Positions 1-64,000 of a stretch of DNA of 64,000 nucleotides are shown one piece after another. The stretch is from a virus. The stretch's first letter is position 1. Every line of letters begins with the position of its first letter. The position numbers and the translations under genes are program-made. The stretch lies in the IMG/VR virus record IMGVR_UViG_3300037042_003932, positions 1-64,000 of that record. One strand, 5' to 3'. Under the pieces are notes generated by a model. It saw only the letters and a list, made by a program, of their open reading frames with translations, did not search any database and was not told where the DNA came from.

Positions 1-166
1 GGTCAGCTTGAATGCGGCCAAACTGATTGTCCGAGATAACCACGGTTCCAGTCGTACCTGGAAGAACCGTCAGGATAAATGGACCTTCAGTCGGAAAATT
101 GTCCTGCAAAATGACAGTGCCCTTGTTGCTGGCGACTGTCACTGCCAAGGTGTACATCGTAGACAT
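1..166 (-). CDS. Virion structural protein (3'-truncated by window edge), paralog of 248..1099
   Basis: Not in ORF track. AAGGAGG RBS then ATG at 166; reads MSTMYTLAVTVASNKGTVILQDNFPTEGPFILTV..., matching VIQDQFPTEGPLVLEV of the upstream gene. Confidence 0.7.
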   Translation of the reverse strand, partial: MSTMYTLAVTVASNKGTVILQDNFPTEGPFILTVLPGTTGTVVISDNQFGRIQAD

Positions 167-214
167 GCGGTATCCTCCTTATAGGATCTTGATCGATACG
201 CTAAAGTGTAGGGT

Positions 215-225
215 TTACGGCGTAA
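215..225. repeat. Palindromic motif TTACGGCGTAA (dispersed TACGSCGTA family)
   Basis: Intergenic copy; family core starts at 216, 5737, 13608, 15694, 19296, 36631, 38431, 42731. Confidence 0.55.
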
Positions 226-247
226 GAATGGAAGAGGATCGGAAGAA

Positions 248-1099
248 TTACGCGTTGGTTGTCACGACAGTGATGTTGGACGTCTTCTCACCCGAGCGCA
301 GTTTGATCTTCGCGTAGCCGTTATCGGCTGCGAGGGTACCGAGGTTCGGAGTGGTGATGGTCAGCTTGTCCGTGGGGCTCGCGGAGATGTCGAGCGCGGT
401 AACCGTGCAAGCCAGACCGCAACAAGACACGGTTAGACCAGAGCCAGTTCCACCCGCGAGAGCGGTCTCAGCCTGGAGAGCGACGTTACCAGCGCCGTTA
501 CCGCCAGCCGCAGCAATGAACACTGGGCCAGCCGTAACGCTGTTGTTGATAGCTGCGGTAACGAGAGTTGCGGTGTGCGCGGCTCCACCGAAGTCCACGA
601 CGAGGTCGCTGCCGGTGAGAACTGCCGCGAGACCACCACCACCAGTGTCGACTGCCGAAACGGTGTAGTCATTGCCATCTTGGCCAGGGAGAATTGACCG
701 AACCACAACGCCTGTGTTCGCAGCAGCGCCAGTAACGAATAGGTCCGCATGCGCGCATACCTGGCCAGCGACGAGGTTGTAGCCGTAGAGAACACAGCCA
801 GTCTCACCACCAATGGTGATGGACTCACTCGCAGAGTAGATGTCAGGGAGACCTGCGAGGTCCGACTCCTGAATCCAGGTCTGGTTTCCGCTGATAGCCG
901 TCAGGGTGAAGGTGATCGCGCCAGCCTCAAAGAGGCTCTGAATCTGAGAGGCGATCCGGCCCAACTGAGTGAAGGACAGGTTGATTGTCGCGGTAGCGTT
1001 GGTAGCCACTTCCAAGACGAGGGGACCCTCGGTCGGGAATTGGTCTTGAATGACAACAGGACCGCCGCCAACGGGCGTAGTAACGGAAAGCTTTAGCAT
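248..1099 (-). CDS. Putative virion structural protein (G/A/T-rich, beta-rich)
   Basis: 283 aa ORF with GAGGT RBS; composition and a segment PGQDGNDYTVS..TAAIN..LAGG resembling sheath or decoration subdomains; sits in the structural module. Confidence 0.55.
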   Translation of the reverse strand: MLKLSVTTPVGGGPVVIQDQFPTEGPLVLEVATNATATINLSFTQLGRIASQIQSLFEAGAITFTLTAISGNQTWIQESDLAGLPDIYSASESITIGGETGCVLYGYNLVAGQVCAHADLFVTGAAANTGVVVRSILPGQDGNDYTVSAVDTGGGGLAAVLTGSDLVVDFGGAAHTATLVTAAINNSVTAGPVFIAAAGGNGAGNVALQAETALAGGTGSGLTVSCCGLACTVTALDISASPTDKLTITTPNLGTLAADNGYAKIKLRSGEKTSNITVVTTNA

Positions 1100-1185
1100 T
1101 TTTCTACCTCGTCTTGGTTATCGGAACTCCACGTCCCGAGATGTGCTAACACGTTGTTTGAATTATAGGTTGTGTCAAGGCAAAA

Positions 1186-1212
1186 TAGAAGCTGCTCCTT
1201 AGGCAGCTCCTA
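1186..1212 (-). terminator. Probable intrinsic terminator
   Basis: Inverted repeat TAGAAGCTGC / GCAGCTCCTA followed on the minus strand by TTTT, just downstream of 1231..1449. Confidence 0.55.
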
Positions 1213-1230
1213 CTCGTTGGGCCAGGAAAT

Positions 1231-1449
1231 CTACACGTTGTCTCCTATGAGACGCGTGTAGACCTTCTCAGCCTGGACCAAGACGTTGAGAGGTAGTGAT
1301 ACGCTTCGAGTACCCTCCATGTACTCTTCTGCATGTCTGAAGACATTAGCCGCATGAATAGCAGCTTCGCTGTCTTCTGCGTCCAGTTTCCTAGACGTTA
1401 CTAATTTTGTGAGACGCCCCGCCAATACACCATGTCTCTCGAGTGGCAT
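1231..1449 (-). CDS. Small hypothetical protein
   Basis: 72 aa; strong AGGAGGTG RBS; TGGTATAAG element upstream and terminator downstream, so it looks like a stand-alone unit. Confidence 0.7.
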   Translation of the reverse strand: MPLERHGVLAGRLTKLVTSRKLDAEDSEAAIHAANVFRHAEEYMEGTRSVSLPLNVLVQAEKVYTRLIGDNV

Positions 1450-1474
1450 TTTTTCATCACCTCCTGATTAAGTG

Positions 1475-1483
1475 CTTATACCA
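1475..1483 (-). promoter_or_regulatory. Candidate promoter element TGGTATAAG
   Basis: Extended -10-like motif about 25 nt before a start codon; same core at 31684 and 62270. Confidence 0.45.
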
Positions 1484-1516
1484 AAATATCGAGACTACTT
1501 ATGAATGATGCATGCG

Positions 1517-3058
1517 TTATGCGCCAATAGCAACACGTACACTTTTGACCGGTGTGATCAAAGAAGTGATGGTGGAATTGAATCCGCCGGGTGAAGGAGC
1601 CATAGCAGGACCTGATGGACCCCAAGCAGTCGAGTGCGTGTGCGAATCGAGCAGGGTTATCAGCTGAGTCATGAGGATTTGCCACTTCAAAAACAGCATA
1701 GCGAAGTCGGTTGACGGATTCTTCCCTGAGGCATCAGCACTAATCCAAGGGCCTGCAGGCACACACCCCAAACCAATCGAGTTTGGAAGCGTTGTGTTCA
1801 AAGCGACGGCGCATTGTATAGCTGGAGGAGACGCTAGATCCCGACAGTTCTCTCCCAGCACAATGGTGCCGTTGTAAGCAAACACATTGAACCCCGGCAG
1901 CGCCGAGGGCACAGCACCATCACGAGGGTCTCCAACTATGAACGTCGCATTTCCGTTTACGATGTGCGCCTCATACGCGAGGTTGGTGGGCAATGCGTCT
2001 TTTGGAGACCCACCCGTTAGCACTTGTTTGAACATTCCACCGATGTTCAAGACTTTGTCTCGGTTAACAACTTCGACACAATCAACACCCACAGTGGTAG
2101 CGTGAGACCCTGAGTACGTTTGGTCTGTGCTTCCTTCACATTCGAGATAATGAGACCCCGCAATAAACGTAGATACCCCACCCTCATAACGATATGTCTG
2201 GTCTCCACCAACGAAGTGTGCGGCGCTTCCAGCGGTAAATGCGCTGAAACTCCTAGCTCCATAAAACTCCACACTCCCATCGCTCGTGAACTTAGCCTGC
2301 GACATGAGCTTGTTGTCGTTAGTAGTCACACGCATATCGAACATCTTACCGACGTCGCCGATGTCTACATGGAAGGTCCAGTTCTTTTGAGCTCCTCCGG
2401 TTTGCGACACCTGGTCAGGTCCACCACGGAACGAGCAGTTGCTCCTACCGTTGTTGTTCGTAACGCGGAATTCACCAAATGAGCTGAAATTCTCATAGTT
2501 TTCGGATACTACCCTGACTAGGTCGTGGTATCCGAGCGTCATGATTTGGGCTCTCTCAGACCCGTACAGCTTTGATATTTTACCGCGTAAGGCCGCAACG
2601 TAGTTTCCGTCAGGACTTACGAGAGCTGTGTCACCCGGAACCATTCCTTTTGGGTAATACGACGTTGTGCTGTTAGAACCAGAACCTTCCGCGACATTCC
2701 CTGATGATATTGTCGAGAACGTGGGTGCTGTCGTCGGGACGTTACTTGGAGAGGCTCCTTTAGGTTGTGACCCTACGATACGAGGAAACCCCAAAGAGAA
2801 ATCAACGATCACGGGGATCGAGGTATCCGGGGCCTGGCACAAACCAGTAGCTGCAGATTGGAACGGGACGTTCTTGTAGAAACTTCCGTTCTTTCTTCCT
2901 GCTGTCTTTTGTCCTTCAGTTTTTACGTCACACGTATTCGTGTTGGGATCATACTTGAGAATGATCCCTAACGTTTGACCTACAGGAAAAGGATTTGTCG
3001 TGAACGCGTTGCCACGACGAAGAGCTTCTTGCTGCGGAGTATTAGAGGTGTATGCCAT
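1517..3058 (-). CDS. Baseplate central spike (gp5/gpV-like)
   Basis: N-terminal OB-like region, beta-helix-like repeats (VGGDQTY..GGVSTFIAGSH..), C-terminal HTH (HxH) metal-tip motif; adjacent to tail tube. Confidence 0.65.
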   Translation of the reverse strand: MAYTSNTPQQEALRRGNAFTTNPFPVGQTLGIILKYDPNTNTCDVKTEGQKTAGRKNGSFYKNVPFQSAATGLCQAPDTSIPVIVDFSLGFPRIVGSQPKGASPSNVPTTAPTFSTISSGNVAEGSGSNSTTSYYPKGMVPGDTALVSPDGNYVAALRGKISKLYGSERAQIMTLGYHDLVRVVSENYENFSSFGEFRVTNNNGRSNCSFRGGPDQVSQTGGAQKNWTFHVDIGDVGKMFDMRVTTNDNKLMSQAKFTSDGSVEFYGARSFSAFTAGSAAHFVGGDQTYRYEGGVSTFIAGSHYLECEGSTDQTYSGSHATTVGVDCVEVVNRDKVLNIGGMFKQVLTGGSPKDALPTNLAYEAHIVNGNATFIVGDPRDGAVPSALPGFNVFAYNGTIVLGENCRDLASPPAIQCAVALNTTLPNSIGLGCVPAGPWISADASGKNPSTDFAMLFLKWQILMTQLITLLDSHTHSTAWGPSGPAMAPSPGGFNSTITSLITPVKSVRVAIGA

Positions 3059-3080
3059 GCCTTAAGCATAGCATATCAGA

Positions 3081-3836
3081 CTAGAAATCGTCACCGTAAC
3101 CAGTCTGCCAGCTTCCGTCCTCTGGAGACTGATTTCCAGCAGCGCCAGTGAAGCCGATGACTTCGTCGAGCGTGGCGCGTGGGACAGTTCCCGAGGTCAG
3201 AGCAGTGGTGTAGAACGGCATGAGCCGGTCACACATACCACCGACATCCTCAAGGACCATATTCTGTCCCGAGGTGAACCCGAGGGTGTAGGTGCTGATC
3301 ATCGAGAGCTCAACGTAGAACGAACCGATAGTGGCGTGGGTCTTGTCTTTGAAGATGACACCCAGACCAAACGGAACGTAGAAGAGCTCCGAATCCAAGT
3401 TGCAGAAGAACAGGGTGTTGGAGCTACCACCCTCGGGAACAGTCGGATCGTCGAACTGCTCCACGGGGACGCCGCCAGAGACGGCGTTGTGGTAGAGGAT
3501 GCGCAGAAGGTTCCTTCCGTTGGCCAAGAGTCGGCCAATCCGCCACGTCGTCATGCTCTTTCCAGAGACGAAGAACGAGCGGCCAGAACCGATAGCCTGC
3601 ATGGGCTGTGTCGGTTTCTGACTGGAAATTTGGAACGTCTGGAGCATACCGATGGCCAGCACGCTGTTCCATCCCGAGGTAGACTGGATAGCTACACTCG
3701 AGAAACGCGGTGGACCAGCCAGTACCAGAGTGTCGTCTGGGTGAGCAGCCGTATACGCCGAGTTGTCCATGAGACGCTCGACGTTATTCTTCTGCGTCTT
3801 CCAGCTTGAAATTCCCTTAGTTACTCCGAGTGTCAT
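3081..3836 (-). CDS. Tail tube protein
   Basis: 251 aa downstream of the sheath; IGMLQTFQISSQKPTQPMQAIGSGRSFFV pattern typical of contractile tail tubes. Confidence 0.7.
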   Translation of the reverse strand: MTLGVTKGISSWKTQKNNVERLMDNSAYTAAHPDDTLVLAGPPRFSSVAIQSTSGWNSVLAIGMLQTFQISSQKPTQPMQAIGSGRSFFVSGKSMTTWRIGRLLANGRNLLRILYHNAVSGGVPVEQFDDPTVPEGGSSNTLFFCNLDSELFYVPFGLGVIFKDKTHATIGSFYVELSMISTYTLGFTSGQNMVLEDVGGMCDRLMPFYTTALTSGTVPRATLDEVIGFTGAAGNQSPEDGSWQTGYGDDF

Positions 3837-3850
3837 GACGTGTGACTCCT

Positions 3851-4180
3851 CTAATTCGTCGGAATGGCACTAGCGCCGATCATAGCAGTTTGCGTCCAGG
3901 GAGAGGTGAAAGCTTTGTACGCTTTCCCCAACATGCCTGGTTTTTTGGTAACCTGCTCTGCAGCCTGCTGACCAGCTTGTTGAACGCCCTTATTACCGAA
4001 CATACCCCGGACAGCGCCTACTCCTTTTTGGAGGAGACCCATCCCGCCTTTGGCTATTGCGCCAATGAACGGAAGGGCTTCCTTCTGAAGAGATGCTTGT
4101 TTCGAGGTAATGAGACCGAGGGCTACGAGGGTATCCTCGTAACCCTGGTCAAAGGCTTGCTTAGATAATGCCGAGTGCAT
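3851..4180 (-). CDS. Small K-x-A-tagged glycine-rich protein (putative internal head or ejection protein)
   Basis: KQA, KQA, KEA motifs; FDQGYEDTLVALGL helix; amphipathic Gly-rich remainder. Confidence 0.55.
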   Translation of the reverse strand: MHSALSKQAFDQGYEDTLVALGLITSKQASLQKEALPFIGAIAKGGMGLLQKGVGAVRGMFGNKGVQQAGQQAAEQVTKKPGMLGKAYKAFTSPWTQTAMIGASAIPTN

Positions 4181-6912
4181 TATGCCACCAAGTGAAGCCC
4201 GATGACATTGAGTGTCATAGGCTGTCTCACGCTGATGTAAGCTTCGACACGGTCTTCGCTGATGTCGCTCTCCGCAACAGAGTCAATCGTTGCGCTGATG
4301 AGAGGAGCACCGATCTTAGCGACGTATCGAGACTTCAGGTTTGTGATCGTAGCAGTACACGCCTGATGAATGTACTGGATGGTGTCCGTATTGATGTTCC
4401 ACTTGCCCAAGAAGTCTCGAATCGTTCCGAGGAACGTCAGCGAGATGAAGTCGAGATTCTTGACAGCCATGTACTCACCCGTCTCCAAAGAAGTCACATC
4501 AGTAGTGACCTCATGGATAGTGTACGGCTGCGAGGAAGTGGTGTCTTGCACGAACACGTAAACACCACCGTTGGACAGGTCAGTGAGCTGCTCCTCGGTG
4601 AAGTAGTCACTCGCGTAGTAGACACGCGAGATACCGATACCCGAGAGGTTCGTGAAGCCTTGCTGTGAGGGCTGACCTGCCGTCTGGCCACCGACGATGC
4701 ATGACAGGTAGTAACCCGGCTGGTGTCCTGCCGTCGCTTTGACTGTGGGAGACGTCCGCGTCAGACTGCCGTCAACCAGACCCGTGACGTCGCAGGAGTG
4801 TGGGTAGCACAAGAGCGTTCGCTTCGACGCGAACCCCTGAGCAATCGACAGCATGTTGGTGACTTGCTCGGACTTGACCATGTTCCGGAGAACCCGGATG
4901 AACACCTGACCTGCGGTGACAACTCGATCCGTAGCGGCTGTCCGCTTGACGAGATGCGGAAGCTCGTTCGACACCGTGGAAGTGTTGCTGCCCTCGTTGA
5001 CCACACGCAGACGCGTGGTGCTCTCAACCAGGGAGACAACCCAAGAGTCATACGTGGTCCACGTATTCACCTCAGGGTCAGTTGGGATCTGGATGATGTC
5101 ACCCGGAACAACGTTCGCGAAGCTGGCTGTCGGAACAGTGATGACATTGTACAGAGCGTCGAGGGCCGCGTTCGCAATCGAGAACGTGGTACCTGTTCCG
5201 ACGTTGGACAACTCCACCGTCATCCTCTTCACAGCAGTAGCCCCAACGTAGATGTTGAGCTTACTGGAAGCGTTGAGGGTCAAAGTACTCGTGACGCTCG
5301 TCTCGATCTCACAGGCAGTCGCGCTGTTGACGTGCGCGACCACATACGTAGCGGTTCCACCGGCATGGATGACTACAATGTTGTCGCCAGGCAGCACACC
5401 GTCAGCCGAGAGGTCGTAATGCTGACCAGCATCAGCAGTGACCGTGAACGTTTTCGTTCCCGAGGGAGCACTGCCTACCTGTTGCGAAACGGTTCCGCCA
5501 CCGATAGCAGCCACGACCTCTTTTTGGGTCGCGAGCTCGAGGGCACCAATGACAGCCCTGAACTTCTGCTTGACGCCGTTGTCCAAGCAGTACGTGGGGT
5601 CTGCGTAGTTCTCAGCCATCAGCTTGATAGCACCGATGATCGAGGTGTCGTACGTCAGAGGGACGATAGCGTACACGTCTCTCTCGGCGCTAATGCGATC
5701 CAAGAAGTCACCGTAGCCCGCGATGTCATCCGACGCTACGCCGTAAACTCGAACCTTGGTCGTTGTGTTCTGTTTCGCAACAGACGCTCCGACGTGCAAC
5801 GGGTTACGTGCGTCGTACTTTCCGAGATACGTGGTGAGGTCGACAGTGTTCTCGATATCCGTGATGTTCTGGAGGTCTTGGCGCAGAGCCATGTACTCCA
5901 TGTAGATGTTGGCGGCAGTAATTCTTACTGTCGTGGCAACACCTTGGACCATAACGCTGTCAGAGAGGTTACCGTCTACCGTGACAATTTTGGTCTCGGA
6001 GTCGACTGAGTAATCACCCGCGTCTAGCTCCAGGTCGTCCAACTGACGCTCTATGCGCCAGAGGCGATAAGCGGCTGTCGCGCTGTTCGCAACCGCGAAA
6101 TCCACAGTGGTTCGCAAGTGACACTCGTCACGAAGACCGATGGCGCTGCCCGTGGTTGAATCGTAGCGCACTGTCCCGTCAGGAGCAGTGATAACCATGT
6201 GAGCGTTTGCCGAAGTACCGACGAGGTTCGAAGCTCCCGTAGGCTCGAGCTCGATGGCAAGAGCAACGGAAGAACCGTTCTCCACGTACTTCTTCTTCAC
6301 GATGTAGGTGCCGTTACGAGGAACTGACGCAGCGTCACTCGTGATCGTAATGGTGTCCCCGGTGTCCGTTCCAACCGAATCATGGTTGGGAGCAGAATCA
6401 GTTGACCGAAGAACGTACACGAGTTCTTTCACGGTACCGACGATGTCCGAAGTAGACGTGGGGTTTCCTTGGTTCGCGATGACCTTGTCCCCCGCTTGGA
6501 CTCCCAACCTATTCATGTTGTAGGTAATGGAAGTCACGTCGGTACCACGGAACAAGTTGTCATTGGCCCAGAACGTAGCCAAGCCATCTGCTTGAGCGAC
6601 CTCGTCGGTGATTTCCTTCATCGCAACGCGGTAGTTGTCGAAGAAGATTTTGACGCTGTCGTCTTTCAAAATGGCACCCGCTGCGAGCTCTGGGGGTGTC
6701 AGAATGTCGACGGCAGTGGTGGTAACGATTGGGTTGTTAGAATCAGCGTCACTCCCGTAGGTATCGGCGTAACAGTCCGTCTTGTCATCAAGGTAATCAA
6801 GGATTTGGTAACACGGACCAACGACGAGAACATTCAGGTCAGGGATGGTCGGAGTAACCGAAAATTCCGCGTACTCTTGGAAGACAATCGCATTTGGTCT
6901 TGTGAGGGCCAT
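4180..6912 (-). CDS. Tail sheath protein
   Basis: 910 aa; N-terminal RPNAIVFQE; C-terminal GFTNL..FTEEQLTDLSNGGVYVF..EVTTD..KNLDFIS sheath-like domain; upstream of tube. Confidence 0.8.
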   Translation of the reverse strand: MALTRPNAIVFQEYAEFSVTPTIPDLNVLVVGPCYQILDYLDDKTDCYADTYGSDADSNNPIVTTTAVDILTPPELAAGAILKDDSVKIFFDNYRVAMKEITDEVAQADGLATFWANDNLFRGTDVTSITYNMNRLGVQAGDKVIANQGNPTSTSDIVGTVKELVYVLRSTDSAPNHDSVGTDTGDTITITSDAASVPRNGTYIVKKKYVENGSSVALAIELEPTGASNLVGTSANAHMVITAPDGTVRYDSTTGSAIGLRDECHLRTTVDFAVANSATAAYRLWRIERQLDDLELDAGDYSVDSETKIVTVDGNLSDSVMVQGVATTVRITAANIYMEYMALRQDLQNITDIENTVDLTTYLGKYDARNPLHVGASVAKQNTTTKVRVYGVASDDIAGYGDFLDRISAERDVYAIVPLTYDTSIIGAIKLMAENYADPTYCLDNGVKQKFRAVIGALELATQKEVVAAIGGGTVSQQVGSAPSGTKTFTVTADAGQHYDLSADGVLPGDNIVVIHAGGTATYVVAHVNSATACEIETSVTSTLTLNASSKLNIYVGATAVKRMTVELSNVGTGTTFSIANAALDALYNVITVPTASFANVVPGDIIQIPTDPEVNTWTTYDSWVVSLVESTTRLRVVNEGSNTSTVSNELPHLVKRTAATDRVVTAGQVFIRVLRNMVKSEQVTNMLSIAQGFASKRTLLCYPHSCDVTGLVDGSLTRTSPTVKATAGHQPGYYLSCIVGGQTAGQPSQQGFTNLSGIGISRVYYASDYFTEEQLTDLSNGGVYVFVQDTTSSQPYTIHEVTTDVTSLETGEYMAVKNLDFISLTFLGTIRDFLGKWNINTDTIQYIHQACTATITNLKSRYVAKIGAPLISATIDSVAESDISEDRVEAYISVRQPMTLNVIGLHLVA

Positions 6913-6963
6913 CTTTTAGCTCCTTTACAGAGTGCACAACGATTCAGAGGAAGTATAGGGTTT

Positions 6964-7779
6964 TTACTCTCTGATTGAAGTTTGCAAAGCTACCTGTTGA
7001 TACAGGATATCCGGAGTAATACCCTGCTTCCGTATCGTCAAAGCGATGTCGTTTATCAGAGGGCCTATCGGTCGAACAGCCCAACGAAGTTCGGAGGTGA
7101 CACCAAAAGAAATAGGTGTCTTCCAAACGGTTTTGTCTTCCAGGTCGTTGTACGTCTTCCCTAAAACAGGCTCTGAGATGTCATGCAGCCCAAAGTCTTT
7201 TCGAAAGATGTCACGTGTAGCCAACAAGAAAAACCAAACAGTCTCACCAATCAGGGACGATTCTCCCGGTGTCTCGGCATCGCACTCGATCATCATCTCT
7301 GTGTTGGCAAAGCAGTAGTACCCAACGATCCCACTGGGGAGGTTGTTGCCCACGCGGTTGTCCAACGCAACTTTTTGAGCGATGGTATTCCCGTGGTCCA
7401 CGTAGATGGCAGGCTTATAGTTGTGCGTGCCCCTGTGGATATTGTATGCTGAATCGATCAAAATCTTTGTTCTGACGAGGTCTGGATTCTCTGGGTGGGG
7501 GCATTCTGCCTCAGGACGCACACTGTTGTCCCAAACCCAAGGTACCTGTTCCGTATCGACCTCGGGGTTCTCCTCGTAAGTCCCATCTTCAGGGACGTCT
7601 ATGCTTCCGCCTCCTAGAACACTTTGGGCCAACGCGCTAGCACCAAAGCGTTGGCGTATCGCGAGCATGAACAAGCCCACGATAGCCAGAGGCGTACCTG
7701 GGGCTACACGACGCGACTCTTCTTCTGCTCGTGGAAGCGCACCGTCTGCATAGTTCTTGTTTGTTACTATGAGTGACAT
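6964..7779 (-). CDS. Putative tail completion/terminator protein
   Basis: Position between neck genes and sheath; start placed at ATG 7779 (MSLIV), coupled to the upstream stop. Confidence 0.45.
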   Translation of the reverse strand: MSLIVTNKNYADGALPRAEEESRRVAPGTPLAIVGLFMLAIRQRFGASALAQSVLGGGSIDVPEDGTYEENPEVDTEQVPWVWDNSVRPEAECPHPENPDLVRTKILIDSAYNIHRGTHNYKPAIYVDHGNTIAQKVALDNRVGNNLPSGIVGYYCFANTEMMIECDAETPGESSLIGETVWFFLLATRDIFRKDFGLHDISEPVLGKTYNDLEDKTVWKTPISFGVTSELRWAVRPIGPLINDIALTIRKQGITPDILYQQVALQTSIRE

Positions 7780-8711
7780 TACGGAGTAACCCACCAACAT
7801 GGCTCATGCCACGGATCGACGTTTATCTCGTACTCAACAGCACTCGGACTCAGTTCACTGACGGACAACTCTTGGTGTACGTCTGTATCTTGAATGGTAG
7901 TCGGAAGAACTCTCGTGACGATGAACCGTTTACCACTCCTGAGAAACACTACGACATCGTCTGCATCCATGAGTGGTATATTCGCCATGATGACCTGGCG
8001 TTCTTTGGTCTCTACTAGACCTTGTATCTTCGTCGCGGTGTTCACTGCGTTCGAAGTTAGAATCGCGTATCCGTAGTGGGGAGTCTCGTAACCGCCTACG
8101 ATGGTAGTTCCGTAACATGACGGACACGACGTACGTGTACTCTTGTTGGCGATAGACACGCACAAAGGACATCGAGCTCCCCAGCTCTTCTTCTTCAAGA
8201 TGGCACACTCTAAACCCACAGCCTTGAGCGCTATCAGAGCATCCCGCACAAGCTTTCTAGCGATGCCTGCACGTCGTTGATCCATCCAGGGCTCAAGGTT
8301 CTTTATTACGCTCGTTATAAGCGTTGGATTACCTGGAGGGTCTTCTGGTGGATCAGGAGGGTCTGGCGGGAGCAACACTTCTATCTTGTAGTTGAGAGAT
8401 ACCTTGAGCGAGTAGAGACTCTGCTGCGTGTTGTCGACTGATGCACCAAAACTCTCATCTACGTAGTGGTAGACGTTGTCCAAGTCAGAAGCCAACAGTG
8501 TCCAAGGACCAGAAGGACCTGAAGACTTGTAAATGTTGAACCAGTAATCGGGTTCCCCCTGAGGAACGTTACGAAGTACCCACTGAACGAACACCCGCCT
8601 CGGCCATATCGGGTATACGCGTGTGACCTCGATCTCGAGGACACTCGACGTCTTGATAGGGGGTTTTTGAACCCCCTGTCTCATTGACAGAGGGACGGTG
8701 TTGTCCGTCAT
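7779..8711 (-). CDS. Putative neck/head-closure protein with zinc-binding motif
   Basis: FN3-like N-part, CPLC..CPSCYGT, C-terminal KRFIVTRV..HQEL head-closure-like strand; synteny. Confidence 0.5.
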   Translation of the reverse strand: MTDNTVPLSMRQGVQKPPIKTSSVLEIEVTRVYPIWPRRVFVQWVLRNVPQGEPDYWFNIYKSSGPSGPWTLLASDLDNVYHYVDESFGASVDNTQQSLYSLKVSLNYKIEVLLPPDPPDPPEDPPGNPTLITSVIKNLEPWMDQRRAGIARKLVRDALIALKAVGLECAILKKKSWGARCPLCVSIANKSTRTSCPSCYGTTIVGGYETPHYGYAILTSNAVNTATKIQGLVETKERQVIMANIPLMDADDVVVFLRSGKRFIVTRVLPTTIQDTDVHQELSVSELSPSAVEYEINVDPWHEPCWWVTP

Positions 8712-9175
8712 ATCGTGTACCTGCCAATATAGCGGTAGCCCGAGGATATACGCCCGTAAACGGATTCCATGTTGACCTGAGTCTTGATATTCCGCGCATG
8801 AATTTCAAACTCTTGTTGGAGTCTGTCAGCCCACGCAGAGTATTGCGCTTGTTTCTCATCGAGGTTAACAGGCGCAATATTTCCGTCTTGAGAGCGTAAC
8901 TCGTTCCGGTTCTGCCGAATACCTTCTGACCGTAACAGAATGGCGCACACACCGCAGAGCAGCATGTACTCATTCAAAGCTGTTGCAGGTTCCCAGGTAA
9001 CGGGAGTCATCGCGTTGTACTTTGATGTAGCAAAACGGATAGCTCTGTTAATGTCCGCGTCTGTGAACTCGATACCGCTTGGCAGAATGATGTTGTGCTC
9101 TGGTGTGTCACGCAGGAACCACCGTATATCTTCGGTCGTTAACGGCAACTGATTCTGCTGTAGCGTTACGGTCAT
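8708..9175 (-). CDS. Putative head-tail adaptor protein
   Basis: 155 aa helical protein (IRWFLRD..EFTDADINRAI); synteny between capsid and tail genes. Confidence 0.5.
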   Translation of the reverse strand: MTVTLQQNQLPLTTEDIRWFLRDTPEHNIILPSGIEFTDADINRAIRFATSKYNAMTPVTWEPATALNEYMLLCGVCAILLRSEGIRQNRNELRSQDGNIAPVNLDEKQAQYSAWADRLQQEFEIHARNIKTQVNMESVYGRISSGYRYIGRYTI

Positions 9176-9181
9176 GGTACC

Positions 9182-9661
9182 TCAGAGAATGTGTGTGGCC
9201 TGGGCTCGGACAACCATTAGCGTGATTGCACCTGCCGCCGTGGTGGTGACCTTCAAACTCTGATAAGGCATCACGATGAAGGGAGTACTGAAACACTTTC
9301 GTGTTTTGTTACCACCCTCAGTGGTCAACAGATTTACGTCGTACGTCCCGGAGCTGTCACTGTCGTTATGCAGAACTATTGTGTACGTTTGAGCTCCACC
9401 TAACTGAGCATGGGCCTCAAGAACAAGAACAGGGTCTGTGTCCGACAGTTTGAAAAGTCCGCCATCCGTGAGCGTCTCTTCGGTTGTGGGGGTAGCAGCT
9501 AACGCGTATCCCCAGAGACCCCCGGGGTATACTGGGACTGTTGGGTAACAGAGAGTCGGGACAGCGGTCACCGTCTTGGTCGGAGCAACACCAGTCATGG
9601 CTCCCACCGAAAGTTGACGGACGGTAATCGGGATAGGACCGGTCGTGAACAAAACGCTCAT
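9182..9661 (-). CDS. Hypothetical virion protein (beta-sandwich-like)
   Basis: 159 aa ORF, GAGG RBS, coupled within operon. Confidence 0.5.
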   Translation of the reverse strand: MSVLFTTGPIPITVRQLSVGAMTGVAPTKTVTAVPTLCYPTVPVYPGGLWGYALAATPTTEETLTDGGLFKLSDTDPVLVLEAHAQLGGAQTYTIVLHNDSDSSGTYDVNLLTTEGGNKTRKCFSTPFIVMPYQSLKVTTTAAGAITLMVVRAQATHIL

Positions 9662-10431
9662 CAGTTCCTCCTAGTTGCATTACTTGGCTCAGTCCCAATA
9701 GGAACCGACGCAGCAATATCTTTCACTTCTTGTCTTAGAATATTGTCTTGGTTTACGTCCGGACTAACGCTCATGTCATTTTTGAGCTGGTCCTTACGTG
9801 ACTGTAGGTATGCATCGGGCGATGGCTGTCTTAACTTTTGACCTTGGGACATCCGAGACATCGCAAGCATCAATCGATACTCCATCTCGTTAAAGCGTAC
9901 TTCGAGATTGGCCTTTTGGGTTACCTGCGTCTCGATTGAGGTCTCTTTGTTAGTCTGTATCTCTTTCGAGATATCCCTGACTTCAGTCTTCAGAGCCACA
10001 ATGGACTCAGAGGCATCATGGACGGAAGAGGTCAGCGCATAGTATTGCCAGAGCCAACCCGCGACTAACCCCAGACCCCCAATAGCCCCAACGGCAATGG
10101 TGTTCCGAAAGAAGTTGCGCCATTCGGCGATAGCTTGTTTCATGTCTTCGAACTCCTCGCGACGGCTGCAGCCTTTAAGGCTCTCAACCTTCTTTTCGAT
10201 GATTTCGAAGCGTTGTGTGTTTGACTCTTCTTTTTGCTCAAACAGATCAACGCCGACTTTTTTATCGTCTAAGCGTTTGAGGTCTTCTTTAAGCCATGAG
10301 TCTTTTGCGTCTTTATGCACAGGAATAGCATCCGATTCTAGAAACGGAACGCGTCGTTTCCCTTTTGTAGAAACCCCATACGGTGGTACAGGGTCAAACG
10401 AAGGTAACTGCTTGGGAGAACCGTCAGCCAT
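9661..10431 (-). CDS. Single-pass membrane coiled-coil protein (possibly lysis-related)
   Basis: One hydrophobic helix IAVGAIGGLGLVAGWLWQYY flanked by coiled-coil segments. Confidence 0.5.
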   Translation of the reverse strand: MADGSPKQLPSFDPVPPYGVSTKGKRRVPFLESDAIPVHKDAKDSWLKEDLKRLDDKKVGVDLFEQKEESNTQRFEIIEKKVESLKGCSRREEFEDMKQAIAEWRNFFRNTIAVGAIGGLGLVAGWLWQYYALTSSVHDASESIVALKTEVRDISKEIQTNKETSIETQVTQKANLEVRFNEMEYRLMLAMSRMSQGQKLRQPSPDAYLQSRKDQLKNDMSVSPDVNQDNILRQEVKDIAASVPIGTEPSNATRRN

Positions 10432-10444
10432 TTTACCTCGATCT

Positions 10445-10714
10445 TTACGTGGTAATTTCTAAAACGGTAGGACCGTACATTGTTGGTTTTTCAAAGTGAA
10501 CAATATATGTCTGATCCTCGTCCACGAGAATAGGTGTGGTCCACCTTCCTTCAGTATCCGTCGAGGTCACACCGACCCAAGTGTCCACGATGCCCGCGTT
10601 GTAGGGCACCAACTCAAAAATAGTGACCACTACGCCTTCAATGGGATCGCCATTGGCAGCAAGAACCCGGAGGTCGTCATCGTCCGGGTAATTGTGATTT
10701 ACCATTACGCCCAT
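10445..10714 (-). CDS. Small carboxypeptidase-regulatory/Ig-like domain protein
   Basis: NGDPIEGVVVTI..TSTDTEGRW..TYIVHFEK pattern. Confidence 0.5.
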   Translation of the reverse strand: MGVMVNHNYPDDDDLRVLAANGDPIEGVVVTIFELVPYNAGIVDTWVGVTSTDTEGRWTTPILVDEDQTYIVHFEKPTMYGPTVLEITT

Positions 10715-10812
10715 TATGCAGTCCTTCCAGTCATCCGTGGTATAAATGTACCACCAAAATGATAGGGTAGTCCTGCGCTACTTGATAGTTTTGGTTGCGG
10801 GGGTGCTGGGGT

Positions 10813-11205
10813 CTAGCGGCGGTTCCGTGAAAACTTTTTGTGTGAGTCTGTGGTGGGCGTGGGCTCCACTACTTCTGGAGAAGAAGAGGCGTCTGCGACC
10901 GTGGTAGGCATGTCAGGCTCATCGGTTAAGGTCACGTCATCAACCGGGGGAGCGATGGGTTCGACTACGACTACGGGAGCAGGTGCCACAACCTCTTTTG
11001 GTTTCACGGCTTCGGGGACTTCGTCGCTGATAAACAGCACTTTTGTTCCCTTAACCGCCTGCAAAGAAGGCTGGGATGCCATAGACGGGAAGATGTCTTT
11101 CTCTTCACCGGCTTCAAGAGTCAACGGAAGGTCACCAGGTCCACGCACAGCGAGGAACACAAGTTTTCCTTTTGTGATGTTTTTGACCTTGACGAGTTTC
11201 GACAT
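10813..11205 (-). CDS. Hypothetical protein downstream of major capsid gene
   Basis: AAGGAGG RBS supports ATG 11205 (MSKLVKV); P/V/E-rich tail. Confidence 0.65.
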   Translation of the reverse strand: MSKLVKVKNITKGKLVFLAVRGPGDLPLTLEAGEEKDIFPSMASQPSLQAVKGTKVLFISDEVPEAVKPKEVVAPAPVVVVEPIAPPVDDVTLTDEPDMPTTVADASSSPEVVEPTPTTDSHKKFSRNRR

Positions 11206-11226
11206 AGCAGCCTCCTTAGATAGGGT

Positions 11227-11280
11227 GTGACCCCAGCCAGCTAGGGGGAGCAAAGACGCAAACTACCTAGCTGGGGTCAC
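11227..11280. other. Stem-loop immediately downstream of the major capsid gene
   Basis: GTGACCCCAGC (11227-11237) / GCTGGGGTCAC (11270-11280), perfect 11-bp inverted repeat. Confidence 0.6.
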
Positions 11281-11293
11281 AGGAACGCTGTCA

Positions 11294-12214
11294 TCACGGG
11301 AAGATGATCTGTTGCATGGATAGAGAGTTACCCACGCCGATTCCGAGCGCCTCGTACGTCCAGAACATGATCGTGTCTGCCTTCTGCTCGATGTACAGAG
11401 TCGCATCTTGCAGGAGGTAGAAGTTTCCGAGGAAGTTGTTCGGAGCCTGCGGTGCGAAGATGAACGCGTGATTGATCGAGTAGACCTGGGGCTTGACCGT
11501 GGTCACCGTGGGGATGCCCCACAGCTTCTGGGAGGACTCGATGCCCTCGTCGAAGTGCCGCTTCGCGATGTCGTGACCTACGGAGGTCGCCGGGAGATCC
11601 AACGCGTCGAGGTACCGGGCCTTCGCCATGAGCATCTTGCCGACAGGGCGACGACGCTCGAGCATGGCACGCATGGCCAGCTTGAAGGTGCCGCTCTGGA
11701 ACGCGCCGTTCGTCTGCTGGACCGAGGGGTTCGCCGTGGTGATGGCGAGGATGGTCTCGTAGAACTTGCGGTCCTCTTCGTCAGCCATGTCCTTCACGGA
11801 GTTGTCCGACAGGATCTGCCGGATGTCGCTCGTGTAGGTCATGAGCTCGAACTTCGACTTTGTGAACCGCTGGCTCTCGATCTTGCCGAACTTCACGGCG
11901 TAGCGCTTGCCACGGAACCAGGTGCGCTGTCCGGTGCCCTGGAAGTTGACGAAGGTAGCAACCGAATCGGGCTCCTTGTCGATGATCTTGATCGGCTGGT
12001 CGCTGTCGAGCGTGCGGTCGATTTGGTCCTCAGTGATGCCCTGGGGAACAATGATCTCACGGACGGCTGCTTCTTGACGGAGCTTCTCACGAATGAAAGC
12101 ACCGCCCTCGGCCTGAGCTTCCTTGACCTGGCCGCTTTCGATTTTGCGGATGAAATTGCTGTTGAGGAACTGCGCCGTGATGTGCGGGTTCTCAACCGGG
12201 TAACTGGTGCTCAT
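11294..12214 (-). CDS. Major capsid protein
   Basis: 306 aa; strongest G/C third-position bias in the region, suggesting high expression; follows decoration and protease genes; HK97-like size and layout. Confidence 0.7.
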   Translation of the reverse strand: MSTSYPVENPHITAQFLNSNFIRKIESGQVKEAQAEGGAFIREKLRQEAAVREIIVPQGITEDQIDRTLDSDQPIKIIDKEPDSVATFVNFQGTGQRTWFRGKRYAVKFGKIESQRFTKSKFELMTYTSDIRQILSDNSVKDMADEEDRKFYETILAITTANPSVQQTNGAFQSGTFKLAMRAMLERRRPVGKMLMAKARYLDALDLPATSVGHDIAKRHFDEGIESSQKLWGIPTVTTVKPQVYSINHAFIFAPQAPNNFLGNFYLLQDATLYIEQKADTIMFWTYEALGIGVGNSLSMQQIIFP

Positions 12215-12256
12215 TGTATTTCCTTTTTCCTTTTGAAAAGTTTTAGTTACCCGCTA

Positions 12257-12766
12257 TTACGGGTGGCCCATCGAAATGCCCTGCGGGATGATGACATCCA
12301 GCACAGCGTTGGTGCTATCGAGCCCGTTGGGGCCGACGACTCCGTAGCAGGACTCACCGGTAGTCGCAGCGCGGAAGGAGCCACCCGTGGTGTTGTCACA
12401 CGTCAGGATGTCACCGATGGTGTACGACGTAGAGACGTAGTACGGAGCTTTGACGCGAACGCCACCCTGAATGAACGTGCACCGGCCAGTGAAGCTACCG
12501 TCGTAGTCAGCATTGCCGTCCACAGCGATGAACATCAGGCAAGGAGCGTTCGTAAGGGAGTCATCGTTATCCGCGACGATGGCCTTTCCGCTGTGAGCGG
12601 CGTCCATAATGCAGACCATGCCTGCGTAAATGGAACCAGCACGCGGCGTACCTTCGGAATCGGGACCCAGGGCACCATAGACCTCGAGGGTCAAGCCCAG
12701 CGAAGCCAGCGCAGCCGGGTGCGGGTCGCACGTAACGATGTCAAACTTCGAGGAGAGAAGAGTCAT
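12257..12766 (-). CDS. Capsid decoration/cement protein
   Basis: 169 aa directly upstream of the capsid gene; YTIGDILT..G.VVGP beta-tulip-like pattern. Confidence 0.55.
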   Translation of the reverse strand: MTLLSSKFDIVTCDPHPAALASLGLTLEVYGALGPDSEGTPRAGSIYAGMVCIMDAAHSGKAIVADNDDSLTNAPCLMFIAVDGNADYDGSFTGRCTFIQGGVRVKAPYYVSTSYTIGDILTCDNTTGGSFRAATTGESCYGVVGPNGLDSTNAVLDVIIPQGISMGHP

Positions 12767-12801
12767 CTTGTTTTTCCTTTCAAGCTACCTGCCGCTATGG
12801 G

Positions 12802-13140
12802 TCAGGACATTAGCCAGTTGGTAAAGCTCTCGGCAGCGGGGCTTCCACTGCTGTTGCTTGCGGTCTTAACACGAGCTGTGTTGTCCGGACCGCCGAGGCT
12901 GTCGGACAAAGCAGAGCCCGCAATTTTCTCGAGCAAGCTGGCGACTTCAGGACCAGCCGAAGCAAGCTTTTGAAGAACAGAAGCGTCAATGTTCTCACCT
13001 AAGAAAGACGACAATTTCTCGTTGAGACGAGAAGCCTCTTTCTCACGAGCCTCCTTGACGGTGTTCTCTCGCTCGCGGCTGACCTCGTCGAAGTACGACG
13101 CGGCTTTCTCGAGAACATCTGCGATGAGGTTCTTATCCAT
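12802..13140 (-). CDS. K-x-A-rich head/scaffold-associated protein
   Basis: Start ATG 13140 (MDKNL) with AAGGAAAG RBS; KAA, KEA, KLA, KIA, KTA motifs. Confidence 0.6.
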   Translation of the reverse strand: MDKNLIADVLEKAASYFDEVSRERENTVKEAREKEASRLNEKLSSFLGENIDASVLQKLASAGPEVASLLEKIAGSALSDSLGGPDNTARVKTASNSSGSPAAESFTNWLMS

Positions 13141-13150
13141 GTGCTTTCCT

Positions 13151-13324
13151 TTACCTTCCAGTCGTCTCACTGGAAAGTATACGCTTCAGTTCAGCTAGTC
13201 CGCGTGCTGCCACTAAAATTTTTGCGATTTTTTCTGTCTTCGCTTTTTGGGTGGCTTCGTCCTGGTTGCGGATACTCGCTGCAACTTTTCGGAGCTCATC
13301 AGCAAACTTTGTTGGATCTTGCAC
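13151..13324 (-). CDS. Small K-x-A protein (57 aa, absent from ORF track)
   Basis: GGAGGTG RBS, GTG start; MQDPTKFADELRKVAASIRNQ..; fills the gap exactly. Confidence 0.7.
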   Translation of the reverse strand: MQDPTKFADELRKVAASIRNQDEATQKAKTEKIAKILVAARGLAELKRILSSETTGR

Positions 13325-13327
13325 GAC

Positions 13328-13552
13328 TCACCTCCCAAACCGGCTTGTGAAATCAAGCACGTCGTTGAGAGTTACCCGGGATGAATCCTCATTGCGAATA
13401 TCCGCAGCAAGTTTGCGAAGGAGCTTTCCGACCTCGGTCATCGTGCGTTCTTCCGCCGCAACTTTCTCAGTGACCGATTGTGCTAGATCAGCGACAACCT
13501 GTCTCTGGATGTTCTCGACAAGAACGTCAACGTTTGGAAGACTCTGTCGCAT
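13328..13552 (-). CDS. Small K-x-A protein
   Basis: 74 aa; EKVAA, RKLAA; LRKLAADIRN matches LRKVAASIRN of neighbour. Confidence 0.65.
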   Translation of the reverse strand: MRQSLPNVDVLVENIQRQVVADLAQSVTEKVAAEERTMTEVGKLLRKLAADIRNEDSSRVTLNDVLDFTSRFGR

Positions 13553-13691
13553 CTTTTTTGTCCTTCTTCATCGATTCTTCGCTGCAACAAGGGCCTTCTT
13601 CCTTCTTTACGCCGTAAGCGCTACTCAAGGAATCAGCCGCTTGCTTGAACAGCATTGCGTATTCAGTCCTGACGTTAGAGTTGAAGAACAT
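13527..13691 (-). CDS. Small K-x-A protein (54 aa, absent from ORF track)
   Basis: AAGGAGGTG RBS then ATG 13691; MFFNSNVRTEYAMLFKQAADSL..SSKR. Confidence 0.6.
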   Translation of the reverse strand: MFFNSNVRTEYAMLFKQAADSLSSAYGVKKEEGPCCSEESMKKDKKDATESSKR

Positions 13692-13710
13692 TGTCACACC
13701 TCCTTCAACG

Positions 13711-14295
13711 TTAACGGCTCATCTGGGACAGAATGACATCGACTTCCTGCGCACCCTTGTAGAACTCTTGGGCAGCTTTCTCACGCACGTCTTCCAGCGC
13801 AGCATTCTGCCCGGCGTTGTATTGCTCGGCAGCGACCTTCTCCATAGCCTGGGCGTAACCGGCTTCCATCGCGACTTTTGTCATAGTGTCGTTGTAGCCT
13901 TTCTCGGCTGCTTGCTGAAGCATGGATTGCTCTTCTGCCGCGAGCTTCTCCTGCGAGGGGACTTCCGGCTGCACCGATGCGATCTTGGACGTCTGGCGAG
14001 CCCAAGTCTCAGCAGCCGCGTCGGCGAAAGCAGCTCCCATCTGGCGCATGTGAATGACCTCGGCGGTCTTCTCGTCTTCAGCGAGTCTTTGCGCCTCTTT
14101 GATGAGGGCTTCGACTGGGTCAGACGTGTTGGCTGACGCGGTCTTCTCTTGCGCGACAACCTGCTTTAGCGAAGTGATTAGGGCCTCTTGCGCTGCTGCG
14201 GTAGCGGTTTTCGTGGACGCTTGCGAGGTAGTATCGCTGGCGGTCTTCTCGGTGGATGTCCCGCTAATCTGACTCATCAGTGTCTCGTAGTTCAT
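13711..14295 (-). CDS. Putative scaffold/inner-head protein
   Basis: Ala/Glu/Gln-rich helical protein; 11 of its 13 Lys lie in K-x-A; start ATG 14295 with GAGG RBS. Confidence 0.65.
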   Translation of the reverse strand: MNYETLMSQISGTSTEKTASDTTSQASTKTATAAAQEALITSLKQVVAQEKTASANTSDPVEALIKEAQRLAEDEKTAEVIHMRQMGAAFADAAAETWARQTSKIASVQPEVPSQEKLAAEEQSMLQQAAEKGYNDTMTKVAMEAGYAQAMEKVAAEQYNAGQNAALEDVREKAAQEFYKGAQEVDVILSQMSR

Positions 14296-14360
14296 GATTT
14301 CCTCACATTGGTTAGGTGCCAACCCGAATACTAGGGCGGCGACTGGTTCCTATCAAGGGA

Positions 14361-16412
14361 TTAACCCTCGACGATTAGTTCACCGATACGTTCAGCAATT
14401 TTCTCGATGTCCAGCTTTGGTAACAACACCGTGTCTGTTGGTTGGGGTAAGAGATCAGCCAAAATAGAAGACAATTTTGGAGTGCCAGAAGCCATCCGAT
14501 TCAACCATTTGGTCGCAGCGTCAGTTCCTTGAGCTATGTACTTGGCACCTGGTTCAAAGATTTGTTTGTTTGCTGCTCTACCTGCCAAGCTGCCACCCAA
14601 AGCATTAAGCCCCGTAACCCCAATGGCAGTACTCGCCAATGGATGCTCTTGAGTGAAAGCACCGGCTTGGTCAAGAAGACGCCTACCTAATGGAAGACCA
14701 GGATGCCCTACAGGTTCTCCTCGGGCTAACCGTGACTTGTAGTCACTGCTGAGAAGAGTCATCAGCCCCAAAGTTCCAAACAGAGGAAGAGCCAAAGAAG
14801 ACATCTTTGACATCTCAGTTACCGTGGAGATTGGAACTCCTTGGTCAGTCATGTAGTGAGTACCCATATCCGGGAGATGCGTCGCACCAGCAGTAGCGAG
14901 TGTTCCTCCGACCAAAGGCTTTAACGCACCTAGACCACGGCGACTCAAACCAGAACCCAAAACCTTGTACGTGCCACCCAACAACGCAGCGCCGCCGACT
15001 GTCTTGTACACGTTGCGCTTTGCCACTTCGTCGTGTGACCTAACTGCAGCACCCCGCGTGGTTTGGTACCGAGTACCTGTCGCGGGGTCAGTAACAGTCA
15101 GTGGTGTTGAAAACTCACCTTCGTCTCTGAACTTCTCCGGGATTATGTTTCGTTTGAGGTAGTCGCCCATACCCGAAGTCTTCTCAAGGTAAGGAGAGAG
15201 TGCCTCTAGTATCCGAGGGTCTACAGCATCTCTATGAAAGTTGAGTGCGTCTGACCCCTCAAACGAATCCAGGATTTGCGGGTGCTCTGCGATAAGGTCC
15301 ATAATCGGACCCTGCAATCCCACGGACCTATCGACCCAACTCTTCTCTGGATGATGCTTTGGATATGACTTGAAGAAGATGAGCTTCATGAGCTCTGGGG
15401 TCTTCAGCATCATTCCGCCAGAGAAAGCAGATGACAAAGTCTTCTGCAGTGGGTAGTGCGAAAGGTCATGCAGGGTCTCGTCGGGGATTACTGGAACGTT
15501 TCCGCCCATGTCTAGAACTTGGTTACGCATTCGCTGAATGTTACAAAGTTCTGTGGGGTCTACGTTCTCAGTCTTAGCGTCTAACGGAATCCCTTGAACG
15601 ACCTTGTCGATGACTGCGATCTTGTGAGCGGCAAGCTTACGCTCGTCCATAGCTTCAAGATATTCACCCGCCTTTACGCCGGAAAGGATTTCATACGGCG
15701 TAGCGTTAGCGACTTTTTTCATCATGTATGCCGTTGGGTCCGCAGGTCGGATAACCCAAGAGATGTCAAAGAACTTGGGGCTAGGGTTGAGTGCTGCTAC
15801 CTTAACACCATTGATTACGTCCCGCATTTGGAAGCGGAGGTGGTCACAGTACTGAGCTCTAGTAGGCGCTCTGTTTCCACAAATCGTGCAAACGTCCCAA
15901 GCTACCTTGGTCCCCATACTGACCGGGGGGAACTCACCGTTCTTGATTCTCTCAGCGAGGTCAGGGGCCTTCGCGTTGTCGAGATCAATCAGGAGCTCGA
16001 CTCGGTGCATCGTGTCGTTCCAGAATGACTTGACGACTTTTCCGACTCGCTTCTCTGGGTCTTTGTTGACGTGATGTCTGTAGTTGTTTCCGTACAGCTC
16101 AAACGTATGATGCCAATTCGATAACGTTTCGGCTTGGCTGATCCACGGAGGACTCGCCATTGGCTTATATGGGGCATTGGGGAATCCATCTCCGTTACGG
16201 TTCTCAGCGTAATGCTCCCAGTCGCTCACAGCCAAAACATAAACAAAGCTGTGACCTGGAATAGGCTGGATCGTCTTGAAGTACTCGCTCCCTACACTGG
16301 CGTGCTTCGTGATGTTTTCGTAGCAAGCCCTGTTATTGGCCCACAGCATCACCGGCTGAACCGTAGCTTCTCCAGTAGGAAAGTACTCGTCGAGATGGAT
16401 TATTTTTTCCAT
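14361..16412 (-). CDS. Prohead maturation protease-like protein with long C-terminal extension
   Basis: NRNGDGF, YRHH, VELL, PVSMG..CTICGN..CDHL, FFDISWV..PAD motifs of HK97/herpes-fold phage proteases; start ATG 16412. Confidence 0.65.
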   Translation of the reverse strand: MEKIIHLDEYFPTGEATVQPVMLWANNRACYENITKHASVGSEYFKTIQPIPGHSFVYVLAVSDWEHYAENRNGDGFPNAPYKPMASPPWISQAETLSNWHHTFELYGNNYRHHVNKDPEKRVGKVVKSFWNDTMHRVELLIDLDNAKAPDLAERIKNGEFPPVSMGTKVAWDVCTICGNRAPTRAQYCDHLRFQMRDVINGVKVAALNPSPKFFDISWVIRPADPTAYMMKKVANATPYEILSGVKAGEYLEAMDERKLAAHKIAVIDKVVQGIPLDAKTENVDPTELCNIQRMRNQVLDMGGNVPVIPDETLHDLSHYPLQKTLSSAFSGGMMLKTPELMKLIFFKSYPKHHPEKSWVDRSVGLQGPIMDLIAEHPQILDSFEGSDALNFHRDAVDPRILEALSPYLEKTSGMGDYLKRNIIPEKFRDEGEFSTPLTVTDPATGTRYQTTRGAAVRSHDEVAKRNVYKTVGGAALLGGTYKVLGSGLSRRGLGALKPLVGGTLATAGATHLPDMGTHYMTDQGVPISTVTEMSKMSSLALPLFGTLGLMTLLSSDYKSRLARGEPVGHPGLPLGRRLLDQAGAFTQEHPLASTAIGVTGLNALGGSLAGRAANKQIFEPGAKYIAQGTDAATKWLNRMASGTPKLSSILADLLPQPTDTVLLPKLDIEKIAERIGELIVEG

Positions 16413-16419
16413 TAAGTCC

Positions 16420-16830
16420 TCAGAGAACCCCGCGAAGGATCTCCATAAAAACTTCACGCCCGTAGGTACGCATCGACGCCAGCTTGAGACGGGCAGTATC
16501 CGACACGGTGTCGTTGTGCAGCGCTTGAGTGAGCGCGTCATCCACAGTCAAAGCTGTAGCGATTTTGAGCTGCTCGACGTTACTCAGAGGCTCTTGGCGT
16601 TTGAACGCAGCCATCTTCGTAACGAACGAAGCAACCCCAACAGCCCCCGTATGCCCATGAATGCGAGCTTCCGTACGGATAGCATCCGTAACAACGTGAG
16701 CGATTTTGGGGTTCTCGTATTCTACCGCGATGCACTGCTCTTCCGAGGCTGTCTTGACCGCAACCTCTTCATAGAGGCCATGGCTCTTAGCCGCGTTCGA
16801 GATCTCGTGCGTAAAGATTTCAAGGTTCAT
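16420..16830 (-). CDS. K-x-A-rich head-associated protein
   Basis: KTA, KIA, KMA, KIA, KLA in 136 aa. Confidence 0.6.
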   Translation of the reverse strand: MNLEIFTHEISNAAKSHGLYEEVAVKTASEEQCIAVEYENPKIAHVVTDAIRTEARIHGHTGAVGVASFVTKMAAFKRQEPLSNVEQLKIATALTVDDALTQALHNDTVSDTARLKLASMRTYGREVFMEILRGVL

Positions 16831-16831
16831 A

Positions 16832-17047
16832 TTAACCTCGCAGCATCTTGAGGGCCGTTAAGCCGTCCATGATCACAGAGTGACGCATACGCCTGGCTGC
16901 AATCTTCTCGCCCATGTAGCGAGAGACGGAAGCGAAGCTGAAATCCGTCAGACCAGTGCGCTCTTCCGCGAGCTTGTGCACTTGGTGGTTTAGGTACGCC
17001 AGCTTCACGTTCTCGGGGACAACAGCATCGAGTTCTTCATACGTCAT
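16832..17047 (-). CDS. Small K-x-A protein
   Basis: GAGGTG RBS before ATG 17047; KLA, KLA, KIA. Confidence 0.6.
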   Translation of the reverse strand: MTYEELDAVVPENVKLAYLNHQVHKLAEERTGLTDFSFASVSRYMGEKIAARRMRHSVIMDGLTALKMLRG

Positions 17048-17058
17048 GATATCACCTC

Positions 17059-17715
17059 TTAAAACCACGGGCGCGTGGCGTTACGTGCTTCCATGAAAGC
17101 CTTCTCAGCTTCAGCGAGGTGCTTCATGGTCATGTAGTTAATCGTACCTCCGGTTTGAGAAGCCTCACGCAGGAATGAAAGAACTACATTCGGGTCTTCC
17201 GAAACATGCGGAGCCGTATGGACCATCGTGGTGTACGCCTTCTCGAGGATACCGGGATTCTCCATGTCGAACGTGTGGAGCATGGGGTCGCTCTGCACGA
17301 TACGTTGAACCAGCATCTTCTGCTGTTGATTCAGCGTAGTCGGACCCAAGCGCACCGTGTTACCAACGCCGGTAACGAGAGCTCGGATGATATCGATCCC
17401 AGCTTGACCCACAGCCTTACCCAGACCTTCGCCAACGCCCTTGGTCAAACTACCTGCGAAAGTCGGAACCTCGTAGAGTGCGCTCTTCTCAAAAGCAACC
17501 TTCTTCTCAAGGAAGGCTTTGCGCTCTGCAACAGCATCAAGCTCCGCGTACACGTACTTACCACCAGGGGTACCTGTGTAGTTTTTCATGATTTCTCCCT
17601 CTAGCTCATCGCCGGGTTTAAGTCCTGCAGCAAGAGACGCACCGGTTCCTGCGATCCCCATAGAGGCTATGGGGTGCTTAAACGGCATGTTGACTACTTT
17701 TTTCAGTAAGCCCAT
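17059..17715 (-). CDS. Putative inner-head/ejection protein
   Basis: KKVAFEKSA site followed by GxxxG zipper (GVGEGLGKAVG). Confidence 0.55.
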   Translation of the reverse strand: MGLLKKVVNMPFKHPIASMGIAGTGASLAAGLKPGDELEGEIMKNYTGTPGGKYVYAELDAVAERKAFLEKKVAFEKSALYEVPTFAGSLTKGVGEGLGKAVGQAGIDIIRALVTGVGNTVRLGPTTLNQQQKMLVQRIVQSDPMLHTFDMENPGILEKAYTTMVHTAPHVSEDPNVVLSFLREASQTGGTINYMTMKHLAEAEKAFMEARNATRPWF

Positions 17716-17717
17716 GG

Positions 17718-18674
17718 TTACCGCAGTCCTGCGATTTTCTCGTTCAGCCAGTTGAGAGACGCGGTATATCCCTCTCGTTTGATTCTCGCTGCCGAAGCTT
17801 GCTTAACAAAGACAAGAATCTCGCGTGTTTCCACCTTACTCCCAAGCGAACTGACGCTATGCTCGGACGCGGTCGCCAGCTTCTCGGATACGACATCTCC
17901 AAGAGCTCCTCCGATCAAGACATCGATAGCCTTAACTTCCGGGATGGCCGACACACCAAGGTCTGCAACGACCTCGGTGTAGAATGCATGCTTATCGAAG
18001 TTCGGACGCCCAAAGACAACCCGAACAGACTGGGCTGCTTTCTCAAGAGCGATACCCCATTCGTGCATGAGGCGGCGTGACTCCTCGTCAATGGCTTCTT
18101 GTGCTCGCTTGACGTTGAACCGCGCCATCGCCTTCTTGTCCAAGAGCGCCTTTTCAGACTCTTCTCCCGGCTCGTCTACTTTCTTTCCGAACACGAACGG
18201 AGGCTTGTCCTCGGTGTCTTCTTTATCGTCTTCCTTGTCGTCTTTCTTCTTCTCGTCGTCGTCTTCCTCGTCGTCATCATCTTCTTCGTCGTCTTCTTCC
18301 GACTCGTCTTCGGCTGTCTTAACGGACATCGGACCGTAGTAGTCCATTGCCCTGTCATACGAAGATACAGACGCGAACTTCTGTTGAGCTACGGCTGCTT
18401 GCTTGGTTTCCGCGTAAATATTGCTGATGACCAAATCAGGGTCACCGACCTCGAATTCGATCATACGGTCTTCCGACCCTGCACGCTTTGTGAACAACTC
18501 TTGGAAAGCAACCACGTTAGCAAGCCGAACAAGCGTTTGAATCCCTTCAGGGTTCAGGTTGTTCTCGGTCGCCACTTTCGTAGCGAGGTCATTGATTCGC
18601 ATCTGACCTTCGCTAGCGGCGAAGTCTTTGCCAATTTGAGTCGCTGCATTATCGAATTCAGCTCTTGTCCACAT
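17718..18674 (-). CDS. K-x-A-rich protein with acidic tract
   Basis: About 12 K-x-A motifs; D/E run right after KTA. Confidence 0.6.
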   Translation of the reverse strand: MWTRAEFDNAATQIGKDFAASEGQMRINDLATKVATENNLNPEGIQTLVRLANVVAFQELFTKRAGSEDRMIEFEVGDPDLVISNIYAETKQAAVAQQKFASVSSYDRAMDYYGPMSVKTAEDESEEDDEEDDDDEEDDDEKKKDDKEDDKEDTEDKPPFVFGKKVDEPGEESEKALLDKKAMARFNVKRAQEAIDEESRRLMHEWGIALEKAAQSVRVVFGRPNFDKHAFYTEVVADLGVSAIPEVKAIDVLIGGALGDVVSEKLATASEHSVSSLGSKVETREILVFVKQASAARIKREGYTASLNWLNEKIAGLR

Positions 18675-18683
18675 GCGTGCCTC

Positions 18684-19397
18684 TCAATGCATGATGTTTT
18701 CAGGGAGTATCTTCAACTCTTCAGGTGTGCGCGTCAACTGCTGTTGCTTAATCGCGATTACTGCGTCGTCGATGTTCTCATCGATCTCTTCCATACGCAG
18801 CTTCTCATGAGCAGCAAGCAGCTTCGTTACGCTATCAAACCAGCGAAGAGCCTGACGAGACGCATCTGAAGTTAAAGAGTTACCACGAGCGACCATACCG
18901 ATAGTGTACGCGGTGTTTATCATCTTTCTAGAAACACCCCGAACGTCAATGCTGAGCTCTTCATGCCCAAGAAGAAATCGATCTTGTAGAATAACCGGGC
19001 CACCGGATAGGCCGGTGTCTATCAGCCATTTGCCTTCTTCTTGAGCAACGTTCCTTTGGTACTCTCGAGCGTACATAATGTGATCGAGCTTATTCTTTAC
19101 TTCGCTTCGTTCAAAGAATAACTTCTCAAACACTTCCAAGATCTCATACGGAATCTCGAGACTCTTAGAGATCTCTTCTAAAGTAGCCCTACTAAGAATG
19201 AACGCCATGATGCAGTCACGATGATAGTCACTGTCACCAAGGTCTAAAGCAGCACCGACGATGTCGTCGTTCTTTTGCCCCATAGCGACTTCGTATACGC
19301 CGTAAAGCCAAACGTCGTTAAGAAGACAAGACGGGTCTTGTCCATTCAAGACATGCTTTAGGCGTTTCCATCGCCGGTCTGGGACACACTGTCTCAC
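18684..19397 (-). CDS. Hypothetical protein with possible HTH
   Basis: 237 aa; TLEEISKSLEIPYEILEVFEKLFF HTH-like segment. Confidence 0.5.
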   Translation of the reverse strand: MRQCVPDRRWKRLKHVLNGQDPSCLLNDVWLYGVYEVAMGQKNDDIVGAALDLGDSDYHRDCIMAFILSRATLEEISKSLEIPYEILEVFEKLFFERSEVKNKLDHIMYAREYQRNVAQEEGKWLIDTGLSGGPVILQDRFLLGHEELSIDVRGVSRKMINTAYTIGMVARGNSLTSDASRQALRWFDSVTKLLAAHEKLRMEEIDENIDDAVIAIKQQQLTRTPEELKILPENIMH

Positions 19398-22039
19398 TGC
19401 TGGTTCATCATTCCTTGTTGCGACATCTGGTTCGGACTCACAGCGTTACGGTTGATCTTGATGACGAGGTCACCGAGACCCTTAAACACCGTGCGAAGAC
19501 GCTCTTCAAGTGTCGTGTACTCCAGGTCACCAATCATCTGCTTGACCTCGGCCTCTTGCATCCAAAGGGTCAGCAAGATACGCCCGAGGTTGTCCACAGC
19601 CTTTTCGAGGTTGGGTACGTACGTCGAGATGATGTCGTGGAGAACTGGAGACGCCGCCATCATCGACATCGTAGCGAGGTCAAAGACACCTGCGTTGCCG
19701 AGGTCGCCAGCGGACTCAAGCATGTTGGGATTGATTTGGTCCGCAACAGCCTGTGGGTTCATGTTTCCCTCGGGCATGACAGGCTGCGGCGGGGGCTCGG
19801 GCTCTGGCTCGGGCTCTGGCGCAAGCATCCGAGCAGCAGTAGCCGGGGAAGCTTCAGCTCCAGCCGGGATGACGCCGCCAGTCACTTGCGTGATTTGGTT
19901 CGCCCGGTTCTGTATCTGCTGAAGGAGCTGAACCAGACGGTTGTTCTGGTCGGACTCCTGCTGCAGGGCTTGCTGTTGCTGCTGCATCTGATCTTGCAGC
20001 TGCTGCATACGGACCTGGTTCTCCTGAGTCAGCTTGTCCACAGCCTCGGCAATCGCGAGGTCCGTAGGAGACATCGGAGATGGCGCGGGCTGCTGCGGCA
20101 TCATACCGCCCATCATCGAGGGGTCCATTCCCTGCTGCATCGGGTCTCCCATCGGAGAACCGCCGCCACCCTCGGGAGACATCTGGGGAGCAGGACCCTG
20201 CGCCGGTCCCTGACCTTGCATCGGGCCTTCCATCCCAGGCTGAGCGACCTTCATCAAAATCTCGTTGATGGACGCCAGCTTAGAAGTGGGAAGGACGTAC
20301 ATAAACGGGAACCGCGTACGTTCTACTTCCACAAGAATCCCAGCAGCGTCCGAAACCGAGATGTTGTAGTCCGTCGCGATCTTCTCGACCGCCTTGGGGT
20401 AGTGGAGAGCGCATGGGTGATTCCCGACCCAGTACTCATCAACACCAGCCTTTTTGACTTCGATGGGGTCAGCCTTCGCGTCTTGCAACTTCGCGTCGAG
20501 CCAATGCGTGACCATCTTGGGATCGTCGGTGATGTTGCTCAGGCTATGGTTGCGCAGGTCGTACTTGTCCTTCTCATGGACATTCGTCTGAATGGCAACC
20601 CACTTGGCATCTTTGGGAATGAGGTACGTGTCGTTGGCCGCGTTCGTGATGGACTCACGTTTGGTGTTGTCGTCGATGATGTACTTAGTGCCATCCGAGT
20701 AATCTGAAATGATCTTCCTTACGCCTTTGGTATCCACGATGGAATGAATCCAAAAAGGCTTCGTGGCCTGCGGCTGTTTACCCGGACCCGCACAGAGGAA
20801 GAAACCGTAGTCATGGACAGATGGGGATGACCCACGCGCATTCCCGTGGATAATCGTCTTGATCCACTTGTAGTTGTTCAGCTCAGGGTCATCATCTTGG
20901 ATGAGCTCGCCCATAACGTGTGTATTGCACCACACCTTCTTACCGTCTTTGTTGACGATAAGATACTCAGTGGCGTTACGGCGAGGACTTGAACCGTATT
21001 CGCTGTAGTAGTCACTACTATAAACTAAACCGCCGCTCGAACCCTTGGGCTTAGGAATGATGTAGTAGATGTCCGGGGGAGCATCCATAAAGTAGAGGCG
21101 ATAGAACCCTGCGGTGTGACCAGGCTCAGTGAGCTTTAGGTCATGCTCAATCTTGAGAGCTACCTTATCAATGCCTCTACGTGTGTCTTGGACTGCAATG
21201 CCGTTTCGCAGAATCCCTTGGTACGCCTGTGCCGACTTAACGCCAAAAGCTTCTTTGAGTTCTGCAGCCGTTGCGGTCTTAGTGAACACCCTCACAACGC
21301 CAGGAGCATTGAGCGCAGCCGTCTTCGTTCGAGCCACATCTTGCGCAGCGACACGGGCATTACCGCGCTTGAACGCGTTTATAATGGACGTAGACCCGTG
21401 GAAGTGTGCCAGCTTAGCGAGGAGAACAGGGTGTTTCTCAAACGCTAGCTTTACGCCGTCAATAACGGACTTCGGCGCAGCGTCTCCGATGAACTCCAAA
21501 AACCGAGGATGGACTTCGTAGTTATTGGACTCCGCTTCCTTGAACATGGCCTTTGCGTGGAAGTCAAAGCTCATATCCGAAGCTAGACCCACACGACCCG
21601 AAGAAGTGAACGGGGGCATAACCACGTTTCGGATATCCACGTCCCGAGGAACGCCCTGTGGGATATCAGAAGGCTGGCCCATCTCTTCGAGAGACATCTT
21701 CGATACTTCCTCCAACCACTCTTTATTCATGGGAAGGAAGATATTCAGGTCTTTGAAGTAGAACACATCCAGCGGCTTCAGCTGGCTATCGCTCATAACG
21801 ACTGGAATGTAGATTGGCTTATTATCTTGCAGGAAGATAAAGGCACCAACTCCGCGTCCCTTTGTGGCGTTAGTCTCCAGAAGTTTGAAAGTTACAACCT
21901 GTTGCGCCATATCCGGGAATTTGGCGAACATCACGTTGTAAGCCATGCTCGCAAACTTTTGCTTAAAGATCTCTTCCGCTTGTTCAGCGGAAGGAAGCTG
22001 ACCATACGCTTGAACATCCGGGGACATAGGTGTTGGCAT
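19394..22039 (-). CDS. Large putative inner-head protein with Q/P/M-rich C-terminal region
   Basis: 881 aa; multiple K-x-A; low-complexity Q/P/M/G region and coiled coil. Confidence 0.6.
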   Translation of the reverse strand: MPTPMSPDVQAYGQLPSAEQAEEIFKQKFASMAYNVMFAKFPDMAQQVVTFKLLETNATKGRGVGAFIFLQDNKPIYIPVVMSDSQLKPLDVFYFKDLNIFLPMNKEWLEEVSKMSLEEMGQPSDIPQGVPRDVDIRNVVMPPFTSSGRVGLASDMSFDFHAKAMFKEAESNNYEVHPRFLEFIGDAAPKSVIDGVKLAFEKHPVLLAKLAHFHGSTSIINAFKRGNARVAAQDVARTKTAALNAPGVVRVFTKTATAAELKEAFGVKSAQAYQGILRNGIAVQDTRRGIDKVALKIEHDLKLTEPGHTAGFYRLYFMDAPPDIYYIIPKPKGSSGGLVYSSDYYSEYGSSPRRNATEYLIVNKDGKKVWCNTHVMGELIQDDDPELNNYKWIKTIIHGNARGSSPSVHDYGFFLCAGPGKQPQATKPFWIHSIVDTKGVRKIISDYSDGTKYIIDDNTKRESITNAANDTYLIPKDAKWVAIQTNVHEKDKYDLRNHSLSNITDDPKMVTHWLDAKLQDAKADPIEVKKAGVDEYWVGNHPCALHYPKAVEKIATDYNISVSDAAGILVEVERTRFPFMYVLPTSKLASINEILMKVAQPGMEGPMQGQGPAQGPAPQMSPEGGGGSPMGDPMQQGMDPSMMGGMMPQQPAPSPMSPTDLAIAEAVDKLTQENQVRMQQLQDQMQQQQQALQQESDQNNRLVQLLQQIQNRANQITQVTGGVIPAGAEASPATAARMLAPEPEPEPEPPPQPVMPEGNMNPQAVADQINPNMLESAGDLGNAGVFDLATMSMMAASPVLHDIISTYVPNLEKAVDNLGRILLTLWMQEAEVKQMIGDLEYTTLEERLRTVFKGLGDLVIKINRNAVSPNQMSQQGMMNQQ

Positions 22040-22151
22040 TGTTTGAACCTGTCCTGTTAACGACGACCAAGTTCTCCGAACACGAAAACACGTGCTCTCT
22101 GGTTTCGTCTTGAATTATATGGCAAGAATGCGTTGAGGGAAGAACAGAATG

Positions 22152-23069
22152 TCAGTGAACGGACTTGAGAGCATTCATGAGGATGCTTGTGGCCACATCA
22201 ACGACCTCGGCCTGGCTCGCCTGCTTCTGCTGTTGGGCATGCAGGTTGATCAGAATCTGTCGGCCTTCCTCGGTTGAGAGGAGTTGCTCGGCAGTCTTCT
22301 TCACATCAGCCTGGAGCTCGTTATGAACCGCAGGTTGAGGAGCGGCTGGGTGCTTCTTCAGCGGGACCGGCTGGGTCGTGGTCTGGGTCGTGCTGCCCTG
22401 GGAGACAACCGTTCCGCCGAGGTTCGCGTTGGTGGTCAGGTCCATACGGCCACCGCCCTGCGGGAGAACGCCGTCTTTCGACAGCTTCTGCAGGAACGAG
22501 GAGATCTTCACGTCAGCAAGGGTCGTGGGAGCTGGGGAGTCTTGCGTACCCGGCTGGTCCGGACGGACAGTCTGAGACCCGACTTCGCCGCCGCTGGTGT
22601 CCATGGAAGACGAACCCTTCGGACCCGTGACAGCCGAAGATGGATTCTTCTCGGCGTCAGTCTCGCCCTCGATGAAGACCTGCTCATGCGTCGCGGGACC
22701 CGAACCCGGATTCGTGGTGCCAGCCTCGAGAGCAGCCTTGTAGATCAGTCGCTCAGCGGTGGCATAAGCCAGCTTCACGATGTCCAGGTTCTGATCGGCG
22801 GCGACCTTGTTCAGGTTCTCGTCCATCGCACTGCCGGTCTTGGCAGCAATCGCCTGAGCGACTTCGACGAGCTTCTGAAGGATCGGAGCGACTTCGTTGG
22901 CACTCATTCCGGTTTCGTCGGTGACTTCTGGAGCTTCCTCTTCCGGAACCTCGTCAGCCACAGCGTCAGCGACCTCATTGGCCACCTTAACCGACGAATA
23001 GTGCACCAGGCCATTGCGCATCAGGCCAAAATTCAGACCGCGAACGTGTGATCTTTTGAAAAGTCCCAT
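22152..23069 (-). CDS. K-x-A-rich disordered head protein
   Basis: AAAGGAG RBS before ATG 23069 (MGLFKRS); KVA, KVA, KLA, KAA, KTA, KQA. Confidence 0.6.
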   Translation of the reverse strand: MGLFKRSHVRGLNFGLMRNGLVHYSSVKVANEVADAVADEVPEEEAPEVTDETGMSANEVAPILQKLVEVAQAIAAKTGSAMDENLNKVAADQNLDIVKLAYATAERLIYKAALEAGTTNPGSGPATHEQVFIEGETDAEKNPSSAVTGPKGSSSMDTSGGEVGSQTVRPDQPGTQDSPAPTTLADVKISSFLQKLSKDGVLPQGGGRMDLTTNANLGGTVVSQGSTTQTTTQPVPLKKHPAAPQPAVHNELQADVKKTAEQLLSTEEGRQILINLHAQQQKQASQAEVVDVATSILMNALKSVH

Positions 23070-23091
23070 GATTTTGACTCCTTTTAGTCCG

Positions 23092-23403
23092 TTACTCGCT
23101 AAGCGCGCCGTAGATGTCCTCGTTCGGGTCACCTGCGTACGCCTCGGGCGATACTTCTTGGTTGTTGGCGTTAGGGTCTTGGGGCATGTTTTCGTAGTCG
23201 CCCTCAACCAAACTATTCACGTCTGGCTGAGCGGGTGCACCAGGGGTAGGACCCATCAGTTGAACTCCGGTGGGGTTACCTTCGGCTTCGTCTGCCAAGT
23301 CATTACCCATGGCTTCAGCTGTTGGTTCGTCATAACCGGCAGTCTTTAGAGCTGTCGTTGCCCCGTAGGCATATGCCTGTTTTAGTTGGGAGACAGTCAA
23401 CAT
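23092..23403 (-). CDS. Small acidic K-x-A protein
   Basis: AGGAGG RBS before ATG 23403; KQAYAYGATTALKTAG. Confidence 0.6.
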   Translation of the reverse strand: MLTVSQLKQAYAYGATTALKTAGYDEPTAEAMGNDLADEAEGNPTGVQLMGPTPGAPAQPDVNSLVEGDYENMPQDPNANNQEVSPEAYAGDPNEDIYGALSE

Positions 23404-23450
23404 AGAAACATTTCCTCCTGGCGTACCTTTCACAAGTGTACGACTAAATT

Positions 23451-24035
23451 CTAAAATTGTCGTCCCTGATATTGAGGTTGCGGTTGTCCCTGTGGGTTAC
23501 GTTGTTGGAACCGTTGATACGGATTCTGCGGGTCCGATTGACCAAAAGTTCCCGTAGCTTTCTGAGCCACGTTTACAGCTCCACGCCCTATACGATCCAA
23601 CACGGGATACGCTACCATACTTCCAACCATACCTAATGGCCGGTATAGAGCGTTAGTCCCTAGCGTACCTAATGCTAAGCCACCAATGCTCTGCGCTTTG
23701 TCTGGAGCATCACTCTTCATAGTCTGGTAACCCATATAGGCTGGCAGACCGTAGAGCAACGCTTTATCCAACATCTTAGGAGCTTTCATTCCTTGATGCA
23801 TCATACTGTTGCTCTTGAACGCGTTACCAGACATAATCTCTTTTCCAAAGTTTATAGGCTCCCCTATCATAAACTTCCTAAGAGTTGTGTGCCATGGCTG
23901 CTTGGCACCGGCCTCAACAAGACTCTTACCTGCCTGTCCTGCTCTCGCCACAGCACCTGGAGGAATAGCCAAAGCCATCTTGGATAGCCCTAGAGATTGA
24001 TAGACTTCGTTCCAGCCTTCTTCGAACGGCGTCAT
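23451..24035 (-). CDS. Putative ejection/membrane-active head protein
   Basis: FEEGWNEVYQSLGLSKMA leader; Gly-rich hydrophobic helices; Q-rich tail. Confidence 0.55.
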   Translation of the reverse strand: MTPFEEGWNEVYQSLGLSKMALAIPPGAVARAGQAGKSLVEAGAKQPWHTTLRKFMIGEPINFGKEIMSGNAFKSNSMMHQGMKAPKMLDKALLYGLPAYMGYQTMKSDAPDKAQSIGGLALGTLGTNALYRPLGMVGSMVAYPVLDRIGRGAVNVAQKATGTFGQSDPQNPYQRFQQRNPQGQPQPQYQGRQF

Positions 24036-24036
24036 G

Positions 24037-25842
24037 CTAGTACTTACCCTTTTCGCCTTTGCCGAACTCAGTACCTAAAACATACGCTGGAACAGGGCTA
24101 GTGCCGTGAACATTCGAAATTTCTCCGAAGTGAGCCGCGTGTTGCAACGTAGTCTTCAAGTTTCGATGGGCTAGCCGCGCCATCCAGTCCGGGTTGTACA
24201 GCGGTGCTCGTGTAGCGGGCTTCATAACAAACTCAACTTCAGGTGCTCGTGGGGCGATGAACACGTCTTTGACCCCATGGGATTTTAAAAAATCAACTAT
24301 GGAGGGAGTAACGCGCATACCAACGGAGAAATGAAAATACTCTTTACCGAGAGTTTCTCCTAGAGCTTCACTCAGCTTGATTTGTTTTATCCCGCTAGCC
24401 AAAACAGATTTCAGGTTGTTGTAGTTTACAACGTCACCCTTGAAAAAGTTATTTCCTTCGTCGTTCAGGATACGGACATGATTCAACTCACCTAGAGCAA
24501 GAAGCTCAAAGTGACGTTGGTCCAGGTTTATCCCTTGGTTTTTGTAGATGTCTCGGAGGGTATTTACCATGTAAACCCGTCCCGCTCCGAGACCCTTGTA
24601 CTTCACAACCTCGTCGGGCTTCGGGATACCGTCGCCTAACATGTCACCTTTTTCCACAGTGTCGCCTACGCGAACTTTTATCCCCATGTTCGGAGACACA
24701 TAGTGCGACGTATCTTCTACGTGCACAAAGTGTCCTCCTTGAGGTGCTTTGGACACCTTGGATACAGTTCCGTTAATTGAAGCTAGTGTGGCTTTGTTCA
24801 AAAACAGATTGGGCGACTCAACCGCTTGTCTGAAGCCCTCTAACCCTTGTAGCTGCAGACGCCCAGACGCCGCAGTAGTACCGCCGTGCTTTGCGGACAG
24901 AGCGAGCTGCGTCAAAGGTTCTGCCATCGCCTGAGCTGAACGAACGCCAATGTTCGTTCCAATGTCATGCATCCGACCCTTCTCGTTCAAACCCTGACAA
25001 TGCTGGCACACACCGTCGCCCGCTTCACAAGTCATAGGAGAACGGACAAGAATCTTCCCTACGACAGTTCGAGCTAATGAGGGTTGGATGGCTGGCGTAA
25101 TCAGCGTATTACGGCGGAAAGGACCGGTGTCCCTAGCGAGGTAACGGTCAATCACATCAGAGTCCTTGGGGTCCATGAGGATTCCGTTGTGCGTCCCACA
25201 GTCTTGTTCAGTAATGAGAATGTTGTTCATATTACTGACAAGAATCTTGGACAACTCACCCGGCTCCGAGACCGAAGTACTGGACTTGATAGTATCAAGA
25301 ATGGCTTCGCTACTCACTACCCAGTTATCCGCAGGGGTCATCCCCTCAGAGTAGGACCGACGAATGAGCCAAGGCTCTACGCGACCACGACCATCACGTC
25401 CGTAAACTGGGGACGTAACGATCTTTGCGTACTGAAGCTTGTTTCCACGAGCACCCGAGGACACCTGGGCAGTCATAGACCCAGGATGACGCATGGCCAA
25501 GTCTGTCATCTCAGGGTGAACTCCCTCGAGGAGTTTACGACGCTCGTCGTCTGTCTTGGCTTTGTTCATCTTTGCCGCGACAGGATTCAGTATCAGGTCT
25601 CGAGCTTTGTAATCAGGTTCAAGGTCATCAAGACCGACAGAGAGACCTTCTGTAGTTGCAAGATGGTCTCCCAAGCGCTTAACGTTACCAACGATCTTCG
25701 CGTATGTCTGTGGATCGGTCCTAGAGAGCCGTGTTAACGTACTCTTAAGATCTTTTCCAGACACAGCTCCGTCAAACTTGTAACCCTCAGGCATGAGGTT
25801 ATTGATGAGGTGCTGCCCAAAGGGTTGTCCAACGGTAGTCAT
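24037..25842 (-). CDS. rpoC: Multisubunit RNA polymerase beta' subunit, C-terminal half
   Basis: SGARG, EQDCGT, RSPMTC..GVCQHC zinc site, IGVRSAQAMAEPLTQL..H trigger loop, WMARLAH. Confidence 0.9.
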   Translation of the reverse strand: MTTVGQPFGQHLINNLMPEGYKFDGAVSGKDLKSTLTRLSRTDPQTYAKIVGNVKRLGDHLATTEGLSVGLDDLEPDYKARDLILNPVAAKMNKAKTDDERRKLLEGVHPEMTDLAMRHPGSMTAQVSSGARGNKLQYAKIVTSPVYGRDGRGRVEPWLIRRSYSEGMTPADNWVVSSEAILDTIKSSTSVSEPGELSKILVSNMNNILITEQDCGTHNGILMDPKDSDVIDRYLARDTGPFRRNTLITPAIQPSLARTVVGKILVRSPMTCEAGDGVCQHCQGLNEKGRMHDIGTNIGVRSAQAMAEPLTQLALSAKHGGTTAASGRLQLQGLEGFRQAVESPNLFLNKATLASINGTVSKVSKAPQGGHFVHVEDTSHYVSPNMGIKVRVGDTVEKGDMLGDGIPKPDEVVKYKGLGAGRVYMVNTLRDIYKNQGINLDQRHFELLALGELNHVRILNDEGNNFFKGDVVNYNNLKSVLASGIKQIKLSEALGETLGKEYFHFSVGMRVTPSIVDFLKSHGVKDVFIAPRAPEVEFVMKPATRAPLYNPDWMARLAHRNLKTTLQHAAHFGEISNVHGTSPVPAYVLGTEFGKGEKGKY

Positions 25843-27293
25843 TAGCCGTTACCGCCAGGAATGATCGGAGTTGTACCGCTCACGGCACCAACCGAGAACG
25901 GGTTACCCCAATCGGTAGGTCTCTCAAGATGCTTGTCTACGGGATTACCTGCGACAGAGGTTACAGGGTTCACGTTGGTGTAATCCGAATCCATTGCGTT
26001 GAGCGCTTTTGCCAACTGCCCGGCACCAGTGTTCTCGTCTGAAGCAGGCATCGGTCTTCCGGATTCAGAAGTGGATGCGTCACCTGATTGACCTTGTCCT
26101 GCGGATTCGGCTGCACTCTCGGCACCTAGTTTCCGCAACATGTCGAAGTAACCTCTCCAATAAAATGACGACGCTACTTTTTCAGAGATGTTTTTCATTA
26201 ACCACTTGTCCTTGTTGGTTCGAACCAGAGCATACCGCTCTTTTTTAGCGTCGCCTACTGTTCGTTCGAATTTTAGACTATCCGGTTTCGAGGACAAAAT
26301 AGAGATTGGTTCTTTGTGTTTGATCTCTACCGAGCCACGTCCGTACCCCGTGTGTATTTGGGCAGGCCCGCTTTCGCCAAAGGTAAGAGCATAATTTGAC
26401 GTGTGCGTAGGCGTCTGGATAGCGAGTAGAGGCTTCCCTCCTACTTCAGGGAACTTAGCTTTAGGTATTGCCCAAGAGTGGGCATGGTCCGTGTCAGGAT
26501 CGATCAAACGTAAATCCCAATGAGGACCCGCCTTAACAGCGTCATGCTGTTGTACTGACATCGTCCAGTCAGCATCCCCTAAAGTAGGTAGGTCGTGTGT
26601 CTTCTTGTCCCGTGGAATCCCAGGGGCGAACTCAGACGACATCAGACGCTTAGGGTTAGCGTCCATCGCTGGGATGAAATCATTGAGCTCGTGTCGTTTG
26701 AGAGGTACTGATGCTAATCCAGTTTCTGTATTCAGTGAATACAACCCCCGAATGGAGCCTTTGTCATGCAACGTAGATGTATCGAGTCTGACTTGCGAAG
26801 ACTTAGGAGGAGCCATGACCAACTTAGGGTTAGTCACTGTGAGCGGCTTCAACTTTTCTTCAAGAAGCTTTCGAGCTACATCCGTAGGCATGCTGTCGTT
26901 GAGGTGCCCCCGGATATAGAACCCCCGACCCCCTGAGAACGCTAGCGACGTTCGGGCTACTTCGGGAATCCCTTTCAACAGCGTATCGATTTGTTTTACG
27001 ATTGGCTTGAGTTCGTGTGTGGTTACTTCTTTGCCTGGATCGACATCCACCCACACAACGTTTGTTTCTTTCCCTATCGTCGGATGGAACTCAACAGCCC
27101 GCTGGTCCACCAGCCTCTTGAGCTGCGCTTGGTTGTTGAGCTTGATAGGGTTGCCGTCGAGATTCCTACGGTAAAAAGGTTTCCCCTCTTCGTGCTGCAC
27201 GAGCGTTAGGGCTCCGTCTCCATAAAAATTACGGAGTAAAGAGTCCTGGATATGCTGCGTGGTGTAGTAGTCTACGACGTCTTGTTTGTTCAC
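25842..27293 (-). CDS. ligD: LigD-like AEP polymerase + 3'-phosphoesterase (no ligase domain)
   Basis: AEP motifs VEFHP, VDVDPG, FSGGRG, RLD, YSL..SVPL; phosphoesterase motifs VQQHDA..HWDLRL, SWAIPK, LAIQTPTH..Y, GYGRG. Confidence 0.8.
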   Translation of the reverse strand: MNKQDVVDYYTTQHIQDSLLRNFYGDGALTLVQHEEGKPFYRRNLDGNPIKLNNQAQLKRLVDQRAVEFHPTIGKETNVVWVDVDPGKEVTTHELKPIVKQIDTLLKGIPEVARTSLAFSGGRGFYIRGHLNDSMPTDVARKLLEEKLKPLTVTNPKLVMAPPKSSQVRLDTSTLHDKGSIRGLYSLNTETGLASVPLKRHELNDFIPAMDANPKRLMSSEFAPGIPRDKKTHDLPTLGDADWTMSVQQHDAVKAGPHWDLRLIDPDTDHAHSWAIPKAKFPEVGGKPLLAIQTPTHTSNYALTFGESGPAQIHTGYGRGSVEIKHKEPISILSSKPDSLKFERTVGDAKKERYALVRTNKDKWLMKNISEKVASSFYWRGYFDMLRKLGAESAAESAGQGQSGDASTSESGRPMPASDENTGAGQLAKALNAMDSDYTNVNPVTSVAGNPVDKHLERPTDWGNPFSVGAVSGTTPIIPGGNG

Positions 27294-30200
27294 TTCTTCT
27301 CACCAATCGTTACGCGAGTACCTAGGGTAATTTTACTGTCATGATACGCCTTCATCGCATCGGCCTGTGTAGCGAAGTGAACAGGAGCATTATGCTCGTC
27401 CTGTTTGCTCGCGTGTGTCAGTCCCATTGTCGCTTCCTGTCTCGGGAAAACAAAAAGGTCTGACCTCGACTTATCCCCGTACAGCGTGTTCGACAGCGTC
27501 ATCTTTTTGACGTCTTCAATCGCAGCATTCGACACCGGAGTATGAACCATCATCGTGTCACCGTCGTAGTCGGCCCCGTGGGCGACTTCAATGAACGGGT
27601 TCACCCGGATAGTCTGACCGGCTACCGGAACAGGGAATGCCCCCGTGATATTGAAACGATGCAGCGTAGGTGCCCGGTTGAGCATGACGGGACGTTCCTT
27701 TATCTCGCGCTGGAACGCTTCTTTTGCTACCGGGTGTCGAGCCTTAATCATCTCTTGTGCTGTTAACGGGGAATACCCCTGTAACACGAGACGCCGGATC
27801 AAGAATTTCTCATACATCGTCCAGATCATATCTTCCGGAAGACCCACTTCGTCCAACCCCAAGTTGCTATCGGGCACAATGGTTCCGCGTCCCGCGACAT
27901 CCTGGGTCTTCTTCATGAGCTTCGATTGGAAATATCCGAACTTGGGACTCCCAGCTCCTGCGATGTACGTCAAGAACCCTTTGTGCCCTCGAGCTTGGGA
28001 CTTGGTGGTGACTGGGTCGTTCACTCCGTACACCGCACCAACAGCTTGATGAAGCATGGGCCGTAGCTTTGCCTCTTCAAAAGGCATGGTTCCTGCGCTC
28101 TTAACTTCCTTGAACTGGTTGTTCACAAAAAGGAGATCCCGGTAAAGCGGGTTAATGTCTCCATAAATGAGTTCTTGACCGCCCTTACCTGGAATGACAG
28201 GACGTACAGATGGAGGGACAACAGGAATCTTTGAGATAATGTACGCATCTCCTGGGGATAGATTCTGTGACTTCAACGCCCTGACGTACTTGAGCTGTTT
28301 GACAACCCCATCGAGGTCAGCACCCTTGGCCTTCTTACTCTTCTCTTCCAGCTCTTTCTGCTTCTTGTCCAAGTCGATCTTGTTCAACTCAGAACGTAAG
28401 AACCCTGCGCCCTTGTCGTTGATTGTCTCCGTCAATTTCGTTCCAGTCATCCCCAAGAAACGTCGGACCGGCTCTGCGAAGATCGGATTGACGATGGGCT
28501 CCGCGAGCTCGATGTGTGCCCACCGGTCTCCCTTGAGGCCCCCGGTAATGCCTGGGTCAAAAAGACCCCCCTTCTCGGGCTTGAGGTCTTTCGCACGGAC
28601 GAGCTTTGGTTCAAGAATCTCACCAGAGGACATCTTCAGCGTGTCGCGGTCCGTCAACGGGCCGAGAGCGATATTTGAACCGGAACGCGTTACCTTAACT
28701 CCTGCTCCAACAAGCATGTTCAAGAACTTGTCTGACGCGAACGACGTCTTGGGTGGGGGTGTAGGATACCCCATCTGCAGAGCTCGCCAGAACTCATCGT
28801 TCTTCTGACTCTTGAGAGTAGACGCTTCGAGCAGAACATTGCGGGCGTTGTGCCCCACAAGAGCCCCGAACTCCATCATGCCCAACGCTTTGGAGCTCGC
28901 ATCACCACCCTTGGTAGGCTGAAGGTTGGCGTCGTAACTCCCGATGTTTCTAGCACTGTAGTTAACGTCGGTGCTCTTAAACGCCTTGAACAAGTAGCTG
29001 CGCCCGACGAAAACCCCAGGAATAGTTTTGCCGGTGGTCGGGTCAAAAACGGTCTCTTTATCCTTGACGTCATGCTTCTTGAGGAGGTCCTTCACGTACT
29101 GAACGTTGTTCCTTCCAGTGAAGTTCTCAAGTTGAATTGGCTTCCCTAGCTTCTCGGCTACCTTCCCTACTGCTGCTTCTAATATCTGCGCAGGATTGAT
29201 ACGAGAGACAACACCTGCAGACGTCACCAACACGTCGATGGGTTTTCCCGATTCATCTTTGACCATGTGGTCGTCTGGGATTATTTGGGAAACAACACCT
29301 TTGTTTCCGAAATTGCCCATCATCTTGTCGCCAATCACCATTGGTTCCTTAACCTTGACTGTGATTGCAATTCTCTTTGGGGTCTTTACGACGTCAATCA
29401 CTTCCCCGGTGTGGTGGTGGTCCCAAATTTCAGAAGCGTTCCGGAATGGCTTCACCAACGCTTTGTGGAGTCGGCCAAGCATAATGTCATCAGGAGTCAT
29501 TGTGGACTTCCTAAGACCAAAAACCACGGGGTCCCCTGCGTTCAGCTTAGTGCCCTTCTTCACGATGCCCTCTGCATCCACTAGTCCGTATTGGTCTCGC
29601 TTGTACTCGTGCCCGTAGTAGACCTGGTGTTTGTCTTTATCAAACGTCATGTCTACGTCTCTCGAGACGATAATCTTGTACATCTTCTCGGACGTCAGCT
29701 TCTTCGAGGCACCCTCACTGATAACGATTGCGTCGTTAGAGTTGGCACCCTTGTAGGGCATGTAAGCCACCGAGAGGTTCTTACCCAACGCAAGCTGCCC
29801 GTCTTTCGTGTAGTTGGACTCAGCCAACATTTGTCCTGCGGACACATGGTCACCCACACGAACTTTGAGGTCGTGGTGCAAGAAAGACTTCGCCGCTAAC
29901 GGGAAGTTAGTCTCGTAGTGAACCGTAACCTCTCCTTTTCCGTTATCCGGCTTTATGTACAAGTAGTCCTTGTCCACACGACTGATTATCCCGGAAACAG
30001 GCGCTCTTGGGTTTATGGTCTCAGCCATGACTGTGACCATCGGCCTACCTGTTTGCGAGATGGACTGTACGTATGGAACTTCCCGATCCACCAAAGACAA
30101 CGCTTGTGTCTGGTACTTAGACCCCATAATCACACGATTGCCCTGGTTGGACTCGAGGAATGGAATCAGATTGGTGGCAGGGCTATACAGCACCGTGGAG

Positions 30201-31648
30201 TGTGGTACTTGGTACTGAACAGAAGACGCCGGTACTTTTCGAACAACTCCGTTCACCAACGCGTCTACTTGCCCCTCAAGCTTCTGTTGAGGGAACGCAA
30301 CTATGTTGTTCTGGATTTGTCCTGCACGGATGAACGTGAGTTTTTTTCCGTTCTTTACGTCGTACATGGGGACGTAGATATTCCCCTTGCTGTCCTTGTG
30401 TAGCATCATCGCTGCTCTGACATCGACGCCCGCACGGAAAGACTCAGGAGTCCGCATAGGGTCAATAGCCCCGATTTGTGTGGGGTGAACCATACGCGCT
30501 TCCATAGGAATAGCTCGCTCTGAACTGATACCGCCTTCACCAAGAGACGTAATACGCATGGAGGAATCGATTAGCTCCATGGGATTTGTCTGCGTTGGCA
30601 CCGAGACTAGCTGGGACGTGTTGATGAATTTCAACAAACCAGGAGTGAACGGAGCTGACGGTATGGCGTTACGTAGATCCTTTTTCGCCTCAATCTTTAT
30701 CGAGGCTTTACGTGCAATATCTCGCGCATCTAGTTTGATTCTCTCTTTGAAGAAGTCGTCGATACCGTACAGAGACTTGAAGTCCAAGTTGTCTCGGTCA
30801 TCAACTTCGTCGTTGTTCTTAAAAATCTTCAACACCTTCTTGGATGCATCCAAGATGACATGAGGCGTTACGTTTTCGTAAGGCTTGCCTAACGTAACGG
30901 CGTTCACCTCAGGGCTCATTGTAGCCTTGGTGTACCTGTTGAAGATTTCTTTTACTTTTTCTTCAGGCGTCGTGAGCTTCAAAGACTCCCGTCCGTAAAC
31001 CGGGACCACCTTGTTGTACAAACGGTCCACGACGCCGCTTACGTTCTTGGGGGCCATTTGCCTGTTTTTCTCAGCCAGGTCTTTTCCCCAAGCAGAAGAT
31101 ATGTCCTCGTGCGTTAAGCCCGCTCTTGTCAAAATGGGGTAGAGTGGAATCTTGGAAGCGCCGTACTCCAACTGCATCTCACCTTGTTCAGGGTCCATGG
31201 TGACGTTGAAGTTCGCCCCTCCCTGCATGTTGAAGTTAGCTTCAAGAATTCCGTTAGCTCTTTTCCGAGCGTAGACTCCCGGCTTAGGACGCACCATGCT
31301 GGAGACTGAGTACTCGTTGCCACCGACAATCAGGGTGTGCCGAGGGGTGAACCATGGGATTTTCGCTAAGGTAAAGTTTTTTATCTTATCAGTCACTTCC
31401 CCTGTAGCGTTGTCCCGTACCGTGATAGTCCCCTTGATGTGTTCGAACAGCGAATTCCCCTCGAGAATCGCCGCCTTCTGTTCTGTCGATGAGTAATCTT
31501 TACCGTGTACAGTGACGTCGCTAACGTTGATGGTCTTGCTTCTCGATTTAATGGGAAATGATTCCTGAATACCCTCCACGACTTTGTTTCGGATGTGTCC
31601 ACGCTTAACGTCAGCTCCGACAAGGAATGGCTGGATATCAGAAGTCAT
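27290..31648 (-). CDS. rpoB: Multisubunit RNA polymerase: beta subunit fused to beta' N-terminal half
   Basis: Beta motifs TPES, LALGKN, DAIVIS, GDKMMGNFGNKGVVS, QPTKGG; then beta' motifs GLFDPGITG, HIELAEP, RGTIVP..VGLP, NRAPTLHR, ADYDGD. Confidence 0.92.
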   Translation of the reverse strand: MTSDIQPFLVGADVKRGHIRNKVVEGIQESFPIKSRSKTINVSDVTVHGKDYSSTEQKAAILEGNSLFEHIKGTITVRDNATGEVTDKIKNFTLAKIPWFTPRHTLIVGGNEYSVSSMVRPKPGVYARKRANGILEANFNMQGGANFNVTMDPEQGEMQLEYGASKIPLYPILTRAGLTHEDISSAWGKDLAEKNRQMAPKNVSGVVDRLYNKVVPVYGRESLKLTTPEEKVKEIFNRYTKATMSPEVNAVTLGKPYENVTPHVILDASKKVLKIFKNNDEVDDRDNLDFKSLYGIDDFFKERIKLDARDIARKASIKIEAKKDLRNAIPSAPFTPGLLKFINTSQLVSVPTQTNPMELIDSSMRITSLGEGGISSERAIPMEARMVHPTQIGAIDPMRTPESFRAGVDVRAAMMLHKDSKGNIYVPMYDVKNGKKLTFIRAGQIQNNIVAFPQQKLEGQVDALVNGVVRKVPASSVQYQVPHSTVLYSPATNLIPFLESNQGNRVIMGSKYQTQALSLVDREVPYVQSISQTGRPMVTVMAETINPRAPVSGIISRVDKDYLYIKPDNGKGEVTVHYETNFPLAAKSFLHHDLKVRVGDHVSAGQMLAESNYTKDGQLALGKNLSVAYMPYKGANSNDAIVISEGASKKLTSEKMYKIIVSRDVDMTFDKDKHQVYYGHEYKRDQYGLVDAEGIVKKGTKLNAGDPVVFGLRKSTMTPDDIMLGRLHKALVKPFRNASEIWDHHHTGEVIDVVKTPKRIAITVKVKEPMVIGDKMMGNFGNKGVVSQIIPDDHMVKDESGKPIDVLVTSAGVVSRINPAQILEAAVGKVAEKLGKPIQLENFTGRNNVQYVKDLLKKHDVKDKETVFDPTTGKTIPGVFVGRSYLFKAFKSTDVNYSARNIGSYDANLQPTKGGDASSKALGMMEFGALVGHNARNVLLEASTLKSQKNDEFWRALQMGYPTPPPKTSFASDKFLNMLVGAGVKVTRSGSNIALGPLTDRDTLKMSSGEILEPKLVRAKDLKPEKGGLFDPGITGGLKGDRWAHIELAEPIVNPIFAEPVRRFLGMTGTKLTETINDKGAGFLRSELNKIDLDKKQKELEEKSKKAKGADLDGVVKQLKYVRALKSQNLSPGDAYIISKIPVVPPSVRPVIPGKGGQELIYGDINPLYRDLLFVNNQFKEVKSAGTMPFEEAKLRPMLHQAVGAVYGVNDPVTTKSQARGHKGFLTYIAGAGSPKFGYFQSKLMKKTQDVAGRGTIVPDSNLGLDEVGLPEDMIWTMYEKFLIRRLVLQGYSPLTAQEMIKARHPVAKEAFQREIKERPVMLNRAPTLHRFNITGAFPVPVAGQTIRVNPFIEVAHGADYDGDTMMVHTPVSNAAIEDVKKMTLSNTLYGDKSRSDLFVFPRQEATMGLTHASKQDEHNAPVHFATQADAMKAYHDSKITLGTRVTIGEKK

Positions 31649-31683
31649 AGGTCTTCCCTTCTCAAAAAATCGTTAGTGCTACC

Positions 31684-31691
31684 GGTATAAG
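31684..31691 (+). promoter_or_regulatory. Candidate promoter element GGTATAAG
   Basis: Intergenic; precedes an RBS and a micro-ORF. Confidence 0.4.
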
Positions 31692-31728
31692 AATACGCAA
31701 CAAGGTAACGCTTATCACAGGAGATAAG

Positions 31729-31779
31729 ATGACAATTACTGAGTTTTTGGGGCTGCTATTCCTAATAATTATGGACTAG
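31729..31779 (+). CDS. Candidate 16-aa hydrophobic micropeptide
   Basis: AGGAG-5nt-ATG; MTITEFLGLLFLIIMD. Confidence 0.35.
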   Translation: MTITEFLGLLFLIIMD

Positions 31780-32302
31780 CAGTTCCAGCGGAGCCGCCCG
31801 TGGGCTCCGCACTCTTATTATCGTATTCTTCCGAAAAGACCTTCTTTGGGTTCGGAGGATACACGGTATCCTTTTCTTTTTCTTTTTGCTTCCGCTCGAG
31901 TTCAGCGATGTGTGCTGGGTCAGCAACCATCCACATGATATGCACACACCGAGCGTCACTCTCTCGACGATTAAAGAACTCTTGCTTCTGTAGGAGGGCT
32001 TTTCCGCTCAAGCAGAGGTTGACTACTTTCTCGTACTCCGCGTTCTCGTTGTGGGGACACGTGTAGTCACCTTCTGAAGGAATCAGAACCTCACCTGAGT
32101 TAATATCGTTACTACACCTGGGACACATGTCGTAGGGCTTCCAGATAACGAAAACTCGGGAAGCGTACTGCACACGGATTTGATCGGCTATTTGGTTCGC
32201 TTCTGTCTTTGGTTGAACGAGGTTTCCCCCTTTGTTTCCACCAAAGACATTCGTGAACTCAAACTTCTGCGCTGACTCTACCTGAGACCTAAAGTCATCC
32301 AT
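31769..32302 (-). CDS. Hypothetical protein with CxxC/CxH motifs
   Basis: 177 aa, coupled to portal; CPRC..CPH. Confidence 0.6.
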   Translation of the reverse strand: MDDFRSQVESAQKFEFTNVFGGNKGGNLVQPKTEANQIADQIRVQYASRVFVIWKPYDMCPRCSNDINSGEVLIPSEGDYTCPHNENAEYEKVVNLCLSGKALLQKQEFFNRRESDARCVHIMWMVADPAHIAELERKQKEKEKDTVYPPNPKKVFSEEYDNKSAEPTGGSAGTASP

Positions 32303-34034
32303 TCATAGTTCCTTGTGCTGGGTCCTGTTGTAGCATCTGGGTATTCTGCAGCTTCAAGCGCTGCACCACGACAGAGTACAATATGAAATCTTCCATTTGC
32401 AACTGGTGCAATCGACTCTTCTTGGCCCCGTACTCCATGCCTGAGAGCTCAGCCACAACCTGATCGGCGTTGGCTATGACCTGCTGCTGGTTATACGAAC
32501 CCGGAGTTGTGTTGGCCTCTTGCTGAGATTGAGCTGCTGCAGCATTTTGCTGCTTCTGCATCTCCATCTGAATCTCATTACTGATACGTGAGCCACGAAG
32601 AGTTTCATTCTTGATACGCTCCTCTTCGCGTTTTGGATCGATTTCAAAAATCTCACACATCGTCGTATCAGACAGCACTTGAGACCCTGTCTGCTTTCCA
32701 GATTGCCACACGTTGTACATGAGTTGCTGTCTCTCAAAATCATCAACCATTCGGAACGGAGTGAGACCCAACTTCACTTTTTCCCAACCCAGGAACTCGG
32801 CGCACTTGTCGTCCATCCACTGCATAAGGTCGACGATGTCAGCGATGTGTGTTGCGAGCTGGTTCTCGATCATGCGCAACGTGGCTTCCATACCTCGACC
32901 AGTAAGACCGCCGTACAAGAACTCCATAGGGATACCGAGAGTTGCGACGATGCTCTTCTCAGCCTCTTGGATTTCACCCAGAGTCAGTAGAGCTCGTCCT
33001 TGCCCACCGAGCTGAACCATACCCACCGGGATAGGCGAGTACATGATATGGAGGGGATCTTTACGGTGTAACCGAATGTTGATGTCGAGTTCGTCGCGCC
33101 ACTTCGACAAGCTAATCTGCTGCACAGGGTCAGCAACCCCAGAAGCCTGAGAGGCGTGGAGAATCCTGAAAGGAACTAGGTAGTCCAACGCGATGGCTTC
33201 GTTAGCCTTACGCAGAATCTGTGTGAAATGGAACCGCTCGAGCGCCGCTAGGATCGGAGGAAGTCCCCACTGCGGATTGATGCCCGCAGGAGCACCCACC
33301 TTCATATGGAAGATTGCGTCACGTGCGAACTTGAAAGGCTTGTGCTCTTTGATTGCCTTCAAGAAGCCAATCGGCATGGTGTCGATGAGCATCTTGTGGC
33401 CTGAGTTCACACGCGAGACAATGGCAGACGGAATCTTGTAGTAGTAAGTTGACTCTCCGGTGAGTGGGTTATGGTCGATGTCGAGGTCCTTGGCGTCCCA
33501 TCGAATGAAATTGATTCCCTTACTCAGCAGGAGCTTCCGGTCCTCGATATTCTCTTCGCCGACTACGGCTCTTTTTTTGCACGAGTTGCATGTGTACGTG
33601 AACTTGAGGTGCGAAACGTCAAATGTGTACGTTGTGTTCTTGATATTCGACAGAGACGAACACGACGGGCACTTAAGGTAACGCACGAATGGTTGATACA
33701 TAGATATGAAAGCGTTACCATAAACGTACTTATCAAGAGAACACTTGATAAGGAATTCACGGACACGCAACGTCTTCTCAAGAAGGTCTTTGTGCTTGGT
33801 CTTGAGATGCTCGTTAACCGTCTCGTAAGTGATCTTCGTGATCGGGTATTCGCCAAACTTACGCAGAGCAGCAAAAATGTGAGGACTTTGGTAGAAGAGA
33901 TACTCACACCAGATAAAGAGCTCTTTTAGCCTCTTGGGCGTGTAGAGCTGCGAATACTGGTAGTACGGATTTGAATGAGTACCATCCATGCCCCCGTGAT
34001 AGGGGTCGAACAAACGCATTGTGTCAGTCGTCAT
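32295..34034 (-). CDS. Probable portal protein
   Basis: 579 aa; DKYVYGNAF, IFHMK..WGLPPI, IVATLGIPMEFL portal-like motifs; zinc-ribbon insert. Confidence 0.65.
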   Translation of the reverse strand: MTTDTMRLFDPYHGGMDGTHSNPYYQYSQLYTPKRLKELFIWCEYLFYQSPHIFAALRKFGEYPITKITYETVNEHLKTKHKDLLEKTLRVREFLIKCSLDKYVYGNAFISMYQPFVRYLKCPSCSSLSNIKNTTYTFDVSHLKFTYTCNSCKKRAVVGEENIEDRKLLLSKGINFIRWDAKDLDIDHNPLTGESTYYYKIPSAIVSRVNSGHKMLIDTMPIGFLKAIKEHKPFKFARDAIFHMKVGAPAGINPQWGLPPILAALERFHFTQILRKANEAIALDYLVPFRILHASQASGVADPVQQISLSKWRDELDINIRLHRKDPLHIMYSPIPVGMVQLGGQGRALLTLGEIQEAEKSIVATLGIPMEFLYGGLTGRGMEATLRMIENQLATHIADIVDLMQWMDDKCAEFLGWEKVKLGLTPFRMVDDFERQQLMYNVWQSGKQTGSQVLSDTTMCEIFEIDPKREEERIKNETLRGSRISNEIQMEMQKQQNAAAAQSQQEANTTPGSYNQQQVIANADQVVAELSGMEYGAKKSRLHQLQMEDFILYSVVVQRLKLQNTQMLQQDPAQGTMNG

Positions 34035-34063
34035 AAGTCCTCCAGTCTCTGAAAGGATAGGAA

Positions 34064-36205
34064 ATGTGTAACAAAGTCAGACTCGTTAGAATTGGTACGA
34101 CGCCTGTCTTCTTAATTCCTGGAAGCAAAAATGACTCCTGGGTTCATGTGTTCGGGTGTCAGTTTGTCGAGCAACTTCGCGGTTGGGTCTGTCCTGCTTA
34201 CCGCCCATTTCTAGACAATGTAATACGAGATATCAGGACACTCAATGAAAATGTCCTAGATGAGAAAACAATTAGCAACGCGTATGAGCAAGCTCCGACC
34301 AAAGAGGACTGGCTCATCCGTCTATCGGACACGCCACCCCCCGGGAAGATCAAGAGTTACGCGCACCAAATAGAAGGAACAGCTGAACTTCTAGCTAACT
34401 ACAGGTGGTATCTCCGCTGGGAAATGGGGACAGGTAAGACGAAAGTTGCTGTTGACGCCCTCACCTATCTCAAAACCAAAACAATTGTTATCTGCCCTGT
34501 TATCGCAATTAACACATGGCACCGAGAAATAGCCCTTCACTCGAATGGTGAGCTGACGTCAACGGCTATAATAGGCACACCAAAGCAAAAACTGAAAAGG
34601 CTGACCGAAGCAAAAGAATTTGACGTCGTAATTATGTCCTACGACACGGCCCGGATGTACAGCGTCCCTAGCATCTGTTCCGAGGCTCAGAGCTTACGTA
34701 AGAAATCTCAGATGGGCACGACCCGAAGTCACGTGCGGGTACTCGACGCCATCGCTCTTCTTCATTCAAAAAAGGACCAAGAGGAACTCTTAGGGGCGTT
34801 CTATGCTGGGAAGGCTACTGCCGATGACGTTGAGAAAGCAGTGGACCGTCTTAACGGAGGAGTCATTCCTTTTTTGTCTGGTCTAACTTTCGAGACGATA
34901 ATCCTCGACGAGGCCCATCGAGTAAAGAACATACGAAGCCAACGGACCAAAGCTATCAGTGCTCTGTCCGCTCGGGCTTCGCGTAGATACCTCTTGTCTG
35001 GTACGCCCACCGTTGGAGACCCGCGAGACTTCTACACACAACTCCGAGTCCTCTTACCTGCTCTCATGCCCGAAGAGTGGCATAACTTTGTTCCTAAGTT
35101 TTGTGATGTCTCGAAGACCAATAAGCACATAGTTCGTGGTTACAAAAATATGCATGTCATTAACGGGAGAGTTAATTCTGTTTCTAGCGAACGAAGACTT
35201 ACCGAGTGCGTGTCACTGCCTCCTAGAACCGATATAAATGTTCACTATTCTTTAACGGGGAAGCAGCTGATGGATTATAACATCGCAATCCACGAGTGCT
35301 GCATACAGGTTGGCTTAGGGAAAGATTTGAAATTCAAGCATGGAGCTATCCGCTTAACCAAAATAATGCAGATGTGTAGCGGGTTTTACTATTTGCCAAG
35401 AGCAGCAACCGGAAACTATTGCGACGAGTGTGACCACCTGTTTGACTGCGTGTCTAGAAACATCGAACCCGGTACCAATAGATGTCTGAACGCAGAGGCC
35501 AAGATTGTTGATGTGTTCAAGTACAAAGAGAATCCGAAGCTGGAAGCGCTCGAAGACCTTTTGGAAGACATCCTAGAGGATGCAGAGCACAAGGTAATCA
35601 TCTGGGGTAACTACACCACGGAGCTCGATGACATCGAGGAGCTTCTTATCAAAATGGGGCACACGTATATCCGAGTAGACGGCACGAATACGCAGCACAT
35701 AAAGAAACACGAAGAACGATTCCAAACAGACCCAAAATGCCGTGTGTACCTCGGGCAGATACATACGGGAATTGCAGTCACGCTTACGGCAGCTAAGTAC
35801 TCTGTTTACTACAGCCGTGCATGGTCTATGGATGCTTGGGACCAGTCGAGGGGACGGAACTTCCGAATAGGCCAAACGCAAAAGACCATCGTGTACAGGC
35901 TGGTGGGAGTCCAGTCAGTTGAAAAGCAACAGCTCATCGCGTTGGATAATCGCCATGATATCGCTGAGATTTTGACAAAGAACGTAGAGTGCATGCTCTG
36001 TGAACAGTACGAAGACTGTTCGGCTAAAGGGATATCGCCTTGGTGTGAGGGGTGTGTCATGGCGGATAAGATGGAAAAGTACATGACTTGTCCAAAGGTT
36101 ATTCAACCTGGGGTAAATGAAACTCCATTAGCTGAATATCTTGAGGACAAACGTGATGCAGGCTATGGTAAACATGAGGAGCAAGACGATGCAGATAACA
36201 TTTAG
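34064..36205 (+). CDS. SNF2-family helicase
   Basis: EMGTGKT, DEAH, SGTP, RVDG, QSRGRNFRIGQ. Confidence 0.9.
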   Translation: MCNKVRLVRIGTTPVFLIPGSKNDSWVHVFGCQFVEQLRGWVCPAYRPFLDNVIRDIRTLNENVLDEKTISNAYEQAPTKEDWLIRLSDTPPPGKIKSYAHQIEGTAELLANYRWYLRWEMGTGKTKVAVDALTYLKTKTIVICPVIAINTWHREIALHSNGELTSTAIIGTPKQKLKRLTEAKEFDVVIMSYDTARMYSVPSICSEAQSLRKKSQMGTTRSHVRVLDAIALLHSKKDQEELLGAFYAGKATADDVEKAVDRLNGGVIPFLSGLTFETIILDEAHRVKNIRSQRTKAISALSARASRRYLLSGTPTVGDPRDFYTQLRVLLPALMPEEWHNFVPKFCDVSKTNKHIVRGYKNMHVINGRVNSVSSERRLTECVSLPPRTDINVHYSLTGKQLMDYNIAIHECCIQVGLGKDLKFKHGAIRLTKIMQMCSGFYYLPRAATGNYCDECDHLFDCVSRNIEPGTNRCLNAEAKIVDVFKYKENPKLEALEDLLEDILEDAEHKVIIWGNYTTELDDIEELLIKMGHTYIRVDGTNTQHIKKHEERFQTDPKCRVYLGQIHTGIAVTLTAAKYSVYYSRAWSMDAWDQSRGRNFRIGQTQKTIVYRLVGVQSVEKQQLIALDNRHDIAEILTKNVECMLCEQYEDCSAKGISPWCEGCVMADKMEKYMTCPKVIQPGVNETPLAEYLEDKRDAGYGKHEEQDDADNI

Positions 36206-36626
36206 CCGGGAAGAATTCGTGGACATGTTGTCCGGGTTATGGGGGATACCACTAGGGGTCGATGACCTTGTACTCGACTTTGACGAAATGACTGGTGACG
36301 TAAAGACGTTCACTGTGAAGGGAATGACCTCCGCGTCCTTGGCGCGTGTTGGCGCTGTAACACAATCGGCAGCACCAACTCCGCAACGGGTAGAGAATCG
36401 AAAGTCGTCCAGTGTCTTTCCGAGTAGTGTCAAGGAAGATGAACCACGAGAGTCTGCTGACGACATCAATCTCGACGACGTTATCAGGTTGAGCCATGAA
36501 CTAGCGCTTCAAGGACAACCACGGTCAGACAAAAGTCCTGATAACAACCAGAACGAACTTCTTATGTACCCTGGAGCCAGCGATACGTTCCCGCTTGACT
36601 TCGCGAATCAAGTTCTCGGAAAATAG
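36189..36626 (+). CDS. Hypothetical protein
   Basis: GAGGAG RBS before ATG 36189 (MQITF). Confidence 0.6.
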   Translation: MQITFSREEFVDMLSGLWGIPLGVDDLVLDFDEMTGDVKTFTVKGMTSASLARVGAVTQSAAPTPQRVENRKSSSVFPSSVKEDEPRESADDINLDDVIRLSHELALQGQPRSDKSPDNNQNELLMYPGASDTFPLDFANQVLGK

Positions 36627-36630
36627 GCTA

Positions 36631-36640
36631 TACGCCGTAA
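36631..36640. repeat. Palindromic motif TACGCCGTAA (dispersed family)
   Basis: Lies in a 29-nt intergenic gap just before an RBS. Confidence 0.55.
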
Positions 36641-36655
36641 ACTCAGGAGGAAAGC

Positions 36656-37525
36656 ATGTCTGAAGAAGACGATGTGAAAGAAACACGTGCGTCTGATCGT
36701 AAGTTCGAATATCCCGAAGGTTTCCTAGACCCCCTACTCCCCAAAGGCGTGATGTCTCCCTCGCAGGTCGGTATGTACCAGCGATGCCCTCGTCAGTACG
36801 AGTACAGGTACATCCTCGGTACCGTAGAGGCTCCTGGGATTTCCATGGTAAAGGGGACCGCTATCCACAAGGGAGCAGAGGTCACACACAGAAGGATGAT
36901 CGAGACTGGATCTCCACCGGATGTCAAGGAGTCTATGCAGGCAGTGGCCGACTGCTTCGCGGTTGAGTCGGTGTTCATTGAAAACTGGGAAGGGTTTGAC
37001 CCCGGCATTGTCAAAGACAAAGCGATCTACGGTTACGCGGCGTACCACCGCCAAGCAGTCCCCCTCATAAAGCCCGTTCACGCTGAGAAGACATTCGCCA
37101 TAAAGGTCGGGGGTGTTCCTGTCCGAGGGGTAATCGACCTCATCGATAGCGTTAAAGATACCGAAATGTCTCTGGAAAATGACCCAGAGAACCCCCGTAT
37201 GGTCGAGGTAGTTTCGGACTTAAAGACCACTACGAAGAAATGGCCGGAACAAAAAGTCCGTTACACGCATCAGTTAACCTTTTATGCTCTTGCAGAGGAC
37301 ACGAATAAGGTTAGAATCGATTTCTTAGTTGACCTTAAAGCAGGTCCTAAGTACGAACAAGAGCGATCTGAGCGAACATTACTCGATAAACAATTGCTGG
37401 CGGAAGACGTGGCCCAAGTGGCGGAACAGATCAAAAAAGGAAACTTCCCTAGGTGTGACCCCACGTCGTGGGCATGCACTGAAAAGTTCTGCGGGTATTC
37501 CAAAACATGTCGAGGACCAAGATGA
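36656..37525 (+). CDS. PD-(D/E)XK nuclease, Cas4/AddB-like
   Basis: SPSQ..CPRQ, GTAIH, RGVID, DLKT, QLTFY, C-terminal C..C..C. Confidence 0.85.
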   Translation: MSEEDDVKETRASDRKFEYPEGFLDPLLPKGVMSPSQVGMYQRCPRQYEYRYILGTVEAPGISMVKGTAIHKGAEVTHRRMIETGSPPDVKESMQAVADCFAVESVFIENWEGFDPGIVKDKAIYGYAAYHRQAVPLIKPVHAEKTFAIKVGGVPVRGVIDLIDSVKDTEMSLENDPENPRMVEVVSDLKTTTKKWPEQKVRYTHQLTFYALAEDTNKVRIDFLVDLKAGPKYEQERSERTLLDKQLLAEDVAQVAEQIKKGNFPRCDPTSWACTEKFCGYSKTCRGPR

Positions 37526-38727
37526 GCTATGCATATCTGTTGAACTTCAACCAAATGCCCCACAAAGAGTTCTGGCATCTCGTGAAGACTACGAACGCAG
37601 CCGCTAAGCTCTCGTTCCAGTTAGCCTGGGCTGACGTGGGAGCAGGTAAAGTTCTCTCAGAGAAAGAAGCCCAAAAGGCCCTCAACAACCTGTTCATCTA
37701 CTCGCACCAACGAATCCTTGAGAAGGGACTCGATAAGATTTTCCCCACGCAACAGCTGTACACTAACGCTCTGGTCTCAGTCGATGACATGTGGTGGGTG
37801 GACCACTATACGGCTGGCATCAATATGTGGTCCACACTGAATTGGTTCAGCTCGCGTAAAAAGGCAGATGGTAAATTCAACGGGGCGTCCACGCACTTCG
37901 TTCAGGACTATCATGGTGACCCCATGTACCTGATTTCTCTGCATAACGGCGCGTGGCATGAACCCCGGAAGAACAAGGACTCTATCGCCATCGAGATGGT
38001 TAACGCAGGCAAGATGTTCCGTAACGAGCAGGGTGAGTGGCGTTACTGGGCAAACGTGGTTCCACAGAATCTCATTGACGAGCTCCCTCCGGTAGCTATT
38101 ACGCCCCAGTATAAAGGTGCGTCGTACCTCCAGCCGTTCACTCTCGACCAAGTGGTCAACAACATCAAAATCAAGCGCCTCGTAAAGATGGCTCTCGGGG
38201 AGAGACTGTCGGCTATCCGGATGTCCCAGCACTCAGATTGGCGAGAGGGAAAGTCGGATATGGGTCCAATGTGGCCCTTTGCCGACTGTAATGGTGGGGT
38301 GTTCACTGCTGGGTCATACCCCGTTGACCAACTTTCGTTTATCCAAGACTTTGAGAACTCACCCCTCTCGAAGCCAGAGGTCATCCAGCAGCACTACGCC
38401 GTCGTTGAAGAGAACAACGGCAGTCCCGAATACGGCGTAAATTCTCCAACAAGCGATGACGACGAACCTGACTACCATAAACACGTTCTGTCTGTGGTAG
38501 AAGCAAGACCCAAGCTCGATGAACTTGGCTTTACGAGCAAGTCTAAGATCTACGATGCTCCGTTTAGGCAGTCCGTCGAGATGTTCCAAGCGGCCTGGAA
38601 TCATAGGAAGATGGACCTATATCCCGAGGAAGTCTTAGTTGTCGACGGGATTCTTGGTCCGAAAACAACCACAGCCTTGCTGGCTGCGTCGAAGCAGTAT
38701 GGCATCGACAACATCAACTGGAGGTAG
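37522..38727 (+). CDS. N-acetylmuramoyl-L-alanine amidase (endolysin-like) with peptidoglycan-binding domain
   Basis: HYTAG, ASTHF, AWH, SIAIEM, QHSD..KSD; C-terminal VDGILGPKT. Confidence 0.85.
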   Translation: MSYAYLLNFNQMPHKEFWHLVKTTNAAAKLSFQLAWADVGAGKVLSEKEAQKALNNLFIYSHQRILEKGLDKIFPTQQLYTNALVSVDDMWWVDHYTAGINMWSTLNWFSSRKKADGKFNGASTHFVQDYHGDPMYLISLHNGAWHEPRKNKDSIAIEMVNAGKMFRNEQGEWRYWANVVPQNLIDELPPVAITPQYKGASYLQPFTLDQVVNNIKIKRLVKMALGERLSAIRMSQHSDWREGKSDMGPMWPFADCNGGVFTAGSYPVDQLSFIQDFENSPLSKPEVIQQHYAVVEENNGSPEYGVNSPTSDDDEPDYHKHVLSVVEARPKLDELGFTSKSKIYDAPFRQSVEMFQAAWNHRKMDLYPEEVLVVDGILGPKTTTALLAASKQYGIDNINWR

Positions 38728-38728
38728 C

Positions 38729-39145
38729 ATGAATATCAAGGTTCCTACGAAGTGTTCGCGTTGTGGTCGGGTCAGTGAGACCGAACTCCCGCTTGAGGAG
38801 GTTAGCCACATCGTCGAGAACGAAGCGGCGCGTAAGAACGCTATCGAGGAGTTCACGAGAGCCGTGTTGGACACCACGGACGTACCGAATCTCCCTGACG
38901 TCATCATCATCCACAAGGACGCTGACGGCTCGTTGGTTATTGAGTCTCACGACAACCTGTGCTCTCTCGACGGCAAGCGCAACAAGGGCTGTAAGTCTCG
39001 TGTCAAGTACCTAATCGAGGACATCATGTTCAGGATCAAACATGAGAAGGTCGAAGAGACGGTGGAAAACGAGACTCCGAAGAAGAAACGGCGAACCAAG
39101 TCTGAGATGGAAGCTGCTAAAGTGGCGGCAGAAAAAGCAGAGTAA
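38729..39145 (+). CDS. Zinc-ribbon hypothetical protein
   Basis: GGAGG RBS; CSRC..C..C; basic tail KKKRRTKSEM. Confidence 0.65.
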   Translation: MNIKVPTKCSRCGRVSETELPLEEVSHIVENEAARKNAIEEFTRAVLDTTDVPNLPDVIIIHKDADGSLVIESHDNLCSLDGKRNKGCKSRVKYLIEDIMFRIKHEKVEETVENETPKKKRRTKSEMEAAKVAAEKAE

Positions 39146-39146
39146 C

Positions 39147-39311
39147 ATGGAGAAGTACGGAGTAGACGAAAAGATTGACCGTACAAAACTAGGTACAGAG
39201 GAGAGCGTCGAAAAAGAACGTTGTCCTTGGTGCCAGCGTGTTCTTGTTAATCCTAAGAAGATCGGTGGAATCCTGAAGTGCCCTATGCATGGGACGGAGC
39301 CCTTCGAATGA
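39147..39311 (+). CDS. Small zinc-finger protein
   Basis: CPWC..CPMH; coupled to both neighbours. Confidence 0.6.
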   Translation: MEKYGVDEKIDRTKLGTEESVEKERCPWCQRVLVNPKKIGGILKCPMHGTEPFE

Positions 39312-39538
39312 CACGAACACCTATCCGGAGAAAACGCGTTGACCCTGAGAAGACCATCCAGGCTATACGTGCTCTGTATATGACTGCGTACAACTCTGAG
39401 AAGAGTCTACTCTTGTGCTCGACCGAGCTATTTCATCTTTTGGGCGATATCCTAGAAGGCGTCCCGCCCGAAAGACTCAGCATGATTCATATAGACAAGT
39501 CAGAAGTGCTAGCAGAGTTAGCTGCCGCATCTGAATAA
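39308..39538 (+). CDS. Small hypothetical protein
   Basis: ATGA overlap with upstream stop. Confidence 0.55.
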   Translation: MTRTPIRRKRVDPEKTIQAIRALYMTAYNSEKSLLLCSTELFHLLGDILEGVPPERLSMIHIDKSEVLAELAAASE

Positions 39539-39566
39539 TGTACCCCAACAAAGTAGGAGCAAAGAC

Positions 39567-40574
39567 GTGGCTAAAACTGAATCGACAATCCCCACGGAAT
39601 CCGAGCAAGACGATATCTTGAGCTCTGTCATTCCTGTCGAGGCCGAGGTACAAGCCGAACAGCCCGACGACAAGAAGAAGAAAAAGGGAGCTAAGGTAGA
39701 GATGGCTAGCAGCGGGCTACAGAACACAAAGCTCGATATCAATTTGATTGATCTCCCAGAGCGCTGGAATCGTGACAAAGCTGGAGACCTCAAGAATCTC
39801 ACCCAGTCCATCAAGATAAAGGGACAGCTTGTTCCACTGGCCGTTCGCCCGAACCCTGAAAACCCCAAGAGGTACATCCTCGTTGACGGTCGTCGCCGGT
39901 ACATGTCGATGCTCGATCTCGGGATCAAAGAGGTCAATGTCTCTCTCGTCCTCGACGACAACGACGTAGACGCGTACATGACTTCCATGGCCACCAACCT
40001 GGCTCGCACCGGACACAACTGCGTCGAGATCGCAGAGTCATTCACGTACCTTACCCAGAGCGGGAAGAAGCAAAAAGACATCGCAGCGTCTTGCGGCTTG
40101 AGCGATGCCTACGTGTCGCAGCACCTCGGAATCTTGGATCTCCCCCCGGAAATCCTGAAGCTGGCACGTACCGAGAAGTTGAACTTCGCACACCTCCGCG
40201 TGTTCAAGAGTGTCTTCAACGACGAAGACATGTCTTTCTTCAACAAGCTGACCGACAGGGTTATCACGAATAACCTTCCTCCGGATAAGGCCGATGAGGC
40301 TGTGTCCCGGTACAAAGAGCGCAAGCGTGCCAAGGAAGAGGCAGCGGGTAAGAAGTCCAAGAAGACTGGTCGTCCTGCGAAGAAGGGCAAAGACCCTATG
40401 GACTACGATACCGTCGCTACCTCCATCAAACCGATCCCGAAGAAAGAAATCCTCGAGCTGCTCAAGGAGTATGCTGACAGGTACAAGGGTTCTGGTTCTA
40501 AGACCCGGACTGCGTACTACGAGGGTTTCCTTCACGGCGCAGAGACGGTTGGCGGAATCCGCGAGACAAAGTAA
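39567..40574 (+). CDS. parB: ParB/Spo0J-family protein
   Basis: SIKIKGQLVPLAVR, LVDGRRR (GxRR), NLAR, HTH KQKDIAASCGLSDAYVSQHL. Confidence 0.85.
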   Translation: MAKTESTIPTESEQDDILSSVIPVEAEVQAEQPDDKKKKKGAKVEMASSGLQNTKLDINLIDLPERWNRDKAGDLKNLTQSIKIKGQLVPLAVRPNPENPKRYILVDGRRRYMSMLDLGIKEVNVSLVLDDNDVDAYMTSMATNLARTGHNCVEIAESFTYLTQSGKKQKDIAASCGLSDAYVSQHLGILDLPPEILKLARTEKLNFAHLRVFKSVFNDEDMSFFNKLTDRVITNNLPPDKADEAVSRYKERKRAKEEAAGKKSKKTGRPAKKGKDPMDYDTVATSIKPIPKKEILELLKEYADRYKGSGSKTRTAYYEGFLHGAETVGGIRETK

Positions 40575-41591
40575 TCATCTTCTGACGAATCCCACCTGTT
40601 CGCTCATATCAAATAATTGACGCCGTAAATTCTTAAGAACAGATACCTTTATCTGTCGAACGCGCTCGACAGTAACTCCCGTAGTAGCTGCAAGCTGCGG
40701 AAGAGTTTTGGGATCTGTTTTCCGGTCGTCAGTGGCTATGTTGTAGTACTGCAAAAGGATGAACCTGTCTCTGGGTCGGATAGGCATAAGGTTTAGGACT
40801 TGACGAAGTAACTCGGCGCTGTCGTTGTTAATAGTCAAATCTTCAATTGTGTCGTCCGACTCAGGACGGTTCATCGCTTCTTCTATAGGGACTACACACG
40901 ACATCGTAGTGATCTCTTCAGCGTTAACCGCGATGAAGTCGTGTAGTCTTTTTCGCGCAGAGGGACACTTGGTTCGTAATGGGTTATCCGTTCGAAGACC
41001 GCAGAAAATACATTCGTACGACCCGAGCTTTTGATTCTTCTTTACGGCTTTTTGTTTGTGCGAAGGTACATGGACAATACCGCTCGCGTGCAATTCATCG
41101 AGCATCTCTTTACGTATCCACCACGATGCGTAGGTTAAGAACCTAGTCGACCGGGTCATGTCAAATTTGTCTAGAGCCAGCAAGAGACCGACGTTTCCTG
41201 CTGATATTAGCTTTTGGATTACTTCTGGTGACTTGGATAGCTTCTTAGCGGTTGTCACTACAAAGCGTAGATTAGTGACGATGAGTTCTTCTCTGGAGGC
41301 CATATCCCGAGTTGAACCGCATAGTGGACAGTAGACAGGAGGGATAAAACAGTCAAAACGTGTGTTACATTCGGTACAAGTAATGGCTTTACCTGTCACA
41401 CGTTTCGGCGTCGGTGTTCCGCATTTCGTGCAGTTATTTCGCTTAACTAAGTGCGGGAGTCGTTTATGGCATTTGGGACAACTCTTATACAAAACTAGAA
41501 GTTCACGTTCACGCTTAGGCGTAAGAACTTTATGTTTACCCACGTCTTCGTAGTAGGTTCTGAATGTTCGACTCTCAAAGAAACTGTCCAT
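40575..41591 (-). CDS. Sigma70-family factor with zinc-ribbon insertions
   Basis: LTPKREREL (1.2), NLRFVV (2.1), LISAGNVGLL.ALDKFD (2.2), RFLTYASWWIR (2.3-2.4), TLPQLA..GVTVERVRQI (4.2). Confidence 0.9.
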   Translation of the reverse strand: MDSFFESRTFRTYYEDVGKHKVLTPKRERELLVLYKSCPKCHKRLPHLVKRNNCTKCGTPTPKRVTGKAITCTECNTRFDCFIPPVYCPLCGSTRDMASREELIVTNLRFVVTTAKKLSKSPEVIQKLISAGNVGLLLALDKFDMTRSTRFLTYASWWIRKEMLDELHASGIVHVPSHKQKAVKKNQKLGSYECIFCGLRTDNPLRTKCPSARKRLHDFIAVNAEEITTMSCVVPIEEAMNRPESDDTIEDLTINNDSAELLRQVLNLMPIRPRDRFILLQYYNIATDDRKTDPKTLPQLAATTGVTVERVRQIKVSVLKNLRRQLFDMSEQVGFVRR

Positions 41592-41680
41592 GATTTTCTC
41601 CTTAGTGTTTAGTGGTCGAAAGCGGTGGACAACGCAACGTGTGCAAGGTAGGCTTTATGCCTTCTGCAAGGAGAACAACA

Positions 41681-42700
41681 ATGGCAAAACAAAAGACCGT
41701 CTCCCCCAACCCCGAACAGACAGAGGTGAAACCAATGAGCGATGCTCCGACCGAGAATGCTGCAATTGAGAAAAGTCATCCCGCTCCTTCAGCTATGTCC
41801 TTGCTACAAAGTTATACCCATATTCCGGAGTTCGTCGAGCGTTATGGTAAACAACTCGTAAGGATCGAAAAGGAAAACGTCACTGCCGAGCTTATCGACG
41901 AAACGCTCTGGAAGCTTCCCGAAGATATCCAAGATAAGCTGTTCGCCCTCGTGGCCAAAATGAACCCGCAAAAGAAGGGCGTCGTCGCCGCTGGTGCGGT
42001 GACCGAGTTCCTGGAAGCCCGCGTTAACCAGGGAACCGGTAACGACCCTAACCGTCCTGAGGATTCTATCGCAGGACACTTCTACCTCTCCAGCTCTGAA
42101 AAGATGGGGAAAGAGTTCCTCGCTACGCCCATCCTTCTGTGGGAAGGATGCCAGAAGTGGGAGAAGCGGGATGCAAACGACCCGAAGCCTGCCATTCCCG
42201 AGTGCACATCGCATGACCGTATCGTCGGAGACAAGTACGGACACTGCGAAAAGTGCTTATACCTGCCCTGGCGGGACAACAAACCGAATGAGTGTTCCAA
42301 TACCGTAAGCGCAATCCTTCTCACGAAGGACCCCATGAACATCGTCATGATGCGCTTCCAGCGTACGTCTACCCCCGGTGGGACGCAGCTCGTGAAGCTC
42401 GCCCGTCGCGGTAGCGTTCCGTGGGCTCGGTGGTACAAGTTCGCCACGGAGAAACAAGAGAAGGTTGATAAGCGTTGGTACACAATCACGGCAATCCCAG
42501 TCGATGAGAAGGTGGAGCCAAACCTCCAGAAGTTCTGTGATCTGATGTGCACCGTCGCAGAGCGCGATTACCTGTATCCCAAGCTGGCGCGGAACTACGC
42601 ACAGGAACCAGAACCAGCACTCCCCTCGGCAACAACTGGACCAGTGTCTACCGAGATGAGTGAAGCCGACCTGGGCAGTTTCGGCGGGGTAAACGTCTAG
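41681..42700 (+). CDS. Probable ssDNA-binding or recombination protein
   Basis: AAGGAG RBS, high-expression codon bias, C..C..C..C site, acidic C-tail, own terminator; position in replication module. Confidence 0.45.
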   Translation: MAKQKTVSPNPEQTEVKPMSDAPTENAAIEKSHPAPSAMSLLQSYTHIPEFVERYGKQLVRIEKENVTAELIDETLWKLPEDIQDKLFALVAKMNPQKKGVVAAGAVTEFLEARVNQGTGNDPNRPEDSIAGHFYLSSSEKMGKEFLATPILLWEGCQKWEKRDANDPKPAIPECTSHDRIVGDKYGHCEKCLYLPWRDNKPNECSNTVSAILLTKDPMNIVMMRFQRTSTPGGTQLVKLARRGSVPWARWYKFATEKQEKVDKRWYTITAIPVDEKVEPNLQKFCDLMCTVAERDYLYPKLARNYAQEPEPALPSATTGPVSTEMSEADLGSFGGVNV

Positions 42701-42715
42701 TGTTCTAAGTTCTGT

Positions 42716-42770
42716 GGGACCCCTCTCTGATACGGCGTAATTGCGTATCAGAGAGGAGGTCTCCTTTTTT
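42716..42770 (+). terminator. Intrinsic terminator
   Basis: 13-bp stem CCTCTCTGATACG / CGTATCAGAGAGG, extendable, followed by TTTTTT. Confidence 0.8.
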
Positions 42771-42790
42771 CATGTGAAAGAGGTACCCTT

Positions 42791-43672
42791 ATGACCTGCA
42801 AATTGAGCCCGTTTCTGTTGGAACACGCTGCATGGTCTTTGAGCAAAGTAGAAACAGTCAAACAATGCCCCCGGAAGTTTTGGTATACGTACATCAACAA
42901 GCCGAACAAAGCTGCTTTAGGTATTGTAGATAGTTCTGAAGCTCGAACAGGTAAGGCTATTCATCGCGTACTCGAACTCATGCTGAAGGGACACCCTTTA
43001 GACTTCGCAATATCTACAGTGATACGCGAAAAACAGTTGCTCACAAAAGAGATCGAAGCAGTAGAAGCGTCGCGTCCTGCTGCTACAAAATTCATAAGAA
43101 CGTTTAACGCGTTCAGGAACTCACATGGAGACCATGACCTCATTGTCGAGGCCCAAGTAGCTGCGGGCTTCAACGGAGAAAAGAAACCATACTTCGAAAA
43201 ACGAGGAGCTCCTAACACACTGTTGTTGCGTGGAATGATCGACGTAGGGTGCATCTTCAAAGATAAACCCACTGCGATGGTTATCGACCACAAAACTGGT
43301 AAGAACAAAGGCATAGCGAATCACGCGCACCAGATGGATTGTTATGCCTTGCTTATCAAGGCGAACTATCCGCACGTTACAAAGATGATTCCAGCGATCC
43401 ATTGGGTTCAAGATCAGCTAGTCGAGACGTGTGACAACATCGACTTAACCAATCTTGACGCCCTCGTTGATAAGGTCGTACAGTTCATGTTGGACGCCAC
43501 CATTGAGGTTGATGGCTCTAACCTTGAAACTACTAAGACTGGAATCCTCTGCAACTGGTGTGACTACTACTCGTTGTGCCCCGCTCACGTTACTGACTCA
43601 CTAGGTGGTGCTCATGGCGAAATCAAAAAAGAGGGACAAACAATCGAAGGACTCGAAGGTCTTAACACGTGA
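42791..43672 (+). CDS. PD-(D/E)XK exonuclease, Cas4/AddB-like
   Basis: CPRK, GKAIH, RGMID, IDHKTG, QMDCY, CNWCDYYSLC. Confidence 0.85.
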   Translation: MTCKLSPFLLEHAAWSLSKVETVKQCPRKFWYTYINKPNKAALGIVDSSEARTGKAIHRVLELMLKGHPLDFAISTVIREKQLLTKEIEAVEASRPAATKFIRTFNAFRNSHGDHDLIVEAQVAAGFNGEKKPYFEKRGAPNTLLLRGMIDVGCIFKDKPTAMVIDHKTGKNKGIANHAHQMDCYALLIKANYPHVTKMIPAIHWVQDQLVETCDNIDLTNLDALVDKVVQFMLDATIEVDGSNLETTKTGILCNWCDYYSLCPAHVTDSLGGAHGEIKKEGQTIEGLEGLNT

Positions 43673-46600
43673 ACAATGTGCTAAGATATGGCCTCTAATC
43701 AAAGCAGAAGACTGGGTAAAGTTCGCAAAAGAGGCCGGTAGACCTGATCTCAGATTTACCGCGACGTCCCCAACATCCGTTCTCGGTTTGTGCCCTACAC
43801 CGGCACATGCTGAGACTAATCCGTCATTTACTATCAACGGTACTGACGGAATCTGTGGTTGCTTTGGATGTAAGTGGTCAACGACAAATCCCATAGTCCT
43901 TTACTCCGTAATCACACAGAAGACTATTCCTGAGAGTTTCTCGGACCTGCACGCGAAGTATCGGCTCACTTTCTTACCAAAAGATTACGGTGAACAGTTA
44001 GAAGCACAGCGGCTCAACTCAGCAATGAAGAGAGCCGCTGAAGCTATCTTCCATGATGAGCTTTGCCAAGCGATTGCATGCGATTGCACGGGAGAATACG
44101 AGTACGCTCGGAAGGCTGTGGACTGGCTCATCACGGAGCGCCAGATAAATAAAGATGTCATCCCGTCTCTCCCGATTGGAATCTTTCCAACTATCGCTCA
44201 GCTTAGTAAGAAGTTAACAGCCAGGTTCATACAGAGAGCTGCTCTCGAGAACGAGACTAACCCGTCTACAGTAATAACTACCGAGAAACTAGAAGACCAC
44301 GCAGGAACTGCAGTCACGTATTTCTCTGACTTCTCTCGCGCAGGAGTTAACGACAAGTTCATCGGTGCTCCGGTATTTACGCTGTACAATTCGCCACATA
44401 ACATCGGGCGATTCAAGATGCGTTTACCTGAGAAGGGTCACACGCATGTGATGCCCGATGACCCCTTTGAGGAGATCCCTGGGGTTTATGGGTTAGGGTG
44501 GGACCAATACAAAGCTTGTTGGGACCCAAAGGCAAAAACCCAAGCGGCGTATGCTGTCGAAGGAGAGATGGACTGTTTATCTCTCATGGCGCATATGGCT
44601 GAGACTGGTAACATCTGGGGTCCCGTTGTCAGCTTAGGTGGCACAGGAACAATCGAGGGCTCAGAAGAATCTCTAATACGTAGTCAGGTCACGGACGTCT
44701 ATTTTATCGGAGACGCTCCAAACAAAGGCGGGGACGAGAAGACCAGCTCCAGCGGAGACGTAGCAGTTACTAAGTGGCTATCTGTTTACTCAAAGATTCG
44801 TTCCTACGTTTTTAGCCACGAGGCTTGGGAAAAGTTAGCACCAGCTGATGACCCGGATAACGCAATGCACCTTGATTGCGTAGGACCGGACAAGACGTTT
44901 CTCGAGCTGTATACAAACCGAACGGAGAATTACCAACCCTCAGGGCATTGGCTCTTCGAAAAGGCGTACGACAAGCTCGAGAAATTAGACCCCACAGACT
45001 ACCGAGGACTAACTGAAATAGCAGTTGAGGTCGGTAGGGTACTGCTGAACCTACTAGACAGAGAAGCGTATGTTCAAAGTATCTGTGAGGCATTCCCCAC
45101 ACTAAAGCCTGACCCGTTAAAGCGAGCTCTCACTAGCAGCCTCGTGTCTGAAGAAGCGTTCATCATGCGCTTCAAAGAGGCAATTGAAGCCCTCATGTTC
45201 GTAGTAGGTACTGACAGTGCTAACGCTGATCGGAGGTTACTGTGTGTCGGTCGACAGAAAAATACAGTCTACTCGTTCAAGTTGGACAGCCCCACTTCTG
45301 CAGTAAAAGAACTCGCTACTATCTCGGGTGGTATCGCTAGGTTCATTGACGACCACGTTGGTTGGCCTTCCTTCGTACCAAACCCAAGCACCAAAGAAGG
45401 TGATGGGTGTATGGAGTCCATAGATAAGACGCTGAGATTCTATGCTAACGAGGCCGTTATGCGTGCTGCAGTAGGTGTTCCTGATCTCAAAGACCATGAC
45501 TTATTACGGCAGGGGTATCACTGTATAAGAGACTCATACGGGAATGTGAAAGGGGAGTACGTTGTTGACGGTGGAAGTATTCATAAGATCGTATCTAGGG
45601 ATCATAGCGGGGCACACTGGAACCTGCTAGATGGTCCACGAGATGAAAACATCATATTCGATACGGGGTACACGCACAGAACAATCGAGGAGCCATGGTA
45701 CCCTGGTGGCTTGGACGTTGACACGCTGGAGAAGGGTAACGACGTAGACCTATTAAGGCTGTATAACGACCTCGTAGCAGTTTTCACAGACGGTTTCTTC
45801 TTTAAGAATCACGACGTCGTTCCGAAAATGTTGGGAGCTATGCTCATGGTGCTAGCTGTCAACAACTGCTTCCCTCGACAAATCATGGCGTCAGTCACAG
45901 GTGAGACAAGTTCTGGGAAATCTTCTTTCTTATCTACGTTAAGCAATATAGGTGGCGCTAAATCCATGAGGCTCCTTCTTTGCTCAGTGGGATTCGACGG
46001 ATTCTCCGAAGCAGGTATCAGTGCTCATATCGACAACTCACGAAAGGCTCTGTGCCTAGACGAGGCTGAGTCTGATGAAGGTACTCGTAGGTCTGAAGCT
46101 GTTGGTATGATCAATGAGTTGTTCCGGAGTTGCGTGTCTGGTGAGGGTGCGCGTATCCGTTCTTCGAATAACGGCACTTCAGACGTGAGTATACGTAAGA
46201 TATTTTGTCCGGTGATTTACAGCGGAATTAGTGGGGTGCACAAGGCTCAAGACATGAATCGTATGATCATGATTGAGACCAAAAGAGTCGAGGGCCGCGA
46301 TAATGTGAAGAACATTATCCATGCCAAATATGGTGAAGATTTTGCTCCAGATATCGCGAAGAGACTTGCTGTTGGGATGTACCGTCACGTTCCAGCCTTA
46401 ATGGAGAGCTACGCCAAGATCGAGCGGTTATACCCCACGTTCCACACATTCGTAGGAACCAAGATAGAGTATAGATACGCCTCGGGCCTGTTTGGTATGT
46501 TAGCGGTCCTAGACGTAATCGGCCTCAATTGGAAAGAGTTCTTAACTGATTTCGTGACGTCTAATACCGAGGCTATCGACCGTGCTACCAAGTACTCAGA

Positions 46601-47192
46601 GTCTAACTCTACCTTAACGGCTATGATGCACAACCCAGTCATACGTGTTCCATCCGGGGACAAAGATATGCCGCTACTTTTCAGGTCGATTGCACAGCTT
46701 ATGGTCAATCCAGGACAGAGGCATTATATCAACGAATCCTCTGTGGGTATTTTCTTAGACGAAGAGCGACAACTTCTGCTTGTGCTACTTGACCAAGTTA
46801 TCAAACGGTTGCTCCCGTACCAAGAAAAGTTAACAGCTAGCACCCTGCGTCAAACACTGACACGCGGTAACAACACCCTGTCAGATCAACGCGTAATCGA
46901 ATCCCAAATACTTGAGACCAGCAGACAGTACTTAGGTAATGGAATCACGACGCATGACGTTGTCGTCTTCGAGGCTGGCATGTGGCTCAGTAGAGCAAAA
47001 AGTAACGAAAACAATGGAAAAGGAATTGTTACTCCTCAAGCACTAACCAATCAAAAAGAAATGGCGGTTGGCGATGACAGACCAACAGACACAGGACCCA
47101 CCTCCGAATCCACCCCCGGACCCGAGTCCAAAAAAGACGAGGAAGAAGTCATCGAAACGATCAGCTACGGACCAGGAGAAACTAACTTCTAA
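43614..47192 (+). CDS. DNA primase-helicase fusion
   Basis: CHC2-like zinc finger (CPTPAH..CFGC), TOPRIM (VEGEMD, DPD), Walker A GETSSGKS, Walker B LCLDE. Confidence 0.8.
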   Translation: MAKSKKRDKQSKDSKVLTREQCAKIWPLIKAEDWVKFAKEAGRPDLRFTATSPTSVLGLCPTPAHAETNPSFTINGTDGICGCFGCKWSTTNPIVLYSVITQKTIPESFSDLHAKYRLTFLPKDYGEQLEAQRLNSAMKRAAEAIFHDELCQAIACDCTGEYEYARKAVDWLITERQINKDVIPSLPIGIFPTIAQLSKKLTARFIQRAALENETNPSTVITTEKLEDHAGTAVTYFSDFSRAGVNDKFIGAPVFTLYNSPHNIGRFKMRLPEKGHTHVMPDDPFEEIPGVYGLGWDQYKACWDPKAKTQAAYAVEGEMDCLSLMAHMAETGNIWGPVVSLGGTGTIEGSEESLIRSQVTDVYFIGDAPNKGGDEKTSSSGDVAVTKWLSVYSKIRSYVFSHEAWEKLAPADDPDNAMHLDCVGPDKTFLELYTNRTENYQPSGHWLFEKAYDKLEKLDPTDYRGLTEIAVEVGRVLLNLLDREAYVQSICEAFPTLKPDPLKRALTSSLVSEEAFIMRFKEAIEALMFVVGTDSANADRRLLCVGRQKNTVYSFKLDSPTSAVKELATISGGIARFIDDHVGWPSFVPNPSTKEGDGCMESIDKTLRFYANEAVMRAAVGVPDLKDHDLLRQGYHCIRDSYGNVKGEYVVDGGSIHKIVSRDHSGAHWNLLDGPRDENIIFDTGYTHRTIEEPWYPGGLDVDTLEKGNDVDLLRLYNDLVAVFTDGFFFKNHDVVPKMLGAMLMVLAVNNCFPRQIMASVTGETSSGKSSFLSTLSNIGGAKSMRLLLCSVGFDGFSEAGISAHIDNSRKALCLDEAESDEGTRRSEAVGMINELFRSCVSGEGARIRSSNNGTSDVSIRKIFCPVIYSGISGVHKAQDMNRMIMIETKRVEGRDNVKNIIHAKYGEDFAPDIAKRLAVGMYRHVPALMESYAKIERLYPTFHTFVGTKIEYRYASGLFGMLAVLDVIGLNWKEFLTDFVTSNTEAIDRATKYSESNSTLTAMMHNPVIRVPSGDKDMPLLFRSIAQLMVNPGQRHYINESSVGIFLDEERQLLLVLLDQVIKRLLPYQEKLTASTLRQTLTRGNNTLSDQRVIESQILETSRQYLGNGITTHDVVVFEAGMWLSRAKSNENNGKGIVTPQALTNQKEMAVGDDRPTDTGPTSESTPGPESKKDEEEVIETISYGPGETNF

Positions 47193-50148
47193 AGAGATCA
47201 CTCTCGATTGTCAGCTTTGTACTCGGGGTTGGGATGGTCCAAAGTGCCTAGCGTGTGACCATTATGGGTCACAACACTTCCTTCCGGACAGAGGTCCAAA
47301 GGTAACTGACTGCTTCTTCGTCAGCGACTCGCCTGAGCTAGGTCCTTCCACGAACGTGCATTCGCACGAACCCTGGAAGTCTGGCTTAGAGCGAGACGCT
47401 CGAGCTATGGTAGAGACCTTCCGGAACAACAACCCTAGCTACCAAAACGTAGAAGCGTATTTCACGTACGCGGTTCATTGTGTTGTTCCAAAACCCTCGA
47501 TCAAAACTATTCGGTGCTGCAGCGAAATCTTGAAGAACAAGTTGGTCAGCAACAGTGACCCTGAGAAGCCCATTATGGTTTTCGCGTTTGGTCCCCTCGT
47601 GCTGAAAGCTCTCGGGTTCAATATCAAGAAACACTCTGACGTTGTAGGCCAGCTTCTAGAGACAACGATTGGTGGTCGTCATGCTTACATATTCGCCTCG
47701 ATTTCTCTCGCTCAAATGGTGGTTAAGTCTGGCTACATAGAGCTGGTCAACCGCCATATCCAATCGTTCATGGGTAGCGTCCTTATCTCTAACGTGAAGA
47801 AGACGTTAAAGACTAAGGCCAACGTTGCTCTCATCGCTAAGAACTACGTATTCCCAAAGACGCTGGAAGAAGTAACGAAGCTGGTCGACCGTATCATCGC
47901 GTATGCCCCAGAGGGTTCAACCCCTGACACCCACCTGATCGCAATCGACACTGAGACTAATACGCTCATGCCCCACAGGGAAAAGCTGAAGTTGCTCACG
48001 CTCACTGTGGCGTGGGACACGGGAAGAGCTGCTTCGATTCCGGTGGAGCACAAAGAGTCGAAGTGGACTTTGGAAGATGTCAGACCTGACTTGATGCGCT
48101 TGCTCACATGCAACAAGCCAAAAGCGGGACACAACATCAAGTACGACATCAAAGTGTTACGTCGTAAAAAGTTCAAGATTAACCGGATTGCTTGGGACAC
48201 CATGGTGGGCGAACACCTTCTCGCGGAAGATAAGAAGGGGTTCTATGGATTGAAGGAACTCGTAAAGCAGTACATACCAAGTTACGCAAACTACGAGTCG
48301 GGAGTCAAAACTCACGCCAACACGGCGGTTCTAGAAAAGAAGAAGGAGTTGAAAGCACTCGGGAAGAAACTCAGCAAAGCTGAAGAGTCTCTTCTCAAGG
48401 ACGACGGGTATGCCGATGTTCCTCTGGACGAGTTAAGTATCTACGGTGCTATCGATGCTGACGCCACATTCCAAATTGCCATAGCGCAACGTAGGAATAT
48501 GGGCATTGAGACACAGAAGTTCCACGAGGAAAGGCAGAAATATCAGAAGTTCGAACGAGCTTCGTTCCGACAAGTAGGAGAAATCCTATGCCCCGTTAAA
48601 GAGCCGCTTAACCGGATTATGGCGTCGAGGACTATGCCAACCTTAGGAGTTCTTGCGCGTATGGAAGATCGGGGTGTCCCCATAGATCGGAAATACGCAG
48701 AAGAACTCGCTATCAAAATGGAGCAGTCTTCCAGAGAAGCCATCATCAAGCTCAACCACATGCTCCCGGTTGGGTACAATGAAAAACTCAATCCTGCGAG
48801 CTCTGGGCAGATTCGTTCCATCCTCTACAACGTAGGGTTCGTACACCCCGAGACCAAAGAGCACGTCTGCTACCTTGGGAAAGTCGAACCTCCCCGAACA
48901 GACTCAGGGATGATTTCGACGAACGCGCAGTTCTTGCGACTGCTCGTCACAAAGTACGACTGCCCGTTCTCCCGAGACCTCTTGGAGTTTCGGGCGATGC
49001 AGAAGGCACGCAACACGTTCATCGAGAACATCATGGTTCTCACACGTGAAGATGACCGGATGCATACTACGTATCACCAGCACGGCACGTCTAGCGGGCG
49101 TTTGTCAAGTTCGCACGAAAACATGCAGAACATCCCCAAGAAACTTGGGGGTCACAACATCAAACGAATCTTCATTCCGTCGAGACCTGGGTTTGCCTTC
49201 GGTAACGCCGACGCTAAAGCAGCAGAAGTCAGAATCTATTCGGCGTACAGCAAAGACAAGAATCTCATTAAGGCTCTCAATGACGGCATGGACCCCCACA
49301 GCTTCTTCGCGTCCATGGTTTACAATCCCACCAACGTGTTAAGCGGTGTTGATCGTTCTCGGTGGAAAGAGGTAGCGGAGACTGTAGGTATCGACATAGC
49401 CCATGCATGGTCTTACGAGGACTTCTGTAACAGAGATATCCTAAAAGAAACGGAGGCAGCATACAGTAAACAGTTGGACCGCTTGCGCGGTATCATCAAG
49501 CGAGTCGTGTTCGGGATACTCTACGGAGCTACCCCAAATAAGGTCTCTTCGATTGTTGGCATCCCAGAGGAACAAGCATCGGTCATCGTGGACACGCTGT
49601 TCAAGATGTTCCCAACAATCCCCGAGTACATTCAGCTCACAAAAGACCAGATCAAACACCTGGGTTTTGTGGAGACATTCTTCGGAAGACGCCGACGATT
49701 CGGGTCTCTGACCAAGCTCCCGTGGAGCTTGAGGTCAAAAGCTGAACGTCAAAGTGTCAACTTCAAGATCCAGAGCACGAGCTCTGAAATCGTCCTCGAG
49801 GTCCTGTGCGACATGGAAGAACCCTTACGCGTTGACATGCAAGGGGAGCTTCTCCTAACCGTGCATGACTCTGTTGGGTTCGAGTGCCCCAATAAATACG
49901 TCCATCAGCTCCCTGAGTTCATCAAGGAGTATGGGATGCGTAGAGTCAACAACAGGTACCCCTGGCTACCAGTACCGTTCTCTTGGGATGTAGAAGCTGG
50001 CCCGTCGTACGGGGAGCTCACGAGCGTCGACAACTACATCAAGAAGATGGAGAACATCGACCACATCATCCCTGAGAACCCCGCCGACCGTTACGAGTTC
50101 ATCGAGCAGGAAATACGCGCAGACCTCGAAGAGCTAGTTGCCAGTTAG
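47074..50148 (+). CDS. polA: Family A DNA polymerase with N-terminal uracil-DNA-glycosylase-like domain
   Basis: Exonuclease motifs IDTET, HNIKYD, YGAIDAD; polymerase motifs SGRLSS..NMQNIP, DAKAAEVR, KRVVFGILYG, VHDS; N-terminal Cys-rich family-4 UDG-like pattern. Confidence 0.9.
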   Translation: MTDQQTQDPPPNPPPDPSPKKTRKKSSKRSATDQEKLTSKEITLDCQLCTRGWDGPKCLACDHYGSQHFLPDRGPKVTDCFFVSDSPELGPSTNVHSHEPWKSGLERDARAMVETFRNNNPSYQNVEAYFTYAVHCVVPKPSIKTIRCCSEILKNKLVSNSDPEKPIMVFAFGPLVLKALGFNIKKHSDVVGQLLETTIGGRHAYIFASISLAQMVVKSGYIELVNRHIQSFMGSVLISNVKKTLKTKANVALIAKNYVFPKTLEEVTKLVDRIIAYAPEGSTPDTHLIAIDTETNTLMPHREKLKLLTLTVAWDTGRAASIPVEHKESKWTLEDVRPDLMRLLTCNKPKAGHNIKYDIKVLRRKKFKINRIAWDTMVGEHLLAEDKKGFYGLKELVKQYIPSYANYESGVKTHANTAVLEKKKELKALGKKLSKAEESLLKDDGYADVPLDELSIYGAIDADATFQIAIAQRRNMGIETQKFHEERQKYQKFERASFRQVGEILCPVKEPLNRIMASRTMPTLGVLARMEDRGVPIDRKYAEELAIKMEQSSREAIIKLNHMLPVGYNEKLNPASSGQIRSILYNVGFVHPETKEHVCYLGKVEPPRTDSGMISTNAQFLRLLVTKYDCPFSRDLLEFRAMQKARNTFIENIMVLTREDDRMHTTYHQHGTSSGRLSSSHENMQNIPKKLGGHNIKRIFIPSRPGFAFGNADAKAAEVRIYSAYSKDKNLIKALNDGMDPHSFFASMVYNPTNVLSGVDRSRWKEVAETVGIDIAHAWSYEDFCNRDILKETEAAYSKQLDRLRGIIKRVVFGILYGATPNKVSSIVGIPEEQASVIVDTLFKMFPTIPEYIQLTKDQIKHLGFVETFFGRRRRFGSLTKLPWSLRSKAERQSVNFKIQSTSSEIVLEVLCDMEEPLRVDMQGELLLTVHDSVGFECPNKYVHQLPEFIKEYGMRRVNNRYPWLPVPFSWDVEAGPSYGELTSVDNYIKKMENIDHIIPENPADRYEFIEQEIRADLEELVAS

Positions 50149-51797
50149 GCAGTTTTCTTCTCATCGTCATTTGTGTAGTAGAACTGCAGGTCATTCACAA
50201 CTACTTTAAAAGCCAACCACCCAAACACCGCAGCATGAAGACAGTCATCCGAGAGGGACATCGCATGAGTCCAGACCTTACGCCCAGCGGCTGTAATGTC
50301 TTCGTACTCGTTCATCATATCCTCGATGGCTGTCTTCATCTGCGGCAACGGCCCTAGCTCCACTTCTTTTCGTTTCAAAAGGAGAAAGAAGTTGTCCACA
50401 ATCGTGGTTTTGTCCACGGTGTACCTGTCGAGCTGGTTCCAAACAACCGCCTTCGTCTGGCTCGTGTACTGAGCTTGCGTTACCTTATGAACCCCAAGGC
50501 GTTTACGGAGTAAGTCATTCGGCGCATGTCCTTCACCCGCGTCACCTACGACCAACCCCACCTTATGCGACATGCACACGTTGGCAATCTCTTCGATATT
50601 ATTTACGGGGTTAATTCCAGGATAGACTTTGTAGAAGAGACAAACCAACTTTTTGTCCTTGGGTCTGTATCCCCAGATCCAAAGAGCGGTTCGTGACACG
50701 CCAGTCGTACCGCCACCAGTCCAGTCCACGCCAGCAACGATGGTTGAGATTTCGGAGTGTTGTTTGGTATCAGGGTATTGTTGGAGCGCCTTCCCCACGC
50801 ACAAGCATTCGATCTCTTCTTTTGAAATCATACGAGAGCCAATGTCGTCCGAGACACCTAAGACTTCATTGTTAAACTTCGATTCATTCAGCTCGTCGTT
50901 CTTTACTAGGATTCTGTTCCACGCATTTTGCGCATAAGGAACAAGTTCTGGGCAAGCCATAGCCATTGCGTGAGGATTGTACTCAGGCATGATGAGCTGA
51001 CTGATATGGAACCCCTTGACACGGAATGCAGGGTCAATGTCGGAGTTCTTAAACGAATTCAGGTCGATCCATTGACCCTTGAAGGGGTTCAGATACGAAC
51101 CACACTTCAGGCAAATGATCCCTTCCTTACCTAGGGACCGTGTAGAGTCGATGTACTGGTGCGTGTAACAGCTGTCGCACTTGATCACCCACTCCGTCTG
51201 GCTGCTGTTATCCCACAAGAACTGGATGGTGTTCTCCATGGTCTTGGGGGTACCCGCGTAGGTCTCAAAGGCATACTTCGAGTGCGACAAGCATTCGTTT
51301 CCGACGATGATGACAGGGTCGTACAAGATATCCTGGACTTCGTCGTACATATTTCGGTCGGTAGAAGGGCCACGAAGACGGTCGGCGTCGTCCAGAGCGT
51401 AGGTGAACAACATCTCCGATCCGTTTTTGTACTGTTTGTGGAACACACGATCAGCTAAACCAGTATGGAGGAACGTCCGACTGATGTGAGGTGAGTACCT
51501 CATCGTTTTCGACACACGTGAATTGGAGAAACGGACCGTCTGCTCCTTCGTGGGGCTCACAAACATCACGGAGAAATGTGGTATAACACTACACTCAACG
51601 ATAGCGAAATTGGCTAAGGTAGTGGACTTAGCAACCTGTCGTCCTGTTTTGAAAAGGGTTCGCCGTGACCGGCAATCGTAGAAGGCCCTATGCATAGGCC
51701 AATTGGAAAGATCGAACTTCTTTCCGTTGAGCTTAATCCATGATTCGGCAACTTCACTTAAGGTTGCCTCTACTTTAGCAGACATACTGCTAAACAT
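50145..51797 (-). CDS. terL: Terminase large subunit
   Basis: GRQVAKST Walker A, MYDE Walker B, GTP motif, CxxC..CxxC, nuclease GVDW..DDCLHA; exact start uncertain (51821, 51797 or 51785). Confidence 0.85.
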   Translation of the reverse strand: MFSSMSAKVEATLSEVAESWIKLNGKKFDLSNWPMHRAFYDCRSRRTLFKTGRQVAKSTTLANFAIVECSVIPHFSVMFVSPTKEQTVRFSNSRVSKTMRYSPHISRTFLHTGLADRVFHKQYKNGSEMLFTYALDDADRLRGPSTDRNMYDEVQDILYDPVIIVGNECLSHSKYAFETYAGTPKTMENTIQFLWDNSSQTEWVIKCDSCYTHQYIDSTRSLGKEGIICLKCGSYLNPFKGQWIDLNSFKNSDIDPAFRVKGFHISQLIMPEYNPHAMAMACPELVPYAQNAWNRILVKNDELNESKFNNEVLGVSDDIGSRMISKEEIECLCVGKALQQYPDTKQHSEISTIVAGVDWTGGGTTGVSRTALWIWGYRPKDKKLVCLFYKVYPGINPVNNIEEIANVCMSHKVGLVVGDAGEGHAPNDLLRKRLGVHKVTQAQYTSQTKAVVWNQLDRYTVDKTTIVDNFFLLLKRKEVELGPLPQMKTAIEDMMNEYEDITAAGRKVWTHAMSLSDDCLHAAVFGWLAFKVVVNDLQFYYTNDDEKKTA

Positions 51798-51802
51798 AGG
51801 AA

Positions 51803-53050
51803 ATGAGTACGGAAATGTCAAACAAGAAAGAAGTTATCCATTACGCAGACCAGTATGATATCCCGCGTGTGAGCCCCCAAGAAGCGATTGACCAGATCAA
51901 ACTCTCTATTGCAAACAGTCAGTTTCGTGGAGTGTTCAACCTCGTTGGACAGTCTGGCATCGGCAAAACCCACATTATTCGTCAAATAGCCCAAGACATG
52001 AACCTGTCAAGAGTAGCGGACGTACGTACAGCCCATTTCTCTATCCTGGGTGGCGGTGTTCCGAAACTCCAAGGAGACAACGACAGGTTCTTCAGCATCC
52101 TGCTCCCGCCCCAATTCCCCGATACAGACGAGTCGGCTTTGATCTTCTTCGACGAAATCAACCAGGGGATGCAACATGCCATCAGCATGTTCTTCTCTTT
52201 GATCGAAGATCGGAGCCTGTACGACTACGAGCTCGGGGACAAAGTGACAATCGTCGCAGCAATGAATCCCAACACAGCGAATTACGTCGTACAGAATATC
52301 GAGTCGAACGCGGCTCTGCGCCGACGTTTGAAGTTTCTGTACGTGGTATCCAACGCCAAAGATTTCCTGGCCCACGCCTCTACTTCGAGGTTCCACTTCA
52401 CCGACACAGCATGTCGTGCGATTGGCTCGTCATCGAAACCCTGCCACCCCGCAGTCCTGGAGTTCCTGAAGGGGTCTCCAAGCCTAGTCGAAGATTCCAA
52501 GGCGCGAGAGCAGAACAAGCAGTACGCGTGCCCTGCGTCGTGGCAGACGGTGAGCCTCGACGCCTACGTCATGGACTACAGTCAAATTCCACTGGATAGT
52601 GACGTGGCGCGGGTTCGGTTCGGGTCATCCATCGGCATGACCATGGCCCAGCAGCTTGTCGGGTTTTTCCACGACAGATCAGCAACCCTGAGTGCAGAGG
52701 ACGTCATCCTGCACTTCCCCAGTGTCCAAAGTAAACTAGAGAAACTTGTCGAGAATGGTGCCCTGGAGAAACTCGTCAGCCTCACAGGCGACGTCTTGGA
52801 GTACATCTTCATTAGTGAACCAAAAGAAGTGAGTCGCGTAGCCAAGAATCTCATCCGGTATCTTATGGTCGTCCCCAATGACGCCAGTATCTCAGCCATG
52901 CAACAAATACCAATAATCGCACAGCAAAACAAAGCAGGGGTATACCTAACGCAGCTCATGAAGGAGTTACGAAATCACCAAGAGTTCGTGACGTTGAACC
53001 AACGTCTCGAAACAGCACACGCATCCATTGACTCAAAACTCAGGGCTTAA
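51803..53050 (+). CDS. MoxR/AAA_5-like ATPase
   Basis: GQSGIGKT, FFDEIN, AAMNP, ALRRR. Confidence 0.85.
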   Translation: MSTEMSNKKEVIHYADQYDIPRVSPQEAIDQIKLSIANSQFRGVFNLVGQSGIGKTHIIRQIAQDMNLSRVADVRTAHFSILGGGVPKLQGDNDRFFSILLPPQFPDTDESALIFFDEINQGMQHAISMFFSLIEDRSLYDYELGDKVTIVAAMNPNTANYVVQNIESNAALRRRLKFLYVVSNAKDFLAHASTSRFHFTDTACRAIGSSSKPCHPAVLEFLKGSPSLVEDSKAREQNKQYACPASWQTVSLDAYVMDYSQIPLDSDVARVRFGSSIGMTMAQQLVGFFHDRSATLSAEDVILHFPSVQSKLEKLVENGALEKLVSLTGDVLEYIFISEPKEVSRVAKNLIRYLMVVPNDASISAMQQIPIIAQQNKAGVYLTQLMKELRNHQEFVTLNQRLETAHASIDSKLRA

Positions 53051-53744
53051 GACCTAGACGAGCTAACTCCGCATGGAGATGGCTCTTGTGTTCTGCAACG
53101 TAGAGGTAACAAGCAGCAAGACGGGCTAGTTGCACACCGACCGCATTCTCTGCGAACTCGGTGTGCGCTAGTCTGTTCTTGGGAGTATGACTCCAAGCTT
53201 GCTTTACCTCTTTTTTTAGTCCAGTGACGTATTCTTCCGAAGTGAGTTGTTTCTCCAAACAGTCTTCCGCAAACAGAAGTTCACTTGGCGGAAGCACAAA
53301 GCCTTCGCGACGGAGACAAACAGCCACGTAAAGCTGCACGTCACCATCAAAATCTGGGATGGTATCTTTGTCAGGGTCAAACTGGCGAATGACAGCGGCT
53401 TCGCAAATAGCCCAAGCCATATGCGCGGAGTGATTCTCCTGCAGCGTACCAACGCTGAAAGGTTGACCGTTCAACGCCTGCACCGTGTGCTGGAATGAGA
53501 TGTTGTCCCAGTAGAAAGACGGGTGTTCCGTGAGCGCAATAGCCGCCTGGATCTTGTCGCGGTCCACTTCACTCAAAGGGTAGCTGTCTCGCTCTAGGGT
53601 TAACCATAGAGCTTCAGGTTCCCACTTGAGGACTTCGTCCCCGTACAAAGAACGCAGCGACAGTAAGAGAGCAATAGCCGAGCTAGAAGACGCGGCTTTA
53701 AGCGTAGCTTTTGCTTCAGGTTCTAGTGCCTTGTTTTTCATCAA
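53040..53744 (-). CDS. Hypothetical protein
   Basis: 234 aa, coupled to 53741..54745. Confidence 0.65.
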   Translation of the reverse strand: MMKNKALEPEAKATLKAASSSSAIALLLSLRSLYGDEVLKWEPEALWLTLERDSYPLSEVDRDKIQAAIALTEHPSFYWDNISFQHTVQALNGQPFSVGTLQENHSAHMAWAICEAAVIRQFDPDKDTIPDFDGDVQLYVAVCLRREGFVLPPSELLFAEDCLEKQLTSEEYVTGLKKEVKQAWSHTPKNRLAHTEFAENAVGVQLARLAACYLYVAEHKSHLHAELARLGLKP

Positions 53745-54745
53745 TGCGAGTATGCCACAAGATTCGTAGCGAGGGAAGACTTGAGGTCATTCGGCAGAGT
53801 CTCAATAATCTGCTCAAGAGCAGTAGGGTCAACTTGGCCACCGGGGGCTATCTCAGACGCGAAGTCAGGGCCAATCGCGTCAGACCAAAAAGTGACAGGC
53901 AGAGACGACAACACGTTCTTGTCAAACATCTTTCCAGCGATGTTGATGCTCTGTGCCGCCAGCTTATCCGTGTTCCAAACAGTCTGGATAGGATCAAGAA
54001 TCTTCTTACCGTACAGATTCACAATGCCTGCCTGCTTGTCCAGATCATGGAGCGCTGCGGCCAACTTTACCTGGTAACCTTTGTCCGCAATATAGTCAGG
54101 AGTGTTGGTAAAAGCTTGTGCCAACTTCTCGTACGAAGCCGCGACAGGCGAATTCACCTTCAGGGCTGCTTCCTTGCGAGCGCCGAGCCAGTCACAAAGA
54201 AGCTTGGTGCTTGTGAGCGTAATGCCTGCGAACTTCTTGGTAGAAGGAGCCAACGGAACTTCGTAACGCTCAGCTACCTTAACCAGGTTGAGCATGATTT
54301 CAGAGCGTTCGGTCGGAGAAAACTCCGCGTACCGTTGTCCCACAATCTGCTCGGCAAGTTTGACGTCACCAGCGGAAGCAACGCGAAAACGGCGTTGGCT
54401 ATCCAACAGCCAGTACTCCTCACCTGCTTCTTTTTCCAACAAGCTCTCGGAGTTGAACGATGCGGTGTCTACCCCGTAGACCTCGGCAGCGCGATCCAAA
54501 TTTAACCTCACGTCCAACGGAAGGACAGAGGCAGTCTTGCTGTAAGCAAGAGAAAGAACAGCATGCTCCCGATTATGTAGGGGGAACATCCGGCGCTCTG
54601 GCCATGCAAAAGCTGACATCGGCAGGTTCGAGAACTCCTCCGAGTCGAGCTCAGCAGTCTTCGCCATCTCTTTGATGGCTGGGAACTTCTCGGAAAGGAC
54701 TCGCAGCATTGCGAAACCGGCATCAGTGGTTTGGTCGATGATCAT
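53741..54745 (-). CDS. K-x-A-rich putative head protein
   Basis: About 11 K-x-A motifs; LPMSAFAWPERRMFPLH motif. Confidence 0.6.
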   Translation of the reverse strand: MIIDQTTDAGFAMLRVLSEKFPAIKEMAKTAELDSEEFSNLPMSAFAWPERRMFPLHNREHAVLSLAYSKTASVLPLDVRLNLDRAAEVYGVDTASFNSESLLEKEAGEEYWLLDSQRRFRVASAGDVKLAEQIVGQRYAEFSPTERSEIMLNLVKVAERYEVPLAPSTKKFAGITLTSTKLLCDWLGARKEAALKVNSPVAASYEKLAQAFTNTPDYIADKGYQVKLAAALHDLDKQAGIVNLYGKKILDPIQTVWNTDKLAAQSINIAGKMFDKNVLSSLPVTFWSDAIGPDFASEIAPGGQVDPTALEQIIETLPNDLKSSLATNLVAYSH

Positions 54746-54826
54746 TCCATTTCCTGCCTGTAAATAGTCGAACTAGTTCTAGCGACACTACTAATTGTAC
54801 GCCAAACAACCCAAAGGAGTAACTCT

Positions 54827-56464
54827 ATGGGCGAATCGAAGGACAATGCTCTCACAAACGCGCTGCAGTGGCTCTGTTCCCCTCGGGGTGGGAACAACTT
54901 CTACGGACGCATCCTTAATGGATGCCGACGTATCAGTACTCCCGGCAAAGGAACCGCTTGCGTCTCGGTAAACCTGTCCACAGGTAGGTACTCTTTCGAG
55001 TATGACCTCGAGTGGTTCGAAAAACTTAACGTCAAAGAACAGCTGTTCGTGGTCATGCATGAGGCGTGTCACATTGTGCTCCAACACATTCCTCGGGCTC
55101 TCTGGATGTACAACAATTTGCCTTCGGGTTCTGACCTGAAATTAAACCACAAGCTCAGCAACTGCGCTATGGATTTTGCAGTTAATAGCAATTTCCTCAG
55201 AAAAGAACTGGATGAATTTGGGGATAAGTGTCCCTTCCTGAATCCAGCAATGTTCGAATTGCCGCATAAGCTCATGTTCGAAGAGTACCTAGACTTGCTT
55301 ATTCAAAAAGCCAAAAAGGTTCCTATGTTCGTTATGTCGCTAGGTGACGGTGGAAGTCAACCAAGTGACCAAAACAACCACAAAGAGGACAGCGACGAAG
55401 AGAACAGCAATTCCCCTGGTGATGAAAAGAATGAAGACCAAGACGACAGCGAGTCAGACGAAGGTGACAGTAGCACGAGCGAAGACTCTGACGATACCGA
55501 GGATGATTCCGAAAATGAAAATGGCGGAGGTGGGGGCGCGGGTGATCCAGGAGAGGAAGAGGAAACTAACGGAAGTAGTCAAGGAGATGGTCTTGGCGAT
55601 TTACACCCCGAGTTCCCTCGACACACATTCGACCCGAGCGAAACGAGTCTGACCCGCACTGATGCTGAGATGGAAAGACTCATAAGCGAGCTGACCAAAG
55701 AAACTAAAGAGATGGTCAGGCACGCATACGAGCAAACTATCCGACGCAGGGGAACTATCCCGGTAGAAATCAGAAGTGAAGTAGAAGCACTTTTGAAAGA
55801 ACCAGAAGTTCCGTGGGACCAAATTCTCAGAAACATGATGCGGTCTAGCATCATAGCCAAGATGTACGAGAGTGCTGTTATTCCTAATTACAGCCTTCTG
55901 CCTGTAATGGGTATGGGTATCATTCCGTATCCGGGTCTTCAGTGTGACACTGCAATCAACGTGTCTATTCTCATCGACACCTCAGGCTCTATCAGTGACT
56001 CAGACTTTATAAAGTTCGTGACTGAGCTCAACGGAGTTCTACAGTGCACCCATGGGATAAACATGCACGTCGTCATGTTCGACGCGTATATCCAGTACGA
56101 ACACTACCTGAGCGAGCTGGAGGCCGATGAGCTACGAACCGAGATGAAAGCAGGTAAGGCGTCATACGACAGGCACGGACGCGGAGGAACAGACTTTAAC
56201 CCGCCGTTCCAGTGTGTTAGTGGCGTCGATAGAGACACAATCCCCCGGATAGACAACTGCGCGGGTAACTGGGAGGAACACCGATTCAAGAAACCAGACT
56301 TGGTCGTGTTCCTGACAGACGGTTGCGCCCCTGTAGACGAGGAGTCCGGAGGACCAATCCCCGTGTACCAACCAGACTGCCCAGTAATCTGGGTCATCTG
56401 TGGCGGCAGTAGAGCCGAGGTACACCCAGCCATGGGACAACGTGTCGTTGTCCTCTCGGAGTAA
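54827..56464 (+). CDS. HExxH metallopeptidase-like + VWA domain protein (MoxR partner)
   Basis: HEACH, acidic linker, DTSGS MIDAS, GGTDF, FLTDG. Confidence 0.85.
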   Translation: MGESKDNALTNALQWLCSPRGGNNFYGRILNGCRRISTPGKGTACVSVNLSTGRYSFEYDLEWFEKLNVKEQLFVVMHEACHIVLQHIPRALWMYNNLPSGSDLKLNHKLSNCAMDFAVNSNFLRKELDEFGDKCPFLNPAMFELPHKLMFEEYLDLLIQKAKKVPMFVMSLGDGGSQPSDQNNHKEDSDEENSNSPGDEKNEDQDDSESDEGDSSTSEDSDDTEDDSENENGGGGGAGDPGEEEETNGSSQGDGLGDLHPEFPRHTFDPSETSLTRTDAEMERLISELTKETKEMVRHAYEQTIRRRGTIPVEIRSEVEALLKEPEVPWDQILRNMMRSSIIAKMYESAVIPNYSLLPVMGMGIIPYPGLQCDTAINVSILIDTSGSISDSDFIKFVTELNGVLQCTHGINMHVVMFDAYIQYEHYLSELEADELRTEMKAGKASYDRHGRGGTDFNPPFQCVSGVDRDTIPRIDNCAGNWEEHRFKKPDLVVFLTDGCAPVDEESGGPIPVYQPDCPVIWVICGGSRAEVHPAMGQRVVVLSE

Positions 56465-56466
56465 GC

Positions 56467-57153
56467 ATGACGACATACCCATTTTACTCGGTAAAGGTAC
56501 GACACAGCACCGGTAAGATGCCCAGTACTGACACACGAAAGGCTCGTCACTTCGAGAAGGCTCGAACGAGTTTTTTCCAATACGACAGGTTCTACCTGTT
56601 TCACAACGATGACATTGGCTTCGTGAACAGAATGTTCAACGTGTACATGTTGCATACAATTACCCCAGAAATCCTCGGATACCTGAATGACATGCTAGAC
56701 ATAGAGATGGTCACGTCGTTGGGCCATACGAAACTGACACGAAAAGTGTCTACAAAAATCGAACGAGGACAACAACAAGCAAGTGTCCCATGGCATGTTG
56801 GGAGGTCTAAGATCGAGAACTACATGCTCGTAGTCCCCACGTACACGTTTAACCTGAAGTTCTCAACTAGACAGAAGCATGCGGAACTGCCAGATGGACG
56901 TGCCATCGGGTACGTACGATCAAAAGTTACTGTCGGTTCCGTAATCTTCAAAGACGCACCTTTGCTTGTAATCAACGAGCGGGTCATTCCAAATCCTTGC
57001 ATGTTCTGTGCGCGGTATCTTGACGGGTTCCAAGCGGGAATTTGCAATTTTGGAACCAGGGTTTGTCATAAGACAAACACAATATTTGCACCACTAGAAA
57101 GGAAAACGATCCAAGATGACGATGTTCCTACGGACGGAGTTATTGAAGTATGA
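56467..57153 (+). CDS. Hypothetical protein with C-terminal 4-Cys cluster
   Basis: 228 aa; CMFC..C..C; overlaps RT start. Confidence 0.6.
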   Translation: MTTYPFYSVKVRHSTGKMPSTDTRKARHFEKARTSFFQYDRFYLFHNDDIGFVNRMFNVYMLHTITPEILGYLNDMLDIEMVTSLGHTKLTRKVSTKIERGQQQASVPWHVGRSKIENYMLVVPTYTFNLKFSTRQKHAELPDGRAIGYVRSKVTVGSVIFKDAPLLVINERVIPNPCMFCARYLDGFQAGICNFGTRVCHKTNTIFAPLERKTIQDDDVPTDGVIEV

Positions 57154-58285
57154 TGTGAATCCTCTCTTGGAGGCAGACGAAGACCTCGCGCTTATCATCG
57201 ACGACTACACCCTAGCAAACTGTCTACGCACGACCGCACACCTTCTATGGAACGCGGTTATCAACCGAAACGGTATGTACACAACGTTCAGCATACCCAA
57301 GAAGACCGGGGGTGAACGAACCATACGAGCGCCGCGTCCGTACCTGAAAAGACTACAAGCTCGGATGTACAAAAAAATACTAACTCCGCTACACAACAGA
57401 CTAGGAGACCACGTCACAGGATATAGATCAGGATTTGGGACAAAAGCAGCCGTATCGCTACACGTTCATCCATGCGAAATATGTGACAGTGCCCCTGAAG
57501 GAACAACCGCTACGTCACATGCGTGTCCCCGCAACGGAACGTATATAAAGCTCGACCTCAAAGACTTCTTCCATACCACACGTAAATGGTGGATCGAAGA
57601 CTATCTAGTCTCTGTAGGGTACGGAAGTTACGTCTCAGATTTGATGGCTGTAATCATGACTGTTCCAGGGTTACCGCACCCAAAGAAACCAGACGCAAAA
57701 GTTACAGGGGTACCCCAGGGGAGTCCGACCTCTGGAGCCATCTGTAACCTAGTAGCTGCTCAACGCCTAGACAAGCCCATTATGGATCACCTACGCTACC
57801 TAAACGTGATGCATAAGCTCGATACTACCTGGGGTTGGAGATACTCGAGGTATGCCGACGACATCGCAATCACCTGCGGAAAAAAGATGCATCACAGCGT
57901 TCGCAGAGACGTAATCGGCCAGGTCAAGAAGATAATCTGGAGGGCAGGTTACACCGTAAACGCCAAGAAGACGAAGGTCAAAACAGGTCGAAAACAACGG
58001 AAGCTACTGGGCCTGGTGTTCAACCAGAAGCCCAACATCGACAGACGTGACTACCTGCGACTAAGGGCCATCGTATTCAACTGCTCGATGCATGGCTTTG
58101 ACTCACAGGGCCAACGTGCAGGTTACGAGAACGCTGCGCAATTCAAGTCATGGCTCCAAGGGAAAATTAACTACGTAAAGCACATTCACCCAAGTCATGG
58201 ATTGAAGCTCCAAGAGGTGCTCGAGAGCGCTATAAAGATGCACAATCCAGAATGGACAGAAATAGTCAATGAAGAAATTAACTGA
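57116..58285 (+). CDS. Retron-type reverse transcriptase
   Basis: IPKKTGGERTI.AP, KLDLKDFF, PQGSPTS..ICN, YSRYADD, NAKKT, LLGLV (VTG-equivalent), retron-like thumb. Confidence 0.9.
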   Translation: MTMFLRTELLKYDVNPLLEADEDLALIIDDYTLANCLRTTAHLLWNAVINRNGMYTTFSIPKKTGGERTIRAPRPYLKRLQARMYKKILTPLHNRLGDHVTGYRSGFGTKAAVSLHVHPCEICDSAPEGTTATSHACPRNGTYIKLDLKDFFHTTRKWWIEDYLVSVGYGSYVSDLMAVIMTVPGLPHPKKPDAKVTGVPQGSPTSGAICNLVAAQRLDKPIMDHLRYLNVMHKLDTTWGWRYSRYADDIAITCGKKMHHSVRRDVIGQVKKIIWRAGYTVNAKKTKVKTGRKQRKLLGLVFNQKPNIDRRDYLRLRAIVFNCSMHGFDSQGQRAGYENAAQFKSWLQGKINYVKHIHPSHGLKLQEVLESAIKMHNPEWTEIVNEEIN

Positions 58286-59675
58286 CACAAAGATCTTCAC
58301 GGCCATTATGTGCGAGTACAGGTTCAGGACAAAGGAGGGATTCGACGCAGGAGACGATTACCCCAAGTACTCACGCGACGACGGCTGGTGCGTGAAAGAT
58401 TCTTGGGGTCTTGTGTTCGGCACGTACTCACCGAACGTCCCTGAGGTAAATGACTACACCGCAAAAGATGCGATGGAGCTCGCCGACGACCCAGAACTCC
58501 ACAAGATATTCCCTCCCCCATTCTACGTAGCGTCCCTGGACGACAGCGCCAACCGGACAATGTTGTACTTCGGAAGACACGCAGCTAAGTTTGTATCCTC
58601 GTGGGTACAACAACCAGGTGAGTACCCTCTGGACTTCTTGGTCATTAAGCCCTCCGTCGACGAGCCTGCATTCAACGTGGATACCATGTCTCAAGTGGCG
58701 AGATGCCACGCTCCAGAAAAACACGTATACGGGTGTAAGGCGTGCTTAGAGAGCGCCACGAGCTTTGAGGGTTGCTGCAGTATCAAACGCACGTTATGCC
58801 CTACAGAAGACCCCTTAGAGTTCAAATCTAAGTGGAGCGTTGGACCGTTTCTCCCGTCTAGAAAGCACACCATCCAGGGTTATTTGTATGTGTCACCCGT
58901 CATGCTACACGACAACGATTCTCGCAAGATCGTGGGGGTAAAAGATATCAAGCTAACTGATCTGGATTTCAGTCAGTATCAGGAACTGTATGACCGACGC
59001 TGTGAGTCTCTAAAAGAGAGACAGAAAACTCTCGAAAATGGAAGAGTGTACTGCTCACAGTGCTCGGTGCGAGACGAGTGCTTCAATCACTTCAAACACA
59101 AGAGACGTTTCTGCTGCAATCCACGCCCTAGTGTAGAGCAGATAGCCTCTGAGATTACAAACGCAGCCGTTATCAAACTATCGAAAAGGACCATCGCTGA
59201 GATCTTAGAAGCTAGTGGGCGTACGCGAGCACAGAATCCAAGAACTGGAAGGACAAGTGAGGCTACGATAGGTCTTGCGGACCTTAACAGGGGTCTGGGT
59301 TTCTGTGTTCACCGTGTATCTGACAACTACATAATGGTGAGTGGTAGTACCGACGAGGAATGGGAAAGGTTCAAACAAGCTGAGTCTATTACCTGTTATG
59401 AGGCAGGTGTAGAAAATCTTCTTCGTACCTTAGACGACCCCGTGAAGTTTGCAACCCTCTTATCCTGCGTAAGCACACGCCAGTCACCTGCTCGAGCTAC
59501 CGGTTTTGGAAACTTTCACTACGAGTACATGTACACACATGTACGGTACGGTGACGAATTCAGTATAGCGTTCCACCAACCGAGCGGAAGAAGAGTATCC
59601 CCGTGGAAACTAGAAGTTAAGTCCCTCCCCTGCCTATTCAAGCACTACGGAAGAATCCCGGGGTCTACGTGGTAG
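58269..59675 (+). CDS. Cys-rich hypothetical protein downstream of RT
   Basis: 468 aa; CH..CKAC..CC..C and CSQC..C..CC clusters; overlaps RT stop. Confidence 0.65.
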   Translation: MKKLTDTKIFTAIMCEYRFRTKEGFDAGDDYPKYSRDDGWCVKDSWGLVFGTYSPNVPEVNDYTAKDAMELADDPELHKIFPPPFYVASLDDSANRTMLYFGRHAAKFVSSWVQQPGEYPLDFLVIKPSVDEPAFNVDTMSQVARCHAPEKHVYGCKACLESATSFEGCCSIKRTLCPTEDPLEFKSKWSVGPFLPSRKHTIQGYLYVSPVMLHDNDSRKIVGVKDIKLTDLDFSQYQELYDRRCESLKERQKTLENGRVYCSQCSVRDECFNHFKHKRRFCCNPRPSVEQIASEITNAAVIKLSKRTIAEILEASGRTRAQNPRTGRTSEATIGLADLNRGLGFCVHRVSDNYIMVSGSTDEEWERFKQAESITCYEAGVENLLRTLDDPVKFATLLSCVSTRQSPARATGFGNFHYEYMYTHVRYGDEFSIAFHQPSGRRVSPWKLEVKSLPCLFKHYGRIPGSTW

Positions 59676-60672
59676 GAACGAAGTCCGGACAGATGGCGAG
59701 AGCCGCAGCTAGCGCTGCGTCTTCTGCAGCCTGGGCCGAAGCGACCTCTGCTTCGGCCTCTTTTTTTGCTATCACAGCAGAAGACACCGCGAGGTTCTTG
59801 ACCGTAGTGAGCTGAAGCGCAGAGTTATACGACGTGAACAACGAGGTGTACAACGTATCCAACGTTGACGTTAGGTTGGTTGCGTTACTCTCAGTATTCG
59901 CAAACGACGCGAGGTTTGTTTCTTGCCCCGCAAAGGCTGCTGACAGCGCAGGGTAACGCGGCTCAGTGTTACCCACGTACGTCAGCATCTCCGCAACAGG
60001 AACCTGGTACGTCTTTGTCAGACCTGCAAAAGCCTGACCGCCAGACACCGTCTTTATCGAATTGAAATAGTTTGTCCAGAAGCTCTTAACGTCAACAGCT
60101 AGAGCGTACTGTTCCTTGTATTTCTCGGTGATTGTCGTCTGGTAGTTAGCCGCGTCTCTCGCGTCCGCTAAGTCTTTCTCAGCCTCCACCAGAGCGAGAT
60201 CCGCTGCGACTCGTTCAGCCCGTGCCGCATAGTACGCATCCTGTAGCTGCTGCTCGTAGGTTTCATCCTCGGTAGGATGCCAACCATCCAAATTGCCTGA
60301 GAAGACTTCCTTAAAATCGTACCAAGCACGAACACCGTCGTTGACGCGAGACTTAACCGCGTCTTTAGCTTGAACCGCCATATTAAGGTCAGCGTACTTA
60401 CGTGTGAGAACACTCGTCAGGTAGTAAGAGTTACCGGCAGTCAGAGCCACTTCACGTCCGTTTGAGATGTTCTCCAAGTCATATGGAGTAGCCACACGCT
60501 CGAACACATCTTGTGTCGTGTCCACCACGTCCGTAATCTTGTACACGAACAAAGATGTGGTTGGTAACTCACCCTGCTCAGACACCAACGCCGTGATGAT
60601 GTACTGGAAGTCCCCTTCTTCAAGGGCCACCGTTGTGTAGTTGTACTCTACTTTTGTTAGTGCTGCTGTCAT
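59665..60672 (-). CDS. Putative virion protein with coiled coil (paralog family)
   Basis: FERVATPYDLE motif shared with neighbours; Ala-rich coiled coil. Confidence 0.6.
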   Translation of the reverse strand: MTAALTKVEYNYTTVALEEGDFQYIITALVSEQGELPTTSLFVYKITDVVDTTQDVFERVATPYDLENISNGREVALTAGNSYYLTSVLTRKYADLNMAVQAKDAVKSRVNDGVRAWYDFKEVFSGNLDGWHPTEDETYEQQLQDAYYAARAERVAADLALVEAEKDLADARDAANYQTTITEKYKEQYALAVDVKSFWTNYFNSIKTVSGGQAFAGLTKTYQVPVAEMLTYVGNTEPRYPALSAAFAGQETNLASFANTESNATNLTSTLDTLYTSLFTSYNSALQLTTVKNLAVSSAVIAKKEAEAEVASAQAAEDAALAAALAICPDFVPTT

Positions 60673-61047
60673 TTAGGCACTCGTGAGGGTAGTTGTAGTC
60701 GTGCCAGCAAAGCTCGACGTGTACGTTTCGTATTCAGAAACCAAAAACTGCAAGCGCTGTTTATTGTACGCAGCGAACTCAGCGGCAAGGTCAAGAGACT
60801 CCCAATTCTTCGTGACCTCGTCCAGCCGGTAGAACTCAGCACCAGCAGTCTGAGCTGCTGCTAGGGTTGTGTGGGTAACTTTCTCGATGTCGTAAACGGT
60901 AGCTACGCGAGAGAACGCCTCAGTTTCCGTGGTGAACACGAAGACATACGGGGAAATATGAACAGAGGCTGTGATATCGTGTTTTACTCGGTAAAGTGGA
61001 CCTGTCTCTACCGTTCTGGTTTCGACCAGTGTGACGGATACGGTCAT
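60673..61047 (-). CDS. Putative virion protein (paralog family)
   Basis: FSRVATVYDIE motif. Confidence 0.6.
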   Translation of the reverse strand: MTVSVTLVETRTVETGPLYRVKHDITASVHISPYVFVFTTETEAFSRVATVYDIEKVTHTTLAAAQTAGAEFYRLDEVTKNWESLDLAAEFAAYNKQRLQFLVSEYETYTSSFAGTTTTTLTSA

Positions 61048-61730
61048 TCAAAAACCTCTTCTTCCACGATTACGAAATCAGTCCCAGCGGTGTTCGAGTC
61101 GTTAACCAGGCTTTGGAGTTCCGCTTTGACGGAAACCACTTTGTTAGCAGCGTCAGTCACCTCAGGGAATACCGTGATAGACCTGCCGACCCGATGGTAA
61201 TTCTGCAGAACCTGGTTTGATTCGAGATAAGCAACACTCAAAGGATACCGTCCAGCAATTATGCTGTTGTAGCCAGAAGCTATATGAGCGCTGCCGCCTC
61301 TGGTGACGCTAAACTCCAATGACCCGTTAAAACCACACGCGAATTCCCCGTGAACCAAGAGAGAAGTATCTACCTTAACTGAACCTGTGCCCCGGTTCGT
61401 AACGTCGGTCACAGTCAGGTCAAGAGTTTCAGACCCCTCTTCCGTTGCCCACACTTCCGGAACATACGTGAAATGAAAAATGTCACCGATTTCTAGGGTT
61501 TCAAATAGACCAACACAGGACAGGTGGTCTAACGAGTAGCCTGTGTCCAAGTAGTTGTACATGTCGAGAAGAGTAGCAGCACGAACAAGTCCACCCGCAT
61601 CTCCCATGTTAACAACCAAGCATTTTAAGAAGGAAGAAGGATCGGTATCGGGGTACGCAGAGATTGTTACCCCAATGGCGTAACCATCGCGTGTCGTTCG
61701 TTGATCAAAAGTAGCCGTGATTTTTGCCAT
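61044..61730 (-). CDS. Putative virion protein (paralog family)
   Basis: LVRAATLLDM motif; similar C-terminal helix. Confidence 0.55.
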   Translation of the reverse strand: MAKITATFDQRTTRDGYAIGVTISAYPDTDPSSFLKCLVVNMGDAGGLVRAATLLDMYNYLDTGYSLDHLSCVGLFETLEIGDIFHFTYVPEVWATEEGSETLDLTVTDVTNRGTGSVKVDTSLLVHGEFACGFNGSLEFSVTRGGSAHIASGYNSIIAGRYPLSVAYLESNQVLQNYHRVGRSITVFPEVTDAANKVVSVKAELQSLVNDSNTAGTDFVIVEEEVFE

Positions 61731-61766
61731 GTCCTTACCCTTTCAAAAGCATTAAAATAGTAGACC

Positions 61767-62330
61767 ATGAACCAAACAACGTCAACGCTGTGGGTAGGTG
61801 TCGATCCTTCAGCTACGAGCACAGGGTTAGCAGTAATAACCCCGGAACTCACGCTCGCCACAACAACGATACGACCAAAAGAACTTCGGCTAGGAGCCAG
61901 ACTGAAATTTATCCAAGACGAGCTCCTAGCGTTCGTAAAGAACCAGAACATCCAAAGGATTTACTCGTGCATAGAAGGACCCTCACTAGAGTCCACGAAT
62001 CAAGCAGATACTTTGGGACAAGTACGTGGAGTCATCTTGGTAACCTTGGAAAATCTTGGAGCCGTAGTTACTGTCGTACCACCAACAACCCTTAAGAAGT
62101 TCGCGACCCGGAGTGGCTCCGCAGATAAAGAAGATATGATTGCAGCGGCATTTACCAAATGGAACGTCGTGTTAAAAGATGATGCCGCTGACGCTGCTTG
62201 GTTAGCACAATTAGCGTATTCGTTAACAACTAATAAGATAGACACGCGAGAACAACTTGAGGTAATCTCTGGTATAAGGTCACCCAAAGCTAAACCAGTA
62301 TTGCGTTTCAAACGAAAACCAAACGTCTGA
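61767..62330 (+). CDS. ruvC: RuvC-like Holliday junction resolvase
   Basis: VGVDP, CIEG, KKFAT.SG.ADKEDM, DAADA. Confidence 0.85.
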   Translation: MNQTTSTLWVGVDPSATSTGLAVITPELTLATTTIRPKELRLGARLKFIQDELLAFVKNQNIQRIYSCIEGPSLESTNQADTLGQVRGVILVTLENLGAVVTVVPPTTLKKFATRSGSADKEDMIAAAFTKWNVVLKDDAADAAWLAQLAYSLTTNKIDTREQLEVISGIRSPKAKPVLRFKRKPNV

Positions 62331-62342
62331 AAAGGAGAATTT

Positions 62343-64000
62343 ATGACGCTGACTCTGGCTAATCGTGTGTACACGACGCAGGGAACAAATCCGTATGACT
62401 CCGTAAGATGGGAAAAGACACCGGTAAAGATTACAGACGAAGTTGGAAACACAATTTACGAATTGAATGATGCTGAGTTCCCATCGTCATGGTCCAAGAC
62501 AGCTCGAAAAATCACAGCGAACAAATACTTCAGAGAGTTCAGAGACTCAAAAGAGAAAGAGACCAGCCTTCGAGACACCATCACCCGTGTTGAAAATTTC
62601 ATAACGAACAAGGGCATAGAGCATGGGTACTTCGAGAATCATAGTGAGAGCGCAGCGATCTATGCTGCTGAACTAACTCACATCCTCCTGCATCAGATAG
62701 CCGCGTTCAATAGCCCTGTGTGGTTCAACGCGGGTGTTCCAGGGGTTGAGAAGCCTCTTCTCAGCGCTTGTTTCATTAACAAAGTCGAAGACAACATGGA
62801 CAGTATCCTCGACTTGGCTAAGACCGAGGGTCTCATATTCAAAGAGGGTGCTGGTTCCGGCGTAAATTTCAGCAATCTCCGCGCATCCACCGAACGCATC
62901 CGTGGTGGTGGTACTGCCTCTGGTCCCGTGTCGTTCATGCAGGGTTACGATGCCTTTGCCAACGTCATTATGTCTGGAGGCCGCACACGCCGCTCGGCTC
63001 GGATGTGTATCCTCAACGCCGACCACCCAGACATTGAAAAGTTCATCACGTGCAAGAATGAGCAAGAGGTCATAGTTGAGCGACTCATAAAGAACGGAAT
63101 GTCTGCGCGGTTCAACGACCTCGAGGGTGCCTACTCCTGGGCTAAGCACCAGACGGGCAACAACAGCATTCGGGTGACTAACGAGTTCATGGAGCGTGTT
63201 CGCCAACACATGTACTACGGTAAAGAGGAGAAGTGGAATCTCACCAACCGTTCGGATGGCAGCACCGCTAAAACTGTGGATATTGGTGAGTTATTTACAC
63301 TGATTGCCACATGCGCTCATAGTTGTGGTGACCCTGCCTTACAGTTTCACGACACCATCAACGGCATGAACACTTGCTCGAGTGACTTTGTAATCGAGGG
63401 ATCGAACCCATGCAGTGAATTTATGTGGGTAAATAACTCAGCTTGTAATTTGAGCAGCATAAACCTCGTTAAGTTTATGCGCGACGATAACACATTCGAC
63501 ACAAAGTTGTTTAAGCATGTTGTACGCATGCTCATCATCGCACAGGACATCATTGTCGAATCTGCAAGCTACCCCACCAAAGACATCGAGATTAATAGCC
63601 TCAAGTACCGTCCTCTCGGACTCGGGTACGCCAACCTAGGTGGACTCCTCATGCGTTGGGGCATTCCTTACGACAGCGACAAAGGTCGTGAAATTGCTGC
63701 GTCTATCACTAGCCTCATGACAGCGCAGGCGTATGTAACAAGCGCGGAGCTCGCAGCTGTAAAAGGCCCATTCAGCGCCTACGAGTCCAACAAATCCAGT
63801 ATGGAAGAAGTGCTCAACAAGCATCGAGCATTCACGAAAAAGATACCCGAATCTCACCTGCAACTAGTCGCGTACAAAGCCTGGGGAGAAGCTATCTCAG
63901 TAGGCTTAGGGAAAAAGAAAGAAGACGGCGCAGGTTACAGAAACGCACAGGTCACAGTGCTGGCCCCCACGGGAACAATTGCCTTCATGATGGACTGCGA
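62343..64000 (+). CDS. nrdJ: Class II (B12-dependent) ribonucleotide reductase, 3'-truncated
   Basis: Not in ORF track because it runs off the window. AAGGAG RBS; FNSPVWFN, SACFI, SNPCSEF, ACNLSSINL, RPLGLGYANLG, RNAQVTVLAPTGTI. Confidence 0.92.
   Translation, partial: MTLTLANRVYTTQGTNPYDSVRWEKTPVKITDEVGNTIYELNDAEFPSSWSKTARKITANKYFREFRDSKEKETSLRDTITRVENFITNKGIEHGYFENHSESAAIYAAELTHILLHQIAAFNSPVWFNAGVPGVEKPLLSACFINKVEDNMDSILDLAKTEGLIFKEGAGSGVNFSNLRASTERIRGGGTASGPVSFMQGYDAFANVIMSGGRTRRSARMCILNADHPDIEKFITCKNEQEVIVERLIKNGMSARFNDLEGAYSWAKHQTGNNSIRVTNEFMERVRQHMYYGKEEKWNLTNRSDGSTAKTVDIGELFTLIATCAHSCGDPALQFHDTINGMNTCSSDFVIEGSNPCSEFMWVNNSACNLSSINLVKFMRDDNTFDTKLFKHVVRMLIIAQDIIVESASYPTKDIEINSLKYRPLGLGYANLGGLLMRWGIPYDSDKGREIAASITSLMTAQAYVTSAELAAVKGPFSAYESNKSSMEEVLNKHRAFTKKIPESHLQLVAYKAWGEAISVGLGKKKEDGAGYRNAQVTVLAPTGTIAFMMDC

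Follow-up and report, generated by a model that had tools for sequence, protein, structure and literature searches.

The window analysed here, 64,000 nucleotides in length, covers the first 64 kb of one viral contig of 143,878 bp that is estimated to be 80% complete. All of the genes discussed lie on the minus strand and are listed in reading order, portal first, in Table 1. Among cultured phages the nearest is Salmonella phage Arash, whose capsid protein is 42% identical and whose gene order is syntenic; closer relatives are known only as IMG/VR contigs, of which eight were taken whole together with part of a ninth. The multisubunit RNA polymerase (RNAP) gene set is located within the head module. 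Proteomics of the Arash virion puts the RNAP beta and beta' subunits among its most abundant proteins (PMC10585845) and, on the basis of those data and of gene position, phages of this clade appear to package a multisubunit RNA polymerase.

Table 1. Genes, tags and K-x-A sites discussed in the text, in reading order.
Feature	Position	Strand	Remarks
Portal	32295-34034	-	
RNAP beta/beta'N	27290-31648	-	Fused gene
LigD-like enzyme	25842-27293	-	483 residues; follows RNAP beta/beta'N; primase-polymerase and phosphoesterase domains (Pfam PF21686, PF13298), no ligase domain; tagged C-terminal tail
K-V-A of LigD-like enzyme	26172-26180	-	Invariant; upstream of the tag
Tag of LigD-like enzyme	26121-26162	-	YWRGYFDMLRKLGA, residues 378-391
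C-terminal tail module of LigD-like enzyme	25842-26171	-	Tag, acidic linker, conserved end
RNAP beta'C	24037-25842	-	
23451 gene	23451-24035	-	194 aa; just after RNAP beta'C; N-terminal tag, K19-M-A21, variable linker, glycine-zipper-like body
Tag of 23451 protein	23985-24026	-	FEEGWNEVYQSLGL, residues 4-17
K-M-A of 23451 protein	23973-23981	-	Follows the tag
23092 gene	23092-23403	-	103 aa from Met11; second small gene after RNAP beta'C; variant tag KQA-YAYGATTALKTAGY-D
KQA of 23092 protein	23374-23382	-	
Tag of 23092 protein	23332-23373	-	
Gene	22152-23069	-	Followed by a series of head-module genes
Probable prohead protease	14361-16412	-	Start probably Met44 of the longest ORF
Scaffold-like helical protein	13711-14322	-	Between protease and capsid genes; assigned from position and composition; orthologues in 8 relatives; three invariant K-x-A sites
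Scaffold repeats, all units	13774-13908	-	Two 13-residue tandem repeats and a third, degenerate unit ending REKA
Scaffold repeats, quoted pair	13831-13908	-	AEKGYNDTMTKVA, MEAGYAQAMEKVA
Major capsid protein	11294-12214	-	306 residues
K31-E-A33 of major capsid protein	12116-12124	-	N-terminal arm; invariant in five genomes; also in Arash gp226
Sheath	4180-6912	-	
3851 gene	3851-4180	-	109 aa; between sheath and tube genes; N-terminal tag, Gly/Ala/Lys-rich body
KQA before 3851 tag	4154-4162	-	Flanks the tag
Tag of 3851 protein	4112-4153	-	FDQGYEDTLVALGL, residues 10-23; pooled profile 24.2 bits
KQA after 3851 tag	4094-4102	-	Flanks the tag
Tube	3081-3836	-	

The initial annotation had proposed that a short motif, [FY]xxG[YW]xxxhxxhG, is shared by otherwise unrelated proteins of this region and lies next to K-x-A sites, and translation of the minus strand recovers all six of the peptides it quoted in the places given for them. 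The strict pattern [FY]..G[YWF]...[LIVMFY]..[LIVMA]G was scanned against the proteome of the entire 143.9-kb genome (46.7k residues) and has exactly three matches, one each in the tail of the LigD-like gene and in the 3851 and 23451 genes, against 0.17 expected; three or more matches arose in 1 of 2000 shuffles (0.05%). A profile built from 23451 orthologues only gives the 3851 tag 15.5 bits, against 7.3 for the best shuffled sequence, and one built from LigD tails only gives it 12.5 bits, against 5.8. When the genome and its relatives, nine phage genomes in all, are scanned with a pooled profile, as had been suggested, the true instances fall at 16-25 bits and everything else at 9 bits or below. 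Across 17 distinct instances, position 1 is F or Y and position 4 is glycine in every case, position 5 is aromatic in 15, L9 is present in 14, and L12 and G13 are each present in 16; the consensus is written [FY]-x-x-G-[YWF]-x-[DE]-x-L-x-x-L-G-h. The motif is preserved between orthologues of 35-60% identity while the adjacent sequence drifts. It is therefore real and beyond chance, although the position first written as [YW] is variable and is not conserved in the wider 23451 family. Helices are commonly capped by L-x-x-L-G-h, the definition of the motif was post hoc and the copies in the scaffold-like protein are weak, so that a chance likeness among ordinary helix C-caps (h-x-x-h-G-h) had to be considered. 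That explanation is effectively refuted by the excess of strict matches, by detection of one family with the profile of another, and by the positions that are invariant both in orthologues and across a family of 145 clusters.

The motif had also been described as a short helix, which is plausible: an AlphaFold2 model from the 23451 alignment places a helix at residues 3-14 followed by coil at residues 15-25, through K19-A21, at low confidence (mean pLDDT 54). A consistently amphipathic character was considered for this helix and rejected, since the hydrophobic moment lies above at least 98% of shuffles in just 6 of the 17 instances, about a third.

Three small-protein families have a tag close to the N terminus. 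For the family of the 23451 protein, an exhaustive profile search found 145 cluster representatives. Among 20 of its sequences G7, G16, K19 and A21 are invariant and are followed by a linker that is variable, rich in insertions and deletions, and modelled with low confidence. The exact pattern G-x8-G-x2-K-x-A occurs near the N terminus in 80 of the 144 representatives examined, with its first glycine at residue 5-9 in most of them. A few members have lost the helix and retained K-x-A, and in two members the L-x-x-L-G segment is replaced by GY-x-D-x-M-E-K-I-A, the form found in the scaffold repeats. The 3851 gene keeps its position in 11 IMG/VR relatives, all of which have the N-terminal motif; K7, G13 and Y14 are invariant, and the form quoted in the initial annotation is found in the closer relatives, with a variant, K-x-A-h-x-x-G-x3-A-[LM]-x3-G-Y, in the more distant ones. 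This variant is also present in the 23092 family. The proposed 23092 instance is present and significant, albeit in the variant form K-x-A-Y-A-x-G-x3-A-L-x3-G-[YV]-D, with K8, A10, Y11, A12, G14, A18, L19 and G23 invariant in six orthologues. A profile of the variant scores 40-45 bits on its own training instances against a shuffled maximum of 9.9, and 20.7 bits on the sole instance outside the training set, a protein of relative G001. Two further glycine-zipper paralogues with the variant tag are encoded at 138087-139190 of the same genome, outside the window. Pfam DUF6127 was tried as an identity for the variant tag and rejected: its best score, 18.8 bits for one G001 protein, is below the curated cut-off of 27 bits, it reaches E 0.21 on one member of the 23092 family, and it has no match in the window's own genome.

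A further tag lies in an enzyme, at the junction between the body of the LigD-like protein and its C-terminal tail. The 483-residue protein has a single K-x-A, located 3 residues before the tag (range 3-7 residues); the same K-V-A is present without exception in 15 other LigD relatives, with variable spacing to the tag. One LigD subclade has KQAFDQGY at this point, as does the 3851 protein, and its stretch PKVAQFLKQAFDQGY-x-DMLRKLGAE is nearly identical to the N terminus of that protein. Gene context was examined for one distant member of the 23451 family, the GC-rich relative L061, which has the same gene order without LigD. Between its two RNAP genes lies a free-standing gene (L061:7906-8202) for a 98-residue protein that starts with the tag and aligns to LigD residues 374-463 (E 6e-8), its start matching the K-V-A junction. 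Since the tail module is free-standing in L061, the LigD-like enzyme of the window's clade is taken to be fused to a small tagged protein that existed before it. A related-locus search with P0165 found no match. Additional N-terminally tagged proteins are encoded in lineage-specific regions of the relatives, namely a basic protein of 69 residues in G002 and three proteins in G001. These cases fit the portability suggested for the tag, which in them is terminal and modular.

The K-x-A tripeptide is itself unusual in its distribution. In 13 head-module proteins it occurs 71 times against 24 expected, a three-fold over-representation, compared with 83 observed and 86 expected in other conserved genes (about 20,000 residues), and the reversed A-x-K control in the head-module proteins is at expectation (1.08). 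Within the head-module proteins, five diverged genomes share 26 invariant K-x-A sites, those of the capsid protein's N-terminal arm and of the protease among them, as against none or one for each of eight control tripeptides, and at least 12 of the proteins have a conserved site. The Arash head proteins gp220, gp222, gp223 and gp225 are likewise rich in K-x-A[AS]. Such enrichment and conservation would look like a P3-x-P1 code of a head protease, comparable to [LI]-x-E of T4 and [SA]-x-E of phiKZ, and from them we infer that K-x-A is probably the site at which the head protease of this phage cuts.

The enzyme responsible would be the probable prohead protease, which matches phrog_18299 (head maturation protease, E 2e-8) and is syntenic with Arash gp222. 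Alignment to T4 gp21 with hhalign gave a weak match (E 0.039) over gp21 residues 86-141, pairing Ser165 of the query with gp21 Ser140; we take His85 and Ser140 to be the catalytic residues of gp21, and read the weakly matched region as the His-Ser catalytic stretch. There is no match to Pfam Peptidase_S77 anywhere in the genome, sequence searches of the PDB with the protease returned no match, and an AlphaFold2 model from a five-sequence alignment has a pLDDT of 32. The protease assignment, founded on one PHROG hit, synteny and the weak hhalign match, is made with modest confidence. An invariant K-V-A directly after the catalytic domain brings to mind the way in which T4 gp21 and SPN3US gp245 process their own C termini.

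The coupling of K-x-A to the tag, which the initial annotation had pointed out, is confirmed, proves to be directional and is the most informative result of the analysis. K-x-A lies 0-3 residues downstream in 11 of 13 N-terminal tags; the exceptions are the 69-residue G002 protein, which lacks K-x-A altogether, and a G001 protein, in which the first one is 15 residues downstream. The site follows the N-terminal tags and precedes the C-terminal tag of the LigD-like protein, and so lies between tag and body at either end. No hydrophobic-x-Glu pattern (h-x-E, the gp21 rule) was found alongside the tag, where the recurrent site is K-x-A. This tight coupling, often at the fixed spacing G-x2-K-x-A, could also mean that the protease docks on the motif or is enhanced by it, making the adjoining K-x-A a preferred or early cleavage site with no role in capsid addressing. 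Such an exosite role is improbable because a tag is missing from the vicinity of most conserved K-x-A sites (about 20 of 26); the variable spacing and upstream site in LigD, and the tagged G002 protein that lacks K-x-A, argue against it as well. Because the tag is set off from the body by a likely head-protease site in nearly every case, it is probably a removable address label.

The tandem motif that had been reported in the scaffold-like protein is there as repeats, in degenerate form and with bit scores inside the shuffled range. The repeating unit, A-E-Q-G-Y-x-D-T-M-x-K-V-A, is 13 residues long and lies in the C-terminal half of the protein. Relatives have one to three GY-containing copies, with three near-identical ones in G001 and G007. 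In a search of 7328 ORFs with a profile of the scaffold repeats, the two best non-scaffold matches and 6 of the top 17 matches are tagged proteins, which is an enrichment in rank only. Conversely, the 3851-family profile scores the G004 scaffold copies at 10.8 and 8.1 bits, against 4.7 bits for one shuffle. The link between tag and scaffold repeat is therefore suggestive at the level of sequence and, given that the scaffold-like protein has related 13-residue repeats, the tag may imitate a scaffold unit. Arash offers no parallel case of a scaffold repeat on cargo: a profile of the repeats of its scaffold, gp223, matched no other Arash protein.

The description of the tagged proteins as otherwise unrelated was overstated for the three small glycine-rich proteins, which are perhaps distant paralogues. 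Their bodies do not align: hhalign joins the three families weakly, over the N-terminal stretch only (E 7e-4, and 1.8e-4 for 23092 against 3851). Taken over all instances, the peptide is common to proteins with differing bodies (an enzyme, glycine-rich small proteins and lineage-specific proteins) and the similarity is confined to the tag. Searches of Pfam, PHROGs and NCBIfam gave no family match for the tagged proteins, and the ESM Atlas returned only unnamed viral clusters together with weak structural hints of glycine zippers and tape-measure proteins. Arash, which alone among the relatives has virion mass spectrometry, has neither tag matches nor homologues of the tagged proteins. A tblastn search of 50,697 phage records found no match to any of five queries, namely the LigD-like protein, the 23451 protein and three distant members of its family.

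These relationships leave some room for a different account, in which small glycine-zipper proteins, either internal or for ejection, make up one old family that has diverged into paralogues, and the motif is the helical element at their N terminus. The helix would then serve oligomerisation or a membrane role in the mature protein and have no part in addressing, LigD would carry it through an incidental fusion, and the likeness to the scaffold would be a matter of composition. The three small families are indeed built alike, with tag, K-x-A, a glycine-rich or hydrophobic body and a Q/P/Y-rich end; the paralogues at 138087-139190, the weak hhalign links, the glycine-zipper hints, the scaffold similarity at no more than shuffled scores, and the tag being the best-conserved part of the 23451 family (144 representatives) all fit such a history. 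It accounts less well for a similarity between families that ends at the tag and leaves the bodies unalignable, for an invariant K-x-A and a variable linker between tag and body, for members that have K-x-A and no helix, and for a tag at the C-terminal junction of an enzyme with the site on its opposite side. We regard common descent of this kind as the main rival explanation, although a doubtful one.

The reading that we favour from the sequence, as somewhat more likely than not, is that the motif is a docking tag for the prohead core that is removed by the protease, in the manner of the capsid-targeting sequence (CTS) of T4. On this model, a short portable tag would bring proteins into the core of the assembling prohead by binding the scaffold core, perhaps through its resemblance to a scaffold unit, and the head-maturation protease would then cut the tag from the body at the adjoining K-x-A. 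The packaged cargo would consist of the three small glycine-rich families, the LigD-like enzyme by way of its fused tail, and the lineage-specific small proteins. The capsid-targeting interpretation put forward in the initial annotation holds up in its sequence-level predictions, namely a terminal motif, K-x-A between motif and body, head-specific K-x-A, modularity and scaffold repeats. Counting against a tag are the small number of tagged proteins per genome (three to five), the lack of a tag on the subunits of the virion RNAP, and the position of the 3851 gene in the tail module.

In T4 the CTS is found on IPI, IPII, IPIII and Alt and is removed by the prohead protease gp21 (PMC9026906, PMC7411985, PMC3012670); it shows an affinity for the scaffold core and is cleaved away following assembly (PMC9026906, PMC7411985). 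Like the T4 CTS, the tag described here is a peptide of 10-20 residues on proteins with different bodies, mostly N-terminal and followed by a three-residue site of protease type; T4 Alt has a C-terminal propeptide as well. The differences are that the site is K-x-A in place of [LI]-x-E, that the tag has an unrelated sequence with two invariant glycines and resembles the repeats of the scaffold-like protein, and that in one instance it is used at the junction between an enzyme and its C-terminal tail. The phage itself departs from T4 in lacking a Peptidase_S77 match, in its 306-residue capsid protein and in having an RNAP set in the head module.

A second comparison is with phiKZ, 201phi2-1 and SPN3US, which are also large phages with a multisubunit RNAP (virion-packaged in their case) and with many head proteins that bear a P3-x-P1 motif at redundant sites. 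Their head and ejection propeptides are cut at [SA]-x-E by gp175/gp245, a protease with a C-terminal propeptide, and it is proposed that they direct proteins into the prohead (PMC7411985, PMC10052503, PMC9026906). Unlike the tags of the present phage, those propeptides are mostly long (111-254 residues), with a different cleavage motif, and no shared short motif is described for them in PMC7411985, PMC10052503 or PMC9026906. The proteins of these phages have no detectable homology to those studied here.

That a short terminal helical peptide suffices to place cargo in an HK97-fold shell is known from the C-terminal coat-binding helix-turn-helix of the P22 scaffolding protein and from the cargo-loading peptides of encapsulins. 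The P22 peptide belongs to the scaffold itself, and neither peptide is known to be removed by a protease or to have sequence similarity to the tag.

A more elaborate version of the docking-tag model may be put forward, and is rather unlikely to hold as a whole. The tag would be a copy of the 13-residue repeat of the scaffold, such that cargo enters the prohead as a mimic of a scaffold unit. The small tagged proteins encoded on either side of RNAP beta'C, namely the 23451 protein and the tail of LigD (or the free-standing version of that tail), would act as adaptors, carrying the untagged virion RNAP and, by fusion, the LigD-like end-healing enzyme, and the K-x-A protease would release them. 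If so, the tag and K-x-A together would reveal, from sequence, the set of packaged and probably injected proteins of a whole uncultured lineage.

If the docking-tag reading is correct, the 'load, then clip' rule of T4 would extend to an uncultured lineage, unrelated to T4, whose phages measure about 145-180 kb, with a different cut code (K-x-A) and with a tag that is seemingly derived from a scaffold repeat, which would provide a mechanism for the origin of such tags. Where foreign proteins are to be packed into phage heads, it could also serve as a second tag, orthogonal to the first. For the phages themselves, the tag would mark proteins that are packaged and probably injected, including the LigD-like enzyme that lacks a ligase, and the lineage-specific small basic proteins could be counter-defence cargo, like the internal proteins of T4.

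The longest open reading frame of the probable prohead protease gene (14361-16541, minus strand) begins 43 codons upstream of a conserved methionine (MEKIIHLDEYF). The orthologues begin at this methionine, and the true start is therefore probably at 16412. In the scaffold-like protein of two relatives, the IMG/VR contigs G001 and G007, we found three 13-residue units in tandem that are nearly identical to one another (AAEQGYIDTMQKV). Depending on the genome, one to three copies contain GY, which implies that the repeat array expands and contracts.

Coordinates of the features discussed
Feature	Position	Strand	Remark
Fused RNAP beta+beta'N gene	window 27290-31648	-	multisubunit RNAP
Separate RNAP beta'C gene	window 24037-25842	-	multisubunit RNAP
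334-aa protein	window 53741-54745	-	K-x-A-rich, distant from head module
Scaffold orthologues	G001 92232-92834; G007 30801-31445		three tandem repeats each
Tandem paralogues (2)	own genome 138087-138635 and 138690-139190	-	beyond window

The 334-aa protein contains 11 copies of K-x-A, the inferred head-protease site, five of them invariant across five genomes, and is the only non-head protein to show this pattern. Searches of Pfam and NCBIfam gave no match to it; it may be a further protease substrate or a packaged protein. Both tandem paralogues carry an N-terminal AYEYGVKLAY..K-x-A and a glycine-zipper C-terminal part, and they neighbour a 730-aa K-x-A-rich multi-module protein (135989-138181). 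At the matching position, G001 encodes a protein of 176 aa that clearly bears a variant tag (the 23092-family form of the candidate prohead-docking peptide).

The LigD-like protein (25842-27293, minus strand) has primase-polymerase and phosphoesterase domains and lacks a ligase domain. Its homologues in four diverged relatives bear an N-terminal extension (MPYSSPAQRAAVWA...) which is absent from the window's protein.

In L006, the closest IMG/VR relative (beta'C 81% identical), the fused RNAP gene and the prohead protease ORF (L006:1663-8553 and L006:19501-21804) are both interrupted by long insertions, the RNAP product reaching 2296 aa compared with 1452 in the window. These insertions resemble inteins that contain segments similar to homing endonucleases; one of them adjoins the DxDGD metal-binding motif of beta' and seems to split it (NGDYDGD...DT).

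The multisubunit RNAP genes lie within the head-gene block, with the portal on one side and the protease on the other. Since their homologues in Salmonella phage Arash, the nearest cultured relative, rank among its most abundant virion proteins, the comparison suggests a virion RNAP in a phage that does not belong to the phiKZ group.

Follow-up and report, generated by a model that had tools for sequence, protein, structure and literature searches.

Known systems with LigD-type domains

LigD-type polymerase (Pol) and phosphoesterase (PE) domains are parts of cellular end joining, and to our knowledge the only component of the NHEJ machinery borrowed by phages is Ku. In bacterial LigD, both domains share a polypeptide with a ligase, in the order Pol-PE-Lig in Mycobacterium tuberculosis (Rv0938) and PE-Lig-Pol in Pseudomonas aeruginosa. 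In archaea, Pol and PE stand alone as individual proteins and act with Ku and ligase in the cell, as in Methanocella paludicola (5dmu, 5dmp), Korarchaeum (3p4h) and M. barkeri (3p43). The mycobacteriophages Corndog and Omega circularise their genomes by NHEJ (Pitcher et al. 2006, as cited in PMC4351075). In the account given there, these phages encode Ku, from a gene outside the virion block, and use the LigD of the host; the phage borrows part of the toolkit and the host supplies the rest.

The gene described here, P0001 (25842..27293, minus strand), lies in a window of 64,000 nucleotides taken from a viral record of 143,878 bp. Its product shares the Pol and PE folds and their catalytic residues with LigD, and it resembles the mycobacterial protein in its Pol-then-PE order and in the N-terminal TK-D-YY motif, which P0001 and the LigD PolDom have in common in an alignment with 2iru. 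It differs from LigD in the missing ligase domain, in a tail of 115 aa and in the Tyr found at motif II in half of the clade, while the phage record lacks Ku. With no ATP-dependent ligase in the same protein and no Ku partner, it also scores far below the NCBIfam equivalog cut-offs for LigD (60.9 bits against 989 for PRK09632 and 21.9 against 214.7 for TIGR02778). The stand-alone archaeal proteins provide the best matches to the PE domain in both sequence and fold, and there, too, the ligase is a separate entity; P0001, however, is a phage fusion inside an RNAP operon. In contrast to Corndog and Omega, this phage encodes Pol and PE and no Ku, and a host ligase would be needed.

Neither a DNA nor a protein match to P0001 was found among GenBank phages, Salmonella phage Arash included, and a pattern scan of 185k species genomes gave no relative. 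The relatives of Pol-PE are confined to viral contigs, and these derive from environmental metagenomes. A search of the literature found no description of a phage Pol-PE, nor of one between RNAP genes.

The Pol-PE protein and its active sites

The open reading frame called in the first-pass annotation is genuine. It starts with GTG, encodes 483 aa and has 187 homologs, many of them full length, at about 40% identity. The AF2 model comprises two confident domains, residues 1–218 and 238–368, mostly with pLDDT >90: an NHEJ-type AEP polymerase and then a LigD 3'-phosphoesterase. They are joined by a linker (residues 219–237; 26583..26639, minus strand) with an invariant E-F-A-P-G-I-P motif. As a single sequence, P0001 gave no match to PDB sequences in phmmer; the sequence matches to PDB entries given below were obtained with the family profile.

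The polymerase domain (residues 1–218; 26640..27293, minus strand) was assigned from PF21686, invariant columns, the alignment with 2iru and Foldseek. LigD_Prim-Pol (PF21686) matches residues 51–213 with 34.2 bits against a cut-off of 27.4, and the family profile matches the M. tuberculosis LigD PolDom 2iru with an E-value of 8e-4. The best Foldseek match is the LigD PolDom 2r9l (E 3e-11, TM 0.66), and the top 14 are all LigD Pol or Prim-PolC, including matches to 5dmu, 2fao and 6sa0. The motifs of the AEP-fold NHEJ PolDom (I, DxD; II, SGxGxH; III, hD) are represented by D83-x-D85, S120-G-G-R-G-F-Y126 and D171, with Tyr in place of the motif II His. D83, D85, S120-G-G-x-G and D171 are invariant in 34 relatives and align with the motifs of 2iru. 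The SGGRGFY reading of motif II, remarked on earlier as a departure from the usual His, is confirmed by the alignment of Tyr126 with the motif II His of the M. tuberculosis PolDom. An inactivating change at this position was considered and rejected; the clade alternates at this position between Tyr (85) and His (73), a normal variation.

The 3'-phosphoesterase domain (residues 238–368; 26190..26582, minus strand) was recognised by Pfam, invariant residues, the family profile and Foldseek. The single sequence matches LigD_N (PF13298) over residues 248–316 with 26.5 bits, which is under the cut-off of 31.1. The family profile picks up archaeal PE (3p4h, E 5e-14; 3p43, E 3e-11) and the PE of P. 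aeruginosa LigD (3n9b, E 5e-5), and Foldseek aligns the domain to the stand-alone archaeal PE 3p4h with a TM of 0.83. Q248, H250, H258, D260, R262, H297 and Y301 are invariant in the 34 relatives and align with the QKH...HYDFRL...EDH..DY segments of 3n9b. The domain has the His-His-Asp-Arg-His-Tyr site of LigD 3'-phosphoesterases on a PE barrel; H250, H258, D260, R262, H297 and Y301 are presumably the catalytic residues described in published LigD work. P0001 can accordingly be described, as before, as a ligase-less Pol and PE protein with intact active sites, all catalytic residues being invariant across the 34 aligned relatives. The AEP domain is predicted to extend 3' ends with (ribo)nucleotides and to fill short gaps, and the phosphoesterase, of the Mn type, to remove 3'-phosphates and trim 3'-ribonucleotides.

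Ligase, Ku and replication genes

No ligase domain follows PE, in agreement with the initial reading of the gene: Pfam and NCBIfam searches are ligase-negative, and AF2 instead models a mostly disordered tail. The lack of ligase and Ku, noted at first for the window, extends to the whole record, in which no ATP-dependent ligase, NAD-dependent ligase, RNA-ligase family member or Ku was found. Three relatives that are 95–100% complete have neither an ATP-dependent ligase nor Ku, and Ku (PF02735) is missing not only in the 144-kb record but also in four relatives with a completeness of 90% or more. With neither a ligase partner nor Ku detected, the phage alone would be incapable of complete end joining. 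The contigs are all classed as linear and are without repeats.

An AEP fold might also point to a replicative primase, and JGI has named some of the relatives "DNA primase". This role is highly improbable and was rejected. The nearest folds are NHEJ polymerases, Pfam finds no helicase, PriCT or zinc domain in P0001, and the gene is located in the head block. The replication module is elsewhere, on the opposite strand from the head block, where PolA adjoins a protein of 1195 aa that has a DnaG zinc ribbon; a replicative role for Pol-PE is therefore unnecessary.

The RNAP operon and the head block

Pol-PE is flanked by the two genes of the phage's only multisubunit RNAP, which belongs to a block of head genes headed by the portal gene. 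On one side is RNAP beta fused to beta'-N (27290..31648, minus strand; 1452 aa, with GADYDGD), the ortholog of Arash gp206, and on the other is RNAP beta'-C (24037..25842, minus strand; 601 aa, Rpb1_5), the ortholog of Arash gp216. The overlap with both RNAP genes reported in the first-pass annotation is correct: GTGA contains both the stop of beta-beta'N and the start of Pol-PE, and TAATG both the stop of Pol-PE and the ATG of beta'C. Pol-PE is translated together with both RNAP chains.

The portal gene g579 (32295..34034, minus strand) heads the co-oriented block. It has a protein-atlas lead, and it is called a portal from its homology to Arash gp204 (29% identity, E 7e-82), not from its AF2 model, which has a pLDDT of 53. 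Downstream in the same block, g726 (14361..16541, minus strand) contains a prohead-protease-like segment that matches a PHROG head maturation protease (E 2e-8); its protein-atlas leads to Peptidase S78/S77 reach only 0.8. A further gene, g13711, encodes a scaffold-like protein. Most head-block genes are blank in Pfam and PHROGs, and the profiles of g579 and g318 gave no matches in the PDB.

A locus search with the single sequence was empty, and the related loci were obtained with an alignment-based search. Synteny, which had been put forward as a check on the idea of a virion enzyme, is strong: of the 34 related viral loci, 32 retain the order portal–g177–beta-beta'N–Pol-PE–beta'C–g194, with Pol-PE (about 40% identity) strictly in its place between the RNAP genes.

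Like the virion RNAP of Arash (gp206/gp216, PMC10585845) and the virion RNAPs of jumbo phages, this RNAP consists of two orthologous chains encoded directly after the portal. Mass spectrometry of Arash particles found gp204, gp206, gp216 and gp218 to be abundant, with gp206 giving the most spectra of all proteins; the proteome comprised 116 proteins, and the authors caution about carry-over (PMC10585845). The counterparts of these four proteins are g579, beta-beta'N (36% identity, 98% coverage), beta'C and g881, respectively. Because the Arash portal and both RNAP orthologs are abundant in particle preparations, packaging of the products of this operon is plausible by analogy. In Arash, however, small, mostly opposite-strand genes occupy the place of Pol-PE between the RNAP halves.

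The analogy is limited in that Arash and all GenBank phages are without Pol-PE.

The C-terminal tail

The AF2 model of the tail has two helices, residues 376–388 and 423–432, and the remainder has a pLDDT <50. A candidate processing site, K372-V-A374 (26172..26180, minus strand), the sole K-x-A in the protein, lies in the linker that connects the PE fold to the first helix. Of 87 relatives, 82 have a K-x-[AG] in this linker; the mean in shuffles is 19. The adjacent tail helix (residues 376–390; 26124..26168, minus strand) has the consensus G-Y-x3-L-x-K-L-G, in which G381 and K388 are invariant. The remaining tail (residues 391–483; 25845..26123, minus strand) comprises a variable acidic and Ser-rich spacer, a conserved P-L-E-x2-D-x3-P-A-G-x-L helix (about 410–435) and a conserved end, R-L-N-R...W...G-x-S-P; this part has no paralog in the phage proteome.

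The proposal that the tail includes a head-cargo tag stands in part. Its short motifs are conserved, and the helix recurs as an N-terminal leader beside K-x-A in head-module proteins, those of relatives included. The tail-helix HMM matches g3851 (E 1e-3), a 69-aa ORF of G002 (E 2.4e-6) and the leader of g194. The latter gene (23451..24035, minus strand) is located directly after beta'C, and its leader, F-x-x-G-[YW]-x3-[LF]-x2-L-G-L-x-K-x-A, is retained in 13 of 15 orthologs. What these helices share amounts to short motifs with marginal E-values, and a shuffle test of the helix regex carries no weight, since it is circular: the matches themselves had supplied the pattern. A scan of the Arash region with the helix HMM found nothing, and the RNAP chains lack such a helix and are not depleted in K-x-A. 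The tail is restricted to the RNAP-embedded form of 480–530 aa; it is missing from the Pol-X-PE and stand-alone forms and is therefore dispensable for the family.

The arrangement resembles the capsid-targeting sequences of T4, in which a short leader beside a presumed protease site is found across unrelated head-module proteins. It differs from them in its motif (G-Y-x3-L-x-K-L-G with K-x-A), in its C-terminal position in Pol-PE and in that cleavage and targeting are putative here. The helix and K-x-A module is a candidate head-targeting signal.

A possible role in the virion

We tentatively propose, at slightly less than even probability, that Pol-PE is a co-packaged DNA-end-healing and gap-filling enzyme that enters the cell together with DNA and RNAP. 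The protein would be synthesised late and loaded into the procapsid via its C-terminal tail, whose leader-type helix is common to other head-module proteins; optionally, the prohead protease may clip the tail at the conserved K-x-A. After ejection along with DNA and RNAP, it would, upon entry, clean and extend 3' ends that are damaged or cannot be ligated, whether at nicks, at gaps or at genome termini. A ligase would then seal the ends, namely that of the host in this lineage and the phage's own PE-ligase fusion in sister lineages. As an enzyme delivered with DNA, Pol-PE would resemble the polyvalent phage proteins (PMC5512222). If it is injected, these phages would come equipped with DNA-end repair of their own in the first seconds of infection, which would bear on the survival of a linear genome against host nucleases and on circularisation.

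A more elaborate form of this proposal is speculative and, as a whole, unlikely. The head would deliver a "transcribe and mend" kit, for which the tail helix would recruit Pol-PE, g194 and others to the scaffold core, followed by clipping at K-x-A and by ribonucleotide patching beside the injected RNAP before phage gene expression. Such a kit would imply a new packaging signal and the first NHEJ-type enzymes as injected virion proteins.

The same domains and active sites would also suit a late intracellular enzyme of DNA maturation or repair that is not packaged and heals nicks, gaps and RNA-terminated 3' ends in concatemers before or during packaging. Its place in the head block would then reflect timing only, in keeping with the late-type structural genes around it and with the PE-ligase fusions of relatives, which are also found near a terminase gene. 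We regard this explanation as rather unlikely, as it accounts neither for the conserved non-catalytic tail with a helix of the head-module leader type nor for the strict placement between particle-associated RNAP chains.

Relatives with rearranged domains

In sister lineages, this slot or its vicinity is occupied by PE-ligase, by Pol-kinase-PE, or by PE and Pol as separate genes. Pol-kinase-PE lies between the RNAP halves in L039 and PE-ligase in L058, and the gene order in L082 is PE, beta'C, Pol. The RNAP halves are adjacent in L069, L075, L088 and L109, with PE 2.5–3 kb downstream. The RNAP of G006 is a single frame of 2564 aa, and its Pol and PE each have a gene of their own, upstream of the portal gene. 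G004 encodes giant proteins, adjoining a g726 homolog, that contain Lig, Pol and PE domains, and no RNAP was detected in it. Among ten more distant PE genes that were sampled, six encode PE fused to an ATP-ligase, and for a seventh (L079) the only ligase match is to the OB domain. This repeated association of LigD-type modules with the head block favours the proposed virion role. In an entire clade of large uncultured phages, Pol and PE modules, joined in sister lineages by ligase modules, are built in shifting combinations into the operon of an RNAP whose counterpart is abundant in the particle preparations of an isolated relative.

These arrangements bear on the other role envisaged in the first-pass annotation, that of an accessory RNAP subunit. 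As a physical partner of RNAP, Pol-PE would act on RNA or RNA-DNA 3' ends, trimming or extending transcripts or making primers, and its tail would dock on RNAP. The translational coupling to both RNAP genes, the invariant position in 32 loci and the confinement of the tail to the RNAP-embedded form are consistent with this partnership. It is also established LigD biochemistry that Pol and PE act on ribonucleotide-ended primers. However, co-occurrence with RNAP does not hold in all lineages. A fully fused RNAP coexists with separate Pol and PE genes in G006, four loci have PE at a distance from adjacent RNAP halves, and Arash-type isolates carry the RNAP without Pol-PE. The accessory role is disfavoured by these cases and appears improbable; an obligate one is unlikely because G004 has Lig, Pol and PE and no detectable RNAP.

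Slot content that differs among lineages, the giant multidomain proteins of G004 with Lig and Pol, and the HD, NUDIX, GNAT or P-loop kinase inserts of the Pol-X-PE relatives would fit a counter-defence cargo of the polyvalent type. The space between the RNAP genes would be a variable slot and the Pol...PE frame a carrier of effectors, which would undo damage or signals of host defence rather than serve phage DNA metabolism. This role is quite doubtful. Pol-PE is strongly conserved and retains every catalytic residue, which points to a core role rather than to a rapidly changing effector. Moreover, the catalogue of phage polyvalent proteins does not include LigD-type domains and gives PrimPol only in conjugative elements (PMC5512222). 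With their inserts, the Pol-X-PE relatives may be a source of new end-processing enzymes; they, too, retain the E-F-A-P-G-I-P linker motif.

Domain identity and active sites of the Pol-PE protein

P0001, a protein of 483 aa, is encoded at 25842-27293 (-) on a 143,878-bp viral contig from IMG/VR with an estimated completeness of about 80%, the first 64 kb of which make up the window. In Pfam, it matches LigD_Prim-Pol (residues 51-213) above the cut-off and LigD_N, the 3'-phosphoesterase (PE), slightly below it (residues 248-316). A family profile built from 34 relatives matches the archaeal stand-alone PEs 3p4h (E 5e-14) and 3p43 (3e-11), the PE of Pseudomonas aeruginosa LigD (5e-5), and the polymerase domain (PolDom) of Mycobacterium tuberculosis LigD (8e-4). 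The AlphaFold model contains two confident domains, residues 1-218 and 238-368. The best Foldseek matches of the polymerase (Pol) domain are LigD PolDom, the Methanocella NHEJ polymerase and Prim-PolC; those of the second domain are LigD PE structures (TM 0.83 against 3p4h). P0001 stays well short of the NCBIfam equivalog cut-offs for both LigD and ligD_pol.

Across the 34 aligned relatives, with identities down to 40%, motif I (D83, D85), motif II (S120-G-G-x-G) and motif III (D171) of Pol are invariant, as are Q248, H250, H258, D260, R262, H297 and Y301 of PE. These residues align with the motifs of 2iru and 3n9b. The first-pass annotation had pointed to motif II, where His is usual. Tyr126 indeed occupies the position of the motif II His in M. 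tuberculosis PolDom, but His is not the rule in this clade: Tyr (85) and His (73) alternate among 259 collected relatives. Tyr126 is therefore the normal state of the clade, which rules it out as a sign of decay.

What is new is the architecture, together with the tail and the context; the domains themselves were known before. No description of a phage Pol-PE, or of LigD-type modules in a virion-RNAP operon, was found in the literature. A survey of polyvalent proteins reports PrimPol domains in conjugative elements only (PMC5512222), and a pattern scan of 185k species genomes returned no relative.

Gene order and missing ligases

The Pol-PE gene does overlap both RNAP genes: its start overlaps the stop of the 1452-aa beta-beta'N gene (GTGA), and its stop overlaps the start of the 601-aa beta'C gene (TAATG). 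The synteny survey proposed beforehand found the order portal-like g579, g177, beta-beta'N, Pol-PE, beta'C, g194 and onwards to g726 to be identical in 32 of 34 related IMG/VR loci. A single RNAP set is present in the record, and likewise in each of three relatives with 95-100% completeness.

The absence of Ku and ligase, first noted for the window, holds for the whole record, in which no ATP-dependent or NAD-dependent ligase, no member of an RNA-ligase family and no Ku was found; ATP-dependent ligase and Ku were likewise not found in the three near-complete relatives. The replication module, on the opposite strand, encodes an SNF2 helicase, two PD-(D/E)XK nucleases, a sigma factor, a 1195-aa DnaG-zinc-ribbon protein and PolA. 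Given the last two, the AEP domain is not needed as a replicative primase, and such a role is hardly credible.

Comparison with Salmonella phage Arash

Beta-beta'N is 36% identical to Arash gp206 over 98% of its length, and three Vibrio phages give similar matches. The Arash layout is that of the window: portal gp204, a small gene, gp206, then beta' gp216, followed by structural proteins. The orthologs are gp204 for g579, gp206 for beta-beta'N, gp216 for beta'C, gp218 for g881 and gp221 for g218. In LC-MS/MS of Arash particles, gp206 ranks first (3516 spectra), and gp216 (1210), gp218 (1149) and the portal (877) were also recorded, in a list of 116 proteins for which the authors allow for carry-over (PMC10585845). 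By analogy, the RNAP of the window is very probably of the virion type, which places the Pol-PE gene amid genes for particle-associated proteins.

Pol-PE was found neither in Arash nor in any other GenBank phage. The interval between the Arash RNAP genes (OQ632216.1 134702-139329; L110:16535-21162) contains nine small genes, mostly in opposite orientation; the particle preparations yielded the products of two, gp210 and gp213. Beta' is followed by gp217 ("DNA helicase"), with 1148 spectra.

The C-terminal tail

Residues 369-483 of P0001, which stand in place of the expected ligase domain as the first-pass annotation held, are neither a ligase remnant nor random. The short, otherwise variable linker after PE contains K-x-[AG] in 82 of 87 relatives, against an average of 19 and at most 31 for shuffled linkers; K-x-A occurs only once in P0001. 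The helix that follows has the form G-Y-x3-L-x-K-L-G, with G381 and K388 invariant. Within the genome itself, its HMM picks up the N-terminus of g3851 (E 1e-3). In G002, a complete relative, it hits the N-terminal end of a 69-aa ORF (E 2.4e-6); the g194 ortholog there gives a weaker match. The product of g194, the gene after beta'C (23451-24035 (-)), begins with F-x-x-G-[YW]-x3-[LF]-x2-L-G-L-x-K-x-A in 13 of 15 orthologs, taken from L002-L032. These matches point to a helix and K-x-A module common to unrelated head-block proteins, placed at the N-terminus of the small ones and at the C-terminus of Pol-PE. With a protease-like segment present in g726, the module would fit a targeting leader cut off by the prohead protease.

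The tail-helix motif was not found in the Arash region, and the P0001-type tail is absent from other forms of the Pol/PE family. A leader of the g194 type also starts g3851 (3851-4180) and the 69-aa ORF of G002. Several head-block proteins are about two-fold rich in K-x-A (65 observed, 29.7 expected), an enrichment seen neither in the RNAP chains nor elsewhere in the genome. Observed and expected counts within 13711-23207 (-) are 11/2.5 for g13711, 12/3.0 for g17718, 14/5.0 for g19394, 6/2.7 for g22152 and 3/0.3 for g16832.

Variants of the module and its possible role

The wider family comprises 1139 cluster representatives (HMMER, E 1e-3 or better), among which one true LigD of Lig-Pol-PE order was seen. 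Some members are Pol-X-PE proteins, X being HD, NUDIX, GNAT or a P-loop kinase. This 650-1030-aa family includes P0127, P0131, P0134, P0135, P0138, P0139 and L039:9956-13051; P0124 joins an SNF2 helicase to a complete Pol-PE.

The RNAP halves enclose a 1031-aa Pol-kinase-PE at L039 and a 491-aa protein of PE and ATP-ligase at L058, and L082 has the order beta-beta'N, PE, small gene, beta'C, Pol. At four loci, the halves adjoin and PE lies 2.5-3 kb downstream; at others, PE is upstream of the portal or near the terminase. Six of ten PE genes sampled further afield match an ATP-dependent DNA-ligase domain, four of them under Pfam's cut-off, and a seventh (L079) has a match to the OB domain of ligases alone. 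In contig G006, Pol and PE are separate genes before the portal. No RNAP is detectable in G004 (159 kb, 90% complete), where three giant proteins in a row (L035:550-15506) adjoin a g726 homolog: one (1796 aa) has an ATP-dependent DNA ligase at its N-terminus, another (1743 aa) contains LigD Pol and rubrerythrin, and the remaining one (782 aa) contains LigD PE.

The constant partner of LigD-type modules is the head/virion-RNAP block rather than RNAP itself. An obligate RNAP subunit is disfavoured on this ground, and with it that form of the accessory subunit suggested in the first-pass annotation; a 3'-end factor docked on RNAP is doubtful. The same link supports DNA-end healing and sealing by modules expressed, and perhaps packaged, with virion proteins.

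By its established biochemistry, LigD PE removes 3'-phosphates and trims 3'-ribonucleotides; PolDom extends 3' ends and fills short gaps, with either ribonucleotides or deoxynucleotides. The joint product would be a ligatable nick. Sister lineages have a PE-ligase; this lineage has no ligase, so the host enzyme would be needed for sealing. That Pol-PE is co-packaged, ejected and acts on the incoming genome is a tentative model, given slightly under an even chance. Packaging sets it apart from an unpackaged late repair or maturation enzyme, which is unlikely; as cargo, a counter-defence function is quite improbable.

Further features of the RNAP genes

In the sister lineage G006 (the L034 contig, 6579-10073 (-)), a single open frame of 2564 aa joins beta, beta'-N and beta'-C, making this multisubunit-type RNAP one fully fused chain. 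The beta-beta'N frame of several relatives is far longer (1793 and 1965 aa, still open), as at G001 8600-10699 (the L008 contig), G005 83015-84130 (the L006 contig) and L002:3114-9998. There, the Rpb2_6 match is interrupted near model position 228, suggesting an in-frame insertion of the intein type. The matching region of Vibrio phages D181 and D148 comes in three parts, together with an annotated homing endonuclease.

The window also encodes a sigma-70-family factor (40575-41591 (-)) homologous to Arash gp196. Arash particle preparations contained another sigma factor, Gp10; the clade's virion RNAP may therefore depend on sigma.
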